A DNA stretch of 64,000 bases, taken from NCBI GenBank assembly GCA_026387175.1, contig JAPLME010000011.1, positions 1,856 to 65,855 on the forward strand. Direction: 5' to 3'. Under the pieces are notes generated by a model. That model was not told the DNA's origin. It saw only the letters and a list, made by a program, of their open reading frames with translations, and did no database searches. Shown here one piece after another: positions 1-64,000 of this stretch (the first letter of the stretch is position 1; each line of letters opens with the position of its first letter). The position numbers were made by a program, and so were the translations under genes. The stretch is from Candidatus Omnitrophota bacterium. Its GTDB lineage: Bacteria > Omnitrophota > Gorgyraeia > 2-01-FULL-45-10.

Positions 1-3000
1 CATAACTGGTTTAACGGTACTGCCGGTAATGTCTACTGGACCAACGCTTCAGGTGATGGCAAATGGTCCACGGCAGCTAACTGGTCAACCGGTGTTATTC
101 CACAGACAACAGACTCAGTTGTGTTCAATGCTACCTCGACCACAAACTGTTCAGTTAACCAGGCAGCTACGGTCACCAACCTCACTCTTGACACAGGTTA
201 CACCGGCACGGTTACCTTAGGTGCAACTTCAGGACAAGATCTTACCGTAACTAACTCTATCGCCATTAACACCAACGGCGGCATACTTGTTGACAACGGC
301 AGAGTAGTGAACTTTAAGAATGTTGCAATTGTTTCTGAAAGTAATCACCTGAATTCTACTGGCAACTGGAAGCAAACAGCCAGCGGAAATATATCGGCTT
401 ATTATCCCGAAGCTTTTAATAGCCTTGAATTGGCAAGCGGAGTTACCGCGACCTTAACCAATAGCATAAGTGTGAGGAAAGTTATTCTTGGCAGTAATGC
501 TACAATTACCGGAAATACAAGCTATCGTCTTTGGATATCTCCCACGGCAGATAATTTTATTACTCAGGGCACAGGCTCAAATATTTCTTTGCCAATTCAT
601 ATAACTGGTATAACCAGTAATATAAACCAAGGCGCCTTGAATGTTTCCGGGGCTGTTTTCCTTCGTGATAGCAACAATAAAATTTTGACCATGACTGGGG
701 ATTGGAATATTGGCACGTTGACGATATGGGGAACCAACGCGACTGGCTCCGTAGTTACCATTGATACCAACGGAAATAACTTAACTATAACAGGCGATTT
801 AGCTATATCAAACGGAGCCGTCAATTATGCCAATCAACAACTTGGCAAAATCCTCTTTAAAACCGGAAATCATACAATTACAGGTGATGTATATATCCTT
901 GGCCAAGGCCAATACACCCACGGCTACATTGACTTTGGCTCAAGCACGGTGAATGTAGGGGGGAACCTTGACTTTAGATACGCCTCAGTTACTCCCGGAA
1001 CATCAACTGTAAACCTTACCGGCGCTACCACTGCCAATATCTATAGTATTGTGGATTATACTTATAAAGACGCTACCTTAGATAATGCGGTATTGAATAC
1101 AGCGCCGTTCTATAAATTAACCTCAACCGTAGCAGGGAAGACCGTTAAATTTGAAGCAGGGAAGACCGTAACGATAGCCAATAACCTAAACCTTGCCGGA
1201 ACCGGAACAGGCATCAATCTCTTAACCTTAAACTCTACCACTTCCGGCACTGCCGCGAAACTAAATGTCGCGAGCGGCGCTACAGTTACCGGCATGAATT
1301 ACTTAAGTGTCAAGGATTCCGACGCTTCGAGCGGCAAGGGTATCGTCGCATCTAATTCGACCAATGTTAGTAATAATACCAACTGGTTCTTTGGCGCCGC
1401 CGGCAGTAATTATTGGGTTAATAACTCAGGCGACGGCAAGTGGTCCACTGCCGCTAACTGGTCCACCGGTAGCGTGCCAACTTCGGCTGACAATGTTGTG
1501 CTTAACTCCGCCTCAGCTTCAAACTGCAGTTTCGATACAGGGGTGGCTAATACCACAGTCGCTAGCCTCACTCTGGACACAGGCTATACCGGCACTCTGA
1601 CCTTAGCGCAAGGTATTACGGTCACCGGAACGCTTAAAGTAACCCAAGGCACATTTGACGCCGCTACCTATAATGTAAATGCCGCTAACTTCACTTCCAC
1701 AGGAATATTGGCTCGAACACTTAACTTAGGGACAGGGAGTACCTGGACCATATCAGGTAACTGGGACTCTTCAGGCGGTAATATTACGGTTAATCCAGGT
1801 ACCTCAACCGTTACTCTCACCGGAGACGGCACAGTTAAAGCCTGTCCCAGCGTTACTACTTTCTATAACCTCTCAGCGGCCGCATCAGGCATGACCACTA
1901 CTATTGCCCGGGATCCTTCTAAGAATATGTGGGTGGCGGGGGGATGGGGCGTTAATAACTACTTTGCCTACTCTTCTGACGGGATTACTTGGACAGGCTT
2001 GGGCACAAACACATGCCTTACCACCGTCCATAACATCTGCGGGAATGGTTCTAAGTTCGTGGCGGTAGGTACTGGCCCTAGTTCCATTGCCTACTCTACT
2101 AACGGGATTACCTGGACAGGCTTGGGCACAAGTATATTCTCAGGTAATGGCGCCTTTGGCGTCTGCTGGAACGGCTCTAAGTTCGTAGCTGTAGGGCATG
2201 GCGCTAATACCATTGCCTACTCTTATGATGGCATTGCCTGGGCAGCCGCTCCAGGCAGTACAAACATATTTTCAATCAACGCAAACGGCGCCGACATCTG
2301 CTGGAACGGCTCTAAGTTCGTTGCTGTAGGAGACGGAACTAATACCATTGCCTACTCCTCTGATGGCATTAACTGGACAGGCTTGGGCACAAGTATATTC
2401 TCAAGCTATGGCAAAAGCGTTGCCTGGAACGGCACTCGCTTTATAGCAACAGGTTCTGGCAATAGTACTCTTGCCTATTCCTCTGACGGTATTACCTGGG
2501 TAGGCTTAGGCACAAGCATATTCTCAAGCTATGGCTGGGGCGTCGCCTGGAACGGCACCCGTATTATAGCAACAGGCGCTGGCACCAATACCATTGCCTA
2601 CTCTTCTGATGGTATTACCTGGGTAGGCTTAGGCTCAAGTATATTCATAACCTTCGGAGGCGGCATCTGCTGGAATGGTTCTAAGTTCGTCGCTGGCGGG
2701 CAAAGCCCTGGCAGCGCCTATTCAACTGATGGGATCACCTGGACAAGCGGTGGAGTCCCAATGGCAGTCGGCTACGGCGTTTGCTCCATCCCAGCCCCCA
2801 AACTCGTTCCACCTATCCTATCAGATGACATAAAGGTCTCAAATAACCTCACATTAGGTGGAGGTACACTCACTCGTAACGGCACCGACCAGATAGCCTT
2901 AACCTTAACTAGCGCCACCCCTACAGTAACATTAGGAGGCTCTACGATTAGTAGCGGCACAATTATCAGATACGCTCCCGCAGCAGGCTCAGGCGCTACC

Positions 3001-6000
3001 ACTGTCACTATCCCAGGAGGCGCCTACAGCGGAGCTAAGATCGAAGCCTATACTAAGCTTAATTATAGCGTCGCCCAGCCCCAAGGAGCTGTCACATATC
3101 AGTTAGGGGGGAGCATCACCTCATTAGCCAATCTAAACATCTACGCTGATGTAGGGCTACCAGCCACTACATTCAGCTTAGTAAATGGCTCTAATAATTA
3201 TAACCTTACCTCTAATAGCCTTACATTAGGTAAAGATGAAGTAACTAACGGATCTGTCACATTTAATTCAGGAAGTGGCACAGTAGCTCTACCGTCACTT
3301 ACAAACCTCGTTCCTTCCACTAATAATAGCGGCTTACACACTCTTAACCTTAACACATCCACCTGGAATGTGGCAGGGGACTGGGATACCTCAGGCAATA
3401 ACATTATACTTAATCCAAGCACCTCAACTGTTAACCTTACCGATAACGGTATACTTAAGACTAACCCCTCTACCACAAGCTTCTATAACCTATCCTGCGC
3501 GGTCACAGGTAAGACCACAACAGTTGCCCGGGACCCTTCTAAGAATATGTGGGTAGCGGCAGGCGAAGGCACCAACTCTCTTGCCTACTCTTCTGATGGT
3601 ATTACCTGGGTAGGCTTAGGCACAAGTATATTATCATACCGTGGCCGAGGCGTTGCCTGGAACGGCACCCGTTTCGTAGCAACAGGCGCTGGCGCCGACT
3701 CCCTTGCTTATTCTTCCAATGGGATTAATTGGACAGGCCTTGGCTCAAGCATATTCTCCGGCACTGGCCGCTACGTTGCCTGGAACGGCACCCGTTTCGT
3801 AACAGTAGGCACTGGCGCTAACTCCATTGCTTACTCCTCCGACGGTACTAATTGGACTGGGGTGACTACCACAAGCATATTCTCAGCCTATGGCTACGGC
3901 ATTGCCTGGAACGGCACCCGCTTCGTAGCAACGGGCAGCGGCACCAACAACTCCATTGCTTACTCCTTCGATGGCATTACTTGGACAGGCCTTGGCACAA
4001 GCATATTTTCAAGCAGTGGTACCGGCATTGCTTGGAACGGCACCCGTTTCGTGGCAGTGGGTAGTGGCACCAACTCCATTACCTACTCTTCCGATGGCAT
4101 TACCTGGACCGGTTTAGGTAAAAGCATATTCTCAGTCAATGGCTACGATGTTGCCTGGAACGGCACCCGTTTCGTAACAGTAGGCACTGGCACCAACTGC
4201 ATTGCCTACTCTTCAGATGGCATCACCTGGACAGGTTTAGGCACAAGTGTATTCTCAAGCTATGGCTACAGCATCGGCTCTTGCCCTGCTCCTAAACTTA
4301 CTCCACCCGTCCTAAGCGATGACATACCGGTCTTGAATACCCTCACCTTAGGCGGCGGCACACTCACCCGTAACGGCACCGACCAGGTAGCCTTAACATT
4401 ACGTAAGGACACCGGCAATTTCTTAGTGTTAAATAACTCCACGATCAGTAATAATGCTATTATCCGCTTCGCTCCTCTGGCTAACGCCTCAAGTCCTAAG
4501 ACTGTCTCTATCCCCGGAGGCGACTACGGCACAGCTCAAGTAGAAGCCTATGTCCAGACTAATAACGCTGTAGCCCAGCCTCAAGGAGCTATCAGCTATC
4601 AACTAGCGGGAAATATCGCGGGGGCAAACAGCTTAAATATCTACGCTGACTCTAATCTCTCCACAACCTTTGGCTTAAATAGCTACAATCTTTATACCGC
4701 TACTCCAGGGCTCCTCTATTTAGGTAAAGACTGTGCTCAAGGCGCAGTTACCTTTAATTCAGGTGCAGGCGCGGTAACCTTAGCCGCAACACCTCTCTCA
4801 AGCATAGTCGCGGATAACGCCGGAAGCCACACGCTCAATATGAACTCTTCCACCTGGAATATCTCCGGTGACTGGTGTCCTGAAGGTCTGACAAGCGGCA
4901 CCTCCAGCTCACTCAGTGTAGCCCCCAGCACATCCACTGTCAATATCACCGGCACCGGCACTACCACAATCTATGGCTCAAAGACCGCTACTCCTTCGAC
5001 ACCGTTTAATAACCTGTATACTCCTGTCGGCGGCTTAACTGACAAAACTATCAAGGTCAATGCCGGAAGCACACTTCAGATAGCCGGTATTCTGGGATTG
5101 CGGGGACAGGGCGAGAGCAGCCCGCTTAATTTCCAAAGCACTACCGCAGGAACTGCAGCTAATCTTAACGTTCTAGGCTCGACCGCCAATATGCAATACC
5201 TTAATGTCACAGACTCCAATGCTTCGGGCGGGAAGAAGATTCTCGCGTGTTCTTCCACTATTGACACCTACAGCTTGAATCATAACTGGGTTAACGGCAT
5301 TGTCGGTAATGTCTATTGGACCAATGCCTCTGGCGACGGCTTATGGTCCACCGCGGCTAACTGGTCCACAGGAGCTGTGCCGGTTTCGACAGACTCAGTC
5401 GTATTCAACGCTACCTCGACCACACCCTGCTCGGTTAACCAAGCAGCGACGGTTACAAACCTCACTATGGACACAGGATACACCGGCACAGTGACTTTAA
5501 GCGCAACGTCAGGACAGGATTTAACCGTTACAGGCTCTATTACCATTAGTACCAACAGCGGTACGCTAGTAGATAATGGACGAACAGTTAATTTCAAGAA
5601 TGTCTCTATTGCTTATGAAAACACGCCCGTGCATCTTACTTCTACGGGTAATTGGAAAATGATTTCCAGCGGAACTATTTTTGGCCCTCAAGATAGTTCT
5701 AAAATTAATAGCCTTGAGCTGGCAGCCGGAGTTACCGCGAATTTGTTGACAAATTGCACTGTTAACATAAGAAACCTTATCCTTGGAAATAATTCCGTGC
5801 TTACCGGTTATTATATGATAATTGTGCCTACAACCAATAATTTTATTACCCAGGGTACCGGAGCAACTATTTCTGCGACTTTAGAGATTTGTCCAGGTGA
5901 CATGAACCAGGGCGCTCTGACTACATCCGGACCTGTAAAGATTACCTGGGGCGCTAACCGTACTTTGACCATGACCGGAGATTGGAATATTGGTGGATAC

Positions 6001-9000
6001 CTTATGGTATTTGGTTCATCAAGTTTTGGCACAACCGGAATGATGACCCTGGACACTAACGGCAAAAATCTTACTGTAGGCGGTGACTTACAATTAGGAA
6101 ATAGTGACTCTTCGTATGCCAACGATTTTCTCGGAAAAATTCTGTTTAAGAACGGTACCCACACTATCGGAGGCAAAATATTTGTTATGAACGGAAACAC
6201 TCCTTCAACCTGCTACACCCATGGCTACTTTGACTTTGGCCAAAGCACGGTAAACGTAGGGGGGAACCTTGACTTTAGGTGCGCCTCAGTAACTCCCGGA
6301 ACTTCAACCGTAAATCTTACCGGCACTACTGCCGCCACGATTTATTCAATAGTTGACTATGCCTATAAAGACACCATCTTAGACACTCCGGTATTGAACA
6401 CAGCGCCGTTCTATAATTTAGCCTCAAGCGCGGCAAGCAAGATCATTAAATTTGAGGCAGGCAAGACCGTAACAGTAGCCAATAATCTAAGCCTTGCCGG
6501 TGCAAGCGGTAACCTCTTAACCTTAAACTCTACTACCGCGGGCACTGCAGCTAACCTGAATATTTTAGGCACAGCCACCGGTATGAACTACCTGAGTGTT
6601 AAGGACTCCAATGCTTCAGGCGGGAAAGGTATCATCACTTATAACTCCACAAATGTTAGCAACAATACCAACTGGTTCTTTGGCACCGCCGGTAATAATT
6701 ACTGGCTCAATGCCTCCGGCGACGGCTTGTGGTCCACACCCGCTAACTGGTCCACAGGCATTGTGCCGGTCTCGGGCGACAATGTTTATTTCAACACGAC
6801 CTCAACTTCAGACTGCAGTTTCGATACAGGAGCGACCAATACGACAGTCGCAAGCCTTACCTTAGATACAAATTACACCGGTACCCTGACCTTAGCGCAA
6901 GGTATTACAGTCACCGGAACACTTAAAGTGACCCAGGGGACATTTGACGCCGCTACCTATAATGTAAACGCCGCTAACTTCACTTCCACAGGAGCCTTAG
7001 CTCGTACACTAAACTTAGGAACAGGGAGTACTTGGACCATTGCAGGCAACTGGGACTCATCAGGAGGTAACATCACAGTTAACCCCGGTACTTCAACAGT
7101 TACTCTTACAGGAACCGGCACAGTTAAAGCCTGTCCCAGTGTCACTACTTTCTATAACCTCTCAGCGGCCGCGTCAGGCAAGACTACGACGATTGCCCGG
7201 GATCCGTCGAAGAATATATGGGTGGCGACTGGCGTTGGCGCTAACACTCTTGCCTACTCTTCTGATGGTACTAATTGGACAGGCTTGGGCTCAAGTATAT
7301 TCTCAGGCAATGGTTACGGCGCTGCCTGGAACGGCACCCACTTCGTAGCAACGGGCTATGGCACCAACTCCCTTGCCCACTCTTATGACGGTATTATCTG
7401 GACTGGCCTAGGCACAAGTATATTCTCAACCCAAGGCCTTGGCATCTGTTGGAACGGCACCAAGTTTGTGGCTGTAGGAGAAGGCACTAATACAATTGCC
7501 TACTCCTCTAATGGGATTACCTGGACAGGCTTAAGCTCAAGCATATTCTCAGTCTTTGGCGATGGCGTTGCCTGGAACGGCACACGCTTCGTCGCAGTAG
7601 GCTATGGCACCAACTCCATTACCTATTCCCCCGATGGGATTACATGGACTGGGGTGACCGGCAAAAGTATATTCTCAGATTACGGCATGAACATTGCCTG
7701 GAACGGCACCCGCTTCGTCGCAGTAGGCCAAGGCACCAACTCCCTAGCTTACTCTTCTGACGGTATTATATGGATAGGTTTAGGCACAAGCATATTCTCA
7801 ACTTCTGGCCGCGGCGTCGCCTGGAACGGCACCCGCTTCGTCGCAGTAGGTTGGGGCACCAATTCCATCGCTTACTCTTCTGACGGCATCACCTGGACAG
7901 GACTCGGCTATAGCGGATTATCATCCCACGGCAACAGCGTTGCCTGGAACGGCACTAGCTTTGTAGCAATAGGCTTAGGCACTAACAATATTGCCTACTC
8001 TTCCGATGGCATTACCTGGACTGGAGTAACCGGCACAAGCATATTCTCAGTCAATGGTGTTGGCGTTGCCTCTTGCCTTGCCCCCAAACTCACTCCACCC
8101 ATCCTTAGCGATGGCATAAAGATCACAAATGGTCTTACACTAAACGGCGGCACACTCACTCGTAACAGCACCGACCAGGTAGCCTTATCCTTAACGAGCA
8201 ATACTCCTACATTAACATTAGGCTCTTCCACTATCAGTAATAGCGCTATTATTAGATATGCCCCTGTGGCCACTTCAGGCGCTACCACCGTCACTATCCC
8301 CGGAGGCGCTTACTCAGGCGCCAAGATAGAAGCTTATTCTAAGACTAATTATGGTGTTACCCAGCCTCAAGGGTCTATAACATACAAATTAGGGGGCAGT
8401 ATCACCTCAGCAGCTAATCTAAACATCTACGCAGATGTAGGACTACCTAGCACTACATTCAGCTTAGTAAATGGCGCCAGTAACTATAACCTCACCTCCA
8501 CATCCCTTACAATAGGTAAGGATGAAGTAACTAACGGCACTATTACATTTAACTCTGGAAGCGGCACAGTAGCTCTTGCCTCACTTACAAACTTAGTGCC
8601 TTCCACTAATAATAGCGGTCTACACACATTAAACCTCAATACATCCACCTGGAATGTGGCAGGGGACTGGGATACATCAGGCAATAACATCATACTTAAT
8701 CCAAGCACCTCAACCGTTAACCTTACAGGCTCAGGTACACTAAAGACCAGCCCGAACACTACAAGCTTCTATAACTTATCCTGCGCGGCATCAGGGAAGA
8801 CCACTACAGTCGCCAGAGATCCTTCTAAGAATATATGGGTGGCGGCAGGCCAAGGCACCAACTCTCTTGCTTATTCTTATGATGGTATTAACTGGGTAGG
8901 TTTGGGCATAAATATATTCGCGATCAACGGCTATGGTGCTTGTTGGAATGGCTCTAAGTTCATTGTCGTAGGCCAAGGCACTAACACCCTTGCCTATTCC

Positions 9001-12000
9001 TCTGATGGCATCAACTGGACAGGCTTAGGCACAAGCATATTCTCAACCCGAGGTTATGGCATTGCCTGGAACGGCACCCGTTTCGTAGCAGGAGGCGGCG
9101 GCGTTAACTTCCTCGCCTACTCTTCTGACGGTACTACTTGGACCGGTTTAGGCACAAGCGTATTTTCAACCGCCGGCTATGGCGTCGCCTGGAACGGCAC
9201 CTGTTTTGTATCAGTGGGCAGCGGCACTAATTCCATTGCTTACTCTTCCGATGGAATTACTTGGACCGGTTTAGGCACAAGCGTATTTTCAACCGCCGGC
9301 AATGGCGTCGCCTGGAACGGCACGCGTTTCGTTGCAGTAGGCTATGGCACTACCTCTCCGGGTACTAATTCCATTGCCTATTCTTCCGATGGAATTACTT
9401 GGACCGGTTTAGGCACAAGCATATTTTCGACAGGAATTGGTTACGGCGTCGCCTGGAACGGCACGCGTTTCATAGCAACTGGTGGAGGCACCAACTCCCT
9501 TGGATACTCTTCCGATGGTATTATCTGGACAGGCCAAGCCGTATTCTTAAGTCAAGGCAATGGTGTCTGCTGGAACGGCTCTAAGTTTGTAGCCGTAGGA
9601 TATGCAGGCGGCACTAACTCTATCGCTTACTCCTCCGATGGTATTATCTGGACCGGCTTAGGCTCAAGCATATTCTCATACTATGGTCGTAGTGTTTGCT
9701 CCAGCTCCGCCCCGAAGCTCACTCCGCCCATCTTAAGCGACGACATCCCTGTCCTGAACACCCTCACCTTAGGCGGCGGCACACTCACTCGTAACGGCAC
9801 CGACCAGGTGGCCTTAACCTTACGTAAGGACACCGGCAATTTCTTAGTCTTAAATAACTCCACAATCAGCAATAACGCTATTATCCGCTTTGCTCCTTTG
9901 GCTAACGCCACAAGCGCTAAGACCGTCTCTATCCCAGGAGGCGACTATGGCACCGCTCAATTAGAAGCCTATGTCCAGACTAATAATGCTGTCGATCAGC
10001 CTCAAGGACCTATCAGCTATCAGTTAGCGGGAAATATCGCGGGGGCAAACAGCTTAAACATTTACGCCGACTCTAACCTCTCCACCACCTTTGGCTTAAA
10101 TAGCTACAATCTCTATACCGCCACTCCCGGACTCCTCTATTTAGGTAAAGACTGCGCTCGAGGCGCAGTTACCTTTAATTCAGGCGCAGGCGCGGTAACC
10201 TTAGCCGCTACACCTCTCTCAAGCATAGTCGCTGATAACGCAGGAGCTCACACACTCAATATGAATAGCTCCACCTGGAATATCTCCGGTGACTGGTGTC
10301 CTGAGAGCCAGACCAGCGGTACCTCAAGCGCTCTAAGCGTAGTCCCTGGCACATCCACTGTTAATATCACCGGCACCGGCGCCACCACAATCTATGGTTC
10401 AAAAACCGCCACTCCTTCGACGCCGCTTTATAACCTTTACACACCCAGCGGCGGCTTAGTGGATAAGGTTATCAAAGTTAATGCCGGAAGCACGCTCCAG
10501 ATAGCAGGGACCTTGAGATTGCAGGGCCAGAATTCAGGCAGCCCTCTCTATTTCCAGAGCACCGCCTTAGGTACGCCCGCTAGCCTGAATCTTCAAGGCT
10601 CAGCCGTGAGTATGCAATATCTTGTTGTCAAAGATTCCGACGCCACCAGTGGAAAGAAGATCCTTGCCTACGACTCCACTATCGACACTTACAGCTTGAA
10701 TCATAATTGGATCGGCGGTACAGTCGGTATCGTTTACTGGACCAATGCCTCCGGCGACGGCTTATGGTCCACGGCTGCTAACTGGTCCACGGGCGCTGTG
10801 CCGGTTTCGACAGACTCAGTCATATTTAATGTTGTCTCAGGTTCAAGCCCAACCTCAAACTGCTCGGTTAACCAGGCAGTTACGGTTGCTAACCTCACCC
10901 TTGATACCGGCTATACCGGCACAGTTATCTTAAGCTCAACTTCAGGGCAGGATTTAACTGTTACCGGTTCCATCAATATTAATACGAACGGCGGCGCACT
11001 GAATGATAACGGCAGAAATGTAAATTTTGTGAATGCTTCTATTGTCAACGAAGGAAACCGTTTATATTCCAATGGCAACTGGAAGATGACAGCCAACGGT
11101 AATATTAAAAATGCTAACGGCGGTAATATATTTAATAAAACCTTTGAGGTGGGAGCCGGAGTTACCGCGACTTTAACAAGTGATATTTGGACGAAAGGTC
11201 TCATTCTGGGGAATAACGCTGTTGTTACAGGAGGATCAACAATAGTATTTTATTATCCCCCTAATGATTTCATCGCTCAAGGCGCAGGCTCAGTTATTTC
11301 TTCTACTATAGATATCGATCTAAGTGGTAACAGAAGCCAGGGCGCTTTGACTACAACTTCAAGCGTAAACTTTTATTGGCATACTGCTACTTTAACTATG
11401 ACTGATAATTGGCATATCGGTGGATATCTTTCTATTTACAGCGGTTCTTCTGGCGCAACTGCCATCTTAGATACTAACGGCAAAAATCTTACTGTAGACG
11501 GAAATTTATACTTGGGGAATACCGTTTATTATGGTCAAATTCTTTTTAAAACTGGCACGCATACAATAGGCGGAAATATGTATGTCAACCAATCAGGCAG
11601 CCCTAGCCACGGTTATTTTGATTTTGGCTCAAGCACAGTTAATGTAGCAGGTAATGTCGATTTCCGTTATGCTTCGGTAAAGCCTGGCACATCAACAATA
11701 GTGTTTACCGGTACCAATGCCGCAACTATCCGCGCGCTCACAAGCGATGATACGTCCTTTGACGCGTTAAGCCTAAACAATACAGCGCCGTTCTATAAAT
11801 TAACCTCGACCGTTGCAGGCAAGACCATTAACTTTGAAGCAGGGAAGACCGTAACGGTAGCGAATAACTTAACTCTTGCCGGAACCGGGATGGGCGCTAA
11901 TCTCCTGACCTTAAACTCTACCGTAGCAGGCACTACCGCTAATTTAAATGTCGCGGGCACAGCCACCGGCATGAATTACTTAAGCGTCAAAGATTCCGAT

Positions 12001-15000
12001 GCTTCGATCGGGAAAGGTATTGTCGCTTATAATTCTACAAATGTTAGCAATAACACCAACTGGTATTTTGGCGCCTCGGGTAATAATTACTGGCTCAATG
12101 CCTCAGGCGATGGCAAGTGGTCGACGCCGACTAACTGGTCCACGGGAATTGTGCCGACCTTGGGCGACAACGTCTATTTTAACACCACCTCAACCTCAAA
12201 TTGCAGTTTCGATACGGGAGTGGTTAATACGTCAGTTAATAGCCTCACTTTAGATACGGGTTACACCGGCACCCTTACTTTGGCTAAAAATATCACGGTT
12301 ACAACAGCCCTCACTGTAACCCAAGGCACATTTAACGCCGCTACCTATAATGTAAACGCGGCGAACTTCACCTCCACAGGAGCCTTAGCCCGCGCATTGA
12401 ATTTAGGAACAGGAAGTATCTGGACCATCTCAGGTAACTGGGATTCTTCAGGAGGCAACATTACGGTTAACCCCGGCACATCAACCGTTACTCTTACAGG
12501 AGACGGCACGGTTAAGGCTTGTCCCAGCGTTACTACTTTCTATAACCTCTCAGCCGCCGCCTCAGGCAAGACTACGACAATTGCCCGGGATCCTTCTAAG
12601 AATATATGGGTGGCAGGAGGTTATAACCCTAATAGCGCTGCTTACTCTGTTAATGAAGGAGTTAACTGGACCAAATCATCAAGTTTGGCAAGTATACTGG
12701 ATCAGGCTTGTCAAGGTATCGCCTGGAACGGCACCCGCTTTGTAGCAATGGGTAGTACTTCCAATTCTATCGCCTATTCTTCTGATGGTGTTACATGGAT
12801 AGCAGCGCCTAACTCAAAAAACATATTTTCAACCCGAGGCTACGGCATCGCCTGGAACGGCACCCGTTGGGTAGGAGTAGGCGGTGGCATCAATTCCATT
12901 GCCTATTCTTCTGACGGTATTATCTGGACAGGTTTAGGCACAATAAGCACAAACATATTCTCAATCTATGGCACCAATATCGCCTGGAACGGAAACCGCT
13001 TCGTAGCAGTAGGCAATGGTACGAATAACACCCTTGCTTATTCCTCTGACGGAATCACCTGGACCGGCTTAGGTACAAGCGTATTTTCGTCCAACGGCCG
13101 CGGTCTTGCCTGGAACGGCACCCGCTTCGTAGCCACGGGAAGCGGCACCAATTCCATTGCCTATTCCTCCGACGGCATTAATTGGATAGGTTTAGGTACA
13201 AGCGTATTCTCAAATAACGGCACAAGTGTCGCCTGGAACGGCACCCGCTTCGTAGCCACGGGAAGCGGCACCAATTCCATTGCCTATTCCTCCGATGGCA
13301 TTAATTGGACAGGTCTGGGTACTGTAAGCACAAACATATTCTCAATCTATGGCACCAATATCGCCTGGAACGGAAATCGCTTTGTAGCGGTAGGTTACAG
13401 CGGCGGTGGCACCTCCGTTGCCTATTCTTCCGATGGCATTATCTGGACGGCAGCGACCGTGTCCGGGATATTCTCAGGTGATGGATATGCTATCGCCTCT
13501 TCTCCTGCCCCTAAACTTACTCCACCCATCCTAAGCGATGACATAAAAGTCTCAAATGCCCTCACATTAGGTGGTGGCACACTCACTCGTAACGGCACCG
13601 ACGTAGTAGCTTTAACATTAACTAGCGCTACTCCTACAGTAACATTAGGCGGTTCCACCATCAGTAATAACGCGATCATAAGATACGCTCCTGTAGCCGG
13701 TGCAAGTGATACGATTGTCAATATACCAGGAGGTGCCTACAGCGGAGCCAGGATCGAAGCCTATACCAAGCGTAATGGAAGCATTACACAGCCTCAAGGA
13801 GCCCTCACGTATCGGTTAGGAGGCAGTATTACCTCGGCGGCTAGCCTAAACATCTATGCGGATGTGGGCCTGCCTGCAACCATCTTTAACCTATATGATG
13901 GCTCTAATAGCTATAATCTTGCTTCTTCCGGACTTATATTAGGTAAGGATGAAGTTACCAATGGCAATATTACTCTTAACTCAGGGACAGGTACGGTAGC
14001 TCTTAATTCACTTACAGGGCTCGTTCCTTCCACTAATAATAGCGGCTCACATATCTTAAATCTTAATTCATCCACCTGGAATGTAGCAGGGGACTGGGAT
14101 ACTTCAGGCAATAACATCGTACTTAATCCGGGCACTTCAACAGTTAACCTTACAGACACAGGCACTATAAAGACCAGCCCGAATACTACAAGCTTCTATA
14201 ACCTCTCAGCCGCGGCAAACGGGAAGACCACCACAGTTGCTCGTGACCCTTCCAAGAATATCTGGGTGGCGGTAGGTAACGGCGCCAACACCATTGCCTA
14301 TTCTTCCGACGGAATCACATGGACAGGCTTAGGCGCAGGCATATTATCAAGCTACAGCTATGGCGTCTGCTGGAACGGCTCCAAGTTCGTGGCGGTAGGG
14401 CAAGGCACCAACTCCATTGCCTACTCTTCAGACGGCATCATCTGGACAGGAGTGACCGTTCATAGCGTATTCTCAACCAACGGCCGTGGCGTCTGCTGGA
14501 ACGGCTCCAAGTTCGTGGCGGTAGGGCAAGGCACCAACTCCATTGCCTACTCTTCAGACGGCATCATCTGGACAGGTTTAGGTACAAGCATATTCTCATA
14601 TGGCTATAACGTCTGCTGGAACGGCTCCAAGTTCGTGGCTGTAGGAGGTAGCATTAACTCCATTGCCTACTCCTCTGACGGCATTATCTGGACAGGCTTA
14701 GGCGCAGGCATATTCTCACCCTATAGCCATGGTGTCTGCTGGAACGGCTCCAAGTTCGTGGCTGTAGGAGAAGGTAACAACACCATTGCCTACTCTTCCG
14801 ATGGTATTACCTGGACCGGTTTAGGCTACAGTATATTCTCACCCTATGGCCATGGCATTGCCTGGAACGGCTCCAAGTTCGTGGCTGTAGGAGGTAGCAT
14901 TAACTCCATTGCCTACTCCTCTGATGGCATTACCTGGACCGGTTTAGGCACAAGCTCATTCTTATACGGCCGTGGCGTCTGTTCTATCCTAACTCCCAAG

Positions 15001-18000
15001 CTTACTCCGCCTGTCTTAAGTGATGATATACCGGTCCTAAATACCCTCATCTTAGGCGGCGGCACACTCACTCGTAACGGCACCGATCAGGTAGCTTTAA
15101 CCTTGCGTAACAACGATAGCGATTCCTTAGCTTTGAATAGTTCCACGATCAGTAATAACGCGATTATCCGCTTTGCTCCACCGGCTCCCGGCGCAATGGA
15201 TGGAGTAGCGGAGCCTATCACTGTAACTATCCCGGCAGGTAACTATGGCACAGCGCAAGTAGAAGCTTACGCTCAGTTTAATAATAGCGTCGATCAACCT
15301 CAAGGAGTTATCAGCTATAAACTGGCAGGAGATATCACCGCGGCGGGCAGTTTAAATATCTACGCGGATGCAGGGCTCCCTGCAACCACCTTTAGCCTGA
15401 ATGACGGCGCGAATAATTATAATCTTTACAGCTCTACTCCGGGGCTCATATATTTAGGTAAAGATTGCGCTCAAGGAGCCGTTACATTTAACTCCGGATC
15501 GGGCACGGTAAATGTAACATCCTTTGGTATCATTCCGAATAATGCCGGCAGCCATACCGTAAATCTTAATTCATCCACATGGAACATTTCCGGAGACTGG
15601 CAGCCGGAAGGAGAAGGGAACAGCGCTTCGAATTTGAATGCCGGGACCTCCACCTTCCACTATATCGGCACCGGCGCCGCCACCTTATATGGTCTAAAAT
15701 CCGGCCCTAACATTAATACTATGCCTTTCTACAACCTGACCTCTACGGCGGCAGGCAAGACACTCAACTTTGAGGCAGGCAAGACCGTAAAGATAGCCAA
15801 TAACATAAGCCTCACCGGCGGATCGAGCAAGATGCTATTACGCAGTACTAGCACCGGTTCCTACTGGAACATAAATGTCGCGCCCGCGGCCACAGCCACA
15901 TTCATGAGCTATCTGGATGTTAAAGACTCCGACGCGAGTTCCGGCAATACTATCGCCGCCACAGCCTGTATCGGCAGTACACAGCATAACCTTAACTGGA
16001 CCTTTAGCACAGGCGGCGCTGCGATCTGGATCGCCGATGGCGCTAAGAACTGGTCCGACGCCACCGCCTGGAGCACGGTCAGTGTTCCCACGACGACCGG
16101 AACGGCGGAGATCCTATTTACAGGCGACCATAAGGGAGCTTGCACTATAAATGCCGCGGCAAATGTAAAGAGCATTAATATCCTGAGCGGTTACACGGGA
16201 ACCATCACCCAGGCCGGCACAGTTACTGCCGGGTCGGGCGGCTACGCTCAGGCAGACGGCGTATTTAACTGCGGAGGACAGGCTGTTAACGTAAACGGGC
16301 CGTTTACATTGTCCGGAGGGACATTCGACGCCGCAAACTCGACCATAGCAATAACCGGCGGTAATATCAATCTCTCGGGCGGCGCGTTCGCTCCCGTCGC
16401 CTCGACGGTGACGCTCTCCGGGACCTGTGCCATTAATTCCGATATCCCGGCCCTTAATATCATGACCTTTAATCCCGGGACATATACCATTGCCGCGGGC
16501 AAGACCATCAGCGCGCCCGCCAACAGCTTACTGAGCTTCGCCGGCACCGGCACATCGAACATGGTCACATTAAGGAGCTCCGCGCCCGGGACGAGATGGA
16601 ACCTGGCTAATGCCTCAGGCTCCACAGTTACGCCTGTCTATACGGATGTTATGGATTCTAACGCTTCTAATCTTATCTCCGCCGCTAATTCCAAGGACTC
16701 CGGAAATAATATCAACTGGGTGTGCACCGGCACGCTCACTAATGCCAGTGTCCTGCCGGCATCATTGGTCGCGGGGGTAAGCGGCAATGTAACGGTGAAC
16801 TTTACCACGGTAAACCCTATTCCGAATAACGGCAAGATCGTAGTTACCCTCCCCAGCAACTTTACGTTTAATTCCGGCGGCGCCACGGCAGTCTCCGGCG
16901 CCCCGACAGGCATAGATGGAAATTTCTCAGTATCAGTGGAAGGCCCATCGGCCATCATTACCAGATCGGGCGGCACATCCGCGGGCGCGGGAGCCAAGTC
17001 GATCATTCTCACTAACATAAAGAACCCGACTGCCCCTTGCACTACAGGGACGTATTCTATCGCCACCAGAACTTCCGCGGATGCTTCTATCGACAGCTTG
17101 ACCGGGATCGCCGGAAGCGTTATCACTGCCGCCAGCGTGACGAGCTGGGACCTGAATATGAATGCCGGAACTCTTACGCTTAATTTCAACGCCGGTATAA
17201 CCGCCGCCAGCCTTGCCGCTACAGGCATAACGATACAGAACACAATTGCTTCACCGAGCGCTTCCTATACATTAACCGACAGCACTACCGCAAGCTCAAA
17301 CGGCACGGCTATCACGATCACGTTATCCGATACGGACAGAAATACGATTAAGGCTACCGCTAATCTCGCGAAAGCCCAGAACAGCAGTTGCCTCAGCATC
17401 ACCTCGGCAGCCTTTATGGATCTGTATAATAACCCTATAACAGCTATCACCGGATCTTTGGCGATGAATGTCACGAACTATACGACGGATATCACGGCTC
17501 CGGGGTTGTCGAGCTGGACGCTGGATATGAATACGCATATGGTGGAGATGACCTTTAACGAACCTGTCGCCATAAGCTCATTCGATCAGACGAAATTCAC
17601 GATACAGGATGACTCGGGCCATGCTTATACTTTAGCCGCGTCGAACAATACTTATATCGAGGACCCGTATGACAATATGCTGGCGGGCGGCTATGCTATA
17701 GGCTCGACTAACAACATGAAGCTGCGCATCAAGCTTACCACGAAAGATTTTAACGCGCTGGTGGACGACGCCAATATAGCCAAGGCGCGCTCATCCTCAT
17801 ATTTAGTTATCGCTACGGAAAGCGGTGTGCGGGACAAAGCGACTTTAGCCAACGCACTGGCCGCCATCCCGGCGACGAATGCCGCGAGCTATACCGCCAA
17901 CTCCGTCGTCGCCGCCCAGTTCTACGTCACAACATCATCCTATGCGACCGCAACGACACTGACAGCCGGAACCTTTAAGGATATAGTCATAAAGGCGTAT

Positions 18001-21000
18001 GATAACCTTGGTTACCGCACCCCGGCTTACACAGGGGACAAGACGGTGGTCTTCTCAGACGCCGGGCTTTCCGCGGATCAAATCGCGCCTAAAGCCAAAG
18101 ACAAGAATAACGTGTCTATAGTTTTTGGTACCGGCACCACGATCGCCTTCACAAACGGAAGAGGCACAAGCACTATTACCCTGTATAAGAAAGAGGTGGT
18201 GCTGATAAAAGCGACCGTTGGCGCTATTACCACCGCCGATAATTATTCCCTGACGGTAACCGTTAATCCGGATGTGAAGGCTAAGCTGGTCTTCACCACA
18301 CAGCCGTCCGCCACCGGCATTATCAATAGCGCTTTAACCCAGCAGCCCGTCGTAGTCATCAGGGACCAATACGGCAACCGGACCGCGGATACGGATGAAA
18401 TCCAGATTAACGCGTCGACCGCCGGAATATTTTTTAATCCTGCCGCCGGCACGTTATCGGCGACTTCTAACCCGTTGGCCGCGGTAGACGGAGAAGCGGT
18501 ATTCGCCGGGGTTAAATACAACATCGCGGAGACGATATATATATATGCAAGTTCCGGTAATCTTGCCGGCGCCTATTCCGGGGCTATCGAGCTTAGCTCA
18601 GGCGTGTCCACTACAGTGGAGGCTGCCGCCCAGCCGCAGGCAAGCTTCCCGCTCATTCCTACGAATGACATCGAGACCGAGAAGTTCACTGTCCTGAAAT
18701 TTAAGATTAAAGACGCCGGTGATGACGGGACTCCTACTCTGATAGACAGAATAAAGATAGCCATTACCGGCACGGCCCAGCCGAGCGCGTCGACCGATAT
18801 CGCCTGGGCGGAATTAAGGGCGAATAACGGGGGAGACCATCAGGTTACTTTTGTTGCCGGGCCCTCAGGTTTCGAGGTTGACGGCTCCACCACTTATATC
18901 GTTTTCGGAAACGAACCTGATGCCCGCAGCGATTCGACCCTGGGCGCAATAGCGGCCGACGGTACGATACCGGATGGCGGCGAGATAGAATATACGGTAA
19001 AGATCTATATGAAACCCTCGAAGTTGACCGCCACGGACAAACAGGGCTACAATTTCACTACGAATGAGTCGCTCATCGGTGTAGATATGGGCGTATCGTC
19101 GAGGATGACGACAGACAGCGGGAAGATAACGCCTGTTGTCGGGCAGATCACGGTGAATGTATCGAATTTTGAGATCGTGGATCAGACCCCGCCTAATAAT
19201 GCCGCGATCAACGTTATCGCGGGCATCGCGTCTTATCTCCAGGTAAGGGCCACTGATAGCAATAAGAATATAGACATAGACTATGCCGGCGTGAAGAGCC
19301 TTATCTTCTCGGGATTGAGCTCGATAAACGGTTATACCCCCACGATAGGAACCACGACTAAGGTAACCTTTGGCGCCCCTACTTCAATAAATTTCGTAGC
19401 GGGCCAGTCATATAATTTAACAGGTACCGCGGTTGCCTTAACTGCTTATGCCAAAGGCACGGAAAACCTCAGGGCAGCGGATTATAATAAAACTCCGCCG
19501 CCATACGGCGTCTTCCCCTGCGCGGTGACGGTGGACAGCACCACGGCAAACAGTATAGGGCTAGCCGCAGGCAACAACCAGAGCGGATTGGGAGGGCGCG
19601 CATTGTCCAATCCTTTAGCGGCTATCGTTCGCGATCTTTACGGCAACCCCGTTAATTCCGGCACAGCCGTAACTTTCGCGGTATCGAGCGAGCCTGCCGG
19701 CACAACAACTCACGCCGGTTTGGATACACCCACGACTTCTACCGGCTCAAACGGCCAGGCTTCCACTCATCTTACTCTGGGCAACGCTAAAGGCACATAT
19801 CAGGTAACGGCAACATCCGGCTCGCTTGCCGGATCTCCCGTTACCTTCAGCGCCTCCGCCCGCGTCCCGGCGACACTATACATATTTGGCGGCAATCACC
19901 AGTCGGCGGTTGTGGCCACTCAGCTGCCGCTCGCTCTTGTGGTCCAGCTTTTAGATAGCGAGACTATCCCTCAGCCTATCGCGGGTGAGACCATAAACTT
20001 CGCGATAAAGGCCCAACCCACCGGCGCGGGCTCTTTCCTGTCAAGCTCTACGGCTGTCACTGACGCGGAAGGCAAGGCTCAGGTACCTCAGATCCTATTC
20101 ACATTGGGAATGATAGCGGGAACTGACGCTTATGAGGTCAGGGCGACTTACTCGAATTTAACGCCGGCTGATTTCACTGCCACCGCTGCCCCATCGCCGG
20201 CTTATAAGGCGGTTTTGGACGGCCCGGCGTCCGTGAATGCGGGTATTGTCGCCACGTTCAGTATAAATATTAAGGATACCTACGATAACGCGAGCACCAT
20301 TGCCACAACACCTATGGCATTTAATATTACCGCCACTCCGTCTCTGGGGGCGTTTTACAGCGATGCCGCGTGTACGAGCGCTCCGATCACTACGATGACC
20401 GTTCCGGGCGGAAGCAGTACAGCGACGTTCTATTTCAAAAGCTCCGTAACTGGAACCGCTAACATTGCAGCTACCACTACAGATGTCAGATTGGATGCTG
20501 ACCATCGGGTCGGTTCCATCACCGGCTTCACTGTTATGCCGGAAAGCCTGCATCACTTTACAGTTACCGCGGCAAATACGGACCCGATGACAGTAGGTGA
20601 GCCAAGGACGCTCAGCATAAAAGCCCGTGATATATATGATAACGTGAAAACCGATTTGAATGCCACTTTTAATGTAACATTCTCCGGTGCCACCGTCTCT
20701 CCGTCTCCCTCGAGCGCAGCGCTGGGCACGGCGCCGACCTGTTCGGGCCACGGCAGTGAAGCCGTAGGCGCTAACATAACAGGCACACCCGTGGCGTTTG
20801 GCCAGAGCACAAGCATAAGTTTCGCCAATGGCGCGGCAACCACCATATTTACGCCATATAAGGCCGAAGCAGCGCAGATCACAGCGACCTCAGGCATCAC
20901 TACGCCGACTCCTTTAAGTTTAACGGTAAAACACGGCGCCGCGCACCATCTGAAATTCCATGATAATATTCTCAGCCCCCAGACCGCGGGCACAGCCTTT

Positions 21001-24000
21001 AATTTTGATACGACCCTGGACGCGGTGGACCTGTACTCGAATATCTGCGATGGGGCAAACCTTGCGCCGGCCTATAACGGTACCGGCAAGACCATCGGCT
21101 GGCCGCTGGTCGATGCCGCGACAGGCAATTCCGGGATAGTTAACGGCCCTGAAACCGGCACCGATGCTTACACCAACCCGGTCGACTTCACAAGCGGCCG
21201 CTCGACCACGCCGCTTAGCGCCACGCTCTATTACGCGCAGACTATTAAGATAGCTCCAAGCGTTACCGGGTTAAGCGCCGGAACCCCGTCCAATAGTATC
21301 GTCGTGCGCCCGGCTGTGCCGAACAGGATCAGATTTACCCAGCAACCGTCCACATCCTGTTTAGCTAATCAGACGCTGGGACAACAGCCATGTGTAGCCA
21401 TCTCTGACCAGTATGGAAATATCTGCGTAAATACCCCTGGCCAGATAACGTTAAAGGCCTCTACTACCCGCGACTCTTATACGTCGGTTATCAATGGTGT
21501 ACTCCGTCCAGCCAGCGGCCTTTTTGTAGCTACGTCAGGCGGTGTGGCGACATTCACAGGCGTGAACTATACTTACCCTGAAATAATATATCTCAGGGCC
21601 CAGGCGTCAGTATCAGGTTATCCATACATTGCCGATATCTATTCTAATGGAATAAATGTGGTCGCGGGCACGGACCTGACCGTTTCCGCGGTATCCGCCA
21701 ATCCCACAGTCTCATCCATAGCAAACGCGAGCACCGATAAAACGGCGGTATTCGCGTTTAAGATCACTGACGCGGGCACTGACGGCCTGGTCGGACTGAT
21801 AAAGAAGATCGTGATCAATCGTTCAGACGCTTATGAGGCGCTTGACTGGACACAATACATAAAAGACGCGGTCCTGAGCGACGGCACAGTTGAAATAGCC
21901 GGCGCTATAGAAGCGAACGCTATCACCTTCGGCACGGGAACCGCGAATATATATACTGTGCCGAATAACGCCAATAGGACATATACGCTCAGCATTACCA
22001 TCAAGAACTCACTGCCCGCCGGAGCGGATGGAAAGATCCTTGGATTTACGATCAATGCCCGTGACGATATAACTCTTAATGACGCGGGCACTTCAGTGTT
22101 CGCGGACGTGGTTGACCCGGTTACCGCCGGTTCAGCCATTGATGTAGTAGCTACCAACCTTGTGATAAACGGCGACTCTAATATGGATGCCGGCACGCCC
22201 AAGAATATAACAATTACGGCCAAAGACAAGAATAATAATATAGATAAGGATTTTGATGATCACGGGGTAGGGACGAGGGTTATATTTTCGGGCGCTTCCG
22301 TAGTGCAGTCGGACAGGGACTATGGGCCAACCTGCACAGATTATACCGGATCCGGTAAAGCATTCGGCGAACCGACGAGTATATACTTTGCCTCCGGCGT
22401 CAGCACATCTACGATCACTATGTATCTATATAAGGCAGAGACCGCCACCATCTTGGCCTCGGCCGCGTATTTGGGCCACCAGGTGGTTTCCAGTTCCACC
22501 GGCCAGGGCAGGCTGATGGTTACAGTCAGAGGCGGCACCGGCTCCCAGCTCTCCTGGAGCACCAAGCCGGCAGTTAAAGCGGTAGCCGACGCCCCATGGA
22601 AAGCATTCATCGTCGCGGTAATCGACGCTTACGGCAATACCGCTTCGGATGACAGGGAGATAACAGTGAGTATTCCAGACGGCTTATCGCTCTCTCCCGG
22701 TGCTTCCAATAAGGCCACGGCCAACGGAGGGGTAGCCACCTTCGATCATTATGCTGTTCGCGCTCCCGCCGACGCGGCATATCCTAAATATTTTACCGTG
22801 ACAGCTTCCGCCGGAGGTATTTCTACGCCGGAGTCCGACCAGGTCACCCTTGATAAAGAGTACAAAATTTATATAACGGTGAAGGATACAACCAACGCGA
22901 CTACGCTAACCGGGTTTACTTTTACCGTTAAAGATACTAATGGCGTAGACAAGATACCTGAGACTACGCCGGCGCCGCCGTACCCATTTATGATATCTCT
23001 TCCTTATGGGACATATACCTTCATCTACAATCTGGATAAGTATGTTACCTTGAGCCCGGAGAAGGCTGTCAGCGTAGCGAGTGACGCCTCTGACGGCAAA
23101 TATGACAATGTTATTAACTGGACGGAGTATATGACCAGCCTCACTGAAGCTACGGCGGACTATCGTGTAATGTCGAGTTTTGCCTACGATGAAGATAATG
23201 AGTCGCTGGCGATCAGGATATGGCTGGAACGGCGCGGCAAGCTGATAGTGAATAATGACGTAAATAAGATGGGCCCCGCCACGATCGAGGCTTATGAGCC
23301 TAATGAGACAGCGCTCAACGTGATAAATATAGGCGCTCCCGATCCTAATCCCGACTCCGATGGCAATTATTCGACCATCGGCGCCACCTATAAAACTACA
23401 GTAGACAACATCCTGCTGTCCAAAGGCCCGTCTAATTTATTCGGCAAGGCGCTGGAAGCCGGAAAGACGTATTTCGTAAAATGCAAGATAAGTTATGGCG
23501 GCCTTGGCACCGACGGCGTTTACGGAAGCACATATGAAGGCGGCACGACGTTTACCGTGACGGTCAGCCAGAAACTGACTAAACAGATAATAACCCAGTT
23601 GGGTGTGGCCGCCGGCCAAACGGTGGTCGGCGAAATAGCCAAAACGCAGACTGCGGTAGCGGCTGTCAGCACCAGAGTGGATACTAAGGCTGCCGAGGTC
23701 GGCGCTAAAGTGGAGACGGTGGGCACTCAGGTGGCCGCCGCTAACGCTAACGTTTCCAATGTTGGCTCACAGGTCACTAATGTCCAGAGTTCGGCGGCAT
23801 CTATCCTGGAAGGCGTGAACACTACCTTGCCGACGAAGGTTGTGTCTGAATTGGCAAAAGGAGTCATGAGCGAGATGCTCACGCGTAATACGGTCTTAAG
23901 GGCTGACGACTCGATAAAGATAAGATACCGCACAGCGAGCGGACTGGTTCCTACAATGACTATATATAAGGAAGATGGCACCATTCTACCGGACTATAAT

Positions 24001-25032
24001 GGTGTGAAGATGAAAGAGATAAGCAACACAGGTATATACGAATACGAGGTTACTGCCAAAGAAGATTGGGGAGCAGGCGAATTCACAGCCGCATGTTCGG
24101 AGAGCACCAAAAATTCCAAGGACAGCATGACCTTAACTATCAAGGCGCTATATACCGCTGGCGCGGGTGTGCAGGAATCCGTAGATGCCGTCGGTGATGC
24201 TGTGTCGAAAGTCTATACGAGGCAGAAAGCTATCGAAGGGTTGCTGGGAAGTTCAGTCGATACGAAGGCCGCCACCACTATATTCGGAAAGGTTAACGGC
24301 CTTAACACTACCGTGGACAGCCTGAACCTTACCACGGTCTCCGCGGACGCGAAGAACGCCAGGACGAACGCGCAGAATGTCGCTAATGAGATCGAAAATA
24401 TAGTTAAGAGCGTGGGTGATATGAAGGCTCAAGCCGCGTCGCTGAAGGAGCTGTCGAACCAGCTCGAACTTATGAAGAGCAGCCTCAGTAAGATATCCCA
24501 GAACACCACCGTGATAACTTCAACCCCTGCCGCTCCCGCGACCACATCATTCGATGGCGGCGCCACTACAGCATCTTCCGGCGGCGGCACCGCTACAGCG
24601 GTATCCGGCGGCACCACTACTATAATCGCGAGCACGGCCGCCCCGGTGAGTACGACAGAGAGCGGTTCGATCATTATGCAGGGCACGCCGGGCGCGCCGC
24701 GGCCGGGTCTTTATTCCAAAAATTATCCGCCCGGCACTTATCGCACGAAGGTCTCTGTCAGCGAGGGCGCGGTCACGGTCGCGGAGTATAATGACGCGGG
24801 AAGCGTTTACAGCACAGAGCGTCGTATATACGACGGACAGAGCACGGTCGTTGTCTCGACTATAGGGAAGGCCACCGGCACGGGTACGGGCGCCGGCGGC
24901 AAGTCCGCTTCGGACATGACTAATCTTAACAACAGGGTAGAGGAGCTGACCGCGCTGGTTAAAGTTTTGACCAAGATGATTGAAACCACGAATAATAAAC
25001 CGATCGTCGAGGGCTGGTTCGAGCAAGGGTAA
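1..25032 (+). CDS. Giant repetitive extracellular-type protein, 5'-partial (more than 8,303 aa in window). It contains PATR-like beta-helix segments, six Asp-box-like beta-propeller arrays, Ig-like domain arrays and a coiled-coil tail
   Basis: Frame 1 is open from base 1 (HNWFNGTAGNVYWTNASGDGKWSTAANWSTG...) with no stop until TAA at 25030-25032. The track's Met at 121 is internal, not the real start. The codon periodicity of the repeats is conserved. All antisense and off-frame ORFs inside are short. Composition is N/T/S/G-rich, with conserved Cys (KACPS, CPAPKL, DWCPE) pointing to an exported protein. Confidence 0.85.
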   Translation, partial: HNWFNGTAGNVYWTNASGDGKWSTAANWSTGVIPQTTDSVVFNATSTTNCSVNQAATVTNLTLDTGYTGTVTLGATSGQDLTVTNSIAINTNGGILVDNGRVVNFKNVAIVSESNHLNSTGNWKQTASGNISAYYPEAFNSLELASGVTATLTNSISVRKVILGSNATITGNTSYRLWISPTADNFITQGTGSNISLPIHITGITSNINQGALNVSGAVFLRDSNNKILTMTGDWNIGTLTIWGTNATGSVVTIDTNGNNLTITGDLAISNGAVNYANQQLGKILFKTGNHTITGDVYILGQGQYTHGYIDFGSSTVNVGGNLDFRYASVTPGTSTVNLTGATTANIYSIVDYTYKDATLDNAVLNTAPFYKLTSTVAGKTVKFEAGKTVTIANNLNLAGTGTGINLLTLNSTTSGTAAKLNVASGATVTGMNYLSVKDSDASSGKGIVASNSTNVSNNTNWFFGAAGSNYWVNNSGDGKWSTAANWSTGSVPTSADNVVLNSASASNCSFDTGVANTTVASLTLDTGYTGTLTLAQGITVTGTLKVTQGTFDAATYNVNAANFTSTGILARTLNLGTGSTWTISGNWDSSGGNITVNPGTSTVTLTGDGTVKACPSVTTFYNLSAAASGMTTTIARDPSKNMWVAGGWGVNNYFAYSSDGITWTGLGTNTCLTTVHNICGNGSKFVAVGTGPSSIAYSTNGITWTGLGTSIFSGNGAFGVCWNGSKFVAVGHGANTIAYSYDGIAWAAAPGSTNIFSINANGADICWNGSKFVAVGDGTNTIAYSSDGINWTGLGTSIFSSYGKSVAWNGTRFIATGSGNSTLAYSSDGITWVGLGTSIFSSYGWGVAWNGTRIIATGAGTNTIAYSSDGITWVGLGSSIFITFGGGICWNGSKFVAGGQSPGSAYSTDGITWTSGGVPMAVGYGVCSIPAPKLVPPILSDDIKVSNNLTLGGGTLTRNGTDQIALTLTSATPTVTLGGSTISSGTIIRYAPAAGSGATTVTIPGGAYSGAKIEAYTKLNYSVAQPQGAVTYQLGGSITSLANLNIYADVGLPATTFSLVNGSNNYNLTSNSLTLGKDEVTNGSVTFNSGSGTVALPSLTNLVPSTNNSGLHTLNLNTSTWNVAGDWDTSGNNIILNPSTSTVNLTDNGILKTNPSTTSFYNLSCAVTGKTTTVARDPSKNMWVAAGEGTNSLAYSSDGITWVGLGTSILSYRGRGVAWNGTRFVATGAGADSLAYSSNGINWTGLGSSIFSGTGRYVAWNGTRFVTVGTGANSIAYSSDGTNWTGVTTTSIFSAYGYGIAWNGTRFVATGSGTNNSIAYSFDGITWTGLGTSIFSSSGTGIAWNGTRFVAVGSGTNSITYSSDGITWTGLGKSIFSVNGYDVAWNGTRFVTVGTGTNCIAYSSDGITWTGLGTSVFSSYGYSIGSCPAPKLTPPVLSDDIPVLNTLTLGGGTLTRNGTDQVALTLRKDTGNFLVLNNSTISNNAIIRFAPLANASSPKTVSIPGGDYGTAQVEAYVQTNNAVAQPQGAISYQLAGNIAGANSLNIYADSNLSTTFGLNSYNLYTATPGLLYLGKDCAQGAVTFNSGAGAVTLAATPLSSIVADNAGSHTLNMNSSTWNISGDWCPEGLTSGTSSSLSVAPSTSTVNITGTGTTTIYGSKTATPSTPFNNLYTPVGGLTDKTIKVNAGSTLQIAGILGLRGQGESSPLNFQSTTAGTAANLNVLGSTANMQYLNVTDSNASGGKKILACSSTIDTYSLNHNWVNGIVGNVYWTNASGDGLWSTAANWSTGAVPVSTDSVVFNATSTTPCSVNQAATVTNLTMDTGYTGTVTLSATSGQDLTVTGSITISTNSGTLVDNGRTVNFKNVSIAYENTPVHLTSTGNWKMISSGTIFGPQDSSKINSLELAAGVTANLLTNCTVNIRNLILGNNSVLTGYYMIIVPTTNNFITQGTGATISATLEICPGDMNQGALTTSGPVKITWGANRTLTMTGDWNIGGYLMVFGSSSFGTTGMMTLDTNGKNLTVGGDLQLGNSDSSYANDFLGKILFKNGTHTIGGKIFVMNGNTPSTCYTHGYFDFGQSTVNVGGNLDFRCASVTPGTSTVNLTGTTAATIYSIVDYAYKDTILDTPVLNTAPFYNLASSAASKIIKFEAGKTVTVANNLSLAGASGNLLTLNSTTAGTAANLNILGTATGMNYLSVKDSNASGGKGIITYNSTNVSNNTNWFFGTAGNNYWLNASGDGLWSTPANWSTGIVPVSGDNVYFNTTSTSDCSFDTGATNTTVASLTLDTNYTGTLTLAQGITVTGTLKVTQGTFDAATYNVNAANFTSTGALARTLNLGTGSTWTIAGNWDSSGGNITVNPGTSTVTLTGTGTVKACPSVTTFYNLSAAASGKTTTIARDPSKNIWVATGVGANTLAYSSDGTNWTGLGSSIFSGNGYGAAWNGTHFVATGYGTNSLAHSYDGIIWTGLGTSIFSTQGLGICWNGTKFVAVGEGTNTIAYSSNGITWTGLSSSIFSVFGDGVAWNGTRFVAVGYGTNSITYSPDGITWTGVTGKSIFSDYGMNIAWNGTRFVAVGQGTNSLAYSSDGIIWIGLGTSIFSTSGRGVAWNGTRFVAVGWGTNSIAYSSDGITWTGLGYSGLSSHGNSVAWNGTSFVAIGLGTNNIAYSSDGITWTGVTGTSIFSVNGVGVASCLAPKLTPPILSDGIKITNGLTLNGGTLTRNSTDQVALSLTSNTPTLTLGSSTISNSAIIRYAPVATSGATTVTIPGGAYSGAKIEAYSKTNYGVTQPQGSITYKLGGSITSAANLNIYADVGLPSTTFSLVNGASNYNLTSTSLTIGKDEVTNGTITFNSGSGTVALASLTNLVPSTNNSGLHTLNLNTSTWNVAGDWDTSGNNIILNPSTSTVNLTGSGTLKTSPNTTSFYNLSCAASGKTTTVARDPSKNIWVAAGQGTNSLAYSYDGINWVGLGINIFAINGYGACWNGSKFIVVGQGTNTLAYSSDGINWTGLGTSIFSTRGYGIAWNGTRFVAGGGGVNFLAYSSDGTTWTGLGTSVFSTAGYGVAWNGTCFVSVGSGTNSIAYSSDGITWTGLGTSVFSTAGNGVAWNGTRFVAVGYGTTSPGTNSIAYSSDGITWTGLGTSIFSTGIGYGVAWNGTRFIATGGGTNSLGYSSDGIIWTGQAVFLSQGNGVCWNGSKFVAVGYAGGTNSIAYSSDGIIWTGLGSSIFSYYGRSVCSSSAPKLTPPILSDDIPVLNTLTLGGGTLTRNGTDQVALTLRKDTGNFLVLNNSTISNNAIIRFAPLANATSAKTVSIPGGDYGTAQLEAYVQTNNAVDQPQGPISYQLAGNIAGANSLNIYADSNLSTTFGLNSYNLYTATPGLLYLGKDCARGAVTFNSGAGAVTLAATPLSSIVADNAGAHTLNMNSSTWNISGDWCPESQTSGTSSALSVVPGTSTVNITGTGATTIYGSKTATPSTPLYNLYTPSGGLVDKVIKVNAGSTLQIAGTLRLQGQNSGSPLYFQSTALGTPASLNLQGSAVSMQYLVVKDSDATSGKKILAYDSTIDTYSLNHNWIGGTVGIVYWTNASGDGLWSTAANWSTGAVPVSTDSVIFNVVSGSSPTSNCSVNQAVTVANLTLDTGYTGTVILSSTSGQDLTVTGSININTNGGALNDNGRNVNFVNASIVNEGNRLYSNGNWKMTANGNIKNANGGNIFNKTFEVGAGVTATLTSDIWTKGLILGNNAVVTGGSTIVFYYPPNDFIAQGAGSVISSTIDIDLSGNRSQGALTTTSSVNFYWHTATLTMTDNWHIGGYLSIYSGSSGATAILDTNGKNLTVDGNLYLGNTVYYGQILFKTGTHTIGGNMYVNQSGSPSHGYFDFGSSTVNVAGNVDFRYASVKPGTSTIVFTGTNAATIRALTSDDTSFDALSLNNTAPFYKLTSTVAGKTINFEAGKTVTVANNLTLAGTGMGANLLTLNSTVAGTTANLNVAGTATGMNYLSVKDSDASIGKGIVAYNSTNVSNNTNWYFGASGNNYWLNASGDGKWSTPTNWSTGIVPTLGDNVYFNTTSTSNCSFDTGVVNTSVNSLTLDTGYTGTLTLAKNITVTTALTVTQGTFNAATYNVNAANFTSTGALARALNLGTGSIWTISGNWDSSGGNITVNPGTSTVTLTGDGTVKACPSVTTFYNLSAAASGKTTTIARDPSKNIWVAGGYNPNSAAYSVNEGVNWTKSSSLASILDQACQGIAWNGTRFVAMGSTSNSIAYSSDGVTWIAAPNSKNIFSTRGYGIAWNGTRWVGVGGGINSIAYSSDGIIWTGLGTISTNIFSIYGTNIAWNGNRFVAVGNGTNNTLAYSSDGITWTGLGTSVFSSNGRGLAWNGTRFVATGSGTNSIAYSSDGINWIGLGTSVFSNNGTSVAWNGTRFVATGSGTNSIAYSSDGINWTGLGTVSTNIFSIYGTNIAWNGNRFVAVGYSGGGTSVAYSSDGIIWTAATVSGIFSGDGYAIASSPAPKLTPPILSDDIKVSNALTLGGGTLTRNGTDVVALTLTSATPTVTLGGSTISNNAIIRYAPVAGASDTIVNIPGGAYSGARIEAYTKRNGSITQPQGALTYRLGGSITSAASLNIYADVGLPATIFNLYDGSNSYNLASSGLILGKDEVTNGNITLNSGTGTVALNSLTGLVPSTNNSGSHILNLNSSTWNVAGDWDTSGNNIVLNPGTSTVNLTDTGTIKTSPNTTSFYNLSAAANGKTTTVARDPSKNIWVAVGNGANTIAYSSDGITWTGLGAGILSSYSYGVCWNGSKFVAVGQGTNSIAYSSDGIIWTGVTVHSVFSTNGRGVCWNGSKFVAVGQGTNSIAYSSDGIIWTGLGTSIFSYGYNVCWNGSKFVAVGGSINSIAYSSDGIIWTGLGAGIFSPYSHGVCWNGSKFVAVGEGNNTIAYSSDGITWTGLGYSIFSPYGHGIAWNGSKFVAVGGSINSIAYSSDGITWTGLGTSSFLYGRGVCSILTPKLTPPVLSDDIPVLNTLILGGGTLTRNGTDQVALTLRNNDSDSLALNSSTISNNAIIRFAPPAPGAMDGVAEPITVTIPAGNYGTAQVEAYAQFNNSVDQPQGVISYKLAGDITAAGSLNIYADAGLPATTFSLNDGANNYNLYSSTPGLIYLGKDCAQGAVTFNSGSGTVNVTSFGIIPNNAGSHTVNLNSSTWNISGDWQPEGEGNSASNLNAGTSTFHYIGTGAATLYGLKSGPNINTMPFYNLTSTAAGKTLNFEAGKTVKIANNISLTGGSSKMLLRSTSTGSYWNINVAPAATATFMSYLDVKDSDASSGNTIAATACIGSTQHNLNWTFSTGGAAIWIADGAKNWSDATAWSTVSVPTTTGTAEILFTGDHKGACTINAAANVKSINILSGYTGTITQAGTVTAGSGGYAQADGVFNCGGQAVNVNGPFTLSGGTFDAANSTIAITGGNINLSGGAFAPVASTVTLSGTCAINSDIPALNIMTFNPGTYTIAAGKTISAPANSLLSFAGTGTSNMVTLRSSAPGTRWNLANASGSTVTPVYTDVMDSNASNLISAANSKDSGNNINWVCTGTLTNASVLPASLVAGVSGNVTVNFTTVNPIPNNGKIVVTLPSNFTFNSGGATAVSGAPTGIDGNFSVSVEGPSAIITRSGGTSAGAGAKSIILTNIKNPTAPCTTGTYSIATRTSADASIDSLTGIAGSVITAASVTSWDLNMNAGTLTLNFNAGITAASLAATGITIQNTIASPSASYTLTDSTTASSNGTAITITLSDTDRNTIKATANLAKAQNSSCLSITSAAFMDLYNNPITAITGSLAMNVTNYTTDITAPGLSSWTLDMNTHMVEMTFNEPVAISSFDQTKFTIQDDSGHAYTLAASNNTYIEDPYDNMLAGGYAIGSTNNMKLRIKLTTKDFNALVDDANIAKARSSSYLVIATESGVRDKATLANALAAIPATNAASYTANSVVAAQFYVTTSSYATATTLTAGTFKDIVIKAYDNLGYRTPAYTGDKTVVFSDAGLSADQIAPKAKDKNNVSIVFGTGTTIAFTNGRGTSTITLYKKEVVLIKATVGAITTADNYSLTVTVNPDVKAKLVFTTQPSATGIINSALTQQPVVVIRDQYGNRTADTDEIQINASTAGIFFNPAAGTLSATSNPLAAVDGEAVFAGVKYNIAETIYIYASSGNLAGAYSGAIELSSGVSTTVEAAAQPQASFPLIPTNDIETEKFTVLKFKIKDAGDDGTPTLIDRIKIAITGTAQPSASTDIAWAELRANNGGDHQVTFVAGPSGFEVDGSTTYIVFGNEPDARSDSTLGAIAADGTIPDGGEIEYTVKIYMKPSKLTATDKQGYNFTTNESLIGVDMGVSSRMTTDSGKITPVVGQITVNVSNFEIVDQTPPNNAAINVIAGIASYLQVRATDSNKNIDIDYAGVKSLIFSGLSSINGYTPTIGTTTKVTFGAPTSINFVAGQSYNLTGTAVALTAYAKGTENLRAADYNKTPPPYGVFPCAVTVDSTTANSIGLAAGNNQSGLGGRALSNPLAAIVRDLYGNPVNSGTAVTFAVSSEPAGTTTHAGLDTPTTSTGSNGQASTHLTLGNAKGTYQVTATSGSLAGSPVTFSASARVPATLYIFGGNHQSAVVATQLPLALVVQLLDSETIPQPIAGETINFAIKAQPTGAGSFLSSSTAVTDAEGKAQVPQILFTLGMIAGTDAYEVRATYSNLTPADFTATAAPSPAYKAVLDGPASVNAGIVATFSINIKDTYDNASTIATTPMAFNITATPSLGAFYSDAACTSAPITTMTVPGGSSTATFYFKSSVTGTANIAATTTDVRLDADHRVGSITGFTVMPESLHHFTVTAANTDPMTVGEPRTLSIKARDIYDNVKTDLNATFNVTFSGATVSPSPSSAALGTAPTCSGHGSEAVGANITGTPVAFGQSTSISFANGAATTIFTPYKAEAAQITATSGITTPTPLSLTVKHGAAHHLKFHDNILSPQTAGTAFNFDTTLDAVDLYSNICDGANLAPAYNGTGKTIGWPLVDAATGNSGIVNGPETGTDAYTNPVDFTSGRSTTPLSATLYYAQTIKIAPSVTGLSAGTPSNSIVVRPAVPNRIRFTQQPSTSCLANQTLGQQPCVAISDQYGNICVNTPGQITLKASTTRDSYTSVINGVLRPASGLFVATSGGVATFTGVNYTYPEIIYLRAQASVSGYPYIADIYSNGINVVAGTDLTVSAVSANPTVSSIANASTDKTAVFAFKITDAGTDGLVGLIKKIVINRSDAYEALDWTQYIKDAVLSDGTVEIAGAIEANAITFGTGTANIYTVPNNANRTYTLSITIKNSLPAGADGKILGFTINARDDITLNDAGTSVFADVVDPVTAGSAIDVVATNLVINGDSNMDAGTPKNITITAKDKNNNIDKDFDDHGVGTRVIFSGASVVQSDRDYGPTCTDYTGSGKAFGEPTSIYFASGVSTSTITMYLYKAETATILASAAYLGHQVVSSSTGQGRLMVTVRGGTGSQLSWSTKPAVKAVADAPWKAFIVAVIDAYGNTASDDREITVSIPDGLSLSPGASNKATANGGVATFDHYAVRAPADAAYPKYFTVTASAGGISTPESDQVTLDKEYKIYITVKDTTNATTLTGFTFTVKDTNGVDKIPETTPAPPYPFMISLPYGTYTFIYNLDKYVTLSPEKAVSVASDASDGKYDNVINWTEYMTSLTEATADYRVMSSFAYDEDNESLAIRIWLERRGKLIVNNDVNKMGPATIEAYEPNETALNVINIGAPDPNPDSDGNYSTIGATYKTTVDNILLSKGPSNLFGKALEAGKTYFVKCKISYGGLGTDGVYGSTYEGGTTFTVTVSQKLTKQIITQLGVAAGQTVVGEIAKTQTAVAAVSTRVDTKAAEVGAKVETVGTQVAAANANVSNVGSQVTNVQSSAASILEGVNTTLPTKVVSELAKGVMSEMLTRNTVLRADDSIKIRYRTASGLVPTMTIYKEDGTILPDYNGVKMKEISNTGIYEYEVTAKEDWGAGEFTAACSESTKNSKDSMTLTIKALYTAGAGVQESVDAVGDAVSKVYTRQKAIEGLLGSSVDTKAATTIFGKVNGLNTTVDSLNLTTVSADAKNARTNAQNVANEIENIVKSVGDMKAQAASLKELSNQLELMKSSLSKISQNTTVITSTPAAPATTSFDGGATTASSGGGTATAVSGGTTTIIASTAAPVSTTESGSIIMQGTPGAPRPGLYSKNYPPGTYRTKVSVSEGAVTVAEYNDAGSVYSTERRIYDGQSTVVVSTIGKATGTGTGAGGKSASDMTNLNNRVEELTALVKVLTKMIETTNNKPIVEGWFEQG
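1921..2785 (+). repeat. Propeller-like blade array 1a, about 7 blades of 42 aa (approximate bounds)
   Basis: Repeated blocks of the form IAYSSDGITWTGLGTSIFS..G.GVAWNGTRFVAVG.GTNS. The array ends at a conserved C-PAPKL-PP linker. Confidence 0.6.
3541..4285 (+). repeat. Propeller-like blade array 1b (approximate bounds)
   Basis: Same 42-aa blade periodicity. The array is preceded by the TTTVARDPSKNMWVA motif and ends at SCPAPKLTPP. Confidence 0.6.
7210..8075 (+). repeat. Propeller-like blade array 2a (approximate bounds)
   Basis: Same blade repeat family. Confidence 0.6.
8825..9705 (+). repeat. Propeller-like blade array 2b (approximate bounds)
   Basis: Same blade repeat family. Confidence 0.6.
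12601..13500 (+). repeat. Propeller-like blade array 3a (approximate bounds)
   Basis: Same blade repeat family. Confidence 0.6.
14255..14985 (+). repeat. Propeller-like blade array 3b (approximate bounds)
   Basis: Same blade repeat family. It contains near-identical consecutive blades (CWNGSKFVAVGQGTNSIAYSSDGIIWTG occurs twice). Confidence 0.6.
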
Positions 25033-25053
25033 TCTAAAAACGAGGATTTATAT

Positions 25054-26415
25054 ATGACAAGACGAAGAATGAAAATCATAGGCATATTATTGCTGCTTAT
25101 TTTCATCTCAAGCGCGGGTTACGCGGATGTTAAGCTGAAGATAGCCATTGTCAACCCATCCCCGACAGATAGACAGACCTCACCCATAAGGTACGACCTT
25201 CCTAAGGGTATCGGCCCGGAACAGGTTATCGATATAGGCAAGCTGGAGATGAAATATGATTTTGACAAGGGCAATTATTACCTTGCCGGCACCGTGACGC
25301 TCGAAGCGTCGGAGAGGAAGGTCCTCGAGATAGCGATCCGCGATGTCTGGGGCATCCCGGAAAAAGACCTGGATAATTTAAAGAGCCACACGGATATGTT
25401 GGTGAAAAGGCTGAAGGATACAAAGCATTTCAAAGCCGGCGCCGAACTCTCTAAAAATATTATCAAACAGCTGGACACCATGATCACGGAAGAGAAAACG
25501 GCCGGCGCGAATACGCGGGAGCGTATAAACCAGTACTATGAGAATGAGGTGGTCCTGAGCGAGGTCAAAGAAAATATAGGCATGCTCGAAAACCTGGTCC
25601 TTGACGCGGGCGGCGTCGTAGAGGACAGGGTCCAGATACCTACCACCCTCGCGATTCCTTTAAGGGGGGAATCTCTCTCGAGCGACAAAGATATTATCGA
25701 ATTAAAAATAAAGGCGGTTAACCCATCGACAAAAACAAAACAGATCACGCCGGTAAGATATTCCCTGCCGGCCGAAATAAGCCCCAGATATATAATGGAC
25801 AGAAACGGCCTTAATATGGCCTACGATTTTGATAAACAATGCTTTTACCTTTACCAGGACGATTTGGAGCTGGGCCCGGAGCAGTCCAAGGAGTATGTAG
25901 TAAAGATAAGAGACATATGGAATATATCAGATACAGAATTGGAAGCGCTCAGGTCGCATACCGATAATATAATGCTGCTTCTCCAGGGCACCGACTATTT
26001 AAAGCAAGCGCAGGTCTCCGCGGATAAGGTCAGCGCCAATATTGACGATATAGTCAGGACTCAAGCCGCCAAGGTTTCGGCCATGGAACATATAGCCTAT
26101 TACCGCGATAATGTAAAGTTACTGCGGGACGTTAAAAAGATGATAGCCGAACTGGAAAAGCTTGTCAGCCAGAGAGGTGTGACTGCCGGCGTTACGGTGA
26201 AGTGGCCGGAAGAAGGCGGAGGAGGGCCGCTGGCAAGAAGGGCCAAGGGCTATAAAGGGTTGGACCTGATAGCTAAATCCATCTTCAGGGGGCAGGCCCC
26301 TACGGTTGCCACCACCTGGAAGGTAATTTTTGTAATAATCGGTTTCATAGGAATTATTGCCGCATTTTTCTTCGCGGTATGGTATATTCAACTGAAGAGG
26401 GCGGGGAAGAAATAA
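25054..26415 (+). CDS. Hypothetical exported, membrane-anchored protein with an internal tandem duplication of about 200 aa (453 aa)
   Basis: GAGG RBS 8 nt upstream. It lies 22 nt after the giant ORF stop. N-terminal signal peptide (MTRRRMKIIGILLLLIFISSAGYA) and C-terminal TM (VIFVIIGFIGIIAAFFFAVWYI + RAGKK). The two halves align (DVKLKIAIVNPSPTDRQTSPIRYDLP versus IELKIKAVNPSTKTKQITPVRYSLP; LDNLKSHTD versus LEALRSHTD). Confidence 0.6.
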   Translation: MTRRRMKIIGILLLLIFISSAGYADVKLKIAIVNPSPTDRQTSPIRYDLPKGIGPEQVIDIGKLEMKYDFDKGNYYLAGTVTLEASERKVLEIAIRDVWGIPEKDLDNLKSHTDMLVKRLKDTKHFKAGAELSKNIIKQLDTMITEEKTAGANTRERINQYYENEVVLSEVKENIGMLENLVLDAGGVVEDRVQIPTTLAIPLRGESLSSDKDIIELKIKAVNPSTKTKQITPVRYSLPAEISPRYIMDRNGLNMAYDFDKQCFYLYQDDLELGPEQSKEYVVKIRDIWNISDTELEALRSHTDNIMLLLQGTDYLKQAQVSADKVSANIDDIVRTQAAKVSAMEHIAYYRDNVKLLRDVKKMIAELEKLVSQRGVTAGVTVKWPEEGGGGPLARRAKGYKGLDLIAKSIFRGQAPTVATTWKVIFVIIGFIGIIAAFFFAVWYIQLKRAGKK

Positions 26416-26426
26416 TAAAGGCTGTA

Positions 26427-26660
26427 ATGTTTAAAGCCACAATCGTAACTCCCAATAAAGTATTGTTCGATGGTGAGGCCTGGAGCGTTTTTTTGCCCGG
26501 GGCTACCGGTGAGTTTGAAATTCTGGAGATGCATAAGGCGATCGTGAGCCTTTTGCGTCAGGGAAATATTGTGATTAACTGGGATATAGAGATACCGGTA
26601 ACCAGCGGCGCGGTCAGGATGTCCGGCGATGAGCTGGTGGCGATAGTAGAGTCAGATTAG
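26427..26660 (+). CDS. atpC: F-type ATP synthase epsilon-like subunit, N-terminal beta-sandwich domain only (77 aa)
   Basis: MFKATIVTPNKVLFDGEAWSVFLPGATGEFEILEMHKAIVSLL matches the epsilon N-domain pattern (GEA..V.LPG..GEFGIL.GH). The start was moved from the track's 26379 to the ATG at 26427 to avoid overlapping the upstream gene. The protein lacks the C-terminal helical hairpin. Confidence 0.55.
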   Translation: MFKATIVTPNKVLFDGEAWSVFLPGATGEFEILEMHKAIVSLLRQGNIVINWDIEIPVTSGAVRMSGDELVAIVESD

Positions 26661-26662
26661 AG

Positions 26663-26689
26663 CAGCTTTCAGCAAAAAACTGATAGCTG
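26663..26689 (+). promoter_or_regulatory. Intergenic RNA stem-loop (10-bp stem with one mismatch, 7-nt A-rich loop) between atpC and atpF
   Basis: cagctttcag-caaaaaa-ctgatagctg. The same motif recurs after atpD. Confidence 0.35.
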
Positions 26690-26705
26690 TAACAAGGAGT
26701 CATAA

Positions 26706-27422
26706 ATGGTATTCCAACTAGTCGTAGTCCAGATAGTGACCTTCATCGCTATCGTCTTTGTGTTGAGGAAATTGTTATATTCCGAATCCGCCAAAGAGAT
26801 GCTCCGCTTGCGGAAGATCAAGGAAGAGACCGCGGTGAAGCAGAGAGAGCTGCAGCAAAAGATCGACGAAGCGCAGGATGCTTACAGCGAAAAGATCGCC
26901 GAAGCGGAACAGAAGACGCGGGCATTCCGTATTAAAGCGGAAGAAGAGATCGAGGAATTAAAGAAGAAGATATTGAGCAAGGCCAAAGAGGATGCCGAGC
27001 AGATAGTGAAATCCGCTTTCAATGCCAAAGAGAAGATCCGCGAAGAGATCGGCGAAGAGATGCGTAAGAAGGCGCCTCTCCTTGCCTCGCGGGTTTTTAA
27101 GGAAGTCCTTTCTCCGGAGGTCCAGGAGATGATGCATAAGGAATTAGTCAGGGATGTGATAGATAAGATAAGGAATACCGAGAAGACGGCCTTTAAGTCC
27201 AAAATCGAGAAGGGGGAGATCGTTTCGGCGTATCCTTTATCGAAAAACGATAAGCTCGTGGTGGAGTCTCTTATACACGATAGCCTCGGATACCAGATCC
27301 CTTTATATGAAACAGAAGACAGCCAGCTTGTAGCGGGCGTCCTTATCAAGCTGGGCACCATTTTAATAGACGGGAGCCTGAATAACAGGCTTAAACAGGT
27401 CGAGAGGGAGTTGGAATTTTAG
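26706..27422 (+). CDS. atpF: ATP synthase subunit b-like (N-terminal TM plus charged coiled coil) with a delta/OSCP-like C-terminus
   Basis: AAGGAG RBS. TM MVFQLVVVQIVTFIAIVFVL followed by a long E/K-rich helix. The C-terminus AGVLIKLGTILIDGSLNNRLKQVEREL resembles the delta C-terminal motif (G.....G....DGS....L). Confidence 0.55.
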   Translation: MVFQLVVVQIVTFIAIVFVLRKLLYSESAKEMLRLRKIKEETAVKQRELQQKIDEAQDAYSEKIAEAEQKTRAFRIKAEEEIEELKKKILSKAKEDAEQIVKSAFNAKEKIREEIGEEMRKKAPLLASRVFKEVLSPEVQEMMHKELVRDVIDKIRNTEKTAFKSKIEKGEIVSAYPLSKNDKLVVESLIHDSLGYQIPLYETEDSQLVAGVLIKLGTILIDGSLNNRLKQVERELEF

Positions 27423-27434
27423 AGAGGCGCTGAT

Positions 27435-27647
27435 ATGCGAAATCTTATAATAATTCTGGTGATGTTCGTTACGATACTCGGGCCCTCAGCGGTCATCGCG
27501 GCCATAGGCTTTGCCTCGATAAACGCTTTGGGAAGGAACCCGTCATCCGCTCCGAAGATATTAAGCGCGATGATAGTTTCCCTGGTATTTGCCGAAGCCA
27601 TCGCGGTGATCGCTCTTCTGGTATTGTTCCAGTTATTTGGGAGGTAA
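27435..27647 (+). CDS. atpE: ATP synthase subunit c (70-aa two-helix proteolipid)
   Basis: GAGAGG RBS. Helix-loop (GRNP)-helix architecture with a conserved carboxylate in helix 2 (VFAEAIAVIALL). Its position lies between the b and alpha genes. Confidence 0.7.
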   Translation: MRNLIIILVMFVTILGPSAVIAAIGFASINALGRNPSSAPKILSAMIVSLVFAEAIAVIALLVLFQLFGR

Positions 27648-27661
27648 GGCAAACCGCTATA

Positions 27662-29164
27662 ATGAAGACTGAATCTGTATCCATAGGGGAGATCGGGCGC
27701 ATAAAGGAGATCAAGAAATCTATCGTCACGATAGAAGGCCTTCACAACTGCATGCTGGGTCAGCTGGTGACGTTTACAGACGGCACTAAAGGTTTTGTGA
27801 TGGGTTTCAATGAAAACGAAGTCCTGGTGCTGCTTTTAGGAATTTCGAAGACATTAAAAGCCGGCAATGAAGTCTATTCCAGGGAAGAGTCCTTTAAGAT
27901 ACCGGTGGGAAATAATTTTTTGGGCCGTATCGTAAACCCGCTATGCGAGGGCCTGGACGGGAAGGGATACGTCAAGGAGGATTCTTTTGCCTATATATTC
28001 AGGGACGCGCCGGCGGTCCTCGATAGAGAGCCTGTCAATGAAATGCTGGTCACCGGGATAAGGATAGTCGATGCCACCATACCCATAGGTAAAGGACAAA
28101 GACAGCTTATCATAGGCGATAGAATGACGGGTAAGACATCGATAGCCGTCGACGCTATATTGAACCAGAAGGGTAAAGATGTCATATGCATATATTGCTG
28201 TGTGGGCCGTGACTACGCCTCGTTTGAAAAGGTCGTAGGCACTTTTAAAGAGAAGGACGCCCTCGATTATATGATAGTTGTGGCGGCTCTCGCTTCTTCT
28301 TCTATCGGAGAGCAGTATCTCGCCCCCTACGCCGCCGCGGCGTTGGGCGAATACTTCATGTACGCGGGCAAGAATGTCCTTATCGTTTTTGATGACCTTA
28401 CCAAACATGCGTGGGCATACAGAGAGTTGTCCCTTCTCCTGGAAAGGCCGCCCGGCAGAGAGGCTTATCCGGGAGATATATTTTACCTGCACGCTCAGCT
28501 TATGGAGAGAGGCGCCCGCCTGTCGTCACATAACGGCGGCGGCTCCATGACATTCCTCTCGATAGCGGATACCCTGCAGGGCGATATCTCCGGGTTTATA
28601 CCGACGAACCTGATCTCAATGACGGACGGGCAGATATACCTTAACTCCGCGTTATTCGGAGAGGGGTTCAAGCCCGCGATAGACATAGGGCTCTCCGTCT
28701 CGCGTATCGGCAGCAGGGTACAGTCGAAGACCTTAAGGGAATTGACGAAGAACCTCAGTTTAAAATATGTCCAGTACAGGGAGCTTCTGAAGACCACGAG
28801 ATTGAAGTCGGGTATCTCCGAAGATATGACCGGCCGCCTGAAGCACGGCGAGAAGATCGAAAGGATCTTCATGCAGGATAAGAACAGCCCGTCATCTCTG
28901 GCGGAGCAGCTTATCCTGTATTTCGCGCTTGAGACCGGGGCGCTCGATATCCTGTCGAACGAAAAGTGCGACTATTTCAAAAAAAATATATTAGCTTTCG
29001 CCAGGCAGGATATTCCGGCAGTGGTTGAGAACATGGAAAAAGGCGCCGAGATGACGGCCGAGGACAGGGAAGCTATTAAAAAATGTATAATGAATTTTAA
29101 CCATAAGTTGTGGGCATCCGAGGGTGAAACCGCGCCCATCTCCGCAGCCGAGGCCGCGGAATGA
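27662..29164 (+). CDS. atpA: F1 ATP synthase alpha subunit
   Basis: P-loop GDRMTGKTSIAVDAILNQ (alpha-type GDRQTGKT), N-terminal beta-barrel, 500 aa. Confidence 0.9.
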   Translation: MKTESVSIGEIGRIKEIKKSIVTIEGLHNCMLGQLVTFTDGTKGFVMGFNENEVLVLLLGISKTLKAGNEVYSREESFKIPVGNNFLGRIVNPLCEGLDGKGYVKEDSFAYIFRDAPAVLDREPVNEMLVTGIRIVDATIPIGKGQRQLIIGDRMTGKTSIAVDAILNQKGKDVICIYCCVGRDYASFEKVVGTFKEKDALDYMIVVAALASSSIGEQYLAPYAAAALGEYFMYAGKNVLIVFDDLTKHAWAYRELSLLLERPPGREAYPGDIFYLHAQLMERGARLSSHNGGGSMTFLSIADTLQGDISGFIPTNLISMTDGQIYLNSALFGEGFKPAIDIGLSVSRIGSRVQSKTLRELTKNLSLKYVQYRELLKTTRLKSGISEDMTGRLKHGEKIERIFMQDKNSPSSLAEQLILYFALETGALDILSNEKCDYFKKNILAFARQDIPAVVENMEKGAEMTAEDREAIKKCIMNFNHKLWASEGETAPISAAEAAE

Positions 29165-30048
29165 AGGCGCGGGAGATAAAAGAGGACCTCCTCTTCAATA
29201 CCGAATTCATGGGCCTTCTCGAAGTGATGAAGAATATAGCGATTTCTCAATTCCGGTCCCTTCAGAAGAAGAGGAGCAGGTTTATCCGGTTCACCCAGCT
29301 TTTGAACGGTTTTTTTCAGATGGTGGATATCAGGCAGGCCCCGCACAAGTTAATAAACCCAAAGACAGAGAAGAGGGCGATCGTATCGATAACCTCCGAC
29401 GAGGGCTTTATGGGGGACCTGAATTTTCAGGTCGTGGACGCCGCGATCATGAAAGGAGGCCCCGAATCCGCTGAGATTATCGTAGTAGGAGAGTCGGGGG
29501 TAAGGTATCTGAAAGATATGGGAAGAAAATTTACCGCGTTTAAAAACGCCGCCGACGCCGAAGCGAGACATACCGTCGCCGTGGAGCTGAAGAATTATAT
29601 CATGCGAGGCATCGCTGAAGACCGTTTCGGCAGGGTGTCCGTTTACTATCCTAACCCGATCTCATTCATGATCCAGAAAGTGGAAGCCGTGGAGCTTCTT
29701 CCCCTCACTGCCTTCTTTTCGCCGCAGGCGCAAGGCCCGGGATACGATCAGCAGGTGATAGTAGAATCGCCGGCGGAGGGCATAATAGAATACCTCGCCG
29801 AGGAATTTATCGAACAAAAACTGATGGAGCTTCTCGAAGACAGCAAGCTTTCAGAGTTCGCCGCGAGAGGCGCCCACCTCGAGCGGAGCGGCCAGGAGCT
29901 CGCCGAAAAACAGAAACGGCTCAGAGCCCAGTATTTTCACGCTTATCATGAAGTCATAGACAAAAATACCAGAGAACTATTTTCCTCGCAGATTATCATA
30001 AAGCGGAAGGCCAAAGAGGTATCCGCAGCGCTGAATCTTAAAGTATAA
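29161..30048 (+). CDS. atpG: F1 ATP synthase gamma subunit
   Basis: The ATGA start overlaps the atpA stop. The protein is 295 aa, sits between alpha and beta, and has the coiled-coil termini typical of gamma (C-terminus ...LNLKV). Confidence 0.8.
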   Translation: MKAREIKEDLLFNTEFMGLLEVMKNIAISQFRSLQKKRSRFIRFTQLLNGFFQMVDIRQAPHKLINPKTEKRAIVSITSDEGFMGDLNFQVVDAAIMKGGPESAEIIVVGESGVRYLKDMGRKFTAFKNAADAEARHTVAVELKNYIMRGIAEDRFGRVSVYYPNPISFMIQKVEAVELLPLTAFFSPQAQGPGYDQQVIVESPAEGIIEYLAEEFIEQKLMELLEDSKLSEFAARGAHLERSGQELAEKQKRLRAQYFHAYHEVIDKNTRELFSSQIIIKRKAKEVSAALNLKV

Positions 30049-31453
<1,405 letters not shown>

Positions 31454-31455
<2 letters not shown>

Positions 31456-31477
31456 CTTTCAGAAAAAGCTGAAAGCT
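31454..31477 (+). promoter_or_regulatory. Intergenic RNA stem-loop (9-bp perfect stem, 6-nt loop) overlapping the atpD stop codon, upstream of gspE
   Basis: agctttcag-aaaaag-ctgaaagct. No T-run follows, so it is not a canonical intrinsic terminator. It is a possible processing or attenuation site. Confidence 0.35.
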
Positions 31478-31494
31478 GAAACAGGAGACGAACA

Positions 31495-33201
31495 ATGGCG
31501 TTACGATTGGGAGATATTTTAGTCGAGAAGGGAATAATAACGCAGGAGGAACTCAATACCGCTCTTGCGGAGCAGCAGAGGACGAAGGAGGCCCTGGGGC
31601 AGATATTGATCAGGATGGGTTTCGTTGCGGAGAGAGATATGCTTCAGATCCTGGCGAAACAGCAGGGTATCCCGTTCGTCGAGCTGAAGATGAAAGATAT
31701 TGATGATAAGGTCCTGAAGAATGTGCCCGCCAAATTTGTCTGGCACTATAAGATAATGCCGATAAGCCTCGACGGCAATATCCTTACGGCCGCCATATCC
31801 AATCCGTTCGATATGTGGCCGATCGACGACCTGGAGACGCACCTCGGGTTCAAAGTGGAGAAGGTCCTGGCTACGTCCGCGGATATAATGGAGGCGATAA
31901 AGAAATATTACGGGGTAGGAGCGGAGACGATAGACCGTATATTATCCGATGATGTGCGTCCCGCCGGAGAGACATCCACCGCGGGAGAAGAAAAAGTAGA
32001 GGACCTCGAAAAACTGGCGGAATCGGCTTCGGTGATAAAGCTGGTGAACCAGATATTGCAGGAAGCCATAACGGACAGGGCGACGGATATACATTTTGAA
32101 CATTTCAGGGGTGAACTGGTCCTGCGTTACAGGATAGACGGCATACTGTATGATACGCCGGTCAGCGAGAAGATAAAATATCTCCATCCGGCGATCGTCT
32201 CCAGGATAAAGGTCATGTCGGGCCTCGATATCGTCGAACGCAGGCTGCCTCAGGACGGCCGCGCGAAGGTGAAGATAGGAAAGAGCGAATATGAGCTGCG
32301 CGTGTCGATAATGCCGACGCTCTACGGCGAGAATATAGTCATAAGGGTCCTGCCCACCACGATGCTTTTCAATATCGCGGATCTGGGTATGTCCCATAAC
32401 GACAGGAGCATCATCGAGCAGCTGCTGAAAAAATCGCACGGCATAATCTTTGTCACGGGCCCGACGGGCAGCGGCAAGACCACCACCCTGTACGCCTGTC
32501 TCAGCAAGCTGAACTCGCGGGAAAGAAAGATCCTTACCATCGAGGACCCGATCGAATATGAATTGGGCGGCATCTCGCAGACGCAGGTCAACGCGAAGAT
32601 AGACCTTACATTCGCCAAGATGCTCAGGAGCATGCTGAGGCACGACCCGGACGTGATGATGGTCGGAGAGGTCAGGGACCTGGAGACCGCCGAGATCACT
32701 ATCCAGACGGCCCTCACGGGGCACCTGGTATTCTCCACGCTCCATACAAACGACGCGGCAAGCGGCGTGACCCGTTTAGTTGATATAGGCATAGAGCCGT
32801 ATCTGGTGGCCTCTTCCGTTATAGCTTTTATCGCGCAGAGGCTCGTCAGGGTCATATGCGCTGCTTGCAAGGAGAAAGTGACGCTGGCAGAGCTGGGTTT
32901 TAAAAACGATCAGTTGAAGATCGAGGGATTCGACTCGAATCACAACACTGTTGTATATAGAGGTAAAGGCTGCAAGGCCTGCGGCGGCACCGGTTACGTA
33001 GGCAGGGCGGCCATATATGAGATCTTATTGATAAAGGATGAGATCAAGGACCTTATTTTAACTAAATCGCCGGCGCATATCATAAAAGATAAAGCCACGC
33101 AGCTCGGGATGCATACCTTAAAGCAGGATGGATGGGACAAGGTGGTGGCGGGCGTAACCACGCCGGAAGAGGTATTGAGAGTGACACAGCTGGAAGGATA
33201 A
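31495..33201 (+). CDS. gspE: T2SS/type IV pilus assembly ATPase (GspE/PilB family)
   Basis: AGGAG RBS. N-terminal T2SSE_N domain, Walker A GPTGSGKTTT, tetracysteine CAACKEK...CKACGGTG. Confidence 0.9.
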   Translation: MALRLGDILVEKGIITQEELNTALAEQQRTKEALGQILIRMGFVAERDMLQILAKQQGIPFVELKMKDIDDKVLKNVPAKFVWHYKIMPISLDGNILTAAISNPFDMWPIDDLETHLGFKVEKVLATSADIMEAIKKYYGVGAETIDRILSDDVRPAGETSTAGEEKVEDLEKLAESASVIKLVNQILQEAITDRATDIHFEHFRGELVLRYRIDGILYDTPVSEKIKYLHPAIVSRIKVMSGLDIVERRLPQDGRAKVKIGKSEYELRVSIMPTLYGENIVIRVLPTTMLFNIADLGMSHNDRSIIEQLLKKSHGIIFVTGPTGSGKTTTLYACLSKLNSRERKILTIEDPIEYELGGISQTQVNAKIDLTFAKMLRSMLRHDPDVMMVGEVRDLETAEITIQTALTGHLVFSTLHTNDAASGVTRLVDIGIEPYLVASSVIAFIAQRLVRVICAACKEKVTLAELGFKNDQLKIEGFDSNHNTVVYRGKGCKACGGTGYVGRAAIYEILLIKDEIKDLILTKSPAHIIKDKATQLGMHTLKQDGWDKVVAGVTTPEEVLRVTQLEG

Positions 33202-33214
33202 CAAAAATCTACTG

Positions 33215-34480
33215 ATGCCGATATACAGTTATACCGCAAAAAAAGGCCCGACCGAAATAGTAAAAAGCGAGATAGAGGCCGAATCTGAGGATAAGGCCGT
33301 CGTCATGATAGAGGCTATGGGGTTCTTTCCCATCAAGGTGGTTGAATTAAGACCGCCGTCGGCGACGCCAAGGGCGCCTGAGCGCGCCAAGCCGGAAGCT
33401 CCGCCAGTCGCCGCTAATAAAGAACAGGGCCTCTCTTCAGTGAAAGTCGGCGCGCATGATATGGACACCTTCATGTGGCAGCTGGCCAGCCTGATAAAAT
33501 CGAGCATTCCTCTCCTGCGCGCCTTATCCCTGATAGCGCGGCAGACTAAGAATAAGTCGCTTAAGGCGGTGGCCGGCGACCTGGAGCTCAAGATAAAGCA
33601 GGGAGAGCTGCTCTCCGCGGCGATGAGCAAATACCCTAATCTCTTTAATAACCTTACCGTAAATATGATAAAGGCCGGAGAGAAGAGCGGTTCTCTCGAC
33701 GAAGTGCTGTATAAGCTGGCGGAATACCGCGAGAAAGAGCAGGAGATGAAGCGCAAGATACAGTCGGCCCTTGCCTATCCGATGGTCGTTGTCGCGGTCG
33801 GTATAGGGACGATATTTATGATGTTCACGTATTTTCTGCCCAAGCTGCTGAAATTATTCGAGAATATGAAACAGGAGCTGCCGCTGCCTACGAAGCTATT
33901 GATCGCGACCAGCAAATTTATGTCCAGTTACTGGTATGTATTTGTAATAGGCATCGTTTTCGTGATCGCGGTAATCTTCAGAAATAAACCCGGAAGTAGG
34001 AAGAAGTTTATGCTCGACATGTTCTGCCTGCGCGTGCCTTTTATCAATAAATTTATAAAGACATCCGAGATAGCGCGATTTGCCAGGTCGCTGGGGCTCC
34101 TGCTTAAAAACGGCATACCCGTCTATGAGAGCCTCGATCTCGCGGCTAAGACGCTGGATAATCAGGCGCTGAAGACGCAACTGGCGCAAGCATCCGCGGT
34201 TATCGTTAACCAGGGCTGCACGATATCGGAAAGTTTCAGGCGCACAGGAGTGTTCCCGGAGTTCACGATAAATATGATAGCGGTAGGCGAGGAAGGCGGG
34301 AGACTGGAGGAATCGCTCGCCGAGATAGCCGCCTCATATGAAAAGGAAGTGGAACAGACCATAAAGGTCATGACATCGATGATAGAGCCCCTGCTGATAC
34401 TGATCGTCGGGGGATTTGTCGGCTTCATCGTATTCGCGATGCTCCTTCCTATATTGAATATGGGGGGGATGGGCGGATGA
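33215..34480 (+). CDS. gspF: T2SS/T4P inner-membrane platform protein (GspF/PilC family)
   Basis: 421 aa with a duplicated GspF domain, three TM segments and a GxxxxEE-like motif (IAVGEEGGRLEESL). Confidence 0.85.
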   Translation: MPIYSYTAKKGPTEIVKSEIEAESEDKAVVMIEAMGFFPIKVVELRPPSATPRAPERAKPEAPPVAANKEQGLSSVKVGAHDMDTFMWQLASLIKSSIPLLRALSLIARQTKNKSLKAVAGDLELKIKQGELLSAAMSKYPNLFNNLTVNMIKAGEKSGSLDEVLYKLAEYREKEQEMKRKIQSALAYPMVVVAVGIGTIFMMFTYFLPKLLKLFENMKQELPLPTKLLIATSKFMSSYWYVFVIGIVFVIAVIFRNKPGSRKKFMLDMFCLRVPFINKFIKTSEIARFARSLGLLLKNGIPVYESLDLAAKTLDNQALKTQLAQASAVIVNQGCTISESFRRTGVFPEFTINMIAVGEEGGRLEESLAEIAASYEKEVEQTIKVMTSMIEPLLILIVGGFVGFIVFAMLLPILNMGGMGG

Positions 34481-35253
34481 GCTTGGCGCTGAAGGTATGT
34501 CTATTCCTTCTCCTCCTGTGCCCGGGGGCGCGGGCCGAGAATTGGCAGGAGTTAAAGGGTGAGCATTTCGAGATATTTTATATCGAGGATCCAGCCTTCG
34601 CGCAGGAGACGCTGACGCAGGCCGAGAAATATTACGAGAAGATAGCCTCGGACCTGGGTTATTCAAGATATGATAATTTCTGGCAATGGGATAACAGGGC
34701 GAAGATATATATTTACAAAAACCGGGAAGATTTTTTAAAGGCCACCGGTAAGAAGCCATGGATTTACGGGACCGCGATATATAATGAACGGACGATAATA
34801 AGCTACAGATGGAGCCAGGGATTCTTTGACATATTACTGCCTCACGAGCTGGGCCATCTCATATTCAGGGATTTTGTAGGGTTTAAAGGGGAGGTCCCTC
34901 TGTGGCTGGATGAGGGCATTGCTCAGTGGGAGGAGACCAACAAGCGCCAGCGGGCGATTTATATGGTCAGGAGCCTTGTCGCCAAAAAAGAATTCATACC
35001 CCTGACCGAATTGATGCGCTTCAATTCGAGCAGCGAGAATGATTTTGCTCTCTCCGCCAAACTTTACGCCCAGGCGGTCACGCTGGTAGGCTATCTTATA
35101 GAGAAGTACGGCCCGACGAGATTCGCGCAATTCTGCCGGAGTCTGCGCGATGGAAAGAGCATAGACGAGGCGCTGTCATTCGCTTATACCGATTCAATAC
35201 GGAATATAAACGAACTGGAAAAAGGATGGATAAAGTACTACGGAGGAGAATAA
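34477..35253 (+). CDS. Secreted HExxH zinc-metallopeptidase-like protein (peptidase MA-like) embedded in the pilus/T2SS operon
   Basis: The start overlaps the gspF stop (ATGA). Signal peptide MSLALKVCLFLLLLCPGARA. HELGH motif in LLPHELGHLIFRDF with a downstream Glu (WLDEGIAQWEE). Confidence 0.55.
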   Translation: MSLALKVCLFLLLLCPGARAENWQELKGEHFEIFYIEDPAFAQETLTQAEKYYEKIASDLGYSRYDNFWQWDNRAKIYIYKNREDFLKATGKKPWIYGTAIYNERTIISYRWSQGFFDILLPHELGHLIFRDFVGFKGEVPLWLDEGIAQWEETNKRQRAIYMVRSLVAKKEFIPLTELMRFNSSSENDFALSAKLYAQAVTLVGYLIEKYGPTRFAQFCRSLRDGKSIDEALSFAYTDSIRNINELEKGWIKYYGGE

Positions 35254-35254
35254 G

Positions 35255-35674
35255 ATGACGGGAAGAAAAAAAGGCTTCACCCTTATTGAACTTATGATAG
35301 TCGTGGTAATAATAGTGGCGCTGGCGTCGATGGTCGTGCCGCGCTTAAGCGGACGTACGGAACAGGCTAAAAAAGCCGTCGCGAAAGCGGATATCGGTTC
35401 AAACATATCGATGGCGCTGAAGTTATACGAGCTTGATAACGGGAATTTCCCCACCACGGAGCAGGGCCTGGCCGCCCTGGCCTCTTCTCCATCCTCCGCG
35501 CCCGTTCCCAGCAACTGGAACGGCCCATATCTTGAAACCATACCTGCGGATCCCTGGGGCAACCCTTATAAATATAAATGCCCGGGCAGTCATAATAAAA
35601 CGACCTATGATCTCTATTCGGTAGGCAAAGACGGCTTGGAAGAAACGGATGATGATATCAAGAATTGGAAATAG
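35255..35674 (+). CDS. gspG: Major pseudopilin / type IV pilin-like protein (GspG family)
   Basis: Prepilin leader and N-methylation motif MTGRKKGFTLIELMIVVVII, 139 aa. Confidence 0.85.
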   Translation: MTGRKKGFTLIELMIVVVIIVALASMVVPRLSGRTEQAKKAVAKADIGSNISMALKLYELDNGNFPTTEQGLAALASSPSSAPVPSNWNGPYLETIPADPWGNPYKYKCPGSHNKTTYDLYSVGKDGLEETDDDIKNWK

Positions 35675-36152
35675 GGTATCCGGCTCAAGACGCGGGTTCA
35701 CGCTTCTCGAAACGCTGATGGCCATCTCCATTTTAGCCGTAGGGACGGTCAGCGTCCTTCGGGCCTATTCTACATCGGTAAGCGCCATCGAAAGGGCGCA
35801 GTATAATATAGACGCGGGTTGCCTATTGAAGTCAGTCATGGGCCTTATCGAGGAGAAGGCTATCACCGGAAAGGGGACGTCGCCGGGCGAGTCATCCGGC
35901 GAGTTAAACTCTTCATCCGGTATAAAGATGGACACGACGCAGTCGGATAAATGGGAATGGAGCGAAGAAGTGAAGGATGCCGGCCTCGAGATAAAGAAAC
36001 CGAAAGAAACGCCCGCATCGGGGGAGAAGAAGCCGGAAAAAGAGGTCTATTCCTTAAACGAGGTCAAGCTTACCGTCGTGAACCACGAACGGAGCCCGTC
36101 GAATAAAGTAAGCGTGATAACGTACATGGAGAACAGCAGTGCCGCGCGCTGA
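35649..36152 (+). CDS. Minor pseudopilin (GspH/GspI-like)
   Basis: GFTLLETLMAISILAVG prepilin-type N-terminus. The start is uncertain because the leader before GFT is long with the 35649 ATG, which overlaps gspG by 26 nt. Confidence 0.55.
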   Translation: MMISRIGNRVSGSRRGFTLLETLMAISILAVGTVSVLRAYSTSVSAIERAQYNIDAGCLLKSVMGLIEEKAITGKGTSPGESSGELNSSSGIKMDTTQSDKWEWSEEVKDAGLEIKKPKETPASGEKKPEKEVYSLNEVKLTVVNHERSPSNKVSVITYMENSSAAR

Positions 36153-36885
36153 CGGGGCCAAAGGCTTTACGCTGGTGGAGATGATGCTGGCGGCGGGCAT
36201 ACTGGCGATAATAGGATTAACCATAGTCTCGACTTTTTCCGGCGGGATGAATATTTTTTACAGGATAGAGGGCCAGACCGCGGCCAAAACGGATGTGCTC
36301 GTCGCGATGGAGAAGATGGAGAGGGACCTGAGAGACACATTCTGTTACACCGGCATAGACTTCATCGGCAGCTCCAGGAAGATGGCCTTTCCCGGCCTCA
36401 TAAGGGCATTCAACGATAAGGGCTTGCCCGAGGAGTCGCTGGGCTCGATCTCGTACTATCTCGACGATAGGATGAGGAAAAGGGCCCTCTCCAGAGAAGT
36501 GAAAAGATATTCTTATGCCGTCAAAAAAGAAAGTTCCCCGCCAGGCGACATTCTGCCCTTGGCGGAGATAGAGGATGTGAATTTCAAATATTATACCTAC
36601 GATCCGGAATCGGAATCTTACAACTGGGCGAGTTCATGGGATAAGACCGAAAAGATAAAGAAGAAGAAAGAGGAGGGGGTCGCGACCGGCGACGTGCTCC
36701 TTAAAGACAGAGAAGAGAACATCCCTCTGGGGGTCAAGATTGAAATAAGCTATAAGGAGAACGGCAGGACTATTACGCTGAACAGGGCCGTATTTTTGCC
36801 GACGGCCGTATCATTGAACCTCGCGAAGATAAAGGCAAAGTCTAAAACGGCGAACGCGACAGGGGCGGCGAGTGAGAAGAAATAG
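36139..36885 (+). CDS. Minor pseudopilin (GspJ-like)
   Basis: MPRADGAKGFTLVEMMLAAGILAII prepilin-type N-terminus, 248 aa. Confidence 0.6.
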   Translation: MPRADGAKGFTLVEMMLAAGILAIIGLTIVSTFSGGMNIFYRIEGQTAAKTDVLVAMEKMERDLRDTFCYTGIDFIGSSRKMAFPGLIRAFNDKGLPEESLGSISYYLDDRMRKRALSREVKRYSYAVKKESSPPGDILPLAEIEDVNFKYYTYDPESESYNWASSWDKTEKIKKKKEEGVATGDVLLKDREENIPLGVKIEISYKENGRTITLNRAVFLPTAVSLNLAKIKAKSKTANATGAASEKK

Positions 36886-37900
36886 AAGAGGGAGCGTCCT
36901 TATCGTGGTCCTGTGGAGCCTGTTCTTTATGGCGATGCTTGCCGTGGCCATAAATTCATATGTCCGGCCGCAGATGGAGTTTTCAAGCAGGTTATCGGCC
37001 AATACCAGGATGTATTATATCGCGCGCGCCGGGGTCCAGAGGGCGATCTTCGAGGTCGAGAACGATGAAACCGAAACGTACGATAGCCTGTATGACTCAT
37101 GGGGCAACAACGACGCGGCTTTCAATAATGTGTCCTTTGGCGGCGGTAAGTTCAGCGTTATAAGGCCGGAGCCGCCGGGCCCCTCCGCCGGCAAGGGGAC
37201 CAGCGCCGCCCAGGCGGGCGAATCCAAGCCGCAGTACGGCCTTATAGACGAGGAGAGCAAGATCAATATAAATAAGGCCCCGCATGACGTCCTGAAGAAT
37301 TTATTTGAGAAGATGGCCGGGGTTGAGTCGAAGGAAGCAGACGGTATAGCGGATTGTATACTGGATTGGGTCGACAAGGACGACTCGCTTCATAAGGACG
37401 GTAAGGAAGACGACTATTACCAGTCGCTCGGCGATCCCTATCATTGCAAAAATGGCCCTTTTGAGGCCATAGAAGAGCTTCTCCTTGTAGCGGGAGTGAC
37501 GCGGGAAAGTTTCGATAAGGTGAAGGATATTATTACGATATACGGCAATGGCACAGTTAATGTCAATACCGCGGACGCGCGGGTGCTGGAGGTCCTCGGC
37601 TTAACTAAGGAGGCCTCCGAAAGCATAGTAAGCTTCCGTTCCGGACGAAATTCAAAAAAAGAGGGAGAGATTCCGGACAATGTCTTTACGAATGTTTCGG
37701 CGATAGCGGGTGTGTTGAACAAGGCGGGCGCCAGTGATGGCGGCGCCAGCCTCATCAGCGCCTCGGCGATGCTCGGCGTGAAATCCGATAATTTCAGAGG
37801 CACCGTTAAGGGTTCGCTCGGGAGCTCGGGGCGATCGGAGACGATAACGTTCGTGTACGACAGAAATGATAAGATAATAAAGTACTGGAGAGAAGAATGA
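36872..37900 (+). CDS. gspK: Minor pseudopilin GspK-like
   Basis: N-terminus RRGSVLIVVLWSLFFMAMLAV is typical of GspK. 342 aa. Confidence 0.6.
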   Translation: MRRNRRGSVLIVVLWSLFFMAMLAVAINSYVRPQMEFSSRLSANTRMYYIARAGVQRAIFEVENDETETYDSLYDSWGNNDAAFNNVSFGGGKFSVIRPEPPGPSAGKGTSAAQAGESKPQYGLIDEESKININKAPHDVLKNLFEKMAGVESKEADGIADCILDWVDKDDSLHKDGKEDDYYQSLGDPYHCKNGPFEAIEELLLVAGVTRESFDKVKDIITIYGNGTVNVNTADARVLEVLGLTKEASESIVSFRSGRNSKKEGEIPDNVFTNVSAIAGVLNKAGASDGGASLISASAMLGVKSDNFRGTVKGSLGSSGRSETITFVYDRNDKIIKYWREE

Positions 37901-39414
37901 TCGGCGGCATAAAAAGTTTCATAAATAATATAAAGATACCGCGCTTTCCGCGAAATATGAAATTCATGAAATTTGATTTTAAGGCCGGCGCCGTCGCGGT
38001 GGAGATAGGGAACGACTGGCTGAAGATATCCCAGAAGAGCCCCGCCAGGGGTAACGAGTTCATCTACCAGATCAGCCTCACCAAGCTGGCTGAGATCAAA
38101 GGCGGAGTAGCGCTCGCCATAGACGATATCTTCAAGGACCTCAAGCTTGACAGGCAGCATGTGGTAGCCTATATCCCGCGCCATCTGGTCACCGTGCGCA
38201 TGCTGGACCTGCCCGCCACGGATCCCAAAGAGATAAATGATATGATCAATCTGCAGGTGGGTAAACAGACGCCCTATTCGAAGGAAGAGATAGTGTCGTC
38301 GCATAAGATAATAGAGATCGGCGCCGCCGGATATGCCAAGGTTATGCTGGTCATAGCGGCGCGCAATATCATCAACGAACGCACGGATACGCTTGTAAAG
38401 GCCGGCCTGGACATAAAGAGGGTCGCCATATCTTCCGAGGGAGTTTTCAACTGGTTTACCACCATTCACATGCCGCGCTTAAAACTGGATGATTCTCAAG
38501 GTGTGGTAGTGGTGGATATAGATTCCAACTATTCGGATTTCATAGTTATACGCAGAGGGAAGATGGTCTTTACCAGAAACATATTCATAGGCGCAAATCA
38601 CCTCATGCAGGACTCGGACGAGTGGCGGGATAAGTTTGCGGAGGAATTGAAACGGTCCTTCGAACGGCACCAGAGCGAGGAAAAGAACGTAAAGATAGTA
38701 AAGATGTTTTTGAGCGGCGCGGGAGCGAATATAAAAGGGCTGGATATTGTCTTGAGCGCCGGCATCGGGCTCCCCATTGAGGGCATAGACCAGCTTAGCG
38801 ATATCCGCGCGAGAAATAGCATCGAAGCTTTGCGGGCCGAGAATTTCAGGTACGTTTCGCTGACCCAGCTTCTCGGGGTGTCGATGACCGACAAGGAGCC
38901 GCAGATCGATCTCACGACCGGCGAGCAGAAGGTCCAGCATCTGATGGACACGAAGAGGAAACAGCTTACCGTAATGGGGATATTGATAGCATCGATCGTT
39001 ACAATGCTGTCGTTCCTGTGCCTGACGGATATTTATAATAAGAACGCGTATCTATCGAAGCTGAAACGCATGGCGACAAAGATAGGCGCGGACGCGGATG
39101 ATATCGAAAAGATGCGGGCGGTGATCAGCCTGGTGGAGAAACGCCTGGATTCCCGCGGTTCTTCGATAGAGGTGATAAATGAGATATACAAGATCACCCC
39201 TAAAGAGATATATCTTACGGATATAAATATAGACGAAAAACAGACGGTGGTTCTGAAGGGCGGGGGCCTCGCGATGTCGGACGTATTTAAATATGTCAAG
39301 AAGCTCGAAGAATCGGATATGCTCGAGAATGTCAAGACCACATACACGACGACCAAGAAAGATAAGGATACCGAATTCGCGGAGTTTGAGATATCCTGCA
39401 CTTATCAAAAATAA
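37897..39414 (+). CDS. gspL: GspL-like assembly protein (PilM-like actin-fold N-domain fused to a PilN-like TM and periplasmic domain)
   Basis: 505 aa. Cytoplasmic actin-like region, mid-protein TM LTVMGILIASIVTMLSFLCL, C-terminal periplasmic domain. Confidence 0.6.
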   Translation: MIGGIKSFINNIKIPRFPRNMKFMKFDFKAGAVAVEIGNDWLKISQKSPARGNEFIYQISLTKLAEIKGGVALAIDDIFKDLKLDRQHVVAYIPRHLVTVRMLDLPATDPKEINDMINLQVGKQTPYSKEEIVSSHKIIEIGAAGYAKVMLVIAARNIINERTDTLVKAGLDIKRVAISSEGVFNWFTTIHMPRLKLDDSQGVVVVDIDSNYSDFIVIRRGKMVFTRNIFIGANHLMQDSDEWRDKFAEELKRSFERHQSEEKNVKIVKMFLSGAGANIKGLDIVLSAGIGLPIEGIDQLSDIRARNSIEALRAENFRYVSLTQLLGVSMTDKEPQIDLTTGEQKVQHLMDTKRKQLTVMGILIASIVTMLSFLCLTDIYNKNAYLSKLKRMATKIGADADDIEKMRAVISLVEKRLDSRGSSIEVINEIYKITPKEIYLTDINIDEKQTVVLKGGGLAMSDVFKYVKKLEESDMLENVKTTYTTTKKDKDTEFAEFEISCTYQK

Positions 39415-39426
39415 CGGGAACCGAAC

Positions 39427-39972
39427 ATGATCAATATGGAATTTTTTTATAAATTATCGAAGAAGGAAAAGATAGGGCTGATGGCGGCCATCGTAGTCAT
39501 AGCGCTTATGCTCATCGACAGGCTCGTCATAAGCCCCATAGGCAACAGGATCCAGCGTATAGACCAGGAGATAAAATTCAGCGAGAAAAAATTGAGCCGC
39601 GACCTGCGTAATATGAATAATAAGGATATCATCGAAAGAGAGTATAAGAAGTATAAAAATTATGTGAAGAAGAGCTCCGTCTCGGACGAAGAAGATGTGG
39701 CAAATATACTCGGGGAGATAGAGGGCCTGGCGCGTTCATCCAGCGTCAGCCTGGTCGATATAAAGCCGCAGGCTCCGAAGCGGGCCGATTTTTACAAAGA
39801 GTACGCTATCGAGGTGGAAGTGGAAGGCAGCATGGAACAGGTCATCACTTTCCTGCACGACCTGAATAGCTCCGCGCAGTTATTGAGAGCGGTGAAACTC
39901 CGTATCGGTCTTAAAGACAAAGAATTATCCGCTATAAAAGCGTCCCTCCTTGTGACCAAGATCTCAATATAA
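39427..39972 (+). CDS. GspM/PilO-like bitopic assembly protein
   Basis: 181 aa. N-terminal TM IGLMAAIVVIALMLI, coiled coil, and a C-terminal alpha/beta domain. It is the last gene of the operon. Confidence 0.5.
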   Translation: MINMEFFYKLSKKEKIGLMAAIVVIALMLIDRLVISPIGNRIQRIDQEIKFSEKKLSRDLRNMNNKDIIEREYKKYKNYVKKSSVSDEEDVANILGEIEGLARSSSVSLVDIKPQAPKRADFYKEYAIEVEVEGSMEQVITFLHDLNSSAQLLRAVKLRIGLKDKELSAIKASLLVTKISI

Positions 39973-40011
39973 ACCGTTTCGATATAAGCGATATAAGGAC
40001 CGGGTCCTGTG

Positions 40012-40043
40012 CCAATAGGGGAAGTGTCCCCTTGGCCGTTTTT
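40012..40043 (+). terminator. Rho-independent terminator ending the giant-gene/atp/T2SS co-directional gene block
   Basis: ccaa-ta-gggga-agtg-tcccc-ttgg hairpin followed by ccg-ttttt. It overlaps the stop of the convergent minus-strand gene. Confidence 0.4.
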
Positions 40044-40365
40044 ACCGCGGTGACGTAGCTATCTGCGAGAATTTTTCCGGGTGTTTTATGAAATGCTTTG
40101 CGCACGCGTCACAGCACAGATTGTAGATCTTGCCCTTATATTCGATTTTGATGCAGTTGGCCTTATCGATATCATCGTCTGAAACCGGGCAGCGGAAGTT
40201 CTTTACGCTTTCAGCCGTGCTGCTTACCTGTTCTTCTTTTGTCAGGATTTTAGCCTCGTCACTCTCATCCCCGCATACACCGTTTCCAGCCCCGATGCCT
40301 GCGCATAAAAGCAGGGCTAAAGCTATTATAAAGACACTTTTTTTCAATATATTAAATATATTCAT
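40042..40365 (-). CDS. Small secreted Cys-rich YHS/TRASH-like domain protein
   Basis: Signal peptide MNIFNILKKSVFIIALALLLCAG. C-terminus KGKIYNLCCDACAKHFIKHPEKF resembles the YHS metal-binding domain. It is the only minus-strand gene in the window. Confidence 0.5.
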   Translation of the reverse strand: MNIFNILKKSVFIIALALLLCAGIGAGNGVCGDESDEAKILTKEEQVSSTAESVKNFRCPVSDDDIDKANCIKIEYKGKIYNLCCDACAKHFIKHPEKFSQIATSPR

Positions 40366-40437
40366 ATATCCTCCTTACGGTATCCTCACATCTAAAGTAT
40401 ATCATAAAACTCGCTATAAGGGGAACGGAGGCGAATA

Positions 40438-41427
40438 TTGTTGAAAAATGTGAAAATGGCGTGTAAAATCAATAAAATGAAACGCGCCTTCCAAATCCTG
40501 GTGATCACTATTATAGCGATATCTCTTTATTCGCTCACTCCGATGGTATCGTTATACCTGAAAAAAGACGTCCGCCAGCCTACTAACGCGGAAATTGCCG
40601 AAAAGCTGAAGAAGAACAAGGGGGAATATTTCGGTTTCATCGTCTTCGGGGATAATCACGCGGGCTTCATATTCGATGACAGCGCTTTCCTTAAACTCAT
40701 ACGGACCATGAACAGAGAGGATCGCTTTAAGAAGCTGCCGATAGATTTCGCGGCTAACATGGGCGATGTCACGTTCTCGAAGGGAAAAGAGTCCGATTAC
40801 ATTATGTACGACCGCCTGCGCTCGATGCTAAAGTGGCCGGTGGTAAGCGTGATGGGCAATCATGACTACCAGAATGGTGGCTGGCGCAGGTTCAATAAAC
40901 ACATAGGAAGCGCTGATTTCTCATTTGTCGATCGAAACTCATACTTTATTATACTGGATAATAAGATCACGGATATTTCTCAGAAACAATTTGAATGGCT
41001 CGATGAAGAGCTGGCCAAGGCCTCCGCTTACAAACACAAGTTTATATTCATGCATAAGTCGCCCATCTCCCTTTATCAGCAATCATGGTTCAGGCCCGAA
41101 CTGGGCCCCTGGTCATACAGGATAATGAAACTTTGCCAGAAATACGGGGTGGATATCGTATTCTCCGGACACGAACATATGTTCAGAGAGAGTGTTTTCG
41201 GGGGAGTGCGCTATGTAACATCCGGCGGCGCCGGTATGCTCACGCAGATACCGGAATCGGAGGGAGGATTTTTACATTATGTAGTGGTCAGGGTGTACGG
41301 TGACTATGTTGATTATGAAGTCAGAAAAGTCTTCCCGCCGTTCTGGGAATCCGTCACGTACTATATGTGGAAAGAAGCGTTCTATTGCCTGAAAAGAGTT
41401 TTCCTTAGGGACGGATTTCTGTTTTAA
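40438..41427 (+). CDS. Membrane-anchored calcineurin-like metallophosphoesterase
   Basis: Motifs GDNHAG, GDVT, GNHD and GHEHMF. The N-terminal TM is preserved whichever start is used, and the start is uncertain (alternative Met codons at +6 and +13). Confidence 0.7.
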   Translation: MLKNVKMACKINKMKRAFQILVITIIAISLYSLTPMVSLYLKKDVRQPTNAEIAEKLKKNKGEYFGFIVFGDNHAGFIFDDSAFLKLIRTMNREDRFKKLPIDFAANMGDVTFSKGKESDYIMYDRLRSMLKWPVVSVMGNHDYQNGGWRRFNKHIGSADFSFVDRNSYFIILDNKITDISQKQFEWLDEELAKASAYKHKFIFMHKSPISLYQQSWFRPELGPWSYRIMKLCQKYGVDIVFSGHEHMFRESVFGGVRYVTSGGAGMLTQIPESEGGFLHYVVVRVYGDYVDYEVRKVFPPFWESVTYYMWKEAFYCLKRVFLRDGFLF

Positions 41428-41443
41428 CCCCACCGCCTAAACG

Positions 41444-42538
41444 ATGAGAATATTAAGAGATTACATATTAAAAGAGTTCTTCCACTCATTCTTCCTGACG
41501 CTGGTGGTATTCACCTTTGTATTCCTGGTGGGCAACATTATCACACTCGCCAATTATATCATCAATAAAGGCGTCGATCCGTTATCGATATTAAAGCTTT
41601 TCATATACCTGATCCCATGGCTCCTGAGCTTCACTTTGCCGATAGCGGTCCTTACGGCCTCGATACTCTCCTTCGGACGGCTCTCGGCCGACGGCGAGCT
41701 GACCGCGATGAAGGCCAGCGGCGTATCGCTATTCCGCGTATCGATACCCATCATCATGGTCGGGGTGCTGTGCAGTTTCTTCGCGTTCTTTCTGAACGAC
41801 CAGATATCGCCCAACGCTTCATTCGCTTCGCGGCGGGTGATAAAGGAGATAGGGATACGCTCCCCGGCGGCGGCCCTGGAGGAAGGCACTTTTATCAGGG
41901 GTTTCGAGAACTATATAATATTCATCCATGAAATAAAAGGCAATAAGCTGAAGAACATAAGGATATACCAGCCGCAGGAAGGGAAGCCCACGCGCACTAT
42001 AGTAGCGGAGGCGGGCGAGATCAACTCTATACCGGCAAAAAATCTTATAGAGCTTAAGCTGTATAACGGGACCAGCGAGGAGCCTTCTCCGACCGACCCC
42101 GACAGTTTCTATAAACTCAATTTCAAGACATACTTCATGTCGCTCGACCTCAGTAAGGTATTCAAAAATGAGAAGATACAGAAGAAGACCAGGGAGATGA
42201 CTATAAATGAGCTCAACGCGGAGATAAAGAATTGCGTCGACCAGAAGATCGATCCGACGCCGCTTCGCGTCGAGATATATAAGAAGATAAATATATCGAT
42301 CGCGACGCTGATATTCGCGCTGATAGGCATACCTCTGGGAGTGAAGACGGAGCGCAGCGAAAAATCCGTAGGATTTGTCCTGGGGTCCGTTCTATTCGGG
42401 GTCTACTGGGCCGCTTTTTCAGGCATGATAGTCGTTGCCGCGACCTCCAAGATACCGCCGATGCTGGCCGCGGCGCTGCCTAACATTGTATTTTTCAGTA
42501 TAGGGCTGATACTATTCATCTGGACAGCCAGAAAGTAG
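41444..42538 (+). CDS. LptF/LptG family permease (YjgP/YjgQ)
   Basis: MRILRDYILKEF... N-terminus, six TM segments and a periplasmic beta-jellyroll insert, 364 aa. Confidence 0.8.
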   Translation: MRILRDYILKEFFHSFFLTLVVFTFVFLVGNIITLANYIINKGVDPLSILKLFIYLIPWLLSFTLPIAVLTASILSFGRLSADGELTAMKASGVSLFRVSIPIIMVGVLCSFFAFFLNDQISPNASFASRRVIKEIGIRSPAAALEEGTFIRGFENYIIFIHEIKGNKLKNIRIYQPQEGKPTRTIVAEAGEINSIPAKNLIELKLYNGTSEEPSPTDPDSFYKLNFKTYFMSLDLSKVFKNEKIQKKTREMTINELNAEIKNCVDQKIDPTPLRVEIYKKINISIATLIFALIGIPLGVKTERSEKSVGFVLGSVLFGVYWAAFSGMIVVAATSKIPPMLAAALPNIVFFSIGLILFIWTARK

Positions 42539-42546
42539 GATGAGAG

Positions 42547-43497
42547 ATGCCGGAAATGTATGATATAGCGATAATCGGCGGAGGCCCGGCGGGCCTTACG
42601 GCAGGGCTCTATGCGTCCCGCGCCAGGATGAAGACGGTCATGATAGAAAAAATGGTGTGCGGCGGCCAGGTGCTGATAACGGACACGATAGAGAATTTTC
42701 CCGGCTTTCCCGAAGGCATAAAAGGCCCGGAGCTTGCCGACTTGATGTCCAGGCAGGCGGGCCATTTTGGACTTGAGGTGAGGCAGGCGGAAGCCTCCGG
42801 CGTGATCCTTAAGAAGAAAGAGAACGAGGCTTTCTCGGTAGAGTTTACCGATGGAATGAAGCTCGAGGCGCTCTCACTGATAGTGTCGACCGGAGCCAGA
42901 TGGAATTCTCTCGGCGTGCCGGGTGAGAAAGAGCTTACCGGCAGAGGCGTGTCGTATTGCGCCACATGCGATGGGCCGCTCTTTAAGGGGAAGGAAGTGG
43001 CGGTGATAGGGGGCGGGGATACGGCCCTGGAGGACGCGCTATTCCTCACCAGGTTCGCGGATAAGGTTACAATAATCCACCGCCGTGACCGGTTCAGGGG
43101 CACAAAGATACTTCAGGAGCGGGTAGGCGCGAATAGTAAGATAGAAGTCCGTTTTAATTCTGTAGCGGTCAGTATATCAGGATCCAGGAAGTGCGAGGCC
43201 GTAGAAATAAAGGATGTCAGGACGGGAGGCACCGATTCGATCAAAGTCAGCGGTGTATTTGTCCTGATAGGCATGGCGCCGAACTCGGAAAGCTTTAAAG
43301 GCATCATCGGGATGGATGATAAAGGCTATATAATCTGCGATGACGATATGAAGACGTCCATAGACGGCATATTTGCCTGCGGCGACGTGCGCAGGAAGCT
43401 ATTAAGGCAGGTCGTGACGGCCTGCGGCGACGGCGCGACGGCCGCTTTCAGCGCCCAGCATTATGTGGAGCGCCTGAAGGGCGTCGAGTACAAATGA
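42547..43497 (+). CDS. trxB: Thioredoxin-disulfide reductase
   Basis: GGGPAG FAD motif, CATCDG redox-active site, GGGDTA NADPH motif, 316 aa. Confidence 0.9.
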   Translation: MPEMYDIAIIGGGPAGLTAGLYASRARMKTVMIEKMVCGGQVLITDTIENFPGFPEGIKGPELADLMSRQAGHFGLEVRQAEASGVILKKKENEAFSVEFTDGMKLEALSLIVSTGARWNSLGVPGEKELTGRGVSYCATCDGPLFKGKEVAVIGGGDTALEDALFLTRFADKVTIIHRRDRFRGTKILQERVGANSKIEVRFNSVAVSISGSRKCEAVEIKDVRTGGTDSIKVSGVFVLIGMAPNSESFKGIIGMDDKGYIICDDDMKTSIDGIFACGDVRRKLLRQVVTACGDGATAAFSAQHYVERLKGVEYK

Positions 43498-43555
43498 TAT
43501 TGACTAAGCCCGCCATTCATGTTAGTTTAGATTTCGATATTTTGGAATATATTGT

Positions 43556-43630
43556 GCCGAGGTAGCTCAGCGGTAGAGCGCTGCCCTGAAAAGGCAGGCG
43601 TGGCGTGTTCGACTCACGCCCTCGGCACCA
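43556..43630 (+). tRNA. tRNA-Phe (anticodon GAA)
   Basis: Cloverleaf with acceptor GCCGAGG/CCTCGGC, D-arm GCTC-AGCGGTA-GAGC, anticodon stem CTGCC/GGCAG with loop CTGAAAA, T-arm GCGTG-TTCGACT-CACGC, discriminator A and encoded CCA. Confidence 0.85.
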
Positions 43631-43692
43631 TTTTATTGTCCGAAAAATCTGCTAGGGGGCGGGTAGAGAGTGAGATTGGAACAAGGAAAAAC

Positions 43693-44193
43693 ATGAAAAC
43701 TGTCTTCAAGGGAAAATTATTAAAAGTGTTTGTTAAGAAGGTGAGGCTGCCGCATGGGTACCTCGCCACTTACGAGATGGTCCGGCATCCCGGGGCAGCG
43801 CTTATCGTGCCGTTTCTGACCGGCGGCAAAGTCATAATGCTGAAGCAGCTCAGGCCCGTCATCGGAAAATACATCTATGAATTGCCGGCGGGCACGCTCG
43901 GTAAGAATGAAGTGCCTCTATCATGCGCTCGACGGGAGATAGTGGAAGAGACTGGTTATTCGGCCGGTAAATTTAAGCTTCTGGGCGCTATCTATCCCGT
44001 ACCGGGGTATTCCACGGAGAAGATATTTATATATAAGGCGGAGGGCCTGAAGAGGGAAGAACGTGCCCCCGAGGAAGATGAAGTGATAGAAGCCGAGGTC
44101 CTCACGCGGGCGCAAATAAAGAAGCTATTTAAATCCGGCAAGATCGTTGACGCAAAGACGATAGCGGCGCTGGCCTTCTGCGGGTGGTTATAA
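43693..44193 (+). CDS. NUDIX hydrolase (ADP-ribose pyrophosphatase-like)
   Basis: Nudix box GTLGKNEVPLSCARREIVEETGY. The start was moved to the ATG at 43693 because the track ORF (43552) reads through the tRNA. Confidence 0.8.
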   Translation: MKTVFKGKLLKVFVKKVRLPHGYLATYEMVRHPGAALIVPFLTGGKVIMLKQLRPVIGKYIYELPAGTLGKNEVPLSCARREIVEETGYSAGKFKLLGAIYPVPGYSTEKIFIYKAEGLKREERAPEEDEVIEAEVLTRAQIKKLFKSGKIVDAKTIAALAFCGWL

Positions 44194-44197
44194 TATT

Positions 44198-45376
44198 ATG
44201 AAAGAGAATTCGGTAAAATTGAGAAGCGGCCGAAACGGAATATTGCGGCCAAACCATCCCTGGATATACAAAGGCCAATTGTTACATCCGGCAGAGCCGA
44301 TAAAAGGCGGAAGCGTAGTGAGCGTATGGACTTCCGATAATAAATTCGCGGGCCGCGGCTATTATAACCCCACCTCCGAGATTACAGTAAGGCTGCTCAC
44401 ATTTAAAGACGAACCCATAGACGACGCGTTTATCGACCGGAAGATAAAAGAGGCCGTGGCCAGAAGGGTGCCTCTGAGACAGCGGACGAACGCCTATCGC
44501 GCTGTATTCAGCGAGGCCGACGGCCTCCCCGGGCTTATAGTCGATATCTACGCGGATACGGCAGTATTCCAGATATTGACGCTCGGTATGGAGCGATTCA
44601 TAGAAGCGATCGCCGCGGCCATCAGGAGAAACACCGGCGCGCGGTATGTATATGAGAAGAGCGACGGGCCCTTCAGGAAGCGCGAAGGCCTGAAGGTCGT
44701 AAAGAGCTGGCATGGCGATAAGGGCAATAGATATATCACGATATCCGAAGGGAAAGCCAAATTTGTTGTCGACATATACGAGGGGCATAAGACCGGATTT
44801 TATCTCGATCAGCGTTCATCCAGGCTTGCCATGCATACGATATCGAAAGGCAAGAGCGTTCTGGACCTATTTTCGTATATAGGGGGATTTTCGATCCATG
44901 CGGCGCTTTCCGGCGCCGCCAGCGCAACAGCAGTCGATATAAAAGAGGACTGGCTGAAAACCGGCCATAGAAACGCCATCCTGAACAATGCAGCCGACAA
45001 AATAGAATTTGTAAAAGCCGATGCCTTTGAATATCTAAAGAAGACCTTCATCTCCGGAAAGAAATTTGATGTCATAATCGTCGATCCTCCGTCCTTTCTT
45101 AAAACACGCCATTCGCTCGCGAGCGCTTCGAAGGGCTATAAAGAGTTGAATTACATGGCGATAAAATGTCTTAACAAAGAAGGTGTGCTTGCGACCTTTT
45201 CATGTTCCCATAATATGCCGAATGAAGCGTTTTCCGCCCTTTTGAAAGAGGCCGCCTCCGAGGCGAGAAGGGAGTTCACCATATTGAAGAGATGTCATCA
45301 GGCGGAGGATCACCCGATAGTGCGATCGATCCCGGAAACCGAATACCTGAAGGGGTATTTTCTCAAGGTGAGTTGA
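44198..45376 (+). CDS. rlmI: Class I SAM-dependent rRNA methyltransferase, RlmI-like (PUA plus MTase)
   Basis: N-terminal PUA-like region (RPNHPWIYKGQL), the GLPGLIVDIYAD motif and a C-terminal Rossmann MTase domain. 392 aa. Confidence 0.7.
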   Translation: MKENSVKLRSGRNGILRPNHPWIYKGQLLHPAEPIKGGSVVSVWTSDNKFAGRGYYNPTSEITVRLLTFKDEPIDDAFIDRKIKEAVARRVPLRQRTNAYRAVFSEADGLPGLIVDIYADTAVFQILTLGMERFIEAIAAAIRRNTGARYVYEKSDGPFRKREGLKVVKSWHGDKGNRYITISEGKAKFVVDIYEGHKTGFYLDQRSSRLAMHTISKGKSVLDLFSYIGGFSIHAALSGAASATAVDIKEDWLKTGHRNAILNNAADKIEFVKADAFEYLKKTFISGKKFDVIIVDPPSFLKTRHSLASASKGYKELNYMAIKCLNKEGVLATFSCSHNMPNEAFSALLKEAASEARREFTILKRCHQAEDHPIVRSIPETEYLKGYFLKVS

Positions 45377-45410
45377 CCCCCTTACCCTTAGGGCCCCACT
45401 GGAGGAAGAT

Positions 45411-45539
45411 AGGGACAGGTACAAAATTAAGATTAGACCTGTCCCCTCCCATTCTTACAATATAACCCGAATGAATAAAAAAATGGAGGGCGGGGTGGGG
45501 TAGGGGGACAGGTCTGAGATAAGATTTGTACCTGTCCCT
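45411..45539. repeat. Nested imperfect inverted repeat (outer 15-bp and inner 12-bp perfect arms) enclosing a G-tract run
   Basis: agggacaggtacaaa (45411-45425) pairs with tttgtacctgtccct (45525-45539). agacctgtcccc (45435-45446) pairs with ggggacaggtct (45504-45515). gggcggggtggggtaggggg lies at 45488-45507. Confidence 0.5.
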
Positions 45540-45581
45540 AAAGAACTAAAGAATAAAGAACTACTACAGAGGAATAAAGAT

Positions 45582-46376
45582 ATGTGCGCTAAGCTAAATC
45601 AGGTCCTGTCGCGGCTCCTGCCGGAAGGGACGATAAAAGAGAGATTGAAGAGCTCTTACTATAGCCTTTACTATAACAGGAAGCATTTCAAAGAGAATAA
45701 TTTCCGCGTTTATTATAAGGACGGGCATTTCGAATATAAATTCGACGAAGGCGTTACGTTCAGCTCATACGAAAATATGACGGATGAATTGAAACGCTCG
45801 CTTAAAGGGTATCTGGCTAAATATTCTTTGAAACCGGGCGACACTGTGATAGATTGCGGCGCGTATATAGGAGAATTTACATTATACGCCGGTGTGGCCG
45901 TGGGAGCGTCGGGTAAGGTTATCGCGTTCGAGCCGGATGCCGGAATATATAAAAAACTGCTCACCAATATCGAGCTTAACGGTTTAAAGAATGTTATAAC
46001 GGTAAATAAGGGGCTGTGGAGTAAGGACGGTGTCATGAAATTCGTCGGAGATAATATAAAAGGCTATTCATTCATGTTCGCCGAAAATATCGCAGGCGCG
46101 GTGGATACGCCGGTCGTGAGCCTCGATAACGAACTTGCCAGGCTTGAGGTTACGCATGTGAATTTCATTAAGGCGGATATAGAGGGTGCGGAGCTTGAGT
46201 TTATAAAAGGAGCCGTGAAGACCCTTGGCTCCGGAGACGTCAAAATCGCGATCGCCTCGTACCACAAAATAGACGGTAGGAAGTCCTTCCTTGAACTCGA
46301 AAAGATGCTGACCCAGCTCGGCTATAATCCCGAGACCTCTCATCCCGGACACCTCACTACCTACGCAAGTAAATAG
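45582..46376 (+). CDS. FkbM family SAM-dependent methyltransferase
   Basis: IDCGAYIGEFT...FEPD...NKGLW motifs are typical of the FkbM family. 264 aa. Confidence 0.75.
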   Translation: MCAKLNQVLSRLLPEGTIKERLKSSYYSLYYNRKHFKENNFRVYYKDGHFEYKFDEGVTFSSYENMTDELKRSLKGYLAKYSLKPGDTVIDCGAYIGEFTLYAGVAVGASGKVIAFEPDAGIYKKLLTNIELNGLKNVITVNKGLWSKDGVMKFVGDNIKGYSFMFAENIAGAVDTPVVSLDNELARLEVTHVNFIKADIEGAELEFIKGAVKTLGSGDVKIAIASYHKIDGRKSFLELEKMLTQLGYNPETSHPGHLTTYASK

Positions 46377-46398
46377 ATTTTTCGGCTGCAACGCGAAG

Positions 46399-46553
46399 GC
46401 AGGAAACTTTCGGCACCTTGCTTCCGCTTGCCGCTCGCTCGGAATAGGCTTCCTCGCTCGCTGTTGCTAAAATTTCGATGGTGAAGCCTGTACCGCCTAT
46501 AGGTATCGAAATTTTAGAAAGTCGCTCCAGCAAAGTGCCAAAAGTTCCCTGCC
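46399..46553 (+). other. Candidate structured noncoding element (long-range imperfect inverted repeat around a perfect 13-bp inverted repeat) in a 497-nt noncoding gap
   Basis: gcaggaaactttcggcacc (46399-46417) pairs with ggtgccaaaagttccctgc (complement of 46532-46553). ctaaaatttcgat (46467-46479) pairs with atcgaaattttag (46505-46517), and the loop contains the cctatagg palindrome. No ORF of 60 aa or more on the sense strand. Confidence 0.3.
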
Positions 46554-46833
46554 ATCTCGCAGAGGCCGAAAAATCTCTTAGGGGAGCGGAGGCGAAAATA
46601 TCCTGGCGTATAATGCGGTAGCGGGAATTTTTTAGGGGTGACGCTCTTTCCAGCCTTTTTTCGAATAAGAGGCGGTACGTAGTGGGGCTTGCCACGATCG
46701 ACTAGTTCTACGTGCAAGAGTCGGACACAGCCTCGAATAGGAAAAAAGGCGAAAGAGCGGCAGGACCCCTAAAAAATTCATAAACCATGAAAGACCCGAA
46801 GGATATTTTTGCCGTAGTGAAGGATATTTTCGC

Positions 46834-46862
46834 TTGTGCGGGGAAAACGTATTTGATATAAT
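46834..46862 (+). promoter_or_regulatory. Sigma70-like promoter with an extended -10 element for the efflux operon (near-leaderless)
   Basis: ttgtgc (-35, 46834-46839), 17-nt spacer, tg-a-tataat (46854-46862). The ATG is at 46874, which implies a 5' UTR of only about 4-6 nt with no SD. Confidence 0.35.
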
Positions 46863-46873
46863 CATATCCAATA

Positions 46874-48241
46874 ATGATTAAAAAGATATTAATCATCTCC
46901 ATATTGCTGTTTACGCCCGCGCTCCCTCGCCTCTATTGCGAAGAAGCCTCTAAAACCGTCGACATCAGAACTTTCACATTAAAAGATTCCATTCGCACCG
47001 CCATCATGAATAACCGCTCCATCCAGATACAGGAAGAGCAGGTTGATTATGCCAGGGCGGGCATCATGTACGCTAAAAGCGCCTTCCTGCCTCAGGTGGG
47101 AGCGGGCTATAGCTATACGCTTAATGACTCCGTCCCAACATTAGTACAGCCGTCGGCCAACTCCAGAAAAGATCCCGGCGTGTACTATGGCTTTAAGAAT
47201 AATAATCTCGTCACTCTTTCCGCGAAGGAATCCATATATAACGGCGGCGCCGACATAGCCAGTTTAAAACAATCCAAGCTGACTCTCAAGGTCCAGGAAG
47301 AGACGCTCCGCGCCGCTAAACTCGACGTCGAGTTTGAGACCAGGAGGCTCTTTTACGGGCTTCTCCTGGGTTACGATACGTTGCGCATAGCGCAGGAGCT
47401 TGTCGATCAGGCCGAGGCCCATTATGAACATACTAAAACGATGTTTGATCAGGGTACGGCCTCAAAATTCGATGTCCTGCAGTCCAAGGTGCAGGTATCG
47501 AAGCTGATGCCGCAGCTTATAAGCGCGCAGAACGCGATAGACCTGATAATGGCCGACTTCAAAAAACTTCTCGTGATAAAAATGTCAGAGCCCATAGCCA
47601 TTGACGGGAAACTTGATTACAAGCTTATCGAAATCACAGAAGACGCGTTTTTGAAGGAAGCTTATGGCCGTAACCCGCAGATAATATTGAAACTCCTCGG
47701 CATAGATATCAATAGGTGGGCGATCGAATACGCGAAGGCCGGCTGGCTTCCCCAGATCAGCGCGTCGGCCAATTACACCTTCCAATCCGATAGTGCCACT
47801 AATATGATCAACCCCAGGCATAGCCTGTGGAACATAGGCGCGCAGGCATCGATCGCTCTTTTCGACGGTTTCGCGACGAAAGCGAAAGTCGACCAGGCCA
47901 AGGCGCAGTATAACCAGGCGCGCCTGGCCAAAGAGGATGTCACCGACCAGGTTGCGGTCGATATAAAGCAGGCATGCCTTAACCTGAAAGAATCGAAGAC
48001 CGTTATCGACTCGCAAAAAGACAGCGTTATCGAGGCGACAGAGGCCCTGAGGCTCGCGAATGTGCGTTTCGACAACGGAGTGGGAATAAACCTGGATGTT
48101 CTGGATTCACAGACATCCCTGGCGCAGGTGGAGCAGAATCTGGCCCAGGGAATTTACGATTATCTTATGGCGAAGGCCCAGGTCAACAGGGTAATGGGCC
48201 GCTTATATTCCGGAGAGGAGAATTATGGCACTGGATATTAA
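46874..48241 (+). CDS. TolC-like outer membrane efflux protein
   Basis: Signal peptide and two OEP repeats with coiled-coil segments. 455 aa. Confidence 0.8.
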   Translation: MIKKILIISILLFTPALPRLYCEEASKTVDIRTFTLKDSIRTAIMNNRSIQIQEEQVDYARAGIMYAKSAFLPQVGAGYSYTLNDSVPTLVQPSANSRKDPGVYYGFKNNNLVTLSAKESIYNGGADIASLKQSKLTLKVQEETLRAAKLDVEFETRRLFYGLLLGYDTLRIAQELVDQAEAHYEHTKTMFDQGTASKFDVLQSKVQVSKLMPQLISAQNAIDLIMADFKKLLVIKMSEPIAIDGKLDYKLIEITEDAFLKEAYGRNPQIILKLLGIDINRWAIEYAKAGWLPQISASANYTFQSDSATNMINPRHSLWNIGAQASIALFDGFATKAKVDQAKAQYNQARLAKEDVTDQVAVDIKQACLNLKESKTVIDSQKDSVIEATEALRLANVRFDNGVGINLDVLDSQTSLAQVEQNLAQGIYDYLMAKAQVNRVMGRLYSGEENYGTGY

Positions 48242-49115
48242 AGAGAAGTTAAAGGACAAGAGTCCCGGCGCGGTAAAAAAGAGAAGGAAGAACCTGGCGC
48301 TGTCACTTTTGGCGATCACGGCCCTGGTGGCCGGCGGCATTTTTATTTACAAGGCCATTACCGGCATCGAGGGCCTGCGCACTATAAAGGTCTCCGGCAA
48401 TATCGAAGGCAATGAGGTCAAGATATCCTTCAGAGTCGCAGGCCTTATCCAGGAACTGCTGGCCGATGAAGGTAATGTGATCAAGGTGGGCGATTGCCTG
48501 GCGCGGCTCGACAAAACTCCTCTTATACAGCAACGCGACGAAGCGGCGGCCGCGGTGAAGCTGGCGGAGGCGCAATACGAATTTGACAGGTTTGAGTATG
48601 TGCGCGCGGAAAACCTTTACAAGGAAGGCGCCGTCTCGGCTCAGCAGCGGGACGCGGCAAAGACGAAGGCCGATACCGACAAGGCCAACGTTGATAAACT
48701 GAACGCGTCCCTGGCGCTTGCCGAACTCAACCTGACCTGGGGAGACCTGGCATCGCCGCTCAACGGCTATATAACGGTTAAGAGCGCGCTTGCCGGCGAG
48801 AATATCCAGATAGCCGGGCCCGTCTTTACGGCGATCGACCTGAATGACATCTGGGTGAGCGCATATGTGGATGAGAAGGACCTCGGAAGGATAAAATTAA
48901 ACCAGAAAGCACATGTGAAGATCGACGCATATCCGCATAAAAAATATAACGGCTGGATATCGTTCATATCGCAGCAGACGGAATTCACCCCAAAATATAT
49001 ACAGACCACAAAGGAGAGAGTGAAGTACGTCTACAGGATAAAGGTCAAGGTCGATAATTCAAGCCTCGACCTGAAGCCAGGGATGCCCGCGGACGCGTAT
49101 ATAGATGTCGAGTAA
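48225..49115 (+). CDS. HlyD-family periplasmic adaptor (membrane fusion protein, YbhG-like)
   Basis: N-terminal TM, coiled-coil hairpin and beta-barrel domains. It overlaps the TolC-like stop. 296 aa. Confidence 0.8.
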   Translation: MALDIKEKLKDKSPGAVKKRRKNLALSLLAITALVAGGIFIYKAITGIEGLRTIKVSGNIEGNEVKISFRVAGLIQELLADEGNVIKVGDCLARLDKTPLIQQRDEAAAAVKLAEAQYEFDRFEYVRAENLYKEGAVSAQQRDAAKTKADTDKANVDKLNASLALAELNLTWGDLASPLNGYITVKSALAGENIQIAGPVFTAIDLNDIWVSAYVDEKDLGRIKLNQKAHVKIDAYPHKKYNGWISFISQQTEFTPKYIQTTKERVKYVYRIKVKVDNSSLDLKPGMPADAYIDVE

Positions 49116-49137
49116 AAACTCTATCTAACAAGGTGAA

Positions 49138-49908
49138 ATGTCAGTAATAAAAGCCGTCAACCTCACGCGTAAGTTCAATGACATGACCGCGGTGAACGGG
49201 TTGAATCTCGATATTCCGGAAGGCGAGATATTCGGCCTCGTCGGCCCCGACGGCGCCGGCAAGACGACCACTATGCGGCTCCTCACAGGTATCCTCGATC
49301 CCACCTCGGGTGAGGGATGGGTCTACGGTAAACATATCCAGAAAGAGGCGGAAGAACTTAAAGATAACATCGCCTACATGTCCCAGCGGTTCGGCCTTTA
49401 CGAGGACCTGACCGTGCTCGAAAATATAAATTTCTACGCGGACCTTTTCGGCGTATCCGAAAGCGATCGGCCGAAGAAGACAGAAGAGTTGCTGGGTTTC
49501 AGCAATCTGACGCCGTTCAAAGAACGCCTCGCAGGTAAACTCTCCGGCGGTATGAAACAGAAGCTGGGCCTGGCCTGCGCCCTGATACACACCCCCAAAG
49601 TGCTCTTCCTGGACGAGCCGACCAACGGCGTCGATCCTGTGTCGCGCCGCGACTTCTGGCGCATACTCCATCAATTATTGAAAGAGAAGGTTACGATACT
49701 CTATTCGACGTCGTATCTCGATGAGGCGGAGAGATGTAAGAGGGTGGGGCTCCTGCATAAAGGGCAATTATTGAGATGCGATACGCCGGAAGCCATAAAG
49801 AAGGAGCTGGGAGTCTCTACGCTTGAGCAGGCTTTTATAGCCATAGTAAATGAATATGAGTCGCATACCCTTCATAGCTTTCCTGCAAAGAAAGAGGGTG
49901 CAGGATGA
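49138..49908 (+). CDS. ABC transporter ATP-binding protein (ABC-2 type)
   Basis: Walker A GPDGAGKTT, signature LSGGMKQK, Walker B LFLDEPT. Confidence 0.85.
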   Translation: MSVIKAVNLTRKFNDMTAVNGLNLDIPEGEIFGLVGPDGAGKTTTMRLLTGILDPTSGEGWVYGKHIQKEAEELKDNIAYMSQRFGLYEDLTVLENINFYADLFGVSESDRPKKTEELLGFSNLTPFKERLAGKLSGGMKQKLGLACALIHTPKVLFLDEPTNGVDPVSRRDFWRILHQLLKEKVTILYSTSYLDEAERCKRVGLLHKGQLLRCDTPEAIKKELGVSTLEQAFIAIVNEYESHTLHSFPAKKEGAG

Positions 49909-50873
49909 GCCTTGTACCCGACACGAAATCCGATATTGCCGTAAGCGTCTCCAGCCTTGAGAAGACATTCGGGAATTTTACGGCGGTCAATAAGATCAGC
50001 TTCGAGATAAAACGCGGCGAGATCTTCGGTTTCCTGGGCCCTAACGGCGCGGGAAAGTCCACAACCATACGGATGCTCTGCGGAATACTCACTCCCACCT
50101 CAGGCTCTGGTACGGTCGGCGGTTTCGACATAATAAAAGAGCAGGAAGAGATAAAACAGAATATCGGCTACATGTCCCAGAAATTTTCCCTATACGATGA
50201 CCTTACCGTAGAAGAGAATATCGACTTTTACGGCGGCATATACACGATCCCCAGGGCGACGCGGCAAGCGCGGGAAGAGAGCATAATCAAGATGGCGGGG
50301 ATAGAGGAGTTCAGGACCTCGCTCACCAGGACCCTCTCCGGCGGATGGAAACAGCGCCTGGCCCTCGGCTGCGCGATAATACACGAGCCGAAGATAATAT
50401 TCCTCGATGAGCCGACGTCCGGTGTTGATCCCATAACGAGGGCAAATTTCTGGGGCATAATAAAAGATATGGCGAAGCGCGGGGTCACCGTATTCGTAAC
50501 TACGCATTATATGGATGAAGCGGAGAATTGCGACAGGATGACGTTGATCTATAAAGGCAATATGATCGCGATGGGAACACCGCAGGAGATGAAGACCAAG
50601 GTCATGAAGGACGAAGTACTCGAGGTGATCGTGCCGGTCGCGGAGGATTGGGTCGATAAGGTCCAAACAGCGAAAGGCGTCAAGGAGTCGGCGCTCTTTA
50701 GCACGAAGATACACGCGGTGGTCGAAGATTCACTCACTGCTATCCCGGCCATAAAAGAGATCTTCGCCGAAGGCGGTCTGGCGGATTACGATATCCGGAA
50801 GATCACGCCCTCGCTGGAAGATGTCTTTGTCTCATCCATCGAAGCGTACGATAAGGAGCATCCCTCCAAGTGA
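49905..50873 (+). CDS. ABC transporter ATP-binding protein (ABC-2 type) with a C-terminal extension
   Basis: Walker A GPNGAGKST, signature LSGGWKQR, Walker B IFLDEPT. Confidence 0.85.
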   Translation: MSLVPDTKSDIAVSVSSLEKTFGNFTAVNKISFEIKRGEIFGFLGPNGAGKSTTIRMLCGILTPTSGSGTVGGFDIIKEQEEIKQNIGYMSQKFSLYDDLTVEENIDFYGGIYTIPRATRQAREESIIKMAGIEEFRTSLTRTLSGGWKQRLALGCAIIHEPKIIFLDEPTSGVDPITRANFWGIIKDMAKRGVTVFVTTHYMDEAENCDRMTLIYKGNMIAMGTPQEMKTKVMKDEVLEVIVPVAEDWVDKVQTAKGVKESALFSTKIHAVVEDSLTAIPAIKEIFAEGGLADYDIRKITPSLEDVFVSSIEAYDKEHPSK

Positions 50874-52000
50874 ATTTAAGAAGAGTGAAGGCCATCGCCG
50901 GTAAAGAGTTCATCCAGATATGGCGCGATCCCCGGAGCCTGGGCCTCGGGATAGCCATTCCGGTCATATTGATAGTGCTCTTCGGGTACGCGCTCTCCCT
51001 CGATATCGACCATGTACCAATGGTCGTATGGGACCAGGATAAATCCAAAGAATCCGTAGACTTCCTGCTGAACTTCAAAAATTCGATATATTTCAGCATC
51101 AATGCCTACTATGATAATTACCGTGATTTAGAGCGGGACATAAATTACGGCCGCGCGATGATAGGGATGGTGATATGCAAAGATTTTTCACATTACCTTA
51201 ATTCCGGCCAAAAGGCCCCTGTCCAGCTGATCCTGGACGGCAGCGATTCGAATACGGCCCAGATAGCGCTCGGCTACGTGACCGCGATCACTTCCGCGTA
51301 TAATGTTAATGTCATCACAAATGCACTGGCAAAGGCCGGAGCGCCCTCCGTTAGCACGCTCGACTTCCGGCCGCGAATATGGTTCAACCAGGATTTCGAA
51401 TCCAAGAACTTCATCGTCCCCGGGCTCATTGCCATAATCATGATGATCATAGCGGCGCTGCTTACGTCACTGACGGTCGCCCGGGAATGGGAACGCGGCA
51501 CGATGGAACAGCTGATATCTACGCCCGTAAGGCCCGCTGAACTTATTGTCGGCAAATTCATTCCCTATTTCGCGATAGGCCTTTTAGATCTGGGGATAGC
51601 TGTTTTTATGGGCAAGTTCGTTTTTGACGTTCCGCTGCGGGGCAATGTTTTTCTCCTCTTTATATTGAGCTCGGTGTTTTTAACGGGAGCGCTTGCGCTC
51701 GGTATCTATATATCCACCGTGGCCAAAAATCAGCTCATGGCGAGCCAGATGGCGCTACTCGTATCATTCCTGCCGACGTTTCTTCTCTCGGGTTTCACGT
51801 ACGAGATATTCAATATGCCTAAGATAGTCCAGGCGTTCACCTATTTTATTCCCGCGAGATATTTTATCACTATATTGCGCGGCATATACCTGAAGGGCGT
51901 CGGGATAGCCGACCTATGGTTCGAGACCTTGTGTCTATTGCTCTTTACTTATCTGGCCACCGGTGCGGCCATAAAGAAATTTAAAAAGAAGATAGTGTAA
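50870..52000 (+). CDS. ABC-2 family permease (YbhS/YbhR-like)
   Basis: N-terminal TM, a large periplasmic loop and a six-TM bundle. 376 aa. Confidence 0.8.
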   Translation: MNLRRVKAIAGKEFIQIWRDPRSLGLGIAIPVILIVLFGYALSLDIDHVPMVVWDQDKSKESVDFLLNFKNSIYFSINAYYDNYRDLERDINYGRAMIGMVICKDFSHYLNSGQKAPVQLILDGSDSNTAQIALGYVTAITSAYNVNVITNALAKAGAPSVSTLDFRPRIWFNQDFESKNFIVPGLIAIIMMIIAALLTSLTVAREWERGTMEQLISTPVRPAELIVGKFIPYFAIGLLDLGIAVFMGKFVFDVPLRGNVFLLFILSSVFLTGALALGIYISTVAKNQLMASQMALLVSFLPTFLLSGFTYEIFNMPKIVQAFTYFIPARYFITILRGIYLKGVGIADLWFETLCLLLFTYLATGAAIKKFKKKIV

Positions 52001-52008
52001 ATACCCAT

Positions 52009-53139
52009 ATGCTTGACAGAGTCCTGGCGATATTAAAAAAAGAGTTTCTGCAGATCTTCCGCGACCCGAGGATGCGGATGGTGATATTTGTTTCGCCGCT
52101 CATCCAGGTGCTCGTTTTCGGATACGCGGCTACGATGGATATCACGCACGTGCCCATAGCCGTCTATGATATCGATAATACGAAAGAATCCCGGGCGCTC
52201 ATCCACGATTTCTCCTACTCCCAATATTTCGACATAAAGCATTACGTCAGGGAAGAATCACAGGTTAACGCGCTCATCGATAAATCGAGGGTATTGGCCG
52301 TCCTGAAGTTCAACGCGGGATTTTCACGCGACCTTGTCGGCAATAATCCCGCGGAAGTGCAATTGGTGGTCGACGGAACGGATTCAAACGCCGCCTCCAT
52401 AATACTGGGCTACGCCAATTCGATCATTACGAATTACAACCTCAGGGTCCTGTATGAACGGTCCCAGGTATATCTGGGCGGCGAACATAACCTTCCATAC
52501 GTGGATTTGCGCGACAGGCGATGGTTCAATGAGAATCTGGAGTCGCGGAATTATTATCTGCCGGGCGTGATAGTACTGATCGTGACCATAATGTCGCTTC
52601 TCCTGTCGGCAATGGCGATCGTTAGGGAGAAGGAGATAGGCACGATGGAACAGCTCATAGTGAGCCCGATCAGGCCCGTCGAGCTTATCGTCGGAAAGAT
52701 ACTGCCGTTCGGCGTGATAGCGCTCGTCCAGGTGACGCTTATAACGCTCGTCGGCGTCCTGTGGTTTCATGTGCCGCTGCGCGGCAGTATACCACTCCTC
52801 TTCATATGCACCATCCTGTATCTTTTAACGACGCTGGGGGCGGGGCTATTCCTTTCCACCATGTGCGCGACCCAGCAGGAAGCGATGATGTCGGTCTTCC
52901 TTTTCAATTTTCCCGCCACTCTGCTCTCCGGGTTTGCCTATCCGATCGCCAATATGCCGCAGATAATACAGTATCTAACATATCTCAATCCGCAGAGATA
53001 TTACCTTACTATAGTAAGGTATATATTTTTAAAAGGCGTAGGTATAGAAGTGCTATGGGACGAGATGCTGGCGCTCCTTGTTATAGGAGTTATCGTTATA
53101 ACCATGAGTTCACTGCGCTTCCAGAAAAGGCTCGGATAA
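52009..53139 (+). CDS. ABC-2 family permease (paralog)
   Basis: Same architecture as the upstream permease. 376 aa. Confidence 0.8.
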   Translation: MLDRVLAILKKEFLQIFRDPRMRMVIFVSPLIQVLVFGYAATMDITHVPIAVYDIDNTKESRALIHDFSYSQYFDIKHYVREESQVNALIDKSRVLAVLKFNAGFSRDLVGNNPAEVQLVVDGTDSNAASIILGYANSIITNYNLRVLYERSQVYLGGEHNLPYVDLRDRRWFNENLESRNYYLPGVIVLIVTIMSLLLSAMAIVREKEIGTMEQLIVSPIRPVELIVGKILPFGVIALVQVTLITLVGVLWFHVPLRGSIPLLFICTILYLLTTLGAGLFLSTMCATQQEAMMSVFLFNFPATLLSGFAYPIANMPQIIQYLTYLNPQRYYLTIVRYIFLKGVGIEVLWDEMLALLVIGVIVITMSSLRFQKRLG

Positions 53140-53172
53140 GCTGTTTTAATACTATTAACCCGGAGGATTTCG

Positions 53173-54750
53173 ATGAAAAAAGCGATCTTTATAATGGCGC
53201 TGACGGCAGCGGTCTTTCTGTGCGCAGGCGCGCGGGTTTTCGCGCAAAGCACCGACGATGACGTTGCGGCTCTCAAGAGAGAGCTTGCGGTCATGAAGGA
53301 GCGCATCTCCGCGCTTGAGGCCAGGGTGGCCGAGCACAGGGAAGTGCCTACAAGTGTTGTGGAGGCCGCTTGCCCTGCGATAGCCTCCGCGGTCAAGGAG
53401 CAGGTCAAGGAAGAGACAGCGCCCGAAGTGAAACAGATGTCCAAAGAAGCCACATTGGATGTCCTGAAGAAGGCCAGCGTAGAATCGGCTCTCGATTCGC
53501 AGGAAGTCCTCATCAAACAACCCGATTACCTGCCTAACTATATCACCAAGGGCCTCGAGTTCCACGGATACTTCCGGTCCGGCTACGGCGTAAATTCTAA
53601 GGGAGGGCATATGCAGGCCTTCCAGGCGCCTACTTCGCCCACGACGGTCGCGCCCGCGAAGTACAGGCTTGGTAACGAGCAGGAGACCTACATCGAAACT
53701 GTATTCCTGAACAGGAACTGGAACCCCGATCCCGAAGGCGTCACGATCGAGACGCAGATACGTGTCGCCTATCAGACACAGCAGAACCAGACCTGGGATA
53801 TAAATAATGAAGTTGTTCTGCGCGAGATGTACGCGCGGATGGGACATTTTCTGGATTGGGATCCCGGCGTAAAGGTCTGGGCGGGCCAGCGTTTCTGCCG
53901 GTTGCCCGAACTCGATATAATCGATTTCTGGTGGTATGACATGTCCGGCTACGGCGGAGGGCTCGAGGATATAGACTGTAATATAGGCAAGCTAGACGTT
54001 ACATTTATAGGTTATGCCTCCAATGATATCAATCTGTCGACCCACCAGGGAAGGCTTTCCAAGAGCAATATAAATTTTAAACTGGGCGACGTCGAGGTGC
54101 CGTACGGCAAAGGCATGTTCTGGGTAAACGGCGGCTATCTGAAGGGCGGTATAGATACCGCTAATACCAATTTGAAATATCCGAGTATGGGCGGAGTGGA
54201 TGTGGGTTTCATGCACTATATGCCGGGAGAGTTGAATAATAACCAGTTTGGCGCGCAGTTCGGATGCGGTTCGAACACCTCTCTTTCGGCGGGCGCTAAT
54301 ATACCATCCGGCTTTGATGACAGGAAGTCATGGAGGATACGCCTTACCGATATGTTTAACCGCCAGTTCACGCCTAAACTGAGCGCGCAGGTCGTGGGAG
54401 TTTATCAGTACACGGATTACGGCACTACGAGTAAGACAGGAGAGACCTGGGTGAGCTTTGGTATGAGGCCCATCTATATGCTGACCAAGCATTTTGGGAT
54501 TGAAGTTGAGCCGGGCATGGATTATATTAATAGTCCACAGCAGGATTACGATACGGCTCTCTTTAAATTTACGGCCGGCATACGTATTTCGCCGGGCACC
54601 ATATTCAACAGCCGTCCGGAGTTCAGGCTCTTCGCCACTTATGCCAAGTGGGGCGACGCTTTCAAGGGTAATCCCGCGCTCGGAGGAGACGCGTTCCTTA
54701 CGCAGACCGAAGGCATGAATTACGGTATCCAGTGCGAAAACTGGTGGTAA
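53173..54750 (+). CDS. Putative outer-membrane beta-barrel porin with an N-terminal coiled coil (DcaP/OprB-like)
   Basis: Signal peptide, a coiled-coil segment (ALKRELAVMKERISALEARVAEH), alternating amphipathic strands and a C-terminal aromatic (..NWW). It sits upstream of the sugar ABC transporter. Confidence 0.45.
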   Translation: MKKAIFIMALTAAVFLCAGARVFAQSTDDDVAALKRELAVMKERISALEARVAEHREVPTSVVEAACPAIASAVKEQVKEETAPEVKQMSKEATLDVLKKASVESALDSQEVLIKQPDYLPNYITKGLEFHGYFRSGYGVNSKGGHMQAFQAPTSPTTVAPAKYRLGNEQETYIETVFLNRNWNPDPEGVTIETQIRVAYQTQQNQTWDINNEVVLREMYARMGHFLDWDPGVKVWAGQRFCRLPELDIIDFWWYDMSGYGGGLEDIDCNIGKLDVTFIGYASNDINLSTHQGRLSKSNINFKLGDVEVPYGKGMFWVNGGYLKGGIDTANTNLKYPSMGGVDVGFMHYMPGELNNNQFGAQFGCGSNTSLSAGANIPSGFDDRKSWRIRLTDMFNRQFTPKLSAQVVGVYQYTDYGTTSKTGETWVSFGMRPIYMLTKHFGIEVEPGMDYINSPQQDYDTALFKFTAGIRISPGTIFNSRPEFRLFATYAKWGDAFKGNPALGGDAFLTQTEGMNYGIQCENWW

Positions 54751-54774
54751 ATTAAATATTATAAAGGGGGGACC

Positions 54775-55791
54775 ATGAAAAAATGCATCAGCGGTCTGGT
54801 CACGGTACTGGTGGCGTTATCATTCGTGTTTCCAGCGTATTGCGCGCAAGAAGCGCCCAAAAAGATAAAGATCGGAGTCTCTCTCCCGACGCAGCGTGAT
54901 GAACGCTGGGTCAGGGACGCGCAGAAGATGAAAGATGTCGCTAAAGCCGAAGGTATAGACCTGCGCATGCAGGTCTGCGACAACGATGCGTCAAAACAGA
55001 TGTCGCAGTGCGAGAACCTGATAGCCGCGGGGATAGACATACTGATACTTGCTCCGCATGACGCCACGTCGGCCGCCGCCATTGTCGATAACGCGAAGGC
55101 CGCGGGCTTAAAAGTCATATCCTATGACCGTCTTGTTCTTGACGCAGATGTCGATCTATATGTATCGTTCGATAATTTCGAGGTCGGCCGGCTGATGGGC
55201 GAATATCTTACAAAGCTCGTGCCGAAAGGCAATTATGCGGTATTCGCCGGAGCGCCGACGGACAATAATGCCAAGCTTTACAGGGATGGCGCGTTGTCGG
55301 CGATAAAGCCGTTTGTCGATAAAGGAGACGTTAAAATAGTCATGGACCAGTGGATAACCGATTGGCAGCCCACGATCGCGATGAACCTGATGCAAAACGC
55401 CTTGACCGCCAACAATAATAAGATAGACGCGATCGTCGCTCCTAACGATAACACGGCCGGAGGCATAATACAGGCGCTCGAGCAGGTCGGGTTAGCGGGC
55501 AAGGTGCCGGTTACGGGCCAGGACGCCGAGGATACGGCCGCCGAGAGGATCCTTAAAGGCACCCAGACAATGACGGTATTCAAGAATACGAAAGAGCAGG
55601 CTGCCGAAGCGATACACGCGGCAGTAAAAATGGTAAAGGGCGAGGATCCCAGCGCGACTTCGACGGTCAATAACCGGAAGAAAGACGTGCCCTCGATATT
55701 GCTTAAGCCCGTAGTAGTGGACAAGTCGAATATCGACGATGTCCTGATAAAAAGCGGTTTTATAAAAATTAAAGACACCGGCAAGAAGTAG
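54775..55791 (+). CDS. Sugar ABC transporter periplasmic substrate-binding protein (CUT2, ChvE/XylF-like)
   Basis: Signal peptide and a type-1 periplasmic-binding-protein fold. 338 aa. Confidence 0.85.
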   Translation: MKKCISGLVTVLVALSFVFPAYCAQEAPKKIKIGVSLPTQRDERWVRDAQKMKDVAKAEGIDLRMQVCDNDASKQMSQCENLIAAGIDILILAPHDATSAAAIVDNAKAAGLKVISYDRLVLDADVDLYVSFDNFEVGRLMGEYLTKLVPKGNYAVFAGAPTDNNAKLYRDGALSAIKPFVDKGDVKIVMDQWITDWQPTIAMNLMQNALTANNNKIDAIVAPNDNTAGGIIQALEQVGLAGKVPVTGQDAEDTAAERILKGTQTMTVFKNTKEQAAEAIHAAVKMVKGEDPSATSTVNNRKKDVPSILLKPVVVDKSNIDDVLIKSGFIKIKDTGKK

Positions 55792-55800
55792 GCAGAGCTT

Positions 55801-57312
55801 ATGAGCGAATATATTTTACGGATGATAGGTATCACCAAGGATTTCCCCGGCGTAAAGGCCCTGGATAACGTCACATTCAGCGTCAAGCCCGGCGAGATAC
55901 ACGCGCTCGTAGGAGAGAACGGCGCGGGCAAGTCCACGCTGATGAAGATCCTGAGCGGCGTTTATCCGGGCGGCACCTACAGCGGCAAGATAGAGATAGA
56001 TGACACGGAGAAGCGCTTTAAGAGCACCAAGGAGAGCGAGCACTCAGGCATCGCGATCATTTATCAGGAGCTGGCCCTGGTAAAGCAGCTTTCGATAGTG
56101 GAGAATATCTGCCTCGGCGGCGAGATCGCCAGGAACGGCGTTATCGACTGGGACGCGTCCTATAAGCTGGCGGAGGAGGTCCTGAAGAAGGTGGGGCTCA
56201 ACGTAAATCCTGAATTTCCGATATCATATCTCGGCGTGGGCGAGCAGCAGCTTGTCGCCATCGCGAAAGCGCTCTCTAAGTCCGCGCGGATACTGGTACT
56301 GGACGAGCCCACGGCGGCCCTCTCGGAAGGAGAGAGCGCGAAACTCCTGAAGATACTGAAAGAACTGCGCTCGATCGGAGTCACCTGCATATATATCTCG
56401 CACCGCCTGAAAGAAGTTTTAGATATAGCGGACAGGATCACGATATTGAGGGACGGCCGCACCGTGGCCACTCATGACAGGAAGGATCTCGACGAGAATA
56501 AGCTGATAGCCCTGATGGTGGGCCGCGAAGTCAGCAATATATATCCGAAGAAATCCCGTGTTCCGGGAGATGTCGTTCTCGAAGTGAAGGACTGGACCGT
56601 TTACGATCCCGACATCAATAAGACGATAGCCGACGTCAGTTTCAGCCTGCGGCGCGGCGAGGTCCTCGGCATGGCGGGCCTGATAGGCGCCGGACGCACA
56701 GAGCTCGTCATGAGCTTCTTCCGCTTCTGGGGAAGGAAGGTCAAGGGGCAGATATTCCTGGAAGGCAAAGAGTTGGAGCTGAAAGACGCCGGTTCGACCA
56801 TCGCCTCCGGAATAAGCCTTGCCTCGGAGGATAGGAAGCGCTACGGCCTGGTTCTCGATGAGGATATACGCAAGAATATATCCCTTGCCTCGCTCGACAG
56901 GATATCCAGATATACCGTCGTGAACGTCATAGATGAGATCCGGAGCGCCGAGCGCTATACGGCTGAGCTTAAGATCAAGACACCGTCGATAGAGCAGAAG
57001 GCCGGGAACTTGAGCGGCGGAAACCAGCAGAAGGTGGTGCTGGGCAAGTGGCTTATGACGATGCCCAAAGTGCTGATACTTGATGAGCCGACGCGCGGCA
57101 TCGACGTCGGAGCGAAAGTCGAAATATATAATATCATAAACGAGCTTGTCGATAAGGGAGTCGCGGTGATAGTTATATCGTCGGACCTTCCCGAAGTGCT
57201 CGGGATCTGCGACCGCATACTCGTTATGCATGAGGGCCGTTTCACCGGGGACCTGCCGGCGAAAGAGGCGACGCAGGAAAAGATAATGCACTACGCTACC
57301 GGAGGAGAATGA
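55801..57312 (+). CDS. Sugar ABC transporter ATP-binding protein with duplicated ABC domains (XylG/GguA/MglA-like)
   Basis: Two Walker A sites (GENGAGKST and a second, degenerate one) and two signature motifs (LSGGNQQK). 503 aa. Confidence 0.9.
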   Translation: MSEYILRMIGITKDFPGVKALDNVTFSVKPGEIHALVGENGAGKSTLMKILSGVYPGGTYSGKIEIDDTEKRFKSTKESEHSGIAIIYQELALVKQLSIVENICLGGEIARNGVIDWDASYKLAEEVLKKVGLNVNPEFPISYLGVGEQQLVAIAKALSKSARILVLDEPTAALSEGESAKLLKILKELRSIGVTCIYISHRLKEVLDIADRITILRDGRTVATHDRKDLDENKLIALMVGREVSNIYPKKSRVPGDVVLEVKDWTVYDPDINKTIADVSFSLRRGEVLGMAGLIGAGRTELVMSFFRFWGRKVKGQIFLEGKELELKDAGSTIASGISLASEDRKRYGLVLDEDIRKNISLASLDRISRYTVVNVIDEIRSAERYTAELKIKTPSIEQKAGNLSGGNQQKVVLGKWLMTMPKVLILDEPTRGIDVGAKVEIYNIINELVDKGVAVIVISSDLPEVLGICDRILVMHEGRFTGDLPAKEATQEKIMHYATGGE

Positions 57313-58439
57313 TGAAGATATCATTTATGCAGAATATTCGTAAGTACACGATGCTTATAGCGCTTATAGGGATATGGCTGATCTTTTCGATCATGACCCA
57401 GGGCGTATTTATAAGCCCGCGCAATCTTTCGAACCTCTTCTTACAGACGGCGGCAGTCGCCATTATCACGATCGGGATGACGCTCGTTATCGTGACACGG
57501 AATATCGACCTGTCGGTAGGTTCCGTTGCCGCGCTCGCCGGAGCCGTAGCCGCGTACCTTAACGTAAGGATGGGCCTTCCCGCCTGGACGGCAATTACGG
57601 CGGCGCTGGTCACCGGCCTGGCGATAGGCGCATGGCACGGTTTCTGGATAGCGTATCGGCTTGTGCCGGCATTTATAGTCACACTGGCCAGCATGATGAT
57701 ATTTCGCGGGGCCGTTCTCGGCATAACAGGCGGAGCGACGATAGCTCCTCTTTCCGCGGGCTTTAAAGGAATAGGCCAGAACTACATATCGCCTCATATA
57801 AGCGTATGGATTGGACTTGCGGTAATTTGCCTGTATGTCATCATCGGCTTCTTTAAGCGGGGAAGAAGAGCAAAAGTCGGTTTTTCGGTGCAGAAATTTC
57901 CGTTCTTCGCGGTCAAGACGGCGGCCGTATGCGCGGCGATCGTCGCGTTCTTCATGATCCTTGTCGAGAATAGAGGCATTCCGTACGCGGTGATACTTGT
58001 AATGGCCCTGGCAGCGTTATTTAATTTCATGTCCCGCCAGACGGTATTCGGCCGTCATCTCTATGCCATCGGAGGCAATCCCGACGCCGCTTCGCTCTCC
58101 GGTATCAATATACAGAAGAGGGTTATGATGCTGTATGTTATATTCGGCGCGCTCACCGCGGTCGGAGGGATGGTCCTTACGGCGCGGTTGAATGCCGCGA
58201 CGACATCCGCCGGACAAGGGATGGAGCTAGATGTAATAGCGGCCGCGGTTATAGGAGGCACAAGTCTCATGGGCGGAGAGGGGACCATATGGGGTTCGGT
58301 GATCGGCGCGCTCATAATGGCGAGCCTCGACAACGGTATGAGCCTGATGGATACCAATATCACTTATCAGTATATAATTAAGGGTATGATACTCCTCTTG
58401 GCGGTATGGGTCGATATAGCTACAAGAAAGAAAACGTGA
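57309..58439 (+). CDS. Sugar ABC transporter permease (XylH/GguB-like)
   Basis: About 10 TM segments. The start overlaps the ATPase stop. 376 aa. Confidence 0.85.
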   Translation: MMKISFMQNIRKYTMLIALIGIWLIFSIMTQGVFISPRNLSNLFLQTAAVAIITIGMTLVIVTRNIDLSVGSVAALAGAVAAYLNVRMGLPAWTAITAALVTGLAIGAWHGFWIAYRLVPAFIVTLASMMIFRGAVLGITGGATIAPLSAGFKGIGQNYISPHISVWIGLAVICLYVIIGFFKRGRRAKVGFSVQKFPFFAVKTAAVCAAIVAFFMILVENRGIPYAVILVMALAALFNFMSRQTVFGRHLYAIGGNPDAASLSGINIQKRVMMLYVIFGALTAVGGMVLTARLNAATTSAGQGMELDVIAAAVIGGTSLMGGEGTIWGSVIGALIMASLDNGMSLMDTNITYQYIIKGMILLLAVWVDIATRKKT

Positions 58440-59176
58440 AGATCTCATTTCTCGGTACGAACGGATGGTATGATACGGCGACAGGCAATACATCATGTGT
58501 CCTGGCCGAGACAGACGCGCATTATATAATCTTCGATGCCGGTTCCGGGTTCCAGAAGGCGAGGGATATCATTACATCGGATAAGCCGGTATTCCTCTTT
58601 ATAAGCCATCTGCACCTCGACCATCTGTTTGGCCTCCATACTTTGCCGCTATTCCGGATTGCGCAAGGCATCGATATATACGCCCCCCGAAATGCCGTTA
58701 AGCTTTTGCACGGATTCCTGAAGAGGCCTTTCACATCACCGCCGTTTCTCCTGAATACGAAATTGCGTTTTCATGCCCTGGAAGGAAGAGAGCGCTTTCC
58801 CTTCGATTTTGAGATGAGAAAACTGCGGCATGCCGTGCCTTGTTACGGCTATAGGATAGGCTTTCGAGGCAGGACAATCGCCTACTGCACGGATACCGGC
58901 GAGTGCCGGAACCTGGGTCGCCTTGCTTCCGAAGCGGACCTGTTGATTACCGAATGCGCGATGGCGCCGGGCGACAAATCGCGGAACTTGTTTCATCTGA
59001 CACCCGAGGCCGCCGCGAAGGCCGCGTTAAACGCTTCGGCAAAAAAATTGGCGCTCTTCCATTTTGATCCGGGTAAATATCCAGCGTTCGAGAATAGAAA
59101 AAAAGCCGAAGACTCCGCAAAGAAGATATTCCCCGGCACGATTGCCGCTAATGACGGCACCGAAATTACCATATGA
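58406..59176 (+). CDS. MBL-fold metallo-hydrolase
   Basis: HLHLDH motif (FISHLHLDHLFGL). 256 aa. The start is uncertain because it overlaps the permease by 34 nt. Confidence 0.7.
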   Translation: MGRYSYKKENVKISFLGTNGWYDTATGNTSCVLAETDAHYIIFDAGSGFQKARDIITSDKPVFLFISHLHLDHLFGLHTLPLFRIAQGIDIYAPRNAVKLLHGFLKRPFTSPPFLLNTKLRFHALEGRERFPFDFEMRKLRHAVPCYGYRIGFRGRTIAYCTDTGECRNLGRLASEADLLITECAMAPGDKSRNLFHLTPEAAAKAALNASAKKLALFHFDPGKYPAFENRKKAEDSAKKIFPGTIAANDGTEITI

Positions 59177-59192
59177 TCAATAAGGAAAAGTT

Positions 59193-60815
59193 ATGAAGAA
59201 GGTATTGATTGGCATATCGGTTATCCTGATCGTCGCGTTAGCCGGAATAGGAATATTCGTAGCGACGTTTGATATCGCTCCTTATAAAGGATTTATTATA
59301 TCCCGGCTTGAGCGGATGACTGGCAATAAGGTAGAGATAGGCCGTCTTTCCCTGAAATGGAAGAACGGCATCCTCTTAGGGGTCGAGGATTTCAAGATGT
59401 ATACGAAACCCGTAGGAAACCGGACGGCCTCATTGACATTTGATAGCGCCAATGCCCTGGTGGAGCCGGCGGCCCTCCTGATGCGCAGGGTGCCGATCTC
59501 TTCGTTAGATATATATAATGGAACGATCCGGTTTCAGGATATGGCGACGGAACCCGCATCGGATATCACTATTCGCAAGATCGAGGCTAAAATCAATAAT
59601 ATCTCCGACGCGGGAGCGATGCGTTTTACCGTTAAGATGGCCCCCGTAAGCGCTGACCAGAATATGCTGCTCTCAGGCACCGCAGGCGGCTTTGTTTCAG
59701 GCTCGCCATTTATAAGAGATTGCGATATAAAGGCCGATTTGGCCGCAATCGATCATAACGAACTTGAAAAGGCATTTCCGGTCCTGCAAAAACTGGGGCT
59801 CGCACCAGGCCTCGCCGGCGAGCTGGCAGTTAAGATCAGGGAACTCGAATTTTCGAAAGGTAAGATTTCGAAACTTTCCGCGGATATATCGCTTTCCCGC
59901 GGAAAGATAGTTATAGTGTCGTTAAAAGCGCCTGTGGATAATATAAATTTGTCGGTTTCCGCCGAAGGTAACAGCGCCACCGTAAATTCTTTCTCCGCGG
60001 AGCTCGCCGAAGGCTCTTTAACCCTGAGCGGGAAATCCGACGATATCTTCGTTTTGCCGAAAACAACTTTCCGGGCGGCCGTAGAAGTGCGGGGCGTAAA
60101 ATCTTTCATATCTAAGGTATTGGCGCGGAAGCAGAACATGGACGGCAATATGCGCCTTACGTTCGACGGCTCCATGTCGGGCCTCTCATGGCCGGATATC
60201 TCGAAGACGCTCTCCGGAGGCGGTGAGTTCTATCTGGATAGAGGCGTTGTGATGAATACCAACATTCTGAACCAGACGCTCGGCTCGCTTACACTATTTC
60301 CCGGCCTGAGCGATATGGCCAGGGGGTATGTGCCCGAGCCGATCCAGCAGGCTTTTGCGAATAACGACACTGTGATCGAACCGCTTCGCCAGTCATATAC
60401 GATAGAAGAAGGTTACGTGATGATGCCGAATTTAGACCTACGGACTGATACGTTTGATTTGCGCGGCGAGGCGAAATCCTCGCTGACCGGGGATATTTCA
60501 GGCAGCGGTGTGATACGATTTGCGCAGGATGTCTCAGCCGCTATGCTAAAAGCGGCGCCGGAGATGAAATATATAACGGACAGCCAGGGCATAGTCGAAT
60601 TCCCGCTATCCTTCAAGATCGGCGAAAACGGTTTTAAAGCGATCCCGGACATGAAATACATAGGCACAAAGGTCGCTGTGCAGAAGGCAGGGGATGCTGT
60701 AGCCGGTTTTATTCAAAAGGCATCCGAGAGCTCCGCGGATCCAGGATCCGCCGGCATCTCCTCAGGCAAATTTCCGAAATTGAAAGACCTGATCAAGGGC
60801 CTTAAAGATCAATAA
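59193..60815 (+). CDS. AsmA family outer-membrane biogenesis protein
   Basis: N-terminal TM anchor followed by a long beta-rich periplasmic region typical of AsmA-like proteins. 540 aa. Confidence 0.65.
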   Translation: MKKVLIGISVILIVALAGIGIFVATFDIAPYKGFIISRLERMTGNKVEIGRLSLKWKNGILLGVEDFKMYTKPVGNRTASLTFDSANALVEPAALLMRRVPISSLDIYNGTIRFQDMATEPASDITIRKIEAKINNISDAGAMRFTVKMAPVSADQNMLLSGTAGGFVSGSPFIRDCDIKADLAAIDHNELEKAFPVLQKLGLAPGLAGELAVKIRELEFSKGKISKLSADISLSRGKIVIVSLKAPVDNINLSVSAEGNSATVNSFSAELAEGSLTLSGKSDDIFVLPKTTFRAAVEVRGVKSFISKVLARKQNMDGNMRLTFDGSMSGLSWPDISKTLSGGGEFYLDRGVVMNTNILNQTLGSLTLFPGLSDMARGYVPEPIQQAFANNDTVIEPLRQSYTIEEGYVMMPNLDLRTDTFDLRGEAKSSLTGDISGSGVIRFAQDVSAAMLKAAPEMKYITDSQGIVEFPLSFKIGENGFKAIPDMKYIGTKVAVQKAGDAVAGFIQKASESSADPGSAGISSGKFPKLKDLIKGLKDQ

Positions 60816-60825
60816 TGGAGGGATC

Positions 60826-62385
60826 ATGAGGTCAAAGCTGATTTTTATTATATTATGCGCGGCCCTCTCGATCCTGCCGCAGACTTCGATATTTGCCGCC
60901 GCGTCCAAATCGGCCGAAGTGCCCGATATAAAGCGCTTGAAGGCAATTCTCCCGGAATTTGAAACGTATGCCAGGAAAAGCATGGCCGAATGGAAGGTGC
61001 CCGGCATGGCCATAGCGATAGTGAAGGGTAAAGATGTTATTTATGAGAAGGCATTTGGCGTAAAGACGCTCGGTTCAAAGGACCCCGTCACTACCGATAC
61101 TGTCTTTCAGATCGGCTCCACGTCCAAAGCGTTTACCGCTTTGCTGGTCGGGATGCTTGTTGATGAAGGGAAGATCGGATGGGACGACCCGGTAATGAAC
61201 CATCTTAGCGGTTTTGTCATGTACGACCCATGGGTCACGAGGCAGTTTACCGTTACCGATCTTATGGCCCAGCGAAGCGGCATGCCCGAACATGCCGGCG
61301 ATACCGTGGCCACCCTGGGGTTCGACCGCTCTCATGTAATCGACATGATCAGATTTGTAAAACCCGTTACAAGCTTTCGTTCGGCATACGCCTATCAAAA
61401 CGGCCTGTTTCTCGTGGCAGCCGAGCTCGTCAGGAAAGAGACGGGGAAGAGCTGGGAGGATAATGTAAAAGAACGTATTTTTGAGCCGCTGGGAATGAAG
61501 TCCAGTTCGACGGATATGTCATCGCTCAAAAATGGCAAAAATGTCGCTTCTCTTCATCACCTGGCCGGAGATAAGATAGTCATGCTTCCGATGGACTGGA
61601 AATATATGGACTGGGTCTATACCGATGCTCCGGCCGGAGGCATAAATTCAAACGTGAAGGATATCGCGAAGTGGATCTCACTTCAGATGAATGGCGGTTC
61701 ATTCGGTTCGAAGCAGCTGATAAAGGCGGATAGCATAAAGTATATGCAGACGCCGAAGACGATAATCCCTTCTGAAAATGGAAGCCCCCGTCAATATTAT
61801 TGTCAGGGATGGGTCTACCGCGAATATAATCCGTATCCGATCATATGGCATAACGGCGGGACGAGCGGCGCGAAGACGATGATCGCATTTGTTCCTAAAG
61901 CGAAGATAGGCATAGTCGTGCTGTCGAACCTGGACGAGACGTCATTGCCTGAGTCACTTGCGTCGCGTTTCTTCGATATGTATTTCGGCGCCCGCAAGCG
62001 CGACTGGAGTAAGGAGGAGCTTAAGAGAGCTTCCAAATCTCTGGAAGATGAGAGGGCCGCTCTTCCGAAGCCGCCTGCTAAAGAGACGCCGGCATTACCG
62101 GCCGAAAGATACACAGGAAGCTATTCAAATGACATATACGGCACGGTCGCTGTTTCACAGAAAGACGGAGCCCTGATCGTGACCGCCGGGCCAAAGAAGA
62201 CGCATATGGCCTTATCGCATTTTGACCGCGATACTTTTACCGCGTCGTGGAATGTCTATATCGCGCCGGAGTACGCCGGCCTGGTAAGGTTTGATATAGG
62301 ACCGGATGGGTTCGCGGAATCCCTTACAGTGCAGGCGTTCGACGCCGACGGCTGCGGAGTGTTCCGAAAAATAGCCGGTAAATAA
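60826..62385 (+). CDS. Serine hydrolase (beta-lactamase / PBP-like family) with a C-terminal beta-rich domain
   Basis: Signal peptide, S-x-x-K active-site motif (GSTSKAF), a YAYQ-like tyrosine motif and an HNGGTSG element. 519 aa. Confidence 0.8.
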   Translation: MRSKLIFIILCAALSILPQTSIFAAASKSAEVPDIKRLKAILPEFETYARKSMAEWKVPGMAIAIVKGKDVIYEKAFGVKTLGSKDPVTTDTVFQIGSTSKAFTALLVGMLVDEGKIGWDDPVMNHLSGFVMYDPWVTRQFTVTDLMAQRSGMPEHAGDTVATLGFDRSHVIDMIRFVKPVTSFRSAYAYQNGLFLVAAELVRKETGKSWEDNVKERIFEPLGMKSSSTDMSSLKNGKNVASLHHLAGDKIVMLPMDWKYMDWVYTDAPAGGINSNVKDIAKWISLQMNGGSFGSKQLIKADSIKYMQTPKTIIPSENGSPRQYYCQGWVYREYNPYPIIWHNGGTSGAKTMIAFVPKAKIGIVVLSNLDETSLPESLASRFFDMYFGARKRDWSKEELKRASKSLEDERAALPKPPAKETPALPAERYTGSYSNDIYGTVAVSQKDGALIVTAGPKKTHMALSHFDRDTFTASWNVYIAPEYAGLVRFDIGPDGFAESLTVQAFDADGCGVFRKIAGK

Positions 62386-62408
62386 GAGCGGGGGAAAAGC
62401 AATTCCGT

Positions 62409-63170
62409 ATGCTGCAGGACGCTCACATACATCTGCAAGATTGCCCGGAAGAGGCAATTAAGATATCCGCCGGAGCCGCCGGCCACGGGGTGGGCCGTTT
62501 TTTCTGCAATGGCACTTACCCTCGGGATTGGCCCGAAGTTATGAAGCTGGCCGGTTCCCACAGTAACATCATCCCTTTTTTCGGTGTGCATCCATGGCAT
62601 ATCGATAAGACGGTCGAGGGGTGGGATAAGGCGCTTATCGAGTATCTCGCTTTGCCCGGATCGCGCATAGGGGAGATAGGCCTCGACGGCGCTAAGGTAG
62701 ATGTAAGCTTAGTCAGGCAGCGCGAAATCTTTACGCGGCAGCTGGACATAGCGGTTGAATTTAAAAAACCGTTCACCGTACACTGCGTACAGGCATGGGA
62801 CGCTCTTTTGGAAGAGATCAGGATGCGGAAGGATAAAAAGCTCCTTTTTATGGTCCACTGGTTTTCCGGTTCGCCCGAGATAGCGGTCGAACTTATTAAG
62901 CTCGGCGGGTACATCTCATTTTCTCCGCGGCTTCTTTATGAGAGGGCCCTGAAACACCGCGCATCCTTTGACGTAACGCCGGTCGACAGAATTTTACTTG
63001 AGACCGATTATCCATATACTCCGGATTCCGGGTCCGCGGATAAGCCGGATGTGTCAAAATATTTTGAGTGGCTGCGCTCGCTGTATGGCATGGCCGCCCG
63101 GCTCAAAAAGCTGGATGAGGTAACATTCGAGCAAAAGGTATGGGATAATGGGACAGTTTTTTTGCATTGA
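62409..63170 (+). CDS. TatD family metal-dependent hydrolase
   Basis: MLQDAHIHL N-terminal His motif and TIM-barrel length. 253 aa. Confidence 0.75.
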   Translation: MLQDAHIHLQDCPEEAIKISAGAAGHGVGRFFCNGTYPRDWPEVMKLAGSHSNIIPFFGVHPWHIDKTVEGWDKALIEYLALPGSRIGEIGLDGAKVDVSLVRQREIFTRQLDIAVEFKKPFTVHCVQAWDALLEEIRMRKDKKLLFMVHWFSGSPEIAVELIKLGGYISFSPRLLYERALKHRASFDVTPVDRILLETDYPYTPDSGSADKPDVSKYFEWLRSLYGMAARLKKLDEVTFEQKVWDNGTVFLH

Positions 63171-63900
63171 GCTCCTTCTCGGCAAAGACAAGCTCCAGAA
63201 ACTACATAATAGCTCCGTAACGGTCATAGGCATCGGTGCCGTCGGCAGCTACTGTGTCGAAGCATTGGCTCGCGCCGGGGTAGGGGCCTTAAGGCTGGTG
63301 GATTTCGATAAGGTAAAAGCGAGTAACCTGAACCGCCATCTGCTGGCGCTTAAGTCCACTATCGGCAGGCCAAAAGTAGAGCTCGCCAGGGAGAGGGTGC
63401 TTGCGATCAATCCCGCGTGTAAAGTGGAATCGCTGGAGGTTTTTGCCGACGATAAGACGATAGACTCGATACTCGATAACAGGCCGGATATCGTGATAGA
63501 TGCCATAGATTCGCTGGGCCCGAAATCGCAGGTGCTTAAAACCTGCCATATGAAGAATATACCCGTCATCTCGTCAATGGGCGCGGCAACGAGAGTGGAT
63601 CCTTTAGCGATCAGGATAGCGGATCTTCGTGATACGACACACTGCCCTTTGGCAAAACGCCTGAGAATTAAATTAAAGAGAGAGAATATCACGAGCGGAA
63701 TAACCTGCGTCTATTCGGCGGAGACGAGGAACCTATCGGCCATCGGCGGTGAAAACGCTCTCGGGGAAGATGATTACGCGAGAGGGCGGAAGCGGTCAAA
63801 GCTCGGCAGCCTTCCTACGATAACCGGCATATTCGGCCTCGTCATCGCCCATAAGGCCATAGAGACGCTGTGCGGCGGATTCAAAGGAAAAGGAAATTAA
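63148..63900 (+). CDS. tcdA: tRNA threonylcarbamoyladenosine dehydratase (ThiF/MoeB-like E1 fold)
   Basis: GIGAVGSY nucleotide-binding loop, LVDFDKV..NLNRH motif. 250 aa. Confidence 0.75.
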   Translation: MGQFFCIELLLGKDKLQKLHNSSVTVIGIGAVGSYCVEALARAGVGALRLVDFDKVKASNLNRHLLALKSTIGRPKVELARERVLAINPACKVESLEVFADDKTIDSILDNRPDIVIDAIDSLGPKSQVLKTCHMKNIPVISSMGAATRVDPLAIRIADLRDTTHCPLAKRLRIKLKRENITSGITCVYSAETRNLSAIGGENALGEDDYARGRKRSKLGSLPTITGIFGLVIAHKAIETLCGGFKGKGN

Positions 63901-63916
63901 CATAAGGGGAGTAAGA

Positions 63917-64000
63917 TGAAGAAAATATTCAGCATTATCGCAGCGGTCTTGGGCCTGGTTTTTGCCGGCATGTCGTATGCGCAAGGTAATATCAAAGCAG
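63917..64000 (+). CDS. Start of a secreted protein (3'-truncated by the window)
   Basis: MKKIFSIIAAVLGLVFAGMSYAQG is a signal peptide. Confidence 0.4.

Follow-up and report, generated by a model that had tools for sequence, protein, structure and literature searches.

Locus structure and gene content

The first 40 kb of the window, as we call the whole 64-kb stretch of DNA analysed here from the MAG of an uncultured Omnitrophota nanobacterium, may belong to the 'symbiotic F-type ATPase / type-4-filament' loci of Omnitrophota and constitute a four-part, co-inherited cell-surface contact module working as set out below, a reading to which we assign a probability of about 0.5. Its parts would be a giant protein with a variable long distal body and a conserved C-terminal base of ~640 aa; an inner-membrane-anchored periplasmic partner, which in some lineages has a cytoplasmic GGDEF cyclase attached; a rotary F-type ATPase, of accessory type, whose a subunit is not encoded in the locus; and a T2SS-like pseudopilus machine comprising E, F, G, two minor pseudopilins, K, PilMN and PilO. 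The evidence consists of gene content, motifs, order conservation and co-divergence, and the phylum had been guessed correctly in the preliminary description. The features of the locus are as follows.

1..25032, plus strand: giant ORF, open at the 5' window edge, at least 8,343 aa
23098..25029, plus strand: conserved C-terminal 'base' of the giant protein (aa ~7,700-8,343; tblastn)
25054..26415, plus strand: 'partner' protein, 453 aa, without Pfam or NCBIfam family
26379..26660, plus strand: epsilon subunit, N-terminal beta-sandwich only (PF02823, 2.4e-11)
26706..27422, plus strand: b/delta hybrid peripheral-stalk subunit (ATP-synt_B, OSCP)
27435..27647, plus strand: c subunit, 70 aa, RNP loop and TM2 Glu (FAEA) (PF00137, 1.6e-6)
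27662..29164, plus strand: alpha subunit (TIGR00962, 538.6 bits, above the cut-off of 484)
29161..30048, plus strand: gamma subunit, divergent (PF00231, 1e-27)
30052..31455, plus strand: beta subunit, GGAGLGKT and GERIREG motifs (TIGR01039, 550 bits, above the cut-off of 463)
31495..33201, plus strand: GspE/PilB-type assembly ATPase (T2SSE, 2.9e-130; NF053729, 3.6e-20)
33215..34480, plus strand: GspF/PilC platform protein (T2SSF, 6e-61, two repeats)
34477..35253, plus strand: MA-clan zinc metallopeptidase, signal peptide, HELGH (HExxH) (Peptidase_MA_2, 1e-17)
35255..35674, plus strand: major pseudopilin GspG (G/FTLIE, cleavage site after G; from sequence)
35649..36885, plus strand: two minor pseudopilins (35649-36152 and 36139-36885), each with G/FTL(L/V)E, cleavage site after G
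36872..37900, plus strand: GspK-like minor pseudopilin, Glu5 absent (T2SSK_1st, 8e-19)
37897..39414, plus strand: PilM-PilN fusion, GspL-like architecture
39427..39972, plus strand: PilO/GspM-like protein
40010..40043, plus strand: terminator-like hairpin and U-run, followed 3' by the first long intergenic gap

Every family-supported ORF in 1-39,972 lies on the plus strand, as had been claimed, but the supported genes through 63.9 kb (37 or more) do so as well, and as the entire 64 kb is co-oriented, strand bias alone has little meaning and does not set the first 40 kb apart. Spacing between genes in this region ranges from -37 to +45 nt, counting the small ORFs at 26379-26660 and 27435-27647, in agreement with the maximum of 45 nt given previously. 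Beyond 39,972 the tight unit is closed by a terminator-like hairpin at ~40010-40043 (GCCAAUAGGGGA-AGUG-UCCCCUUGGC, then CGUUUUUA) and the next gap is 157 to 465 nt. This hairpin, its U-run and the gap lie where the preliminary description had placed its single end terminator; the hairpin region as a whole folded no better than shuffles (z = -0.6). Terminator-like consensus matches inside the first 40 kb (26 vs 18.6 +/- 4.3 in shuffles) and promoter-like ones (32 vs 22.9 +/- 5.6) were near shuffle expectation and say little about transcription, and the one very long transcription unit suggested previously is putative. LptF/G, TolC and LamB are encoded in the window, and from these genes the organism is judged to be diderm. 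The LamB porin gene is found together with a sugar ABC importer at 53-58 kb.

The giant surface protein and its partner

Frame 1 runs from base 1 to 25032 as one ORF and has no stop from base 1 onwards; the giant gene described previously is therefore present and is cut by the window edge. The protein is rich in G, S, T and N and has no TM helix (hydropathy maximum 1.48). In residues 1 to ~5,430 a super-repeat of ~1,780 aa, built of beta-solenoid-like modules, occurs three times (internal identity up to 93%), with a W..NWSTG.P motif at aa 22, 481, 1782, 2244, 3589 and 4040, and from ~5,500 Ig-like domains, coiled coils and an S/T/A/G-rich linker follow. A Pfam search of the protein gave sub-threshold matches only and no SecA domain was found in it. 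Its AF2 model is all-beta (pLDDT 65.5); the best Foldseek matches, non-significant, were all beta-helix passengers, and Beta_helix/NosD matches were obtained in one relative.

The C-terminal base, including a last helix of ~40 aa, is the sole part of the giant protein kept in all relatives: by tblastn, aa ~7,700-8,170 and 8,303-8,341 are retained in loci L008-L174 while the N-terminal parts differ. Base homologues (196 representatives, E<=1e-3) are proteins of 2-5.1 k aa in which the match occupies the very C-terminal end, and where the gene is complete in relatives of the locus the upstream protein has 4,508, 4,701 or 6,355 aa. The long distal body differs by lineage, with beta-solenoid repeats here and PKD or RCC1-propeller domains elsewhere. 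A Sec-type N-terminal signal is carried by 26 of the 35 full-length giant relatives and a prepilin motif by none of them (0/35). These sequence features suggest that the giant protein of the window is exported and located at the cell surface.

In the partner a signal peptide is followed by two units that each combine a beta-sandwich and a 3-helix bundle, then by a Gly-rich linker and a conserved juxtamembrane helix, and the protein ends in a TM helix with a cytoplasmic tail of ~8 aa. From this layout it is predicted to be periplasmic and anchored in the inner membrane. Its AF2 model reached pLDDT 80, and comparison with the PDB yielded no specific homologue. Searches of 5.8e9 proteins returned 67 clusters of homologues, only from Omnitrophota where named, and six of these bear a C-terminal GGDEF domain. 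We infer that the partner docks or senses the conserved base of the giant protein.

The rotary ATPase

The atp genes supply epsilon, the b/delta hybrid, c, alpha, gamma and beta but lack the a (channel) subunit, the N-domain of delta and the N-terminal helix of alpha. The preliminary description had the ATPase without stator and channel genes, of which the absence of the a subunit stands, whereas the b/delta stator and the c subunit are present. Epsilon, without its regulatory C-domain, scored 42.9 bits against TIGR01216 and did not reach the cut-off of 67; its true start is probably the ATG at 26427. The hybrid subunit joins a TM anchor and b coiled coil to the C-terminal half of delta (residues 5-151 align to subunit b and 162-234 to delta residues 102-174), and its best NCBIfam model, N-ATPase subunit b, scored 64 bits, well below the cut-off of 224.7. 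The c subunit is the best-conserved protein of the module, and its Glu is retained in 61 of 64 copies from 60 loci; of the three copies that lost it, those of L158 and L167 are the only ones detected in their loci.

Alpha contains the P-loop GDRMTGKT and the Arg finger in SVSRIG, and lacks ~20 N-terminal residues (the H1 helix), with PDB alignments beginning at chain residue 22-30. Gamma scored 70 bits against TIGR01146, well below the cut-off of 194, and its homologues form 175 clusters of which every named one is Omnitrophota. On alpha and beta the canonical atpA/atpD models outscored MMOB1660/1670 and MSC_0618/0619, and both subunits fell short of the cut-offs of the latter. The P-loops, catalytic GERIREG and Arg finger are intact, and together with the kept c Glu and the passed atpA/atpD cut-offs these motifs support a predicted competence as an ATPase. 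No a subunit was found within any of the more than 40 loci examined, and a c-ring without an a subunit implies no ion translocation. The contact-module model does not account for the role of the ATPase, which counts against it.

Among 176 complete genomes, F-type alpha and beta were common, gamma was divergent, and V/A-ATPases occurred in most Gorgyraeia. Seymour 2023 (PMC10066038) places the ATPase of pilus-adjacent Omnitrophota loci in a non-respiratory clade and groups its alpha with Mycoplasma type 2/3 ATPases. By analogy with these published loci, from which the clade placement is taken rather than from the window's own alpha, the enzyme is probably an accessory F-type ATPase.

The pseudopilus machine and c-di-GMP elements

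The T2SS-like apparatus with an extra peptidase proposed previously was recovered as a pseudopilus set with an embedded HExxH metallopeptidase. The pilus genes score as T2SS-type (GspG, GspK, L-like PilMN fusion), not T4aP. GspE carries an N-terminal MshEN c-di-GMP-binding domain in which both 24-residue motifs are intact and fit RLGxx(L/V/I)(L/V/I)xxG(L/V/I)(L/V/I)xxxxLxxxLxxQ as defined in PMC5013675, together with a tetra-Cys motif, and one relative has a PilZ domain added to GspE. The GGDEF domain of some partners and the MshEN/PilZ domains of GspE could plausibly form a functional wire between the module halves. The metallopeptidase, which its signal peptide predicts to be exported, is restricted to closer relatives (L123 and the loci in which gamma is at least 49% identical). 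That the more divergent half of the family lacks it counts against the contact-module model. Because the 64-kb window was found to contain no secretin, GspC or prepilin peptidase, export across the outer membrane is no more than a proposal, a further point against the model.

Conservation of the module across relatives

We surveyed 13 GTDB Omnitrophota species and 80 metagenome loci (about 100 related loci), in which the giant ORF is followed, as in the window, by the partner, the atp genes, GspE and GspF, the pseudopilins, PilMN and PilO. The partner gene was directly 5' of atp in 26/27 loci, gspE was directly 3' in 31/32, and a long plus-strand ORF reaching the fetched 5' end lay 5' of the partner in 20 of the 22 assessable loci. 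Relatives with the same atp and T2SS arrangement and no giant ORF had been named as grounds for rejecting an integrated module, which these counts do not refute. The exceptions, which weigh against the model, were L124 and L153, with no giant ORF immediately upstream, and L158, with an ATPase and neither partner nor T2SS. Identical gene context was seen for the most divergent partners (27-44% identity), and adjacency was retained at gamma identity down to 37%. The parts co-diverge (rho 0.65-0.89; gamma vs partner 0.80, gamma vs giant 0.87, beta vs gspK 0.89). In L090, L153 and L157 the atp gene order is permuted with the giant-partner block still directly upstream, and insertions of a transposase, a toxin-antitoxin pair and GIY-YIG are tolerated without break-up. 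Six loci extend >= 1.2 kb past pilO, and in five of these synteny stopped there; none had a metallophosphoesterase, LptF/G or trxB match, and in the sixth (L157) the module's own pseudopilin genes come after pilO.

Comparison with known systems and alternative explanations

Among the closest described systems are Omnitrophota loci that combine a 'symbiotic' F-type ATPase with a type-4a pilus (Seymour et al. 2023, Nat Microbiol, PMC10066038), in which F-type alpha, beta and gamma genes directly adjoin type-4-filament assembly genes and for which host attachment was proposed. The tethering of atp to pilus or T2SS genes, previously considered undescribed, had thus been published. The pilus genes here score as T2SS-type in contrast to the T4aP stated in that text, and by HMM score alpha and beta here resemble canonical atpA/atpD more closely than the Mycoplasma type 2/3 models, whereas it groups alpha with the Mycoplasma type 2/3 ATPases. 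Its searchable text and supplements make no mention of a giant ORF, the partner family, Fo c and b/delta genes, a missing a subunit or c-di-GMP elements. This silence about giant ORFs would suit an alternative in which only the ATPase and type-4a pilus form a unit, for host attachment or twitching, and giant ORF and partner are an independent adhesin operon adjacent by vertical descent, and so would L124 and L153 and the single phylum of all loci, whose shared ancestry adds to synteny. We consider it unlikely: adjacency persists at 25-30% partner and 37-40% gamma identity despite atp permutations, insertions leave the module unbroken, downstream synteny is gone right after pilO, and the GGDEF and MshEN/PilZ domains plausibly wire both halves.

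Like the Mycoplasma mobile gliding machinery (PMC11864180), in which a G1-ATPase twin motor and Gli349 and Gli521 serve contact with host surfaces, the locus pairs very large surface proteins with a rotary ATPase that is F1-derived, accessory and has an H1-less alpha. The F-type ATPase might by this likeness be a generator of torque or force, not an ion pump, with the c-ring rotor and b/delta stator running without a and force passing through the membrane, via the partner or a GspF/L/M platform, to the giant fibre as a 'leg' or tether on the host. The a subunit missing from every locus examined, the position of the ATPase always between partner gene and gspE, the H1-less alpha as in G1-alpha, the lost delta N-domain and epsilon C-domain, the c Glu lost in three copies, the pairing of giant surface proteins with an F1-like motor in M. 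mobile and the grouping of alpha in Seymour 2023 all fit. Even so it is a rather doubtful reading, as the strong conservation of the c carboxylate and RNP loop would make little sense if no ion were bound, alpha and beta favour the atpA/atpD models and fall below the MMOB1660/1670 cut-offs, the partner tail is short here, with longer ones being a GGDEF signalling domain that provides no mechanical link, and in a diderm organism the force would need to cross two membranes. The M. mobile cluster moreover has no c or b homologue and no pilus genes, its cell is monoderm, its beta is extended by ~300 aa at the N-terminus and its ATPases form chains of dimers.

A further possibility, by LapA/LapD/LapG analogy, is that the adhesin is held at its C-terminal base via the partner while c-di-GMP and the MA metallopeptidase would decide whether it is kept or cleaved, pseudopilus and ATPase being secondary. 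The membrane-anchored periplasmic partner, sometimes GGDEF-fused, the HExxH peptidase with export signal inside the operon and the conserved base agree with this. It is nonetheless quite improbable, since the rest of the module persists where the peptidase is missing, neither a LapG-type cysteine protease nor a HAMP-GGDEF-EAL receptor of LapD type nor a T1SS with RTX signal was found in the window, the giant relatives bear Sec signals and no C-terminal T1SS signal, and ATPase and pseudopilus are left unexplained. Coincidental adjacency of housekeeping operons (ATP synthase and general T2SS) to a large adhesin gene, compatible with the canonical atpA/atpD thresholds passed and with an uninformative strand bias, is refuted to the point of being highly implausible by the order conserved in about 30 independent loci, by the co-divergence of the parts, by Omnitrophota-restricted gamma and partner clades, by an ATPase reduced in a, delta and epsilon, and by the position of such ATPases outside the respiratory clade in the literature.

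Three other systems share parts of the locus. The N-ATPase (atpDCQRBEFAG; Dibrova et al. 2010, PMC2881411) is also a second-copy F-type enzyme with no separate delta gene and a long b carrying the delta C-terminal region; the locus differs in gene order, in the absence of AtpQ, AtpR and the a subunit and in a c subunit with a single Glu (H+ type), and all N-ATPase models scored well below cut-offs. As in T2SS and c-di-GMP-regulated, MSHA-type MshE ATPases (PMC5013675), E, F, G, minor pseudopilins, K, L-like and M-like proteins and an MshEN domain with both motifs and tetra-Cys are present; unlike T2SS, the locus embeds an MA metallopeptidase, has the rotary ATPase operon fused upstream and has a presumed cargo of 4.5-8.3 k aa or longer. 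'Archaeovorin'-type giants (West-Roberts et al. 2023, bioRxiv 10.1101/2023.11.21.568195) are likewise Omnitrophota giant genes, with T2SS/T4-like and carbohydrate import genes as well as c-di-GMP elements nearby, but have the many TM helices and SecA-like domains that the giant here lacks, and are flanked by a gspD/rcpC/rotamase locus before and pilZ genes after, in contrast to the partner, ATPase and pseudopilus genes that follow here; that work does not mention ATP synthase.

Proposed working of the contact module

In summary, the ATPase-pilus link has already been published, and the link to the giant protein and partner appears not to have been. We found no description in the literature of a Sec-exported giant protein with variable body and conserved C-terminal base, of an Omnitrophota-only partner family that is sometimes GGDEF-fused, or, for such loci, of a perfect MshEN c-di-GMP motif on GspE or of Fo c and b retained without a. 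To our knowledge a fibre of 8,000 aa is far above known T2SS cargo size, which counts against the model. Localisation, partner-base contact, the cargo relationship and the direction and coupling of the ATPase are what we infer for the contact module. Contact would raise c-di-GMP via partner-linked or other cyclases and thereby switch GspE on, and the pseudopilus piston would export or deploy the giant fibre via a secretin encoded elsewhere. The partner would hold or monitor the fibre base, and the F-type ATPase, presumably co-expressed, may act as the dedicated energy converter of the apparatus.

Organization of the locus and transcription signals

The ORF table and translations placed every ORF with protein-family support on the plus strand throughout all 64 kb. 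The one-strand coding reported for positions 1–40 kb in the preliminary description is therefore real but has no boundary at 40 kb, and this property cannot alone delimit a 40-kb locus. The features referred to below are as follows.

1–25032, plus strand: giant gene, open in frame 1 from base 1 and truncated at the window edge (8,343 aa or more)
25054–26415, plus strand: partner, a predicted membrane-anchored periplasmic protein
25054–39972, plus strand: 17 further genes after the giant ORF, with gaps of −37 to +45 nt
about 40010–40043: terminator-like stem-loop, then CGUUUUUA
43556–43630: tRNA-Phe

The first long gap follows the stem-loop and is 157 nt if a doubtful ORF is counted as its end, or 465 nt if the next supported gene is. 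This doubtful ORF (40130–40444; 104 aa) had no family match and an odd composition and is probably not a gene. Promoter and terminator consensus counts were near shuffle expectation, and for this reason we infer transcription units rather than observe them. Rfam identified no riboswitch in the window and its sole match was the tRNA-Phe at 43556, which falls within a mechanical ORF (43552–44193) bearing a NUDIX domain; with this domain starting only at aa 80, the start of the NUDIX gene must be placed far downstream of the listed TTG. Further downstream on the same strand (46874–58439) were genes for a TolC-HlyD-2xABC-2xABC2 exporter, a LamB-type porin and a sugar-binding-protein ABC importer, a set echoing the remark by West-Roberts et al. 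that carbohydrate import systems occur near giant genes.

Conservation of the gene module in related loci

An alpha subunit scan of one genome per GTDB species identified 13 Omnitrophota loci from MAGs (L001–L013; 69–79% identity), and tblastn mapping of these loci showed the same order and strand in every locus that was long enough: giant tail, partner, epsilon, b/delta, c, alpha, gamma, beta, gspE, gspF, peptidase, gspG, two pseudopilins, gspK and pilMN. A further 80 loci, with gamma identities down to 37%, came from scanning metagenomes with a gamma alignment. Among loci with sufficient downstream sequence, gspE came after the atp genes in 31 of 32; the partner came before them in 26 of 27. 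An upstream ORF could be judged in 22 loci, and in 20 of these a long plus-strand ORF extended beyond the fetched 5' end. Complete upstream giant genes in relatives encoded 6,355, 4,508 or 4,701 aa. Sequence identities of the parts also co-varied across loci (gamma versus partner, rho 0.80; gamma versus giant, 0.87; beta versus gspK, 0.89). Since order is kept and the identities co-vary, a coincidental adjacency of housekeeping operons, named at the outset as the case that would count against a single locus, was rejected; the giant gene and partner are kept upstream in nearly all related loci that could be assessed. Beyond pilO, nothing resembling the downstream genes of the window occurred in five of the six loci with at least 1.2 kb there, and the sixth (L157) had pseudopilin genes of the module itself at that position.

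Module order survived insertions and permutations inside the atp block. Locus L012 had a REP/IS200-like transposase ORF (5714–6637) between epsilon and b/delta; L087 had an MNT/HepT toxin-antitoxin pair (9309–9945) between partner and b/delta and a GIY-YIG ORF (15203–15499) between beta and gspE; and the atp genes of L090 were permuted to alpha, epsilon, c, b/delta, gamma, beta.

Seymour et al. (2023; PMC10066038) described a non-respiratory F-type ATPase beside type-4a pilus clusters in all Omnitrophota classes, the two lying no more than 10 kb apart on 57 of 66 contigs; its alpha subunit grouped with Mycoplasma type 2/3 ATPases, and host attachment or motility was proposed. In gene proximity and phylum the window fits this 'symbiotic' locus, its alpha, beta and gamma genes lying within 10 kb of filament genes in an Omnitrophota genome. 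Giant ORFs were discussed apart from the ATPase/pilus loci in that study, of which the main text and the searched supplements contain no statement linking the two. The giant gene and partner could be regarded as a persistent neighbour of this published unit and nothing else, a reading that we consider unlikely. Two exceptional loci are in keeping with it: L124, which had an expanded GGDEF-fused partner and no giant ORF within 3.6 kb, and L153, where the upstream ORF was only 789 aa. Against it, even the most divergent partners (27–44% identity) were still found between a large ORF and ATPase/GspE genes.

The giant protein

The giant protein is rich in G, S, T and N and has no TM helix, its best 19-aa hydropathy window reaching 1.48 over 8,343 aa (below 1.6). 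Three super-repeat copies of about 1,780 aa, at most 93% identical, make up the first ~5,400 aa. The corresponding DNA super-repeats of about 5.3 kb (window 1–16300) are likely to cause assembly collapse or variation in length, and GC skew was negative in the giant gene versus positive in the other plus-strand genes. A motif with the appearance of an N-terminus (W..NWSTG.P) occurs six times within the super-repeat; a window start near the N-terminus was rejected on this ground, and the true start may be located far upstream of the window. Neither the full length nor the N-terminus of the gene was recovered from the indexed Logan contigs, all of which were cut at the same place.

One repeat module, modelled with AF2 from the internal copies as alignment, was all-beta (pLDDT 65.5). 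The top Foldseek matches of this model were non-significant (best E 0.036) and were all beta-helix autotransporter passengers, tapirin or tailspikes, which we used as a qualitative pointer to a beta-solenoid only. The last ~2,800 aa comprised Ig-like segments, coiled coils, a low-complexity linker and a terminal helix. Pfam/NCBIfam matches to Amnionless, LptD_N and Big_1 were sub-threshold or compositional and were rejected as domains of the protein.

Only the last ~640 aa, consisting of aa ~7,700–8,170 and the terminal ~40 aa (hereafter the base), were conserved across all relatives, whose N-terminal bodies varied between beta-helix/NosD, PKD-like and RCC1/WD40 types. The last 1,000 aa gave 10 matches, mostly fragments, in a 90%-clustered database, and an exhaustive representative search was used instead. 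This search with the base identified 196 representatives in proteins of up to 5,125 aa, with the match always at the extreme C-terminus. A Sec-type signal peptide was present in 26 of 35 full-length relatives, none of the 35 had a prepilin motif and almost none had an internal TM helix. Judged from these sequence features, the family pattern is that of a putative exported fibre, variable at the end that would bind targets and constant at the end next to the machine. Giants of the Archaeovorin type (West-Roberts et al., 2023) differ in having many TM regions and a SecA DEAD-like domain, neither of which occurs in the window giant. In that study T2SS/Tad-like loci lay upstream of giants that are TM-rich and carry SecA, pilZ and sugar importers lay downstream of them, and ATP synthase was not mentioned; both the arrangement and the class of giant protein are different.

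The partner family and predicted c-di-GMP elements of the pseudopilus

The partner matched no Pfam or NCBIfam family, and no specific homologue was found in PDB searches. In the AF2 model (pLDDT 80), a signal peptide is followed by two repeats, each a beta-sandwich with a three-helix bundle; a Gly-rich linker then leads to a conserved juxtamembrane helix and, at the C-terminus, a TM helix. The family formed 67 clusters in 5.8 billion proteins, the named ones all being Omnitrophota, and proteins identical to the partner and gamma are named Candidatus Omnitrophica at NCBI. In six partner clusters and in L124 the TM helix was followed by a GGDEF domain. A role of the TM helix as a c-ring plug is disfavoured, because some partners run on into this cytoplasmic domain.

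The beta gene ends at 31455 and gspE starts at 31495, followed in order by genes for GspF, a HELGH metallopeptidase, GspG, two minor pseudopilins, GspK, a PilM-PilN fusion and PilO/GspM. The metallopeptidase is exported and was found only in the closer half of the family, and the PilM-PilN fusion is GspL-like. Matched Pfam families were T2SSE, T2SSF, T2SSG, T2SSK_1st, PilM_2+PilN (fused) and PilO/T2SSM_b, and prepilin cleavage motifs were present. GspE scored 588.5 bits, under its equivalog cut-off of 630.25, and 572 bits with the PilB model (cut-off 675.65), while the major subunit matched T2SSG (2.5e-34). In comparison to a type II secretion system, the window has E, F, G, minor pseudopilins including GspK and a GspL/M-type platform but lacks the secretin GspD, GspC and the prepilin peptidase GspO among its at least 37 proteins; these three may be encoded elsewhere in the genome. 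In comparison to a type IVa pilus, the window has neither a PilA-type major pilin nor PilT or PilQ and carries the T2SSG-type major subunit instead.

The c-di-GMP-binding MshEN motif consists of two tandem 24-residue sequences, RLGxx(L/V/I)(L/V/I)xxG(L/V/I)(L/V/I)xxxxLxxxLxxQ (PMC5013675). Both were found in GspE residues 4–56 (RLGDILVEKGIITQEELNTALAEQ and ALGQILIRMGFVAERDMLQILAKQ), and the MshEN domain matched NF053729 (3.6e-20; 71.5 bits, cut-off 38). In the most divergent module, L090, GspE (10664–12880) had a C-terminal PilZ domain besides MshEN. The GGDEF partners, the PilZ domain of L090 and the intact MshEN motifs together suggest a c-di-GMP wire that would start on the partner's periplasmic side and end at the pseudopilus ATPase.

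The rotary ATPase

The atp genes encode, in order, epsilon (N-domain only), a b/delta hybrid, c, alpha, gamma and beta. The preliminary description of an ATPase lacking its canonical stator and channel genes is only partly borne out: a stator gene is present, as residues 5–151 of the hybrid align to subunit b and residues 162–234 to delta residues ~102–174. Alpha and beta passed the atpA (TIGR00962; 538.6 bits, cut-off 484.45) and atpD (TIGR01039; 550.2 bits, cut-off 462.85) models and kept the P-loops, catalytic Glu (GERIREG) and SVSR arginine finger. Alpha begins at canonical residue ~22–30 and is missing the first ~20 residues, to which the delta N-domain normally binds; this domain is also absent, only the b-fused delta segment being present. 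Relative to a canonical F1Fo ATP synthase, the window thus has the catalytic alpha3beta3 motifs and the c carboxylate but lacks the a subunit and a full-length delta.

No ATP-synt_A match or multi-TM ORF that could represent the a subunit (atpB) was present in the 64-kb window, and none lay between partner and gspE in any related locus. Candidates in the odd gaps of relatives were rejected, these being the transposase-like ORF of L012 and the MNT/HepT pair of L087, as were the ORFs upstream of the atp genes in L158, which encode secreted proteins. The supplementary tables of the two Omnitrophota papers gave no usable per-genome atpB data. Locus L158 (6986–12391) belongs to the same ATPase clade with the order epsilon, c, b/delta, alpha, gamma, beta and has no partner or pseudopilus genes; its atp block is preceded by secreted proteins of 522, 1,097 and 603 aa and followed by opposite-strand genes.

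Subunit c was the best-conserved protein of the module (FAEA in the window), with the TM2 Glu present in 61 of 64 copies. The three E to G changes were in the first of two copies in L124 and in the sole copies of L158, the atp-only locus, and L167, a T2SS-linked locus. Two c genes were found in L004, L112, L124 and L155, and two alpha genes in L153 (5819–8663). Conservation of the c carboxylate and of the b anchor speaks for ion translocation by this predicted enzyme. The ATPase is nonetheless the weakest point of the reading favoured below, since c and b are conserved yet an a subunit never occurs in the locus.

The closest non-Omnitrophota alphas were 41–48% identical. By model scores, alpha was nearer to canonical atpA models (539–572 bits) than to MMOB1660 (426) or MSC_0619 (322), and the MMOB1660/1670 and MSC_0618/0619 models were all below cut-off (425.8, 431.8, 322.3 and 414.9 against 600, 850, 520 and 570). 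An N-ATPase has the order atpDCQRBEFAG with AtpQ and AtpR, whereas no AtpQ/AtpR-like extra small membrane ORF was found among the window's atp genes and every alt_F1F0 score was below cut-off; the b/delta hybrid is a likeness to N-ATPases (PMC2881411). A 2026 preprint on 176 complete genomes reported F-type alpha and beta in 125, gamma in 30 by KO thresholds, and V/A-ATPases in most Gorgyraeia, counts consistent with a divergent F-type enzyme in an accessory role.

As the principal alternative, the ATPase could be a mechanical motor like that of M. mobile, a reading that we regard as doubtful. That alpha lacks an H1 helix is reminiscent of the M. mobile G1-ATPase (PMC11864180), but Mycoplasma type 2/3 (G1) ATPases lack peripheral-stalk and c-ring genes and the window has b/delta and c. 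A tentative and rather improbable extension would be one trans-envelope machine, in which the a-less ATPase, with its c-ring and reduced stator retained, would be coupled mechanically or energetically to the giant fibre and pseudopilus through the partner and/or the GspF/L/M platform. If true, this would be a diderm analogue of the M. mobile leg-and-motor apparatus, and nanobacteria would use it, triggered by c-di-GMP, to hold host cells, pull on them or drill into them.

Interpretation of the module

The best-supported reading, to which we assign a probability of about one half, is a co-inherited contact module of giant fibre, partner, pseudopilus and accessory ATPase. Gene content, motifs, conservation and co-divergence were observed directly in the window and its relatives. 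The Sec-exported giant fibre would have its conserved base held or sensed by the membrane-anchored periplasmic partner; the T2SS-like pseudopilus, gated by c-di-GMP via MshEN-GspE, would export or deploy the fibre; and the accessory F-type ATPase, presumably co-expressed, would act as energy converter for the contact apparatus. The contacts, cargo relationship, localisation and direction of the ATPase in this scheme are what we infer from those observations. A Lap-like retention switch is very unlikely, as although it too would hold a large adhesin at the surface, Lap adhesins are T1SS-exported while relatives of the window giant carry Sec signals, and no family of the Lap-type system (T1SS-exported RTX adhesin, LapD, LapG) was matched in the window.

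In summary, the locus is a genuine, strongly conserved module of a published kind and no new class. The conserved inclusion of a giant exported protein with a constant C-terminal base appears to be undescribed, as do the partner family, the predicted c-di-GMP wiring and the 'Fo without a' gene set; all four lend themselves to experiment. Giant ORFs, a non-respiratory F-type ATPase and type-4-filament genes, earlier discussed separately, are joined by the window and about 100 related loci into one conserved, co-diverging gene module. The small module-specific partner family and the predicted c-di-GMP switch offer handles that can be tested at the bench, and a naturally occurring F-type ATPase with c and b retained and a never adjacent is a useful case for studying how rotary ATPases come to be recruited to new jobs. 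Omnitrophota are abundant, uncultured and ultra-small and are thought to live on other cells, and the module bears on how they attach and what role their giant genes play.

Follow-up and report, generated by a model that had tools for sequence, protein, structure and literature searches.

The main text of Seymour et al. (2023; PMC10066038) describes 'symbiotic' type 2/3 F-type ATPase/type-4a pilus loci in Omnitrophota, presents these loci and giant ORFs as separate symbiosis traits, and already draws an analogy between the loci and the gliding machinery of Mycoplasma mobile. In M. mobile, the surface proteins Gli349, Gli521, and Gli123 are driven by a Type 2 F1-like ATPase during gliding (PMC7052211, PMC8406192, PMC11864180). 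A Type 3 'F1-like X0' ATPase is found with the MIB-MIP surface system of Mycoplasma (PMC3369863; PMC12994834), and its cluster encodes MMCAP2_0577, a membrane protein built from a signal peptide, a pair of globular ectodomains, and TM helices at its C-terminus (PMC12994834). Giant genes of the 'Archaeovorin' and dockerin types have been reported from Omnitrophota (West-Roberts et al., 2023, 10.1101/2023.11.21.568195; 2026 preprint, 10.64898/2026.06.07.730766).

The stretch of DNA analysed here (64,000 nucleotides of contig JAPLME010000011.1 from a Candidatus Omnitrophota bacterium, hereafter the window) contains one of the loci described by Seymour et al., with probably non-respiratory F-type ATPase genes directly beside GspE/PilB, GspF/PilC, and pilin-like genes. 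Specifically, the alpha, gamma, and beta genes (27662–31455) and the GspE, GspF, and pseudopilin genes (31495–39972) lie within 10 kb of each other. The gene studied here (25054–26415), designated as the module gene, its fusions to giant proteins, and a giant ORF directly upstream are not mentioned in the main text of that paper (PMC10066038). The arrangement is similar to that of the Mycoplasma F1-like X0/MIB-MIP system in that an atypical F-type ATPase is encoded immediately 3' of surface proteins, which in Mycoplasma require the ATPase (PMC3369863; PMC12994834). However, the Mycoplasma X0 clusters have no c, b, or delta homologs and contain a 12-TM protein instead, whereas the window retains a c-like gene and a b-delta fusion and has no 12-TM gene, and the host is a diderm (LptF/G present) while the Mycoplasma hosts are monoderm. 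MMCAP2_0577 (87 kDa) has two TM helices and is encoded inside the ATPase cluster, while the module protein (453 aa) has one and is encoded upstream; the two were compared by architecture only.

M. mobile has very large surface proteins with single TM anchors, and an internal F1-like ATPase has been proposed to move them; the likeness is a functional analogy only. The motor of M. mobile is built as a cytoplasmic chain of dimeric F1-like units and has no c-ring, whereas the best PDB matches of the window alpha subunit are ordinary F1 alpha subunits. The Archaeovorin and dockerin giants resemble the present case as adhesin-like ORFs of the same phylum flanked by T2SS/T4P-type genes and c-di-GMP components such as PilZ and GGDEF. 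They differ in that they exceed 30,000 aa, contain SecA-like domains and numerous internal TM helices, and have the secretion locus upstream; in the window, no TM segment is present in the covered part of the giant, the T2SS-like genes lie downstream after the F1-like ATPase, and a gene of its own encodes the anchor.

Gene organization of the locus

All features given here are on the + strand of the window. The giant ORF (1–25032) is open to window position 1, and it therefore encodes at least 8,343 aa; the N-terminus lies upstream of the window, and the features of the giant were scored on this part of at least 8,343 aa. Its composition is rich in T, G, S, A, and N, and no TM-like segment was found in the 8,343 aa of the window. 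The Pfam matches of the giant were limited to weak Big_1, LptD_N, and Amnionless-like ones and therefore give no functional clue.

The giant ORF ends with TAA (25030–25032), which is followed by a 21-nt spacer (25033–25053) and the ATG of the module gene (25054–26415). Both ORFs share one frame, with this single TAA between them. A Shine-Dalgarno sequence, GAGGA, is located at 25042–25046, 7 nt 5' of the ATG, and no terminator-like sites were detected in the gap between the giant ORF and the module gene or in the gap to the next gene. A promoter-like match at 24967–24996 is a consensus match only, as 9 such sites were found versus 5.0 ± 2.1 expected. An earlier note on this DNA, made from the sequence alone, had described the gene as lying close behind the giant ORF with a ribosome-binding site and no terminator in between, and this description is borne out. 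The same note proposed translational coupling. As a conserved trait this was rejected because the intergenic gaps in other loci vary from about -19 to 525 nt; only the same-strand adjacency is kept.

The product of the module gene is a bitopic membrane protein of 453 aa, assigned as a detached anchor module from its ORF, homologs, AlphaFold2 model, and profile search. Full-length homologs (n = 67) share 27–100% identity with it, and an exhaustive profile search with the family gave 968 cluster representatives; a chance ORF is thereby excluded, and the gene is real and conserved in Candidatus Omnitrophota. A public MAG carries an independent annotation of an identical protein (P0001).

The module gene is followed by an F1-like ATPase operon (26427–31455) encoding epsilon (26427–26660), a b-delta fusion (26706–27422), a c-like subunit (27435–27647), alpha (27662–29164), gamma (29161–30048), and beta (30052–31455). 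No gene for subunit a was found in this operon or in any related locus read. Close relatives of the alpha subunit (52–90% identity) are all in the same type of locus, which, with the missing subunit a, hints indirectly at the 'symbiotic' (type 2/3) clade and not the respiratory one. The next cluster (31495–39972) is T2SS/T4P-like and encodes a GspE/PilB with an MshEN domain (31495–33201), GspF/PilC (33215–34480), Peptidase_MA_2 (34477–35253), a GspG-like pseudopilin (35255–35674), two minor pseudopilins (35649–36885), a GspK-like protein (36872–37900), a PilM-PilN fusion (37897–39414), and PilO (39427–39972). With its GspG and GspK members, the cluster looks more like a T2SS than a T4aP system. 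The GspE/PilB-like ATPase of the window carries two MshEN c-di-GMP motifs, and that of other loci has a PilZ domain too.

Structure and topology of the module protein

Two hydrophobic segments are present in the module protein, one at aa 5–28 and the other at aa 415–448. The former belongs to a Sec-type signal peptide (aa 1–24; 25054–25125) with a predicted cleavage site at ...SSAGYA|DVKL, and the homologs show an AxA|D consensus. The signal peptide is missing at the junction of the fused forms described below. Export was assumed to be Sec-dependent because the N-terminal TRRRMK, examined as a possible sign of Tat export, is not conserved among the homologs; the Tat route was rejected on this ground.

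The mature protein begins with two homologous modules. Module 1 (25126–25605) consists of a beta-sandwich (aa 25–96) and a three-helix bundle (aa 103–184), and module 2 (25693–26172) consists of the same elements at aa 214–286 and aa 293–373. A BLASTP self-comparison aligned the two with an E value of 2e-29 and 34% identity over 172 aa, and the alignment takes in IRDVWGIPEKDLDNLKSHTD and IRDIWNISDTELEALRSHTD. In the AlphaFold2 model (mean pLDDT 80.8), the protein has two repeats of a beta-sandwich of about seven strands plus a three-helix bundle, and its C-terminal part contains a short helix (401–411) and a TM helix (418–452). The helix adjoining the membrane (aa 399–417, GYKGLDLIAKSIFRGQAPT; 26248–26304), which was delineated from conservation and AlphaFold2, is the most conserved segment of the protein, with a mean majority-residue fraction of 0.79 versus 0.60–0.71 in the ectodomains. 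The last segment (26305–26415) comprises the TM helix with a (T)TW.II..I..F motif, the cytoplasmic KRAGKK tail, and the stop codon. The motif TTW.II..I..F was found again in most of the module family. The protein ends 6 aa past the TM helix, and approximately 80% of the family has a cytoplasmic tail of 6–40 aa only. The C-terminus is placed in the cytoplasm because some homologs bear a GGDEF domain after the TM helix. These results are in agreement with the signal peptide, the C-terminal TM helix ending in KRAGKK, and the two homologous modules, each a beta part followed by a helical part, that had been recognised from the sequence.

The absence of a recognisable family, also stated previously, held in searches against Pfam, NCBIfam, PDB sequences, and Foldseek databases. 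Pfam gave coiled-coil noise for the module protein, and NCBIfam gave two chance-level matches (E > 0.2) to unrelated families. For 46 aligned homologs, Pfam returned coiled-coil noise only, plus GGDEF in six. A PDB sequence profile search with the module protein had no match (best E 0.38), and with the full-length model Foldseek found nothing at E < 0.001 in PDB or BFVD, with generic beta-sandwiches (TM-scores 0.1–0.15) as the best matches. Pfam and NCBIfam models of the T2SS/T4P assembly-platform proteins GspC, GspL, GspM, PilN, PilO, and PilP had no match at E ≤ 0.1 in the 46 family members. Regarding known surface-anchoring and secretion systems, the module protein had no Pfam or NCBIfam match for LPXTG/sortase, PEP-CTERM, T9SS CTD, or autotransporter barrel, and its predicted fold contains no barrel; for chaperone-usher and two-partner secretion, neither an outer-membrane beta-barrel nor an Ig-like chaperone fold with matching models was present.

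A full-length profile match, the TTW-type TM motif, and the slot directly upstream of an F1-like ATPase operon all place the module protein in the module family, which is an unannotated domain family and seemingly restricted to the phylum. Among the best 150 of the 968 profile matches, the organism-named entries were all from Omnitrophota. A profile built from 40 divergent members retrieved 31 proteins only; two of them carry organism names, one Omnitrophota and the other an unclassified 'bacterium'. Two MAG contigs were labelled 'uncultured Planctomycetia'.

Fused forms and the C-terminal tail of the giant

In other Omnitrophota, one or two copies of the module and the TM helix form the C-terminal end of proteins of 1,200–6,650 aa, and there is a member of 6,651 aa. 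Among the best 150 of the 968 representatives, 15 have the module at the C-terminus of proteins of 584–3,612 aa. When the tail of the window giant, joined to the mature module protein, was compared with the single polypeptide P0092, BLASTP gave one colinear HSP (E 4e-84) that spans the junction KPIVEGWFEQG|DVKLKIAIVN. The split point is located exactly at W(F/L)E.G | (S/D)VKLK. Because the giant C-terminus and the mature module protein are colinear with a single polypeptide, the module protein is, judged by homology, the split-off membrane anchor of the giant and corresponds to the C-terminal end of the giant in relatives. The fused proteins P0227, P0223, and P0335 are from Candidatus Omnitrophica/ota, and their genes lie directly 5' of epsilon/c/b-delta/alpha/gamma/beta genes; their loci also contain MshEN-GspE, GspF, and Peptidase_MA_2.

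The C-terminal region of the giant (aa 7628–8303; 23002–25029) is homologous by BLASTP to the stretch just N-terminal of the module in P0071, P0070, and P0092 (E 3e-36 to 5e-20). Within this region, the conserved C-terminal tail, NNRVEELTALVKVLTKMIETTNNKPIVEGWFEQG (24928–25029), is a candidate docking motif. The last ~34 residues of the giant (NNK.EELTAL.K.L......NKP.VEGWFE..) are conserved to the stop codon, or to no more than 2 residues from it, in 21 of the 22 other split loci. From this pattern we infer that the tail may bind the anchor. In an AlphaFold2 run with the giant tail joined to the mature module protein, the tail helix had a pLDDT of about 72–76, with only two aligned sequences covering the tail, and the PIVEGWFEQG junction was below 50, so that the run was uninformative on docking. 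A mode of docking has no support, because the confidence of the tail helix is only moderate and that of PIVEGWFEQG is below 50.

The gene had been suggested to encode a dedicated partner of the giant, such as an anchor, chaperone, or usher. The fusions and the shared genomic slot (25 of 28 loci, see below) sustain the suggestion as far as an anchor is concerned. The chaperone or usher part finds no support, given the lack of a beta-barrel, the bitopic topology in the inner membrane, and the fusion to the cargo. A role as a catalytic helper is likewise disfavoured because the module is fused to the cargo.

Comparison of related loci

The comparison set consisted of 31 distinct module loci, of which 28 were assessable for the upstream ORF. 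A large or giant ORF is upstream of the module or fused with it in 25 of these 28 loci (22 split and 3 fused). The other three have no giant gene upstream. In L074, which has the ATPase and T2SS-like genes, the upstream genes encode only 116 aa and 520 aa; in L072, the 501 nt available upstream contain no ORF; and L070 holds an orphan paralog, P0178, with neither a giant gene nor an ATPase. Since these loci have no upstream giant, the module can function without a neighbouring giant gene. The F1-like ATPase operon is directly 3' of the module gene in 30 of the 31 distinct loci, including L074 and L072, with a varied gene order in some; it lacks subunit a, and T2SS-like genes come after it. When loci were searched by the alpha subunit of the symbiotic-type ATPase, all 12 with enough upstream DNA carried a giant ORF and the module. 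The link to the ATPase operon is therefore the most invariant association of the module gene and is tighter than the link to the giant; it had no place in the earlier interpretation. In L003, a toxin-antitoxin pair is inserted in the gap between the anchor and ATPase genes.

Homologs with a cytoplasmic GGDEF domain after the TM helix, a variant likewise absent from the earlier interpretation, make up about 10–30%. An intact GGDEF was observed in 6 of the 46 aligned homologs and 8 of 26 distinct loci, and 12–14 of the best 150 of the 968 representatives bear the domain. These members have the layout of membrane-bound diguanylate cyclases (periplasmic domain, TM helix, and GGDEF with an intact motif). 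In contrast to such cyclases, the window protein has no GGDEF (no match to PF00990) or other output domain, and its periplasmic domain has no match among known sensor families. The GGDEF domain was also considered as a substitute for epsilon; this was rejected, as only L003 and L007 lack epsilon and the six other GGDEF loci have it.

Proposed role of the module protein

The explanation that we favour, and hold to be reasonably probable, is that the module protein is the membrane-anchor/coupling module of the upstream giant surface protein, made as a separate polypeptide. After Sec export, the signal peptide would be cleaved and the two periplasmic modules would grip the conserved C-terminal tail of the giant. 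The giant, which has no TM segment in its window part, would thereby be tethered to the inner membrane. The membrane-adjacent helix and the TM helix would put this tether at the machine encoded immediately downstream, which would combine an F-type ATPase (c-ring, b-delta stalk, alpha3beta3-gamma-epsilon, and no subunit a) with a T2SS-like pseudopilus system in which the GspE-like ATPase bears MshEN motifs for c-di-GMP binding. Where a GGDEF domain directly follows the TM helix, the module may also report the state of the ectodomain or the giant to the cytoplasm as c-di-GMP. The module protein probably ties the giant protein to the ATPase/secretion machine; gene order and the conservation of the TM helix are what suggest a contact between the anchor and the ATPase.

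In a bolder version, which we consider unlikely, the anchor would transmit force within a new motor-adhesin machine. ATP hydrolysis by the F-type ATPase, which has no subunit a, would turn the c-ring, and the TM and membrane-adjacent helices of the anchor would engage the c-ring or the b-delta stator. The two periplasmic modules would pass torque or conformational work on to the giant, which could, for example, be extended, retracted, or reeled in as the cell attaches to prey or a host, while GGDEF variants would return load information as c-di-GMP to the MshEN/PilZ pseudopilus ATPase.

The near-invariant position 5' of the ATPase genes also fits a protein whose main role is that of an 'X0'-type membrane subunit in the atypical F1-like ATPase, where it would stand in place of the missing subunit a. 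The link to the giant would then be secondary, the cargo being fused to the module protein or encoded beside it in some lineages. The lack of a subunit-a gene, the TM and membrane-adjacent helices as the best-conserved parts, and the architecturally similar subunit held by the Mycoplasma Type 3 F1-like X0 clusters (PMC12994834) speak for this role, which is compatible with the anchor explanation and not exclusive of it. However, the protein has just one TM helix, which lacks a conserved intramembrane arginine and cannot provide the ion path in place of subunit a. In most loci, a physical link to the giant is evident from the fusions and from the conservation of the giant tail, the toxin-antitoxin pair separates the anchor from the ATPase genes in L003, and the paralog P0178 occurs without an ATPase. 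As the primary role, it seems to us somewhat unlikely. A role as a periplasmic sensor of a c-di-GMP pathway controlling the adjacent pseudopilus ATPase, with the GGDEF-less window form as a truncated co-sensor or as a regulator that works by protein contacts, would account for the GGDEF domains placed straight after the TM helix and for the c-di-GMP motifs of the neighbouring ATPase (MshEN, elsewhere PilZ too). This is quite improbable, as the window protein and approximately 80% of the family end in a short tail with no output domain, no known sensor fold or family was detected, and the fusion to the giant C-terminus is unexpected for a free ligand sensor.

The module gene adjoins both the giant gene and T2SS-like genes, as would a gene for a chaperone, pilot, or usher that serves the secretion of the giant via the T2SS-like system and stays outside the final assembly. 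However, the protein has no beta-barrel and belongs to no known pilot or usher family, the anchor sits in the inner membrane and not the outer membrane, and permanent fusion to the cargo in ~10% of the best 150 representatives fits a structural part and not a transient helper, which makes such a role very doubtful. The giant ORF and the module gene could also be one gene, with the in-frame TAA being a sequencing error or read through. The two window ORFs share a frame, and 14 of 23 distinct split loci are in frame, where one third would be expected (P 0.006 on the assumption of independent loci, which does not hold). Against this, the frame differs in the other 9 of the 23, and in many loci the genes are separated by 100–500 nt with several stop codons. 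The module gene has its own RBS and ATG, its signal peptide is conserved in position among homologs and absent from the junctions of true fusions, and the identical protein P0001 was annotated independently; a single gene is scarcely credible.

Giant surface proteins and 'symbiotic' F1-like ATPase/pilus loci of Omnitrophota were reported separately, and the module family physically links both. The family provides a marker for such loci and a handle for further study, and it makes their co-occurrence testable in terms of an inner-membrane tether located at an ATPase without subunit a and joined, in some lineages, to a diguanylate cyclase. A parallel can be drawn, too, with the F1-like X0/MIB-MIP system of Mycoplasma. 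If the motor-adhesin reading were true, the locus would give the Mycoplasma F1-like systems a counterpart in a diderm, one in which the coupling protein is defined.

Target gene and protein

The target ORF (25054–26415, +) encodes a protein of 453 aa and lies directly downstream of the giant ORF, which is closed by a TAA codon at 25030–25032. The 21-nt spacer contains a GAGGA sequence 7 nt upstream of the target ATG, and no terminator-like hairpin was found in this gap or in that between the target and the next gene, in agreement with the ribosome-binding site and missing terminator described in the earlier note. The note had also proposed translational coupling, which is not supported as a conserved trait: the gaps at related loci range from about −19 to 525 nt and thus support adjacency and co-orientation only. 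A sigma-70-like site inside the end of the giant ORF (24967–24996; TTGACC, 18-nt spacer, AATAAT; 10/12 matches), ~60 nt upstream of the anchor start, could by its sequence be an internal promoter of the anchor–ATPase operon; the scan returned 9 such sites versus 5.0 ± 2.1 expected by chance.

The signal peptide, two homologous modules, C-terminal transmembrane (TM) helix and KRAGKK end that had been read from the sequence were all recovered. The N-terminal hydrophobic segment ends ...AGYA/DVKL (slash, presumptive cleavage point), and the homologs share an AxA/D consensus at the same point, which is typical of a signal peptidase I site. Homology between the two halves of the protein was confirmed by BLASTP (E 2e-29, 34% identity over 172 residues), in an alignment that spans the motif quoted in the note. 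The AlphaFold2 model (46-sequence alignment, mean pLDDT 80.8) consists of two units of a ~seven-strand beta-sandwich and a three-helix bundle (aa 25–184 and 214–373), followed by a glycine-rich linker, a short helix (401–411) and the TM helix (418–452); the hydrophobic C-terminal helix precedes KRAGKK. Conservation, expressed as majority-residue fraction, is highest in the membrane-adjacent helix (0.79), followed by the first beta-sandwich (0.71) and the TM helix (0.67), whose motif (T)TW.II..I..F was found again in most of the divergent anchor family.

Extent of the putative anchor family

A word-indexed search gave 67 homologs at 27–100% identity, one of them an identical MAG protein, and every homolog with an organism name was from Candidatus Omnitrophica/Omnitrophota. 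When 1.84 billion cluster representatives were searched exhaustively with a profile, 968 matched with E ≤ 1e-3, 341 of them with E ≤ 1e-30; the organism names looked up for divergent members were all Omnitrophota labels apart from one unclassified "bacterium". Among the best 150 of the 968 representatives, 121 were stand-alone proteins, 15 had the module at the end of a large protein and 12–14 carried a C-terminal GGDEF domain.

The view that the protein belongs to no recognisable family was upheld. Pfam and NCBIfam gave nothing but coiled-coil noise, a profile search of PDB sequences gave no match, and Foldseek with the target model found no match at E < 0.001 in PDB or BFVD. The target was also examined, and rejected, as a diguanylate cyclase, as a known T2SS/T4P platform protein and as a carrier of a known sorting signal.

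A GGDEF domain with an intact motif stands immediately C-terminal of the TM helix at 8 of 26 distinct loci and in 6 of 46 aligned homologs, which places the anchor C-terminus in the cytoplasm. Judged from these sequences, the arrangement suggests that the ectodomain can convey its state across the membrane.

Fused and split forms

The giant ORF has no stop back to position 1, so that its start lies outside the window and its product has at least 8,343 aa. No TM-like segment was found in these 8,343 aa, and a membrane anchor would therefore have to come from another protein. The last ~34 residues of the giant protein (consensus NNK.EELTAL.K.L......NKP.VEGWFE..) are conserved up to the stop codon, or to within 2 residues of it, at 21 of 22 other split loci. 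Conservation to the very C-terminus is the pattern expected of a docking tail, and we infer that the giant tail would bind the anchor. In an AlphaFold2 model of the tail joined to the anchor, the tail helix was moderately confident and the PIVEGWFEQG segment, in a tail covered by two sequences, had a pLDDT <50, so that no docking geometry can be claimed.

Residues 7628–8303 of the giant protein are homologous to the region N-terminal of the module in three proteins in which module and giant are fused (P0071, P0070 and P0092). When the giant tail was joined to the mature target and compared with the single polypeptide P0092, one colinear HSP was obtained (BLASTP, E 4e-84) that crosses the junction: ...KPIVEGWFEQG/DVKLKIAIVN... 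aligns with ...EPLVTSWLESG-SVKQRILVAN.... The fused proteins have a signal peptide at the N-terminus and no hydrophobic segment at the junction, and they occupy the same slot in the same type of locus as the split pair. Colinear homology and the shared slot show that the window pair represents, in two genes, an architecture in which a large surface protein ends in one or two modules and a TM anchor, and that the split form has acquired a stop codon, a ribosome-binding site and its own signal peptide.

Other divisions were also seen. At L019 (9950–10567) and L020 (9953–10567), an extra single-module ORF of 205–206 aa lies between the giant and a GGDEF-bearing anchor of 627–630 aa; this ORF may reflect a third division of the architecture, or else a frameshift. 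The giant and anchor ORFs share a reading frame at 14 of 23 distinct split loci versus one third expected (P 0.006 assuming independence, which related loci do not have), and a single stop codon parts them in the window and at L005, L019, L024 and L073. The shared frame may be left over from gene fission or may point to read-through.

Constancy of the neighbourhood

Loci were gathered in three independent ways (exact homolog look-up, a genome scan with the family alignment, and a metagenome scan with the ATPase alpha subunit) and clustered at 90% identity, giving 31 distinct module-bearing loci besides the window. F1-like ATPase genes directly follow the anchor module at 30 of the 31. The upstream DNA is long enough to judge at 28 loci; at 22 of these a large ORF precedes a separate anchor, and at three the module is fused as the C-terminus of proteins of 3,070, 3,313 and 6,651 aa. 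The upstream ORFs usually reach the contig end, the longest visible part being 3,327 aa. For loci found through the symbiotic-type alpha subunit and having enough upstream sequence, a large ORF and the module were present in 12/12.

Whether a homolog always follows a giant gene, as the earlier note had asked, is thus answered by 25 of 28 loci and by three exceptions. At L074, the anchor, ATPase and T2SS-like genes are all present, but the upstream side (1–9989) has just 116-aa and 520-aa genes and no giant. Also seen upstream at L074 were a secretin, a TPR protein, a histidine kinase/response regulator pair and a CarboxypepD_reg-domain protein, the 116-aa gene being lipoprotein-like. At L072, no ORF was found in the 501 nt upstream of the anchor. 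At L070 (10001–11245), P0178, a divergent two-module paralog with a TM helix and without the TTW motif, lies between TatD/SpoU and MutS with neither a giant gene nor an ATPase beside it, and the family therefore has at least one orphan branch. Of the anchor's partners, the F1-like ATPase/T2SS-like operon is the most invariant; a small number of family members have no giant gene beside them.

ATPase and T2SS-like cluster

The F-type ATPase operon directly 3′ of the target (26427–31455) encodes epsilon, a b-delta fusion, a c-like subunit, alpha, gamma and beta; subunit a was found neither here nor in any related locus examined. The c-like subunit retains the RNP loop and the helix-2 Glu (in FAEAIA). 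Gene order in the operon differs between subfamilies, since two tandem alpha-like genes directly follow the anchor at L044 (9965–12928), L072 (1841–4766) and L074 (11432–14339), and a single one precedes epsilon at L004 (5630–7123) and L073 (7954–9435). Two mobile insertions interrupt the locus at L003: a nucleotidyltransferase/HepT toxin–antitoxin pair (9309–9945) separates the GGDEF anchor from the ATPase genes, and a GIY-YIG gene (15203–15499) separates beta from GspE.

The T2SS/T4P-like cluster that follows encodes, in order, GspE/PilB with MshEN, GspF/PilC, Peptidase_MA_2, a GspG-like pseudopilin, two minor pseudopilins, a GspK-like protein, a PilM–PilN fusion and PilO. The N-terminus of the GspE-like ATPase (31495–31650) has the tandem motifs RLGDILVEKGIITQEELNTALAEQ and ALGQILIRMGFVAERDMLQILAKQ, separated by 5 residues, which we take to be copies of the MshEN c-di-GMP-binding motif. 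The GspE/PilB-like gene also has a C-terminal PilZ domain at L004, L009, L010, L071 and L073, and L009 and L010 have an additional stand-alone MshEN gene. Peptidase_MA_2 (34477–35253), kept directly 3′ of GspF/PilC at nearly all loci examined, could be the enzyme that processes the pilins or the giant protein. The LptF/G gene (41444–42538) indicates a diderm host.

By its gene content, the locus is probably the "symbiotic" F-type ATPase/type-4a pilus locus reported for Omnitrophota, as excerpted from Seymour et al. (PMC10066038); the excerpted text treats giant ORFs as a separate trait and leaves the anchor gene unmentioned. Preprints on giant genes (10.1101/2023.11.21.568195; 10.64898/2026.06.07.730766) describe a different arrangement, with a secretion locus upstream of giants of >30,000 aa with many TM helices. 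By analogy, the closest functional counterparts appear to be the F1-like ATPases of Mycoplasma. There, the MIB-MIP surface proteins are encoded just upstream of the Type 3 "F1-like X0" cluster and need it for their function; an 87-kDa subunit from this cluster combines a signal peptide with two globular domains and a pair of TM helices at the C-terminus (PMC12994834). In M. mobile, the Type 2 ATPase is considered to power the giant Gli proteins of the cell surface (PMC7052211, PMC8406192, PMC11864180). The window layout seems similar in spirit, but the locus retains genes for a c-like subunit and b-delta, lacks a 12-TM protein and belongs to a diderm host.

Proposed role of the anchor

We consider it somewhat probable that the target is a detached anchor coupling the giant protein to the downstream F1-like ATPase/T2SS-like machine. 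Conservation of the TM and membrane-adjacent helices on this scale would be superfluous in a passive hydrophobic anchor and points to a specific contact that these helices would make within the membrane or at its surface; judged by gene order, the obvious candidate partners are the c-ring and b-delta, which form the ATPase's membrane part. Of the anchor, chaperone or usher suggested earlier as a dedicated partner of the giant protein, the anchor is favoured by the Rosetta-stone fusions and synteny, and the scope was too narrow, the ATPase/T2SS-like operon being the more invariant neighbour.

That invariance also accommodates a target that is primarily an ATPase membrane subunit, with a secondary link to the giant, and we regard this as unlikely, the fusions tying the module to the large surface protein. 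Less probable still are a pure sensor, to which the GGDEF variants at 8 of 26 loci would be relevant, a secretion helper beside the T2SS-like genes, and a single gene expressed by read-through, the other possible meaning of the shared frame. The target is a real gene and more interesting than a "conserved hypothetical": the anchor defines a domain family not described before and adds a new link to a system of the Omnitrophota that has been described in part.

What the first reader, a model, noticed from the sequence alone, without database searches (positions are those of the whole stretch)
31495..39972. T2SS/type IV pilus-like operon (E, F, G, H/I-like, J-like, K, L-fusion, M) without a secretin, prepilin peptidase or GspC in the window
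A complete inner-membrane platform and pseudopilus set are encoded as tightly overlapping genes directly downstream of the giant gene and atp cluster. The presence of GspK and of a PilM-PilN (GspL-type) fusion argues for a T2SS-like or pseudopilus machine rather than a twitching pilus. The absence of gspD (secretin) and gspO in this 40-kb block is notable. The outer-membrane channel, if any, is encoded elsewhere, or the system is a diderm-atypical or pilus-like apparatus. A role in exporting or displaying the giant protein is an inference.
Basis: partly seen in the sequence, partly recalled or inferred. Interest (0 to 1): 0.6.

Follow-up and report, generated by a model that had tools for sequence, protein, structure and literature searches.

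The report
Omnitrophota pseudopilus operon beside giant gene
This is a nine-gene operon for a type II secretion-like pseudopilus machine in an uncultured Omnitrophota bacterium. It belongs to a published, phylum-wide gene cluster that pairs such machines with an F-type ATPase, and here I show the cluster also includes a giant adhesin-like gene.

Summary
No secretin, prepilin peptidase, GspC or PilT is encoded anywhere in the 64 kb.

The window comes from a Candidatus Omnitrophota MAG. Seymour et al. 2023 already described F-type ATPase/"type-4a pilus" loci in every Omnitrophota class, and this locus is one of them.

My additions:
- The filament parts are T2SS-type: GspG passes the NCBIfam equivalog cut-off, and K matches only GspK.
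- The alignment proteins are T4aP-type: PilM-PilN and PilO.
- The ATPase has an MshEN c-di-GMP motif.
- ATPase beta lies within 1.8 kb upstream of E in 64 of 67 related loci.
- No secretin was found inside the operon of any of 80 relatives examined.
- The cluster also includes a membrane protein (U453) and, upstream of it, a giant gene with a conserved C-terminal module.

The likeliest role is c-di-GMP-gated assembly of a short pseudopilus that serves export or surface display during host attachment. The outer-membrane channel and prepilin peptidase would be encoded elsewhere. I rate it a new member of a known kind, of moderate interest.

The parts
31495..33201 (+). GspE/PilB-family assembly ATPase with an N-terminal MshEN c-di-GMP-binding motif. 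It has two tandem 24-residue motifs and two CxxC motifs (CAAC, CKAC) in the C-terminal region.
   Evidence: T2SSE scores 2.9e-130 and MshEN 4.6e-17. TIGR02533 GspE scores 588 bits against a cut-off of 630. TIGR02538 PilB scores 572 against 676. NF053729 c-di-GMP motif scores 71.5 against 38. The sequence was read. PDB matches: full-length PilF/PilB 457-481 bits, EpsE core 387 bits, PilF core 344 bits.
33215..34480 (+). GspF/PilC-type polytopic inner-membrane platform protein.
   Evidence: T2SSF scores 6e-61 with two domains. TIGR02120 GspF scores 344 bits, below its cut-off of 424, against 263-277 bits for PilC models. Three TM helices were found.
34477..35253 (+). Secreted or periplasmic gluzincin metallopeptidase (Peptidase_MA_2). 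Its start overlaps the F stop by 4 bp.
   Evidence: Pfam 1e-17. H123, E124, H127 and E146 are invariant in 26 homologues, and a signal peptide is present. The AlphaFold model has pLDDT 89. The best PDB folds are M9 collagenase, M1 and M30 peptidase domains, TM 0.55-0.63. It lies between F and G in 69 loci and is absent there in 6.
35255..35674 (+). Major pseudopilin GspG. Class III signal peptide MTGRKKG|FTLIE. Has a GspG-type C-terminal acidic DG..E..DDI motif and only a single Cys.
   Evidence: TIGR01710 scores 159.9 bits against a cut-off of 88.85. PulG (5wda) scores 110 bits over residues 8-137. Type IV pilins match only the N-terminal helix, 24-32 bits. Identity across the phylum is 51-88%.
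35649..36152 (+). Minor pseudopilin, GspI/PilV-like, poorly conserved. The gene callers start it at 35652.
   Evidence: N_methyl 7.7e-6. GspI TIGR01707 scores 28 bits, below its cut-off of 44. GFTLLE motif.
36139..36885 (+). Minor pseudopilin, GspJ-like.
   Evidence: N_methyl 2.8e-5. PRK08808 T2SS protein J scores 1.5e-6 over residues 7-173, below cut-off. GFTLVE motif.
36872..37900 (+). GspK-type minor pseudopilin, the tip cap, lacking Glu5. The gene callers start it at 36905.
   Evidence: T2SSK_1st 8.2e-19 and HHH_3. NF037980 GspK scores 104 bits, below its cut-off of 130. The only PDB sequence matches are XcpX and GspK.
37897..39414 (+). PilM-PilN fusion with GspL-like topology: cytoplasmic actin-like domain, one TM helix, periplasmic PilN domain.
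   Evidence: PilM_2 1.5e-15 and PilN 3.9e-10. TIGR01175 PilM scores 93 bits, and there is no GspL hit. TM helix at residues 357-375. PDB matches are PilM only.
39427..39972 (+). PilO/GspM-type bitopic assembly protein.
   Evidence: PilO 4.2e-8 and T2SSM_b 0.003. GspM_XpsM scores 33 bits, below its cut-off of 60. TM helix at residues 16-34.
40016..40034 (+). Terminator-like hairpin followed by a T-run. This is the probable end of the transcription unit. The next gene (YHS, 40042-40365) is on the opposite strand.
26379..31455 (+). Context, the conserved partner: an F-type ATPase cluster of epsilon, b-delta fusion, c, alpha, gamma and beta, with no a-subunit gene. It ends 40 bp before E with no terminator-like site between them.
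   Evidence: ATPase beta lies within 1.8 kb upstream of E in 64 of 67 related loci. [quoted passage not shown]
25054..26415 (+). Context: U453, a conserved unknown protein. It has a signal peptide, two repeats of beta-sandwich plus 3-helix bundle, and a C-terminal TM helix. Some orthologues carry a cytoplasmic GGDEF domain.
   Evidence: No PDB fold match. It sits between the giant gene and the ATPase cluster in relatives.
1..25032 (+). Context: giant adhesin-like gene, truncated at the left edge of the window. Within it, the module at nt 23098-24504 and the 38-aa C-terminal tail at nt 24913-25029 are conserved in the giant genes of relatives.
   Evidence: The frame is open from base 1. Pfam finds only Amnionless-like repeats and Big_1. 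There is no TM helix, and the composition is T/G/S/A/N-rich. The C-terminal module is conserved at 28-65% identity in 23-25 loci, and the tail at 58-79%.

Best explanation
The operon encodes the inner-membrane engine and filament subunits of a type IV filament machine. Its composition is a hybrid of T2SS and T4aP parts.

Shown from sequence:
- A GspE/PilB-family ATPase with an MshEN c-di-GMP motif.
- A GspF platform protein.
- A PilM-PilN fusion and a PilO/GspM protein, which would clamp the ATPase to the platform.
- A true GspG-type major pseudopilin.
- A GspI/J/K-like set of the kind that primes and caps a pseudopilus.
- A co-translated, signal-peptide-bearing gluzincin peptidase.

Inferred mechanism: when c-di-GMP binds the MshEN domain, the ATPase drives GspF to polymerise processed GspG under the I-J-K tip. 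This gives a short periplasm-spanning pseudopilus that pushes cargo outward. Four subunits have class III signal peptides, so a prepilin peptidase must be supplied from elsewhere in the genome. The organism is a diderm (LptF/G, TolC-like OEP and a LamB porin are in the window), so an outer-membrane channel, most likely a secretin encoded elsewhere, is also needed.

The operon is the distal part of a phylum-wide conserved supercluster: giant adhesin-like gene with a conserved C-terminal module, U453, F-type ATPase, then this operon. Its most probable job is therefore export or surface display of cluster-encoded proteins, namely the peptidase and possibly the giant protein, during attachment to host or prey cells. 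The cargo and the outer-membrane route are inferred, not shown.
For: Component identities.

Topologies and class III signal peptides.

MshEN motif: NF053729 scores 71.5 bits against a cut-off of 38, and the two tandem motifs were read directly.

Gene packing and a single terminator-like site after M.

Organism: Omnitrophota.

Conserved order U453 - atp - E - F - (MA) - G - (I) - J - K - L - M in loci from many Omnitrophota species (80 anchored on the peptidase, 37 on U453, with some duplicate contigs):
- ATPase beta lies next to E in 64 of 67 loci.
- K, L and M are detectable in 48 of 53.

Giant gene upstream: the ORF is open to the sequence edge in 24 of 26 loci, and the C-terminal module is homologous.

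c-di-GMP and two-component signalling are wired into the cluster in relatives:
- GGDEF-fused U453 orthologues.
- Histidine kinases, response regulators and RR-PilZ genes inserted into the operon.

Diderm envelope genes in the window.

Literature:
- Seymour et al. 2023 report F-type ATPase/T4aP loci in every Omnitrophota class and link them to attachment (PMC10066038).
- West-Roberts et al. 2023 report secretion-system genes near Omnitrophota giant genes (10.1101/2023.11.21.568195).
Against: - No secretin, GspC, GspH or prepilin peptidase lies in the window or in the conserved operon of relatives. The outward route is therefore unproven, and a canonical T2SS cannot be claimed.
- E, F, I, J, K and M all score below NCBIfam equivalog cut-offs.
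- L and M resemble PilM/PilN/PilO rather than GspL/GspM. The full-length ATPase matches PilF/PilB best in the PDB. A surface pilus therefore remains possible.
- The peptidase is missing from the operon in at least six related loci, so it cannot be the universal cargo.
- Conserved synteny suggests a functional link to the giant gene and the ATPase but does not prove one.
- The giant protein's N-terminus, and hence its export signal, was not seen.
Confidence: 0.55

Rival explanations
1. It is a genuine type IVa pilus, as TXSScan-based work labelled these loci. The filament would extend from the surface for adhesion or twitching on host cells. PilQ, PilP, PilT and PilD would be encoded elsewhere.
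For: - PilM_2, PilN and PilO Pfam hits, and only PilM matches in the PDB.
- The full-length ATPase matches PilF/PilB best, 457-481 bits.
- Seymour et al. classify the loci as T4aP and report T4aP expression in V. archaeovorus.
Against: - The major subunit passes the GspG equivalog cut-off and aligns to PulG over its full length, including the C-terminal acidic DG..E..DDI motif. Type IV pilins match only the N-terminal helix.
- K matches only GspK.
- F scores higher on GspF than on PilC models, and the ATPase core scores higher on EpsE than on the PilF core.
- No PilT, PilY1, PilP or PilQ lies in the window or the conserved operon.
Confidence: 0.2
2. The giant protein, U453, the a-less F-type ATPase and the pseudopilus platform form one integrated attachment or motility organelle. 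ATP-driven rotation or pseudopilus extension would actuate or deploy the giant surface fibre. This would be loosely analogous to Mycoplasma mobile gliding, where an F1-like ATPase powers giant surface legs.
For: - All four modules keep a strict order and tight spacing across distant Omnitrophota.
- Only 40 bp, with no terminator-like site, separates ATPase beta from E.
- No a-subunit gene lies in the cluster in the window or the six annotated relatives.
- The giant genes keep a conserved C-terminal module and tail directly before U453.
- Seymour et al. place the alpha subunit with Mycoplasma type 2/3 ATPases.
Against: - The alpha subunit is very close to canonical F1 alpha, 447-465 bits in the PDB search, and no Mycoplasma gliding ATPase appears among the 60 matches listed.
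- The c subunit keeps its ion-binding Glu, which fits an ordinary ATP synthase whose a subunit is encoded elsewhere.
- No physical interaction was tested.
- U453 has no informative structural match.
Confidence: 0.15
3. The neighbourhood is inherited gene order with no shared function. A housekeeping T2SS-like system simply sits beside a housekeeping ATP synthase and a large surface-protein gene.
For: - The ATPase subunits look canonical.
- Genes downstream of M are unrelated housekeeping genes and vary between lineages.
Against: - The order is kept while protein identity falls to about 25-30% for U453, L and M, and while kinase and response-regulator genes are inserted inside the cluster without breaking it.
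- The variable giant genes keep a conserved C-terminal module at this position.
- Gene order between unrelated functions rarely survives such divergence. This last point is established knowledge about operon evolution, not something tested here.
Confidence: 0.1

Closest known systems
[quoted passage not shown] 2023, Nat Microbiol, PMC10066038)
   Same: - Same phylum.
- An F-type ATPase cluster lies directly beside type IV filament genes. Here the gap is 40 bp, and 64 of 67 related loci keep the adjacency.
- Host attachment is the proposed role.
   Different: - The paper labels the filament genes T4aP. It does not mention, in the text I could read, the GspG/GspK character of the subunits, the PilM-PilN fusion, the embedded gluzincin, the lack of a secretin in cis, U453, or the giant gene directly upstream.
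- I did not test whether this window's alpha subunit falls in their 'symbiotic' clade.
Canonical type II secretion system (Gsp/Pul/Xcp/Eps)
   Same: - GspG-type major pseudopilin with a conserved C-terminal acidic motif.
- GspK-type cap, and I- and J-like minor pseudopilins.
- GspF-leaning platform protein.
- A GspL-like fused topology, and an M-like partner.
- Zn-finger-type CxxC pairs in the ATPase.
   Different: - No GspD, GspC, GspH, GspN or GspO in the operon or the window.
- L matches PilM and PilN rather than GspL by sequence.
- The ATPase carries an MshEN c-di-GMP domain in place of the usual N1 domain context.
- Most parts score below equivalog cut-offs.
Type IVa pilus (PilBCMNOPQT) and MSH pilus
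   Same: - PilM-, PilN- and PilO-type alignment proteins.
- A PilB/PilF/MshE-like full-length ATPase with an MshEN domain, as in V. cholerae MshE. The MshE comparison rests on established knowledge and the NCBIfam motif hit.
   Different: - No T4a major pilin, PilT/U, PilP, PilQ or PilY1.
- PilM and PilN are fused.
- The major subunit is GspG.
T2SS/Tad-like locus upstream of Omnitrophota giant genes (West-Roberts et al. 2023, bioRxiv 10.1101/2023.11.21.568195)
   Same: A type IV filament-family secretion or pilus locus lies close to a giant gene in Omnitrophota. A predation or attachment role is proposed.
   Different: - That locus lies upstream of the giant gene and contains gspD, rcpC and a PPIase (Tad-like). 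This one lies downstream, after U453 and an ATPase cluster, and has none of those genes.
- Their giants have many TM helices and SecA-like domains. This one shows neither in the 8343 aa visible.
Mycoplasma mobile gliding machinery (F1-like ATPase plus giant Gli proteins)
   Same: An F1-type ATPase is associated with giant surface proteins in a host-attached bacterium. This is an analogy raised by Seymour et al.
   Different: - The Mycoplasma machinery has no type IV filament system and no outer membrane.
- Here the alpha subunit is close to canonical F1, and c, b-delta, gamma and epsilon subunits are all present.

Membership tests
Canonical T2SS | Outer-membrane secretin GspD encoded with the system | tested here: not met
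   No Secretin hit in any gene of the 64-kb window. None in the operon insertions of relatives (representatives of the sequence clusters scanned). None recurrent among 64 large flanking ORFs of relatives. The rest of the genome could not be searched.
Canonical T2SS | Major pseudopilin GspG | tested here: met
   TIGR01710 scores 159.9 bits against a cut-off of 88.85. The full-length match to PulG (5wda) scores 110 bits.
Canonical T2SS | Minor pseudopilins GspH, I, J, K | tested here: inconclusive
   K matches T2SSK_1st at 8e-19 and GspK at 104 bits, below the cut-off of 130. I and J give only weak sub-threshold hits. No H is present.
Canonical T2SS | GspE ATPase and GspF platform (equivalog level) | tested here: inconclusive
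   GspE scores 588 bits against a cut-off of 630, and GspF 344 against 424. Both models beat the PilB and PilC models but stay below the trusted cut-offs.
Canonical T2SS | GspC, GspL and GspM assembly platform | tested here: not met
   No GspC/PDZ protein is present. L matches PilM_2 and PilN, not GspL. M is PilO-like, with a weak GspM hit of 33 bits against a cut-off of 60. The fused topology does resemble GspL.
Canonical T2SS / T4P (shared) | Prepilin peptidase (GspO/PilD, Peptidase_A24) | tested here: not met
   Absent from the window. It is required in trans because G, I, J and K have class III signal peptides. The whole genome is not testable with these tools.
Type IVa pilus | T4a major pilin | tested here: not met
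   The only major-subunit candidate is GspG-type. Type IV pilins in the PDB match only its N-terminal helix. No other class III signal peptide ORF is in the window.
Type IVa pilus | Retraction ATPase PilT and PilP/PilQ outer-membrane subcomplex | tested here: not met
   None in the window or in the conserved operon of relatives. Elsewhere in the genome is not testable.
Type IVa pilus | PilM, PilN, PilO alignment proteins | tested here: met
   PilM_2 1.5e-15 and PilN 3.9e-10, fused in one protein, and PilO 4.2e-8.
MshEN-type c-di-GMP receptor ATPases | N-terminal tandem 24-residue MshEN motif | tested here: met
   NF053729 scores 71.5 bits against a cut-off of 38, and Pfam MshEN 4.6e-17. Motifs RLGDILVEKGIITQEELNTALAEQ and ALGQILIRMGFVAERDMLQILAKQ were read. 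Binding itself was not tested.
Omnitrophota F-type ATPase/T4P locus (Seymour et al. 2023) | F-type ATPase cluster within 10 kb of type IV filament genes in an Omnitrophota genome | tested here: met
   ATPase beta ends 40 bp before E. The organism is Omnitrophota. The adjacency holds in 64 of 67 related loci.
Omnitrophota F-type ATPase/T4P locus (Seymour et al. 2023) | Alpha subunit in the 'symbiotic' (Mycoplasma type 2/3-like) clade | not tested
   No reference tree was available. The PDB search shows highest similarity to canonical F1 alpha. The cluster lacks an a subunit.

The most novel reading that the evidence does not exclude
The giant adhesin-like protein (through its conserved C-terminal module and tail), the membrane protein U453, the a-less F-type ATPase and the secretin-less GspG pseudopilus machine are subunits of one previously uncharacterised envelope organelle. 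It would deploy or actuate a giant surface fibre under c-di-GMP control. In a diderm, this would parallel the F1-ATPase-powered giant 'legs' of Mycoplasma mobile. Its PilM-PilN-fused, GspG/GspK-bearing engine may also represent an evolutionary intermediate between T4aP and T2SS.
Probability: 0.15. Interest if true: 0.85.

Novelty: new member of a known kind. Interest (0 to 1): 0.45.

Why it matters
Omnitrophota are widespread, ultra-small bacteria that probably live as predators or parasites, and none has been isolated in pure culture. How they attach to hosts and how they handle their giant proteins is unknown.

This locus shows four modules inherited together across the phylum: a giant adhesin-like gene, an unknown membrane protein, an F-type ATPase and a c-di-GMP-gated pseudopilus machine. 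That gives a concrete and testable candidate for the attachment apparatus.

The mixed make-up is also informative for how type II secretion evolved from type IV pili. It combines T2SS-type filament subunits with a PilM-PilN fusion and a PilO-type partner.

The locus type itself is already published. The gain is refinement and new hypotheses, not a new class of system.

Tried and rejected
- The gene between F and G is not a pilin (H-like). It is a gluzincin peptidase.
- The peptidase cannot replace the prepilin peptidase. It is a soluble, signal-peptide-bearing periplasmic or secreted enzyme, whereas prepilin cleavage occurs at the cytoplasmic face by a polytopic aspartic protease. This rests on established knowledge.
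- I checked whether secretins hide in the 3-8 kb insertions seen in relatives' operons. The insertions are histidine kinases, response regulators and RR-PilZ genes.
- I looked for a secretin downstream of M in relatives. I found a kinase, a TPR protein, nusG-rplKAJ-rpoB and assorted housekeeping genes instead. The output lists only the top 25 families, so a single isolated secretin among the 64 ORFs cannot be strictly excluded.
- I tried to extend beyond the window to find the secretin or peptidase. Only about 2.4 kb more was available on the right, and the cut ORF there has no PDB sequence match. The left side is blocked because the giant protein exceeds the look-up limit.
- The third homology search, with the giant's C-terminal 1199 aa, returned only 4 partial proteins. 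The giant proteins' N-termini and export signals therefore stayed unseen.
- U453 fold search gave no significant PDB match.
- I looked for a c-di-GMP riboswitch or other RNA element. Rfam found only tRNA-Phe.
- Supplementary tables of Seymour et al. listing the T4P/ATPase loci and giant ORFs were truncated in the held copy.
- Literature searches for Peptidase_MA_2 with pili, and for Omnitrophica with PilQ, found nothing useful.
- A strict regex for the MshEN motif fits few relatives (11 of 67 for motif I), because Gly10 is often replaced. c-di-GMP binding may therefore not be universal in the family.

Full report
**Observation**

Window 31495-39972 contains nine + strand ORFs with overlaps or gaps of 26 bp or less. 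Profile searches identify them as follows:
- A GspE/PilB-family ATPase: T2SSE 2.9e-130 and MshEN 4.6e-17.
- GspF: T2SSF 6e-61.
- A Peptidase_MA_2 metallopeptidase: 1e-17.
- GspG: T2SSG 2.5e-34. TIGR01710 scores 159.9 bits against a cut-off of 88.85.
- Two minor pseudopilins with N_methyl motifs and weak GspI-like and GspJ-like hits.
- GspK: T2SSK_1st 8e-19.
- A PilM_2 + PilN fusion.
- A PilO/GspM-like protein.

Hydropathy gives the expected topologies. F has three TM helices. G, I, J, K and M each have one N-terminal helix. The fusion has one helix at residues 357-375, between its PilM and PilN parts. G, I and J carry G|FTL(I/L/V)E class III signal peptides, and K carries the Glu5-less variant. 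No other ORF in the window has such a motif. A terminator-like hairpin follows M at 40016-40034, and the next gene is on the opposite strand.

Pfam scans of every other + strand gene and of the one predicted - strand gene in the 64 kb found no secretin, Peptidase_A24, GspC or PilT.

**Context inside the window**

Frame 1 is open from base 1, so the giant gene runs off the left edge and exceeds 8343 aa. Its visible part is rich in T, G, S, A and N, has no TM helix, and hits only Amnionless-like repeats and one Big_1 domain. It therefore looks like a soluble fibre or adhesin rather than the multi-TM, SecA-bearing 'Archaeovorins' of West-Roberts et al..

It is followed by a 453-aa unknown protein, called U453 here. 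U453 has a signal peptide, two repeats of a beta-sandwich plus a three-helix bundle, and a C-terminal TM helix. It has no PDB fold match.

Next comes an F-type ATPase cluster of epsilon, b-delta fusion, c, alpha, gamma and beta, with no a-subunit gene. Beta ends 40 bp before E, and no terminator-like site lies between them.

LptF/G, a TolC-like OEP and a LamB porin in the window show a diderm envelope.

**Source and relatives**

The peptidase and U453 are 100% identical to proteins of a Candidatus Omnitrophica MAG. A scan of species-representative genomes with a peptidase alignment returned 80 loci, nearly all labelled Omnitrophota. A metagenome scan with U453 returned 31 more, and six further contigs were fetched through U453 homologues.

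tblastn mapping shows the order U453 - atp - E - F - (peptidase) - G - (I) - J - K - L - M to be conserved while identities fall to about 25-35% for U453, J, K, L and M. The counts are:
- ATPase beta lies within 1.8 kb upstream of E in 64 of 67 loci.
- K, L and M are detectable downstream of G in 48 of 53.
- The peptidase lies between F and G in 69 loci and is absent there in 6.

Insertions of 3-8 kb inside the operon in some lineages consist of PAS/GAF/Cache histidine kinases, response regulators and RR-PilZ proteins, not secretins. Downstream of M, relatives carry a kinase, a TPR protein, nusG-rplKAJ-rpoB or assorted housekeeping genes. Among 64 large flanking ORFs no family recurring in two or more of them was a secretin. 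Lack of a secretin in cis is thus a property of the conserved locus, not of this window alone.

**The giant gene is part of the cluster**

In 24 of 26 loci with sequence upstream of U453, the preceding ORF is open to the edge of the available sequence. It is at least 3200 aa in all 11 loci with a full 10-kb flank. Gene calls give 4701, 4508 and 6355 aa where known.

The domain content of these giants differs: RCC1/WD40, PKD, or beta-helix/NosD. All share a homologous C-terminal module. It corresponds to residues about 7700-8168 of the window's protein (nt 23098-24504), at 28-65% identity in 23-25 loci. Many also share a 38-residue C-terminal tail at 58-79% identity.

That test is not met, and the data point the other way. 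Some U453 orthologues carry a cytoplasmic GGDEF domain. This links the cluster to c-di-GMP, as does the MshEN motif in E.

**T2SS or T4aP?**

The parts are mixed.

T2SS-type parts:
- G passes the GspG equivalog cut-off. It aligns to PulG (5wda) over residues 8-137, including the C-terminal acidic motif. Type IV pilins match only its N-terminal helix.
- K matches only XcpX and GspK in the PDB.
- F scores 344 bits on the GspF model against 263-277 on PilC models.
- The ATPase core scores 387 bits on EpsE against 344 on the PilF core.

T4aP-type parts:
- The fusion matches PilM and PilN but not GspL.
- M matches PilO about as well as GspM.
- The full-length ATPase, with its MshEN N-terminus, is best matched by PilF/PilB at 457-481 bits.

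E, F, K and M all fall below their NCBIfam cut-offs. I therefore file the system as a T2SS-like type IV filament machine and not as a member of canonical T2SS or T4aP. The PilM-PilN fusion has the topology of GspL, which fits the accepted view that T2SS derives from T4aP-like ancestors. That view is established knowledge and was not tested here.

**The peptidase**

The 258-aa protein has a signal peptide and invariant H123-E124-x-x-H127 and E146 in 26 homologues. A confident model (pLDDT 89) resembles the catalytic domains of M9 collagenases, M1 aminopeptidases and M30 lugdulysin, with TM 0.55-0.63. It is better conserved than F, K, L or M: 44-69% identity against 25-40% in distant loci. Its start overlaps the stop of F.

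A Sec-exported folded enzyme encoded inside the operon is a natural candidate cargo. That is an inference, and six related loci lack it at this position.

**What is already known**

Seymour et al. [quoted passage not shown] This held in 57 of 66 contigs within 10 kb and in every class. [quoted passage not shown] The present operon plus atp cluster is one of these loci.

West-Roberts et al. 2023 (bioRxiv 10.1101/2023.11.21.568195) reported a different, Tad-like locus with gspD, rcpC and a PPIase upstream of giant genes, and pilZ and sugar-import genes downstream. A 2026 preprint confirms secretion or pilus genes flanking 13 of 14 giants.

In the text I could search, I found no description of the following:
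- the GspG/GspK nature of the filament;
- the fusion protein;
- the embedded gluzincin;
- U453;
- the missing secretin;
- the giant gene with a conserved C-terminal module directly upstream of the ATPase/filament locus.

These are refinements of a known locus type.

**Mechanism proposed**

Shown: the component set, the topologies, the class III signal peptides, the MshEN motif and the conserved supercluster.

Inferred:
- c-di-GMP binding to E licenses ATP-driven polymerisation of processed GspG under an I-J-K cap on the F/L/M platform. This forms a short pseudopilus.
- A prepilin peptidase and an outer-membrane channel are supplied in trans.
- The machine exports or helps display cluster-encoded proteins (the gluzincin, possibly the giant fibre) during host attachment.

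My confidence in this explanation is about 0.55. The rivals are:
- a true surface T4aP (0.2);
- an integrated giant-fibre/ATPase/pseudopilus organelle (0.15);
- gene-order inertia without shared function (0.1).

The alpha subunit's closeness to canonical F1 and the intact carboxylate in subunit c caution against assuming a non-respiratory ATPase. The conserved absence of an a-subunit gene in the cluster remains unexplained.

**Limits**

- I could not search the rest of the genome, so 'secretin elsewhere' is untested.
- The giant protein's N-terminus was not seen.
- No formal phylogeny of E or F was possible without reference sequences.
- Some related loci are duplicates of the same contig from different collections, for example L088 and L105. 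The locus counts therefore slightly overstate independent observations.

Noticed in passing
window 26379-31455: The F-type ATPase cluster has the order epsilon, b-delta fusion, c, alpha, gamma, beta and no a-subunit gene. The window and the six annotated relatives all lack an a-subunit gene in the cluster. Subunit c keeps its ion-binding Glu, and alpha is close to canonical F1 alpha.
   Followed up: partly
window 25054-26415: U453 is a conserved unknown protein: signal peptide, two beta-sandwich plus 3-helix-bundle repeats, and a C-terminal TM helix. It always sits between the giant gene and the ATPase cluster. Orthologues of about 610 aa carry a C-terminal GGDEF domain. No PDB fold match was found.
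   Followed up: yes
window 23098-24504 and 24913-25029: Giant proteins with different repeat and domain content share a conserved C-terminal module of about 470 aa and a 38-aa C-terminal tail (58-79% identity). This could be a docking or sorting element.
   Followed up: partly
L028, L032, L049, L051, L054, L059, L062, L065, L068, L079 (between E/F or F/peptidase): In some lineages the operon is interrupted by 3-8 kb of histidine kinases (PAS/GAF/Cache), response regulators and RR-PilZ genes. L065 and L079 also carry a second E paralogue at 45% identity.
   Followed up: partly
e.g. L049:15564-16118, L023:15696-16244: In 21 distant related loci a conserved ORF with a signal peptide follows M directly. 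It is about 160-184 aa and has no Pfam hit. It is absent from this window.
   Followed up: partly
window 43556-43630: A tRNA-Phe (GAA) overlaps the start of the mechanically called NUDIX ORF (43552-44193, TTG start). The real NUDIX gene must start further downstream.
   Followed up: no
window 59193-60815: A 540-aa AsmA/YhdP-like protein gives a faint T2SSN (GspN) hit (E 7e-4, below cut-off). It lies 19 kb downstream of the operon and is probably unrelated.
   Followed up: no
window 46874-58439: A TolC-like OEP, a HlyD-family protein, two ABC ATPases and two ABC-2 permeases lie here. They are followed by a LamB porin and a sugar-type periplasmic binding protein ABC importer. This echoes the carbohydrate-import genes reported downstream of Omnitrophota giant genes.
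   Followed up: no
window 58406-59176: A metallo-beta-lactamase-fold protein has precomputed Pfam hits that include Anti-Pycsar_Apyc1. It could be a cyclic-nucleotide-degrading enzyme.
   Followed up: no
L063:17165-20752: One relative carries a second, divergent pilin plus E-like ATPase set. It begins about 2 kb downstream of the last detected gene of the main operon (the L-like fusion).
   Followed up: no
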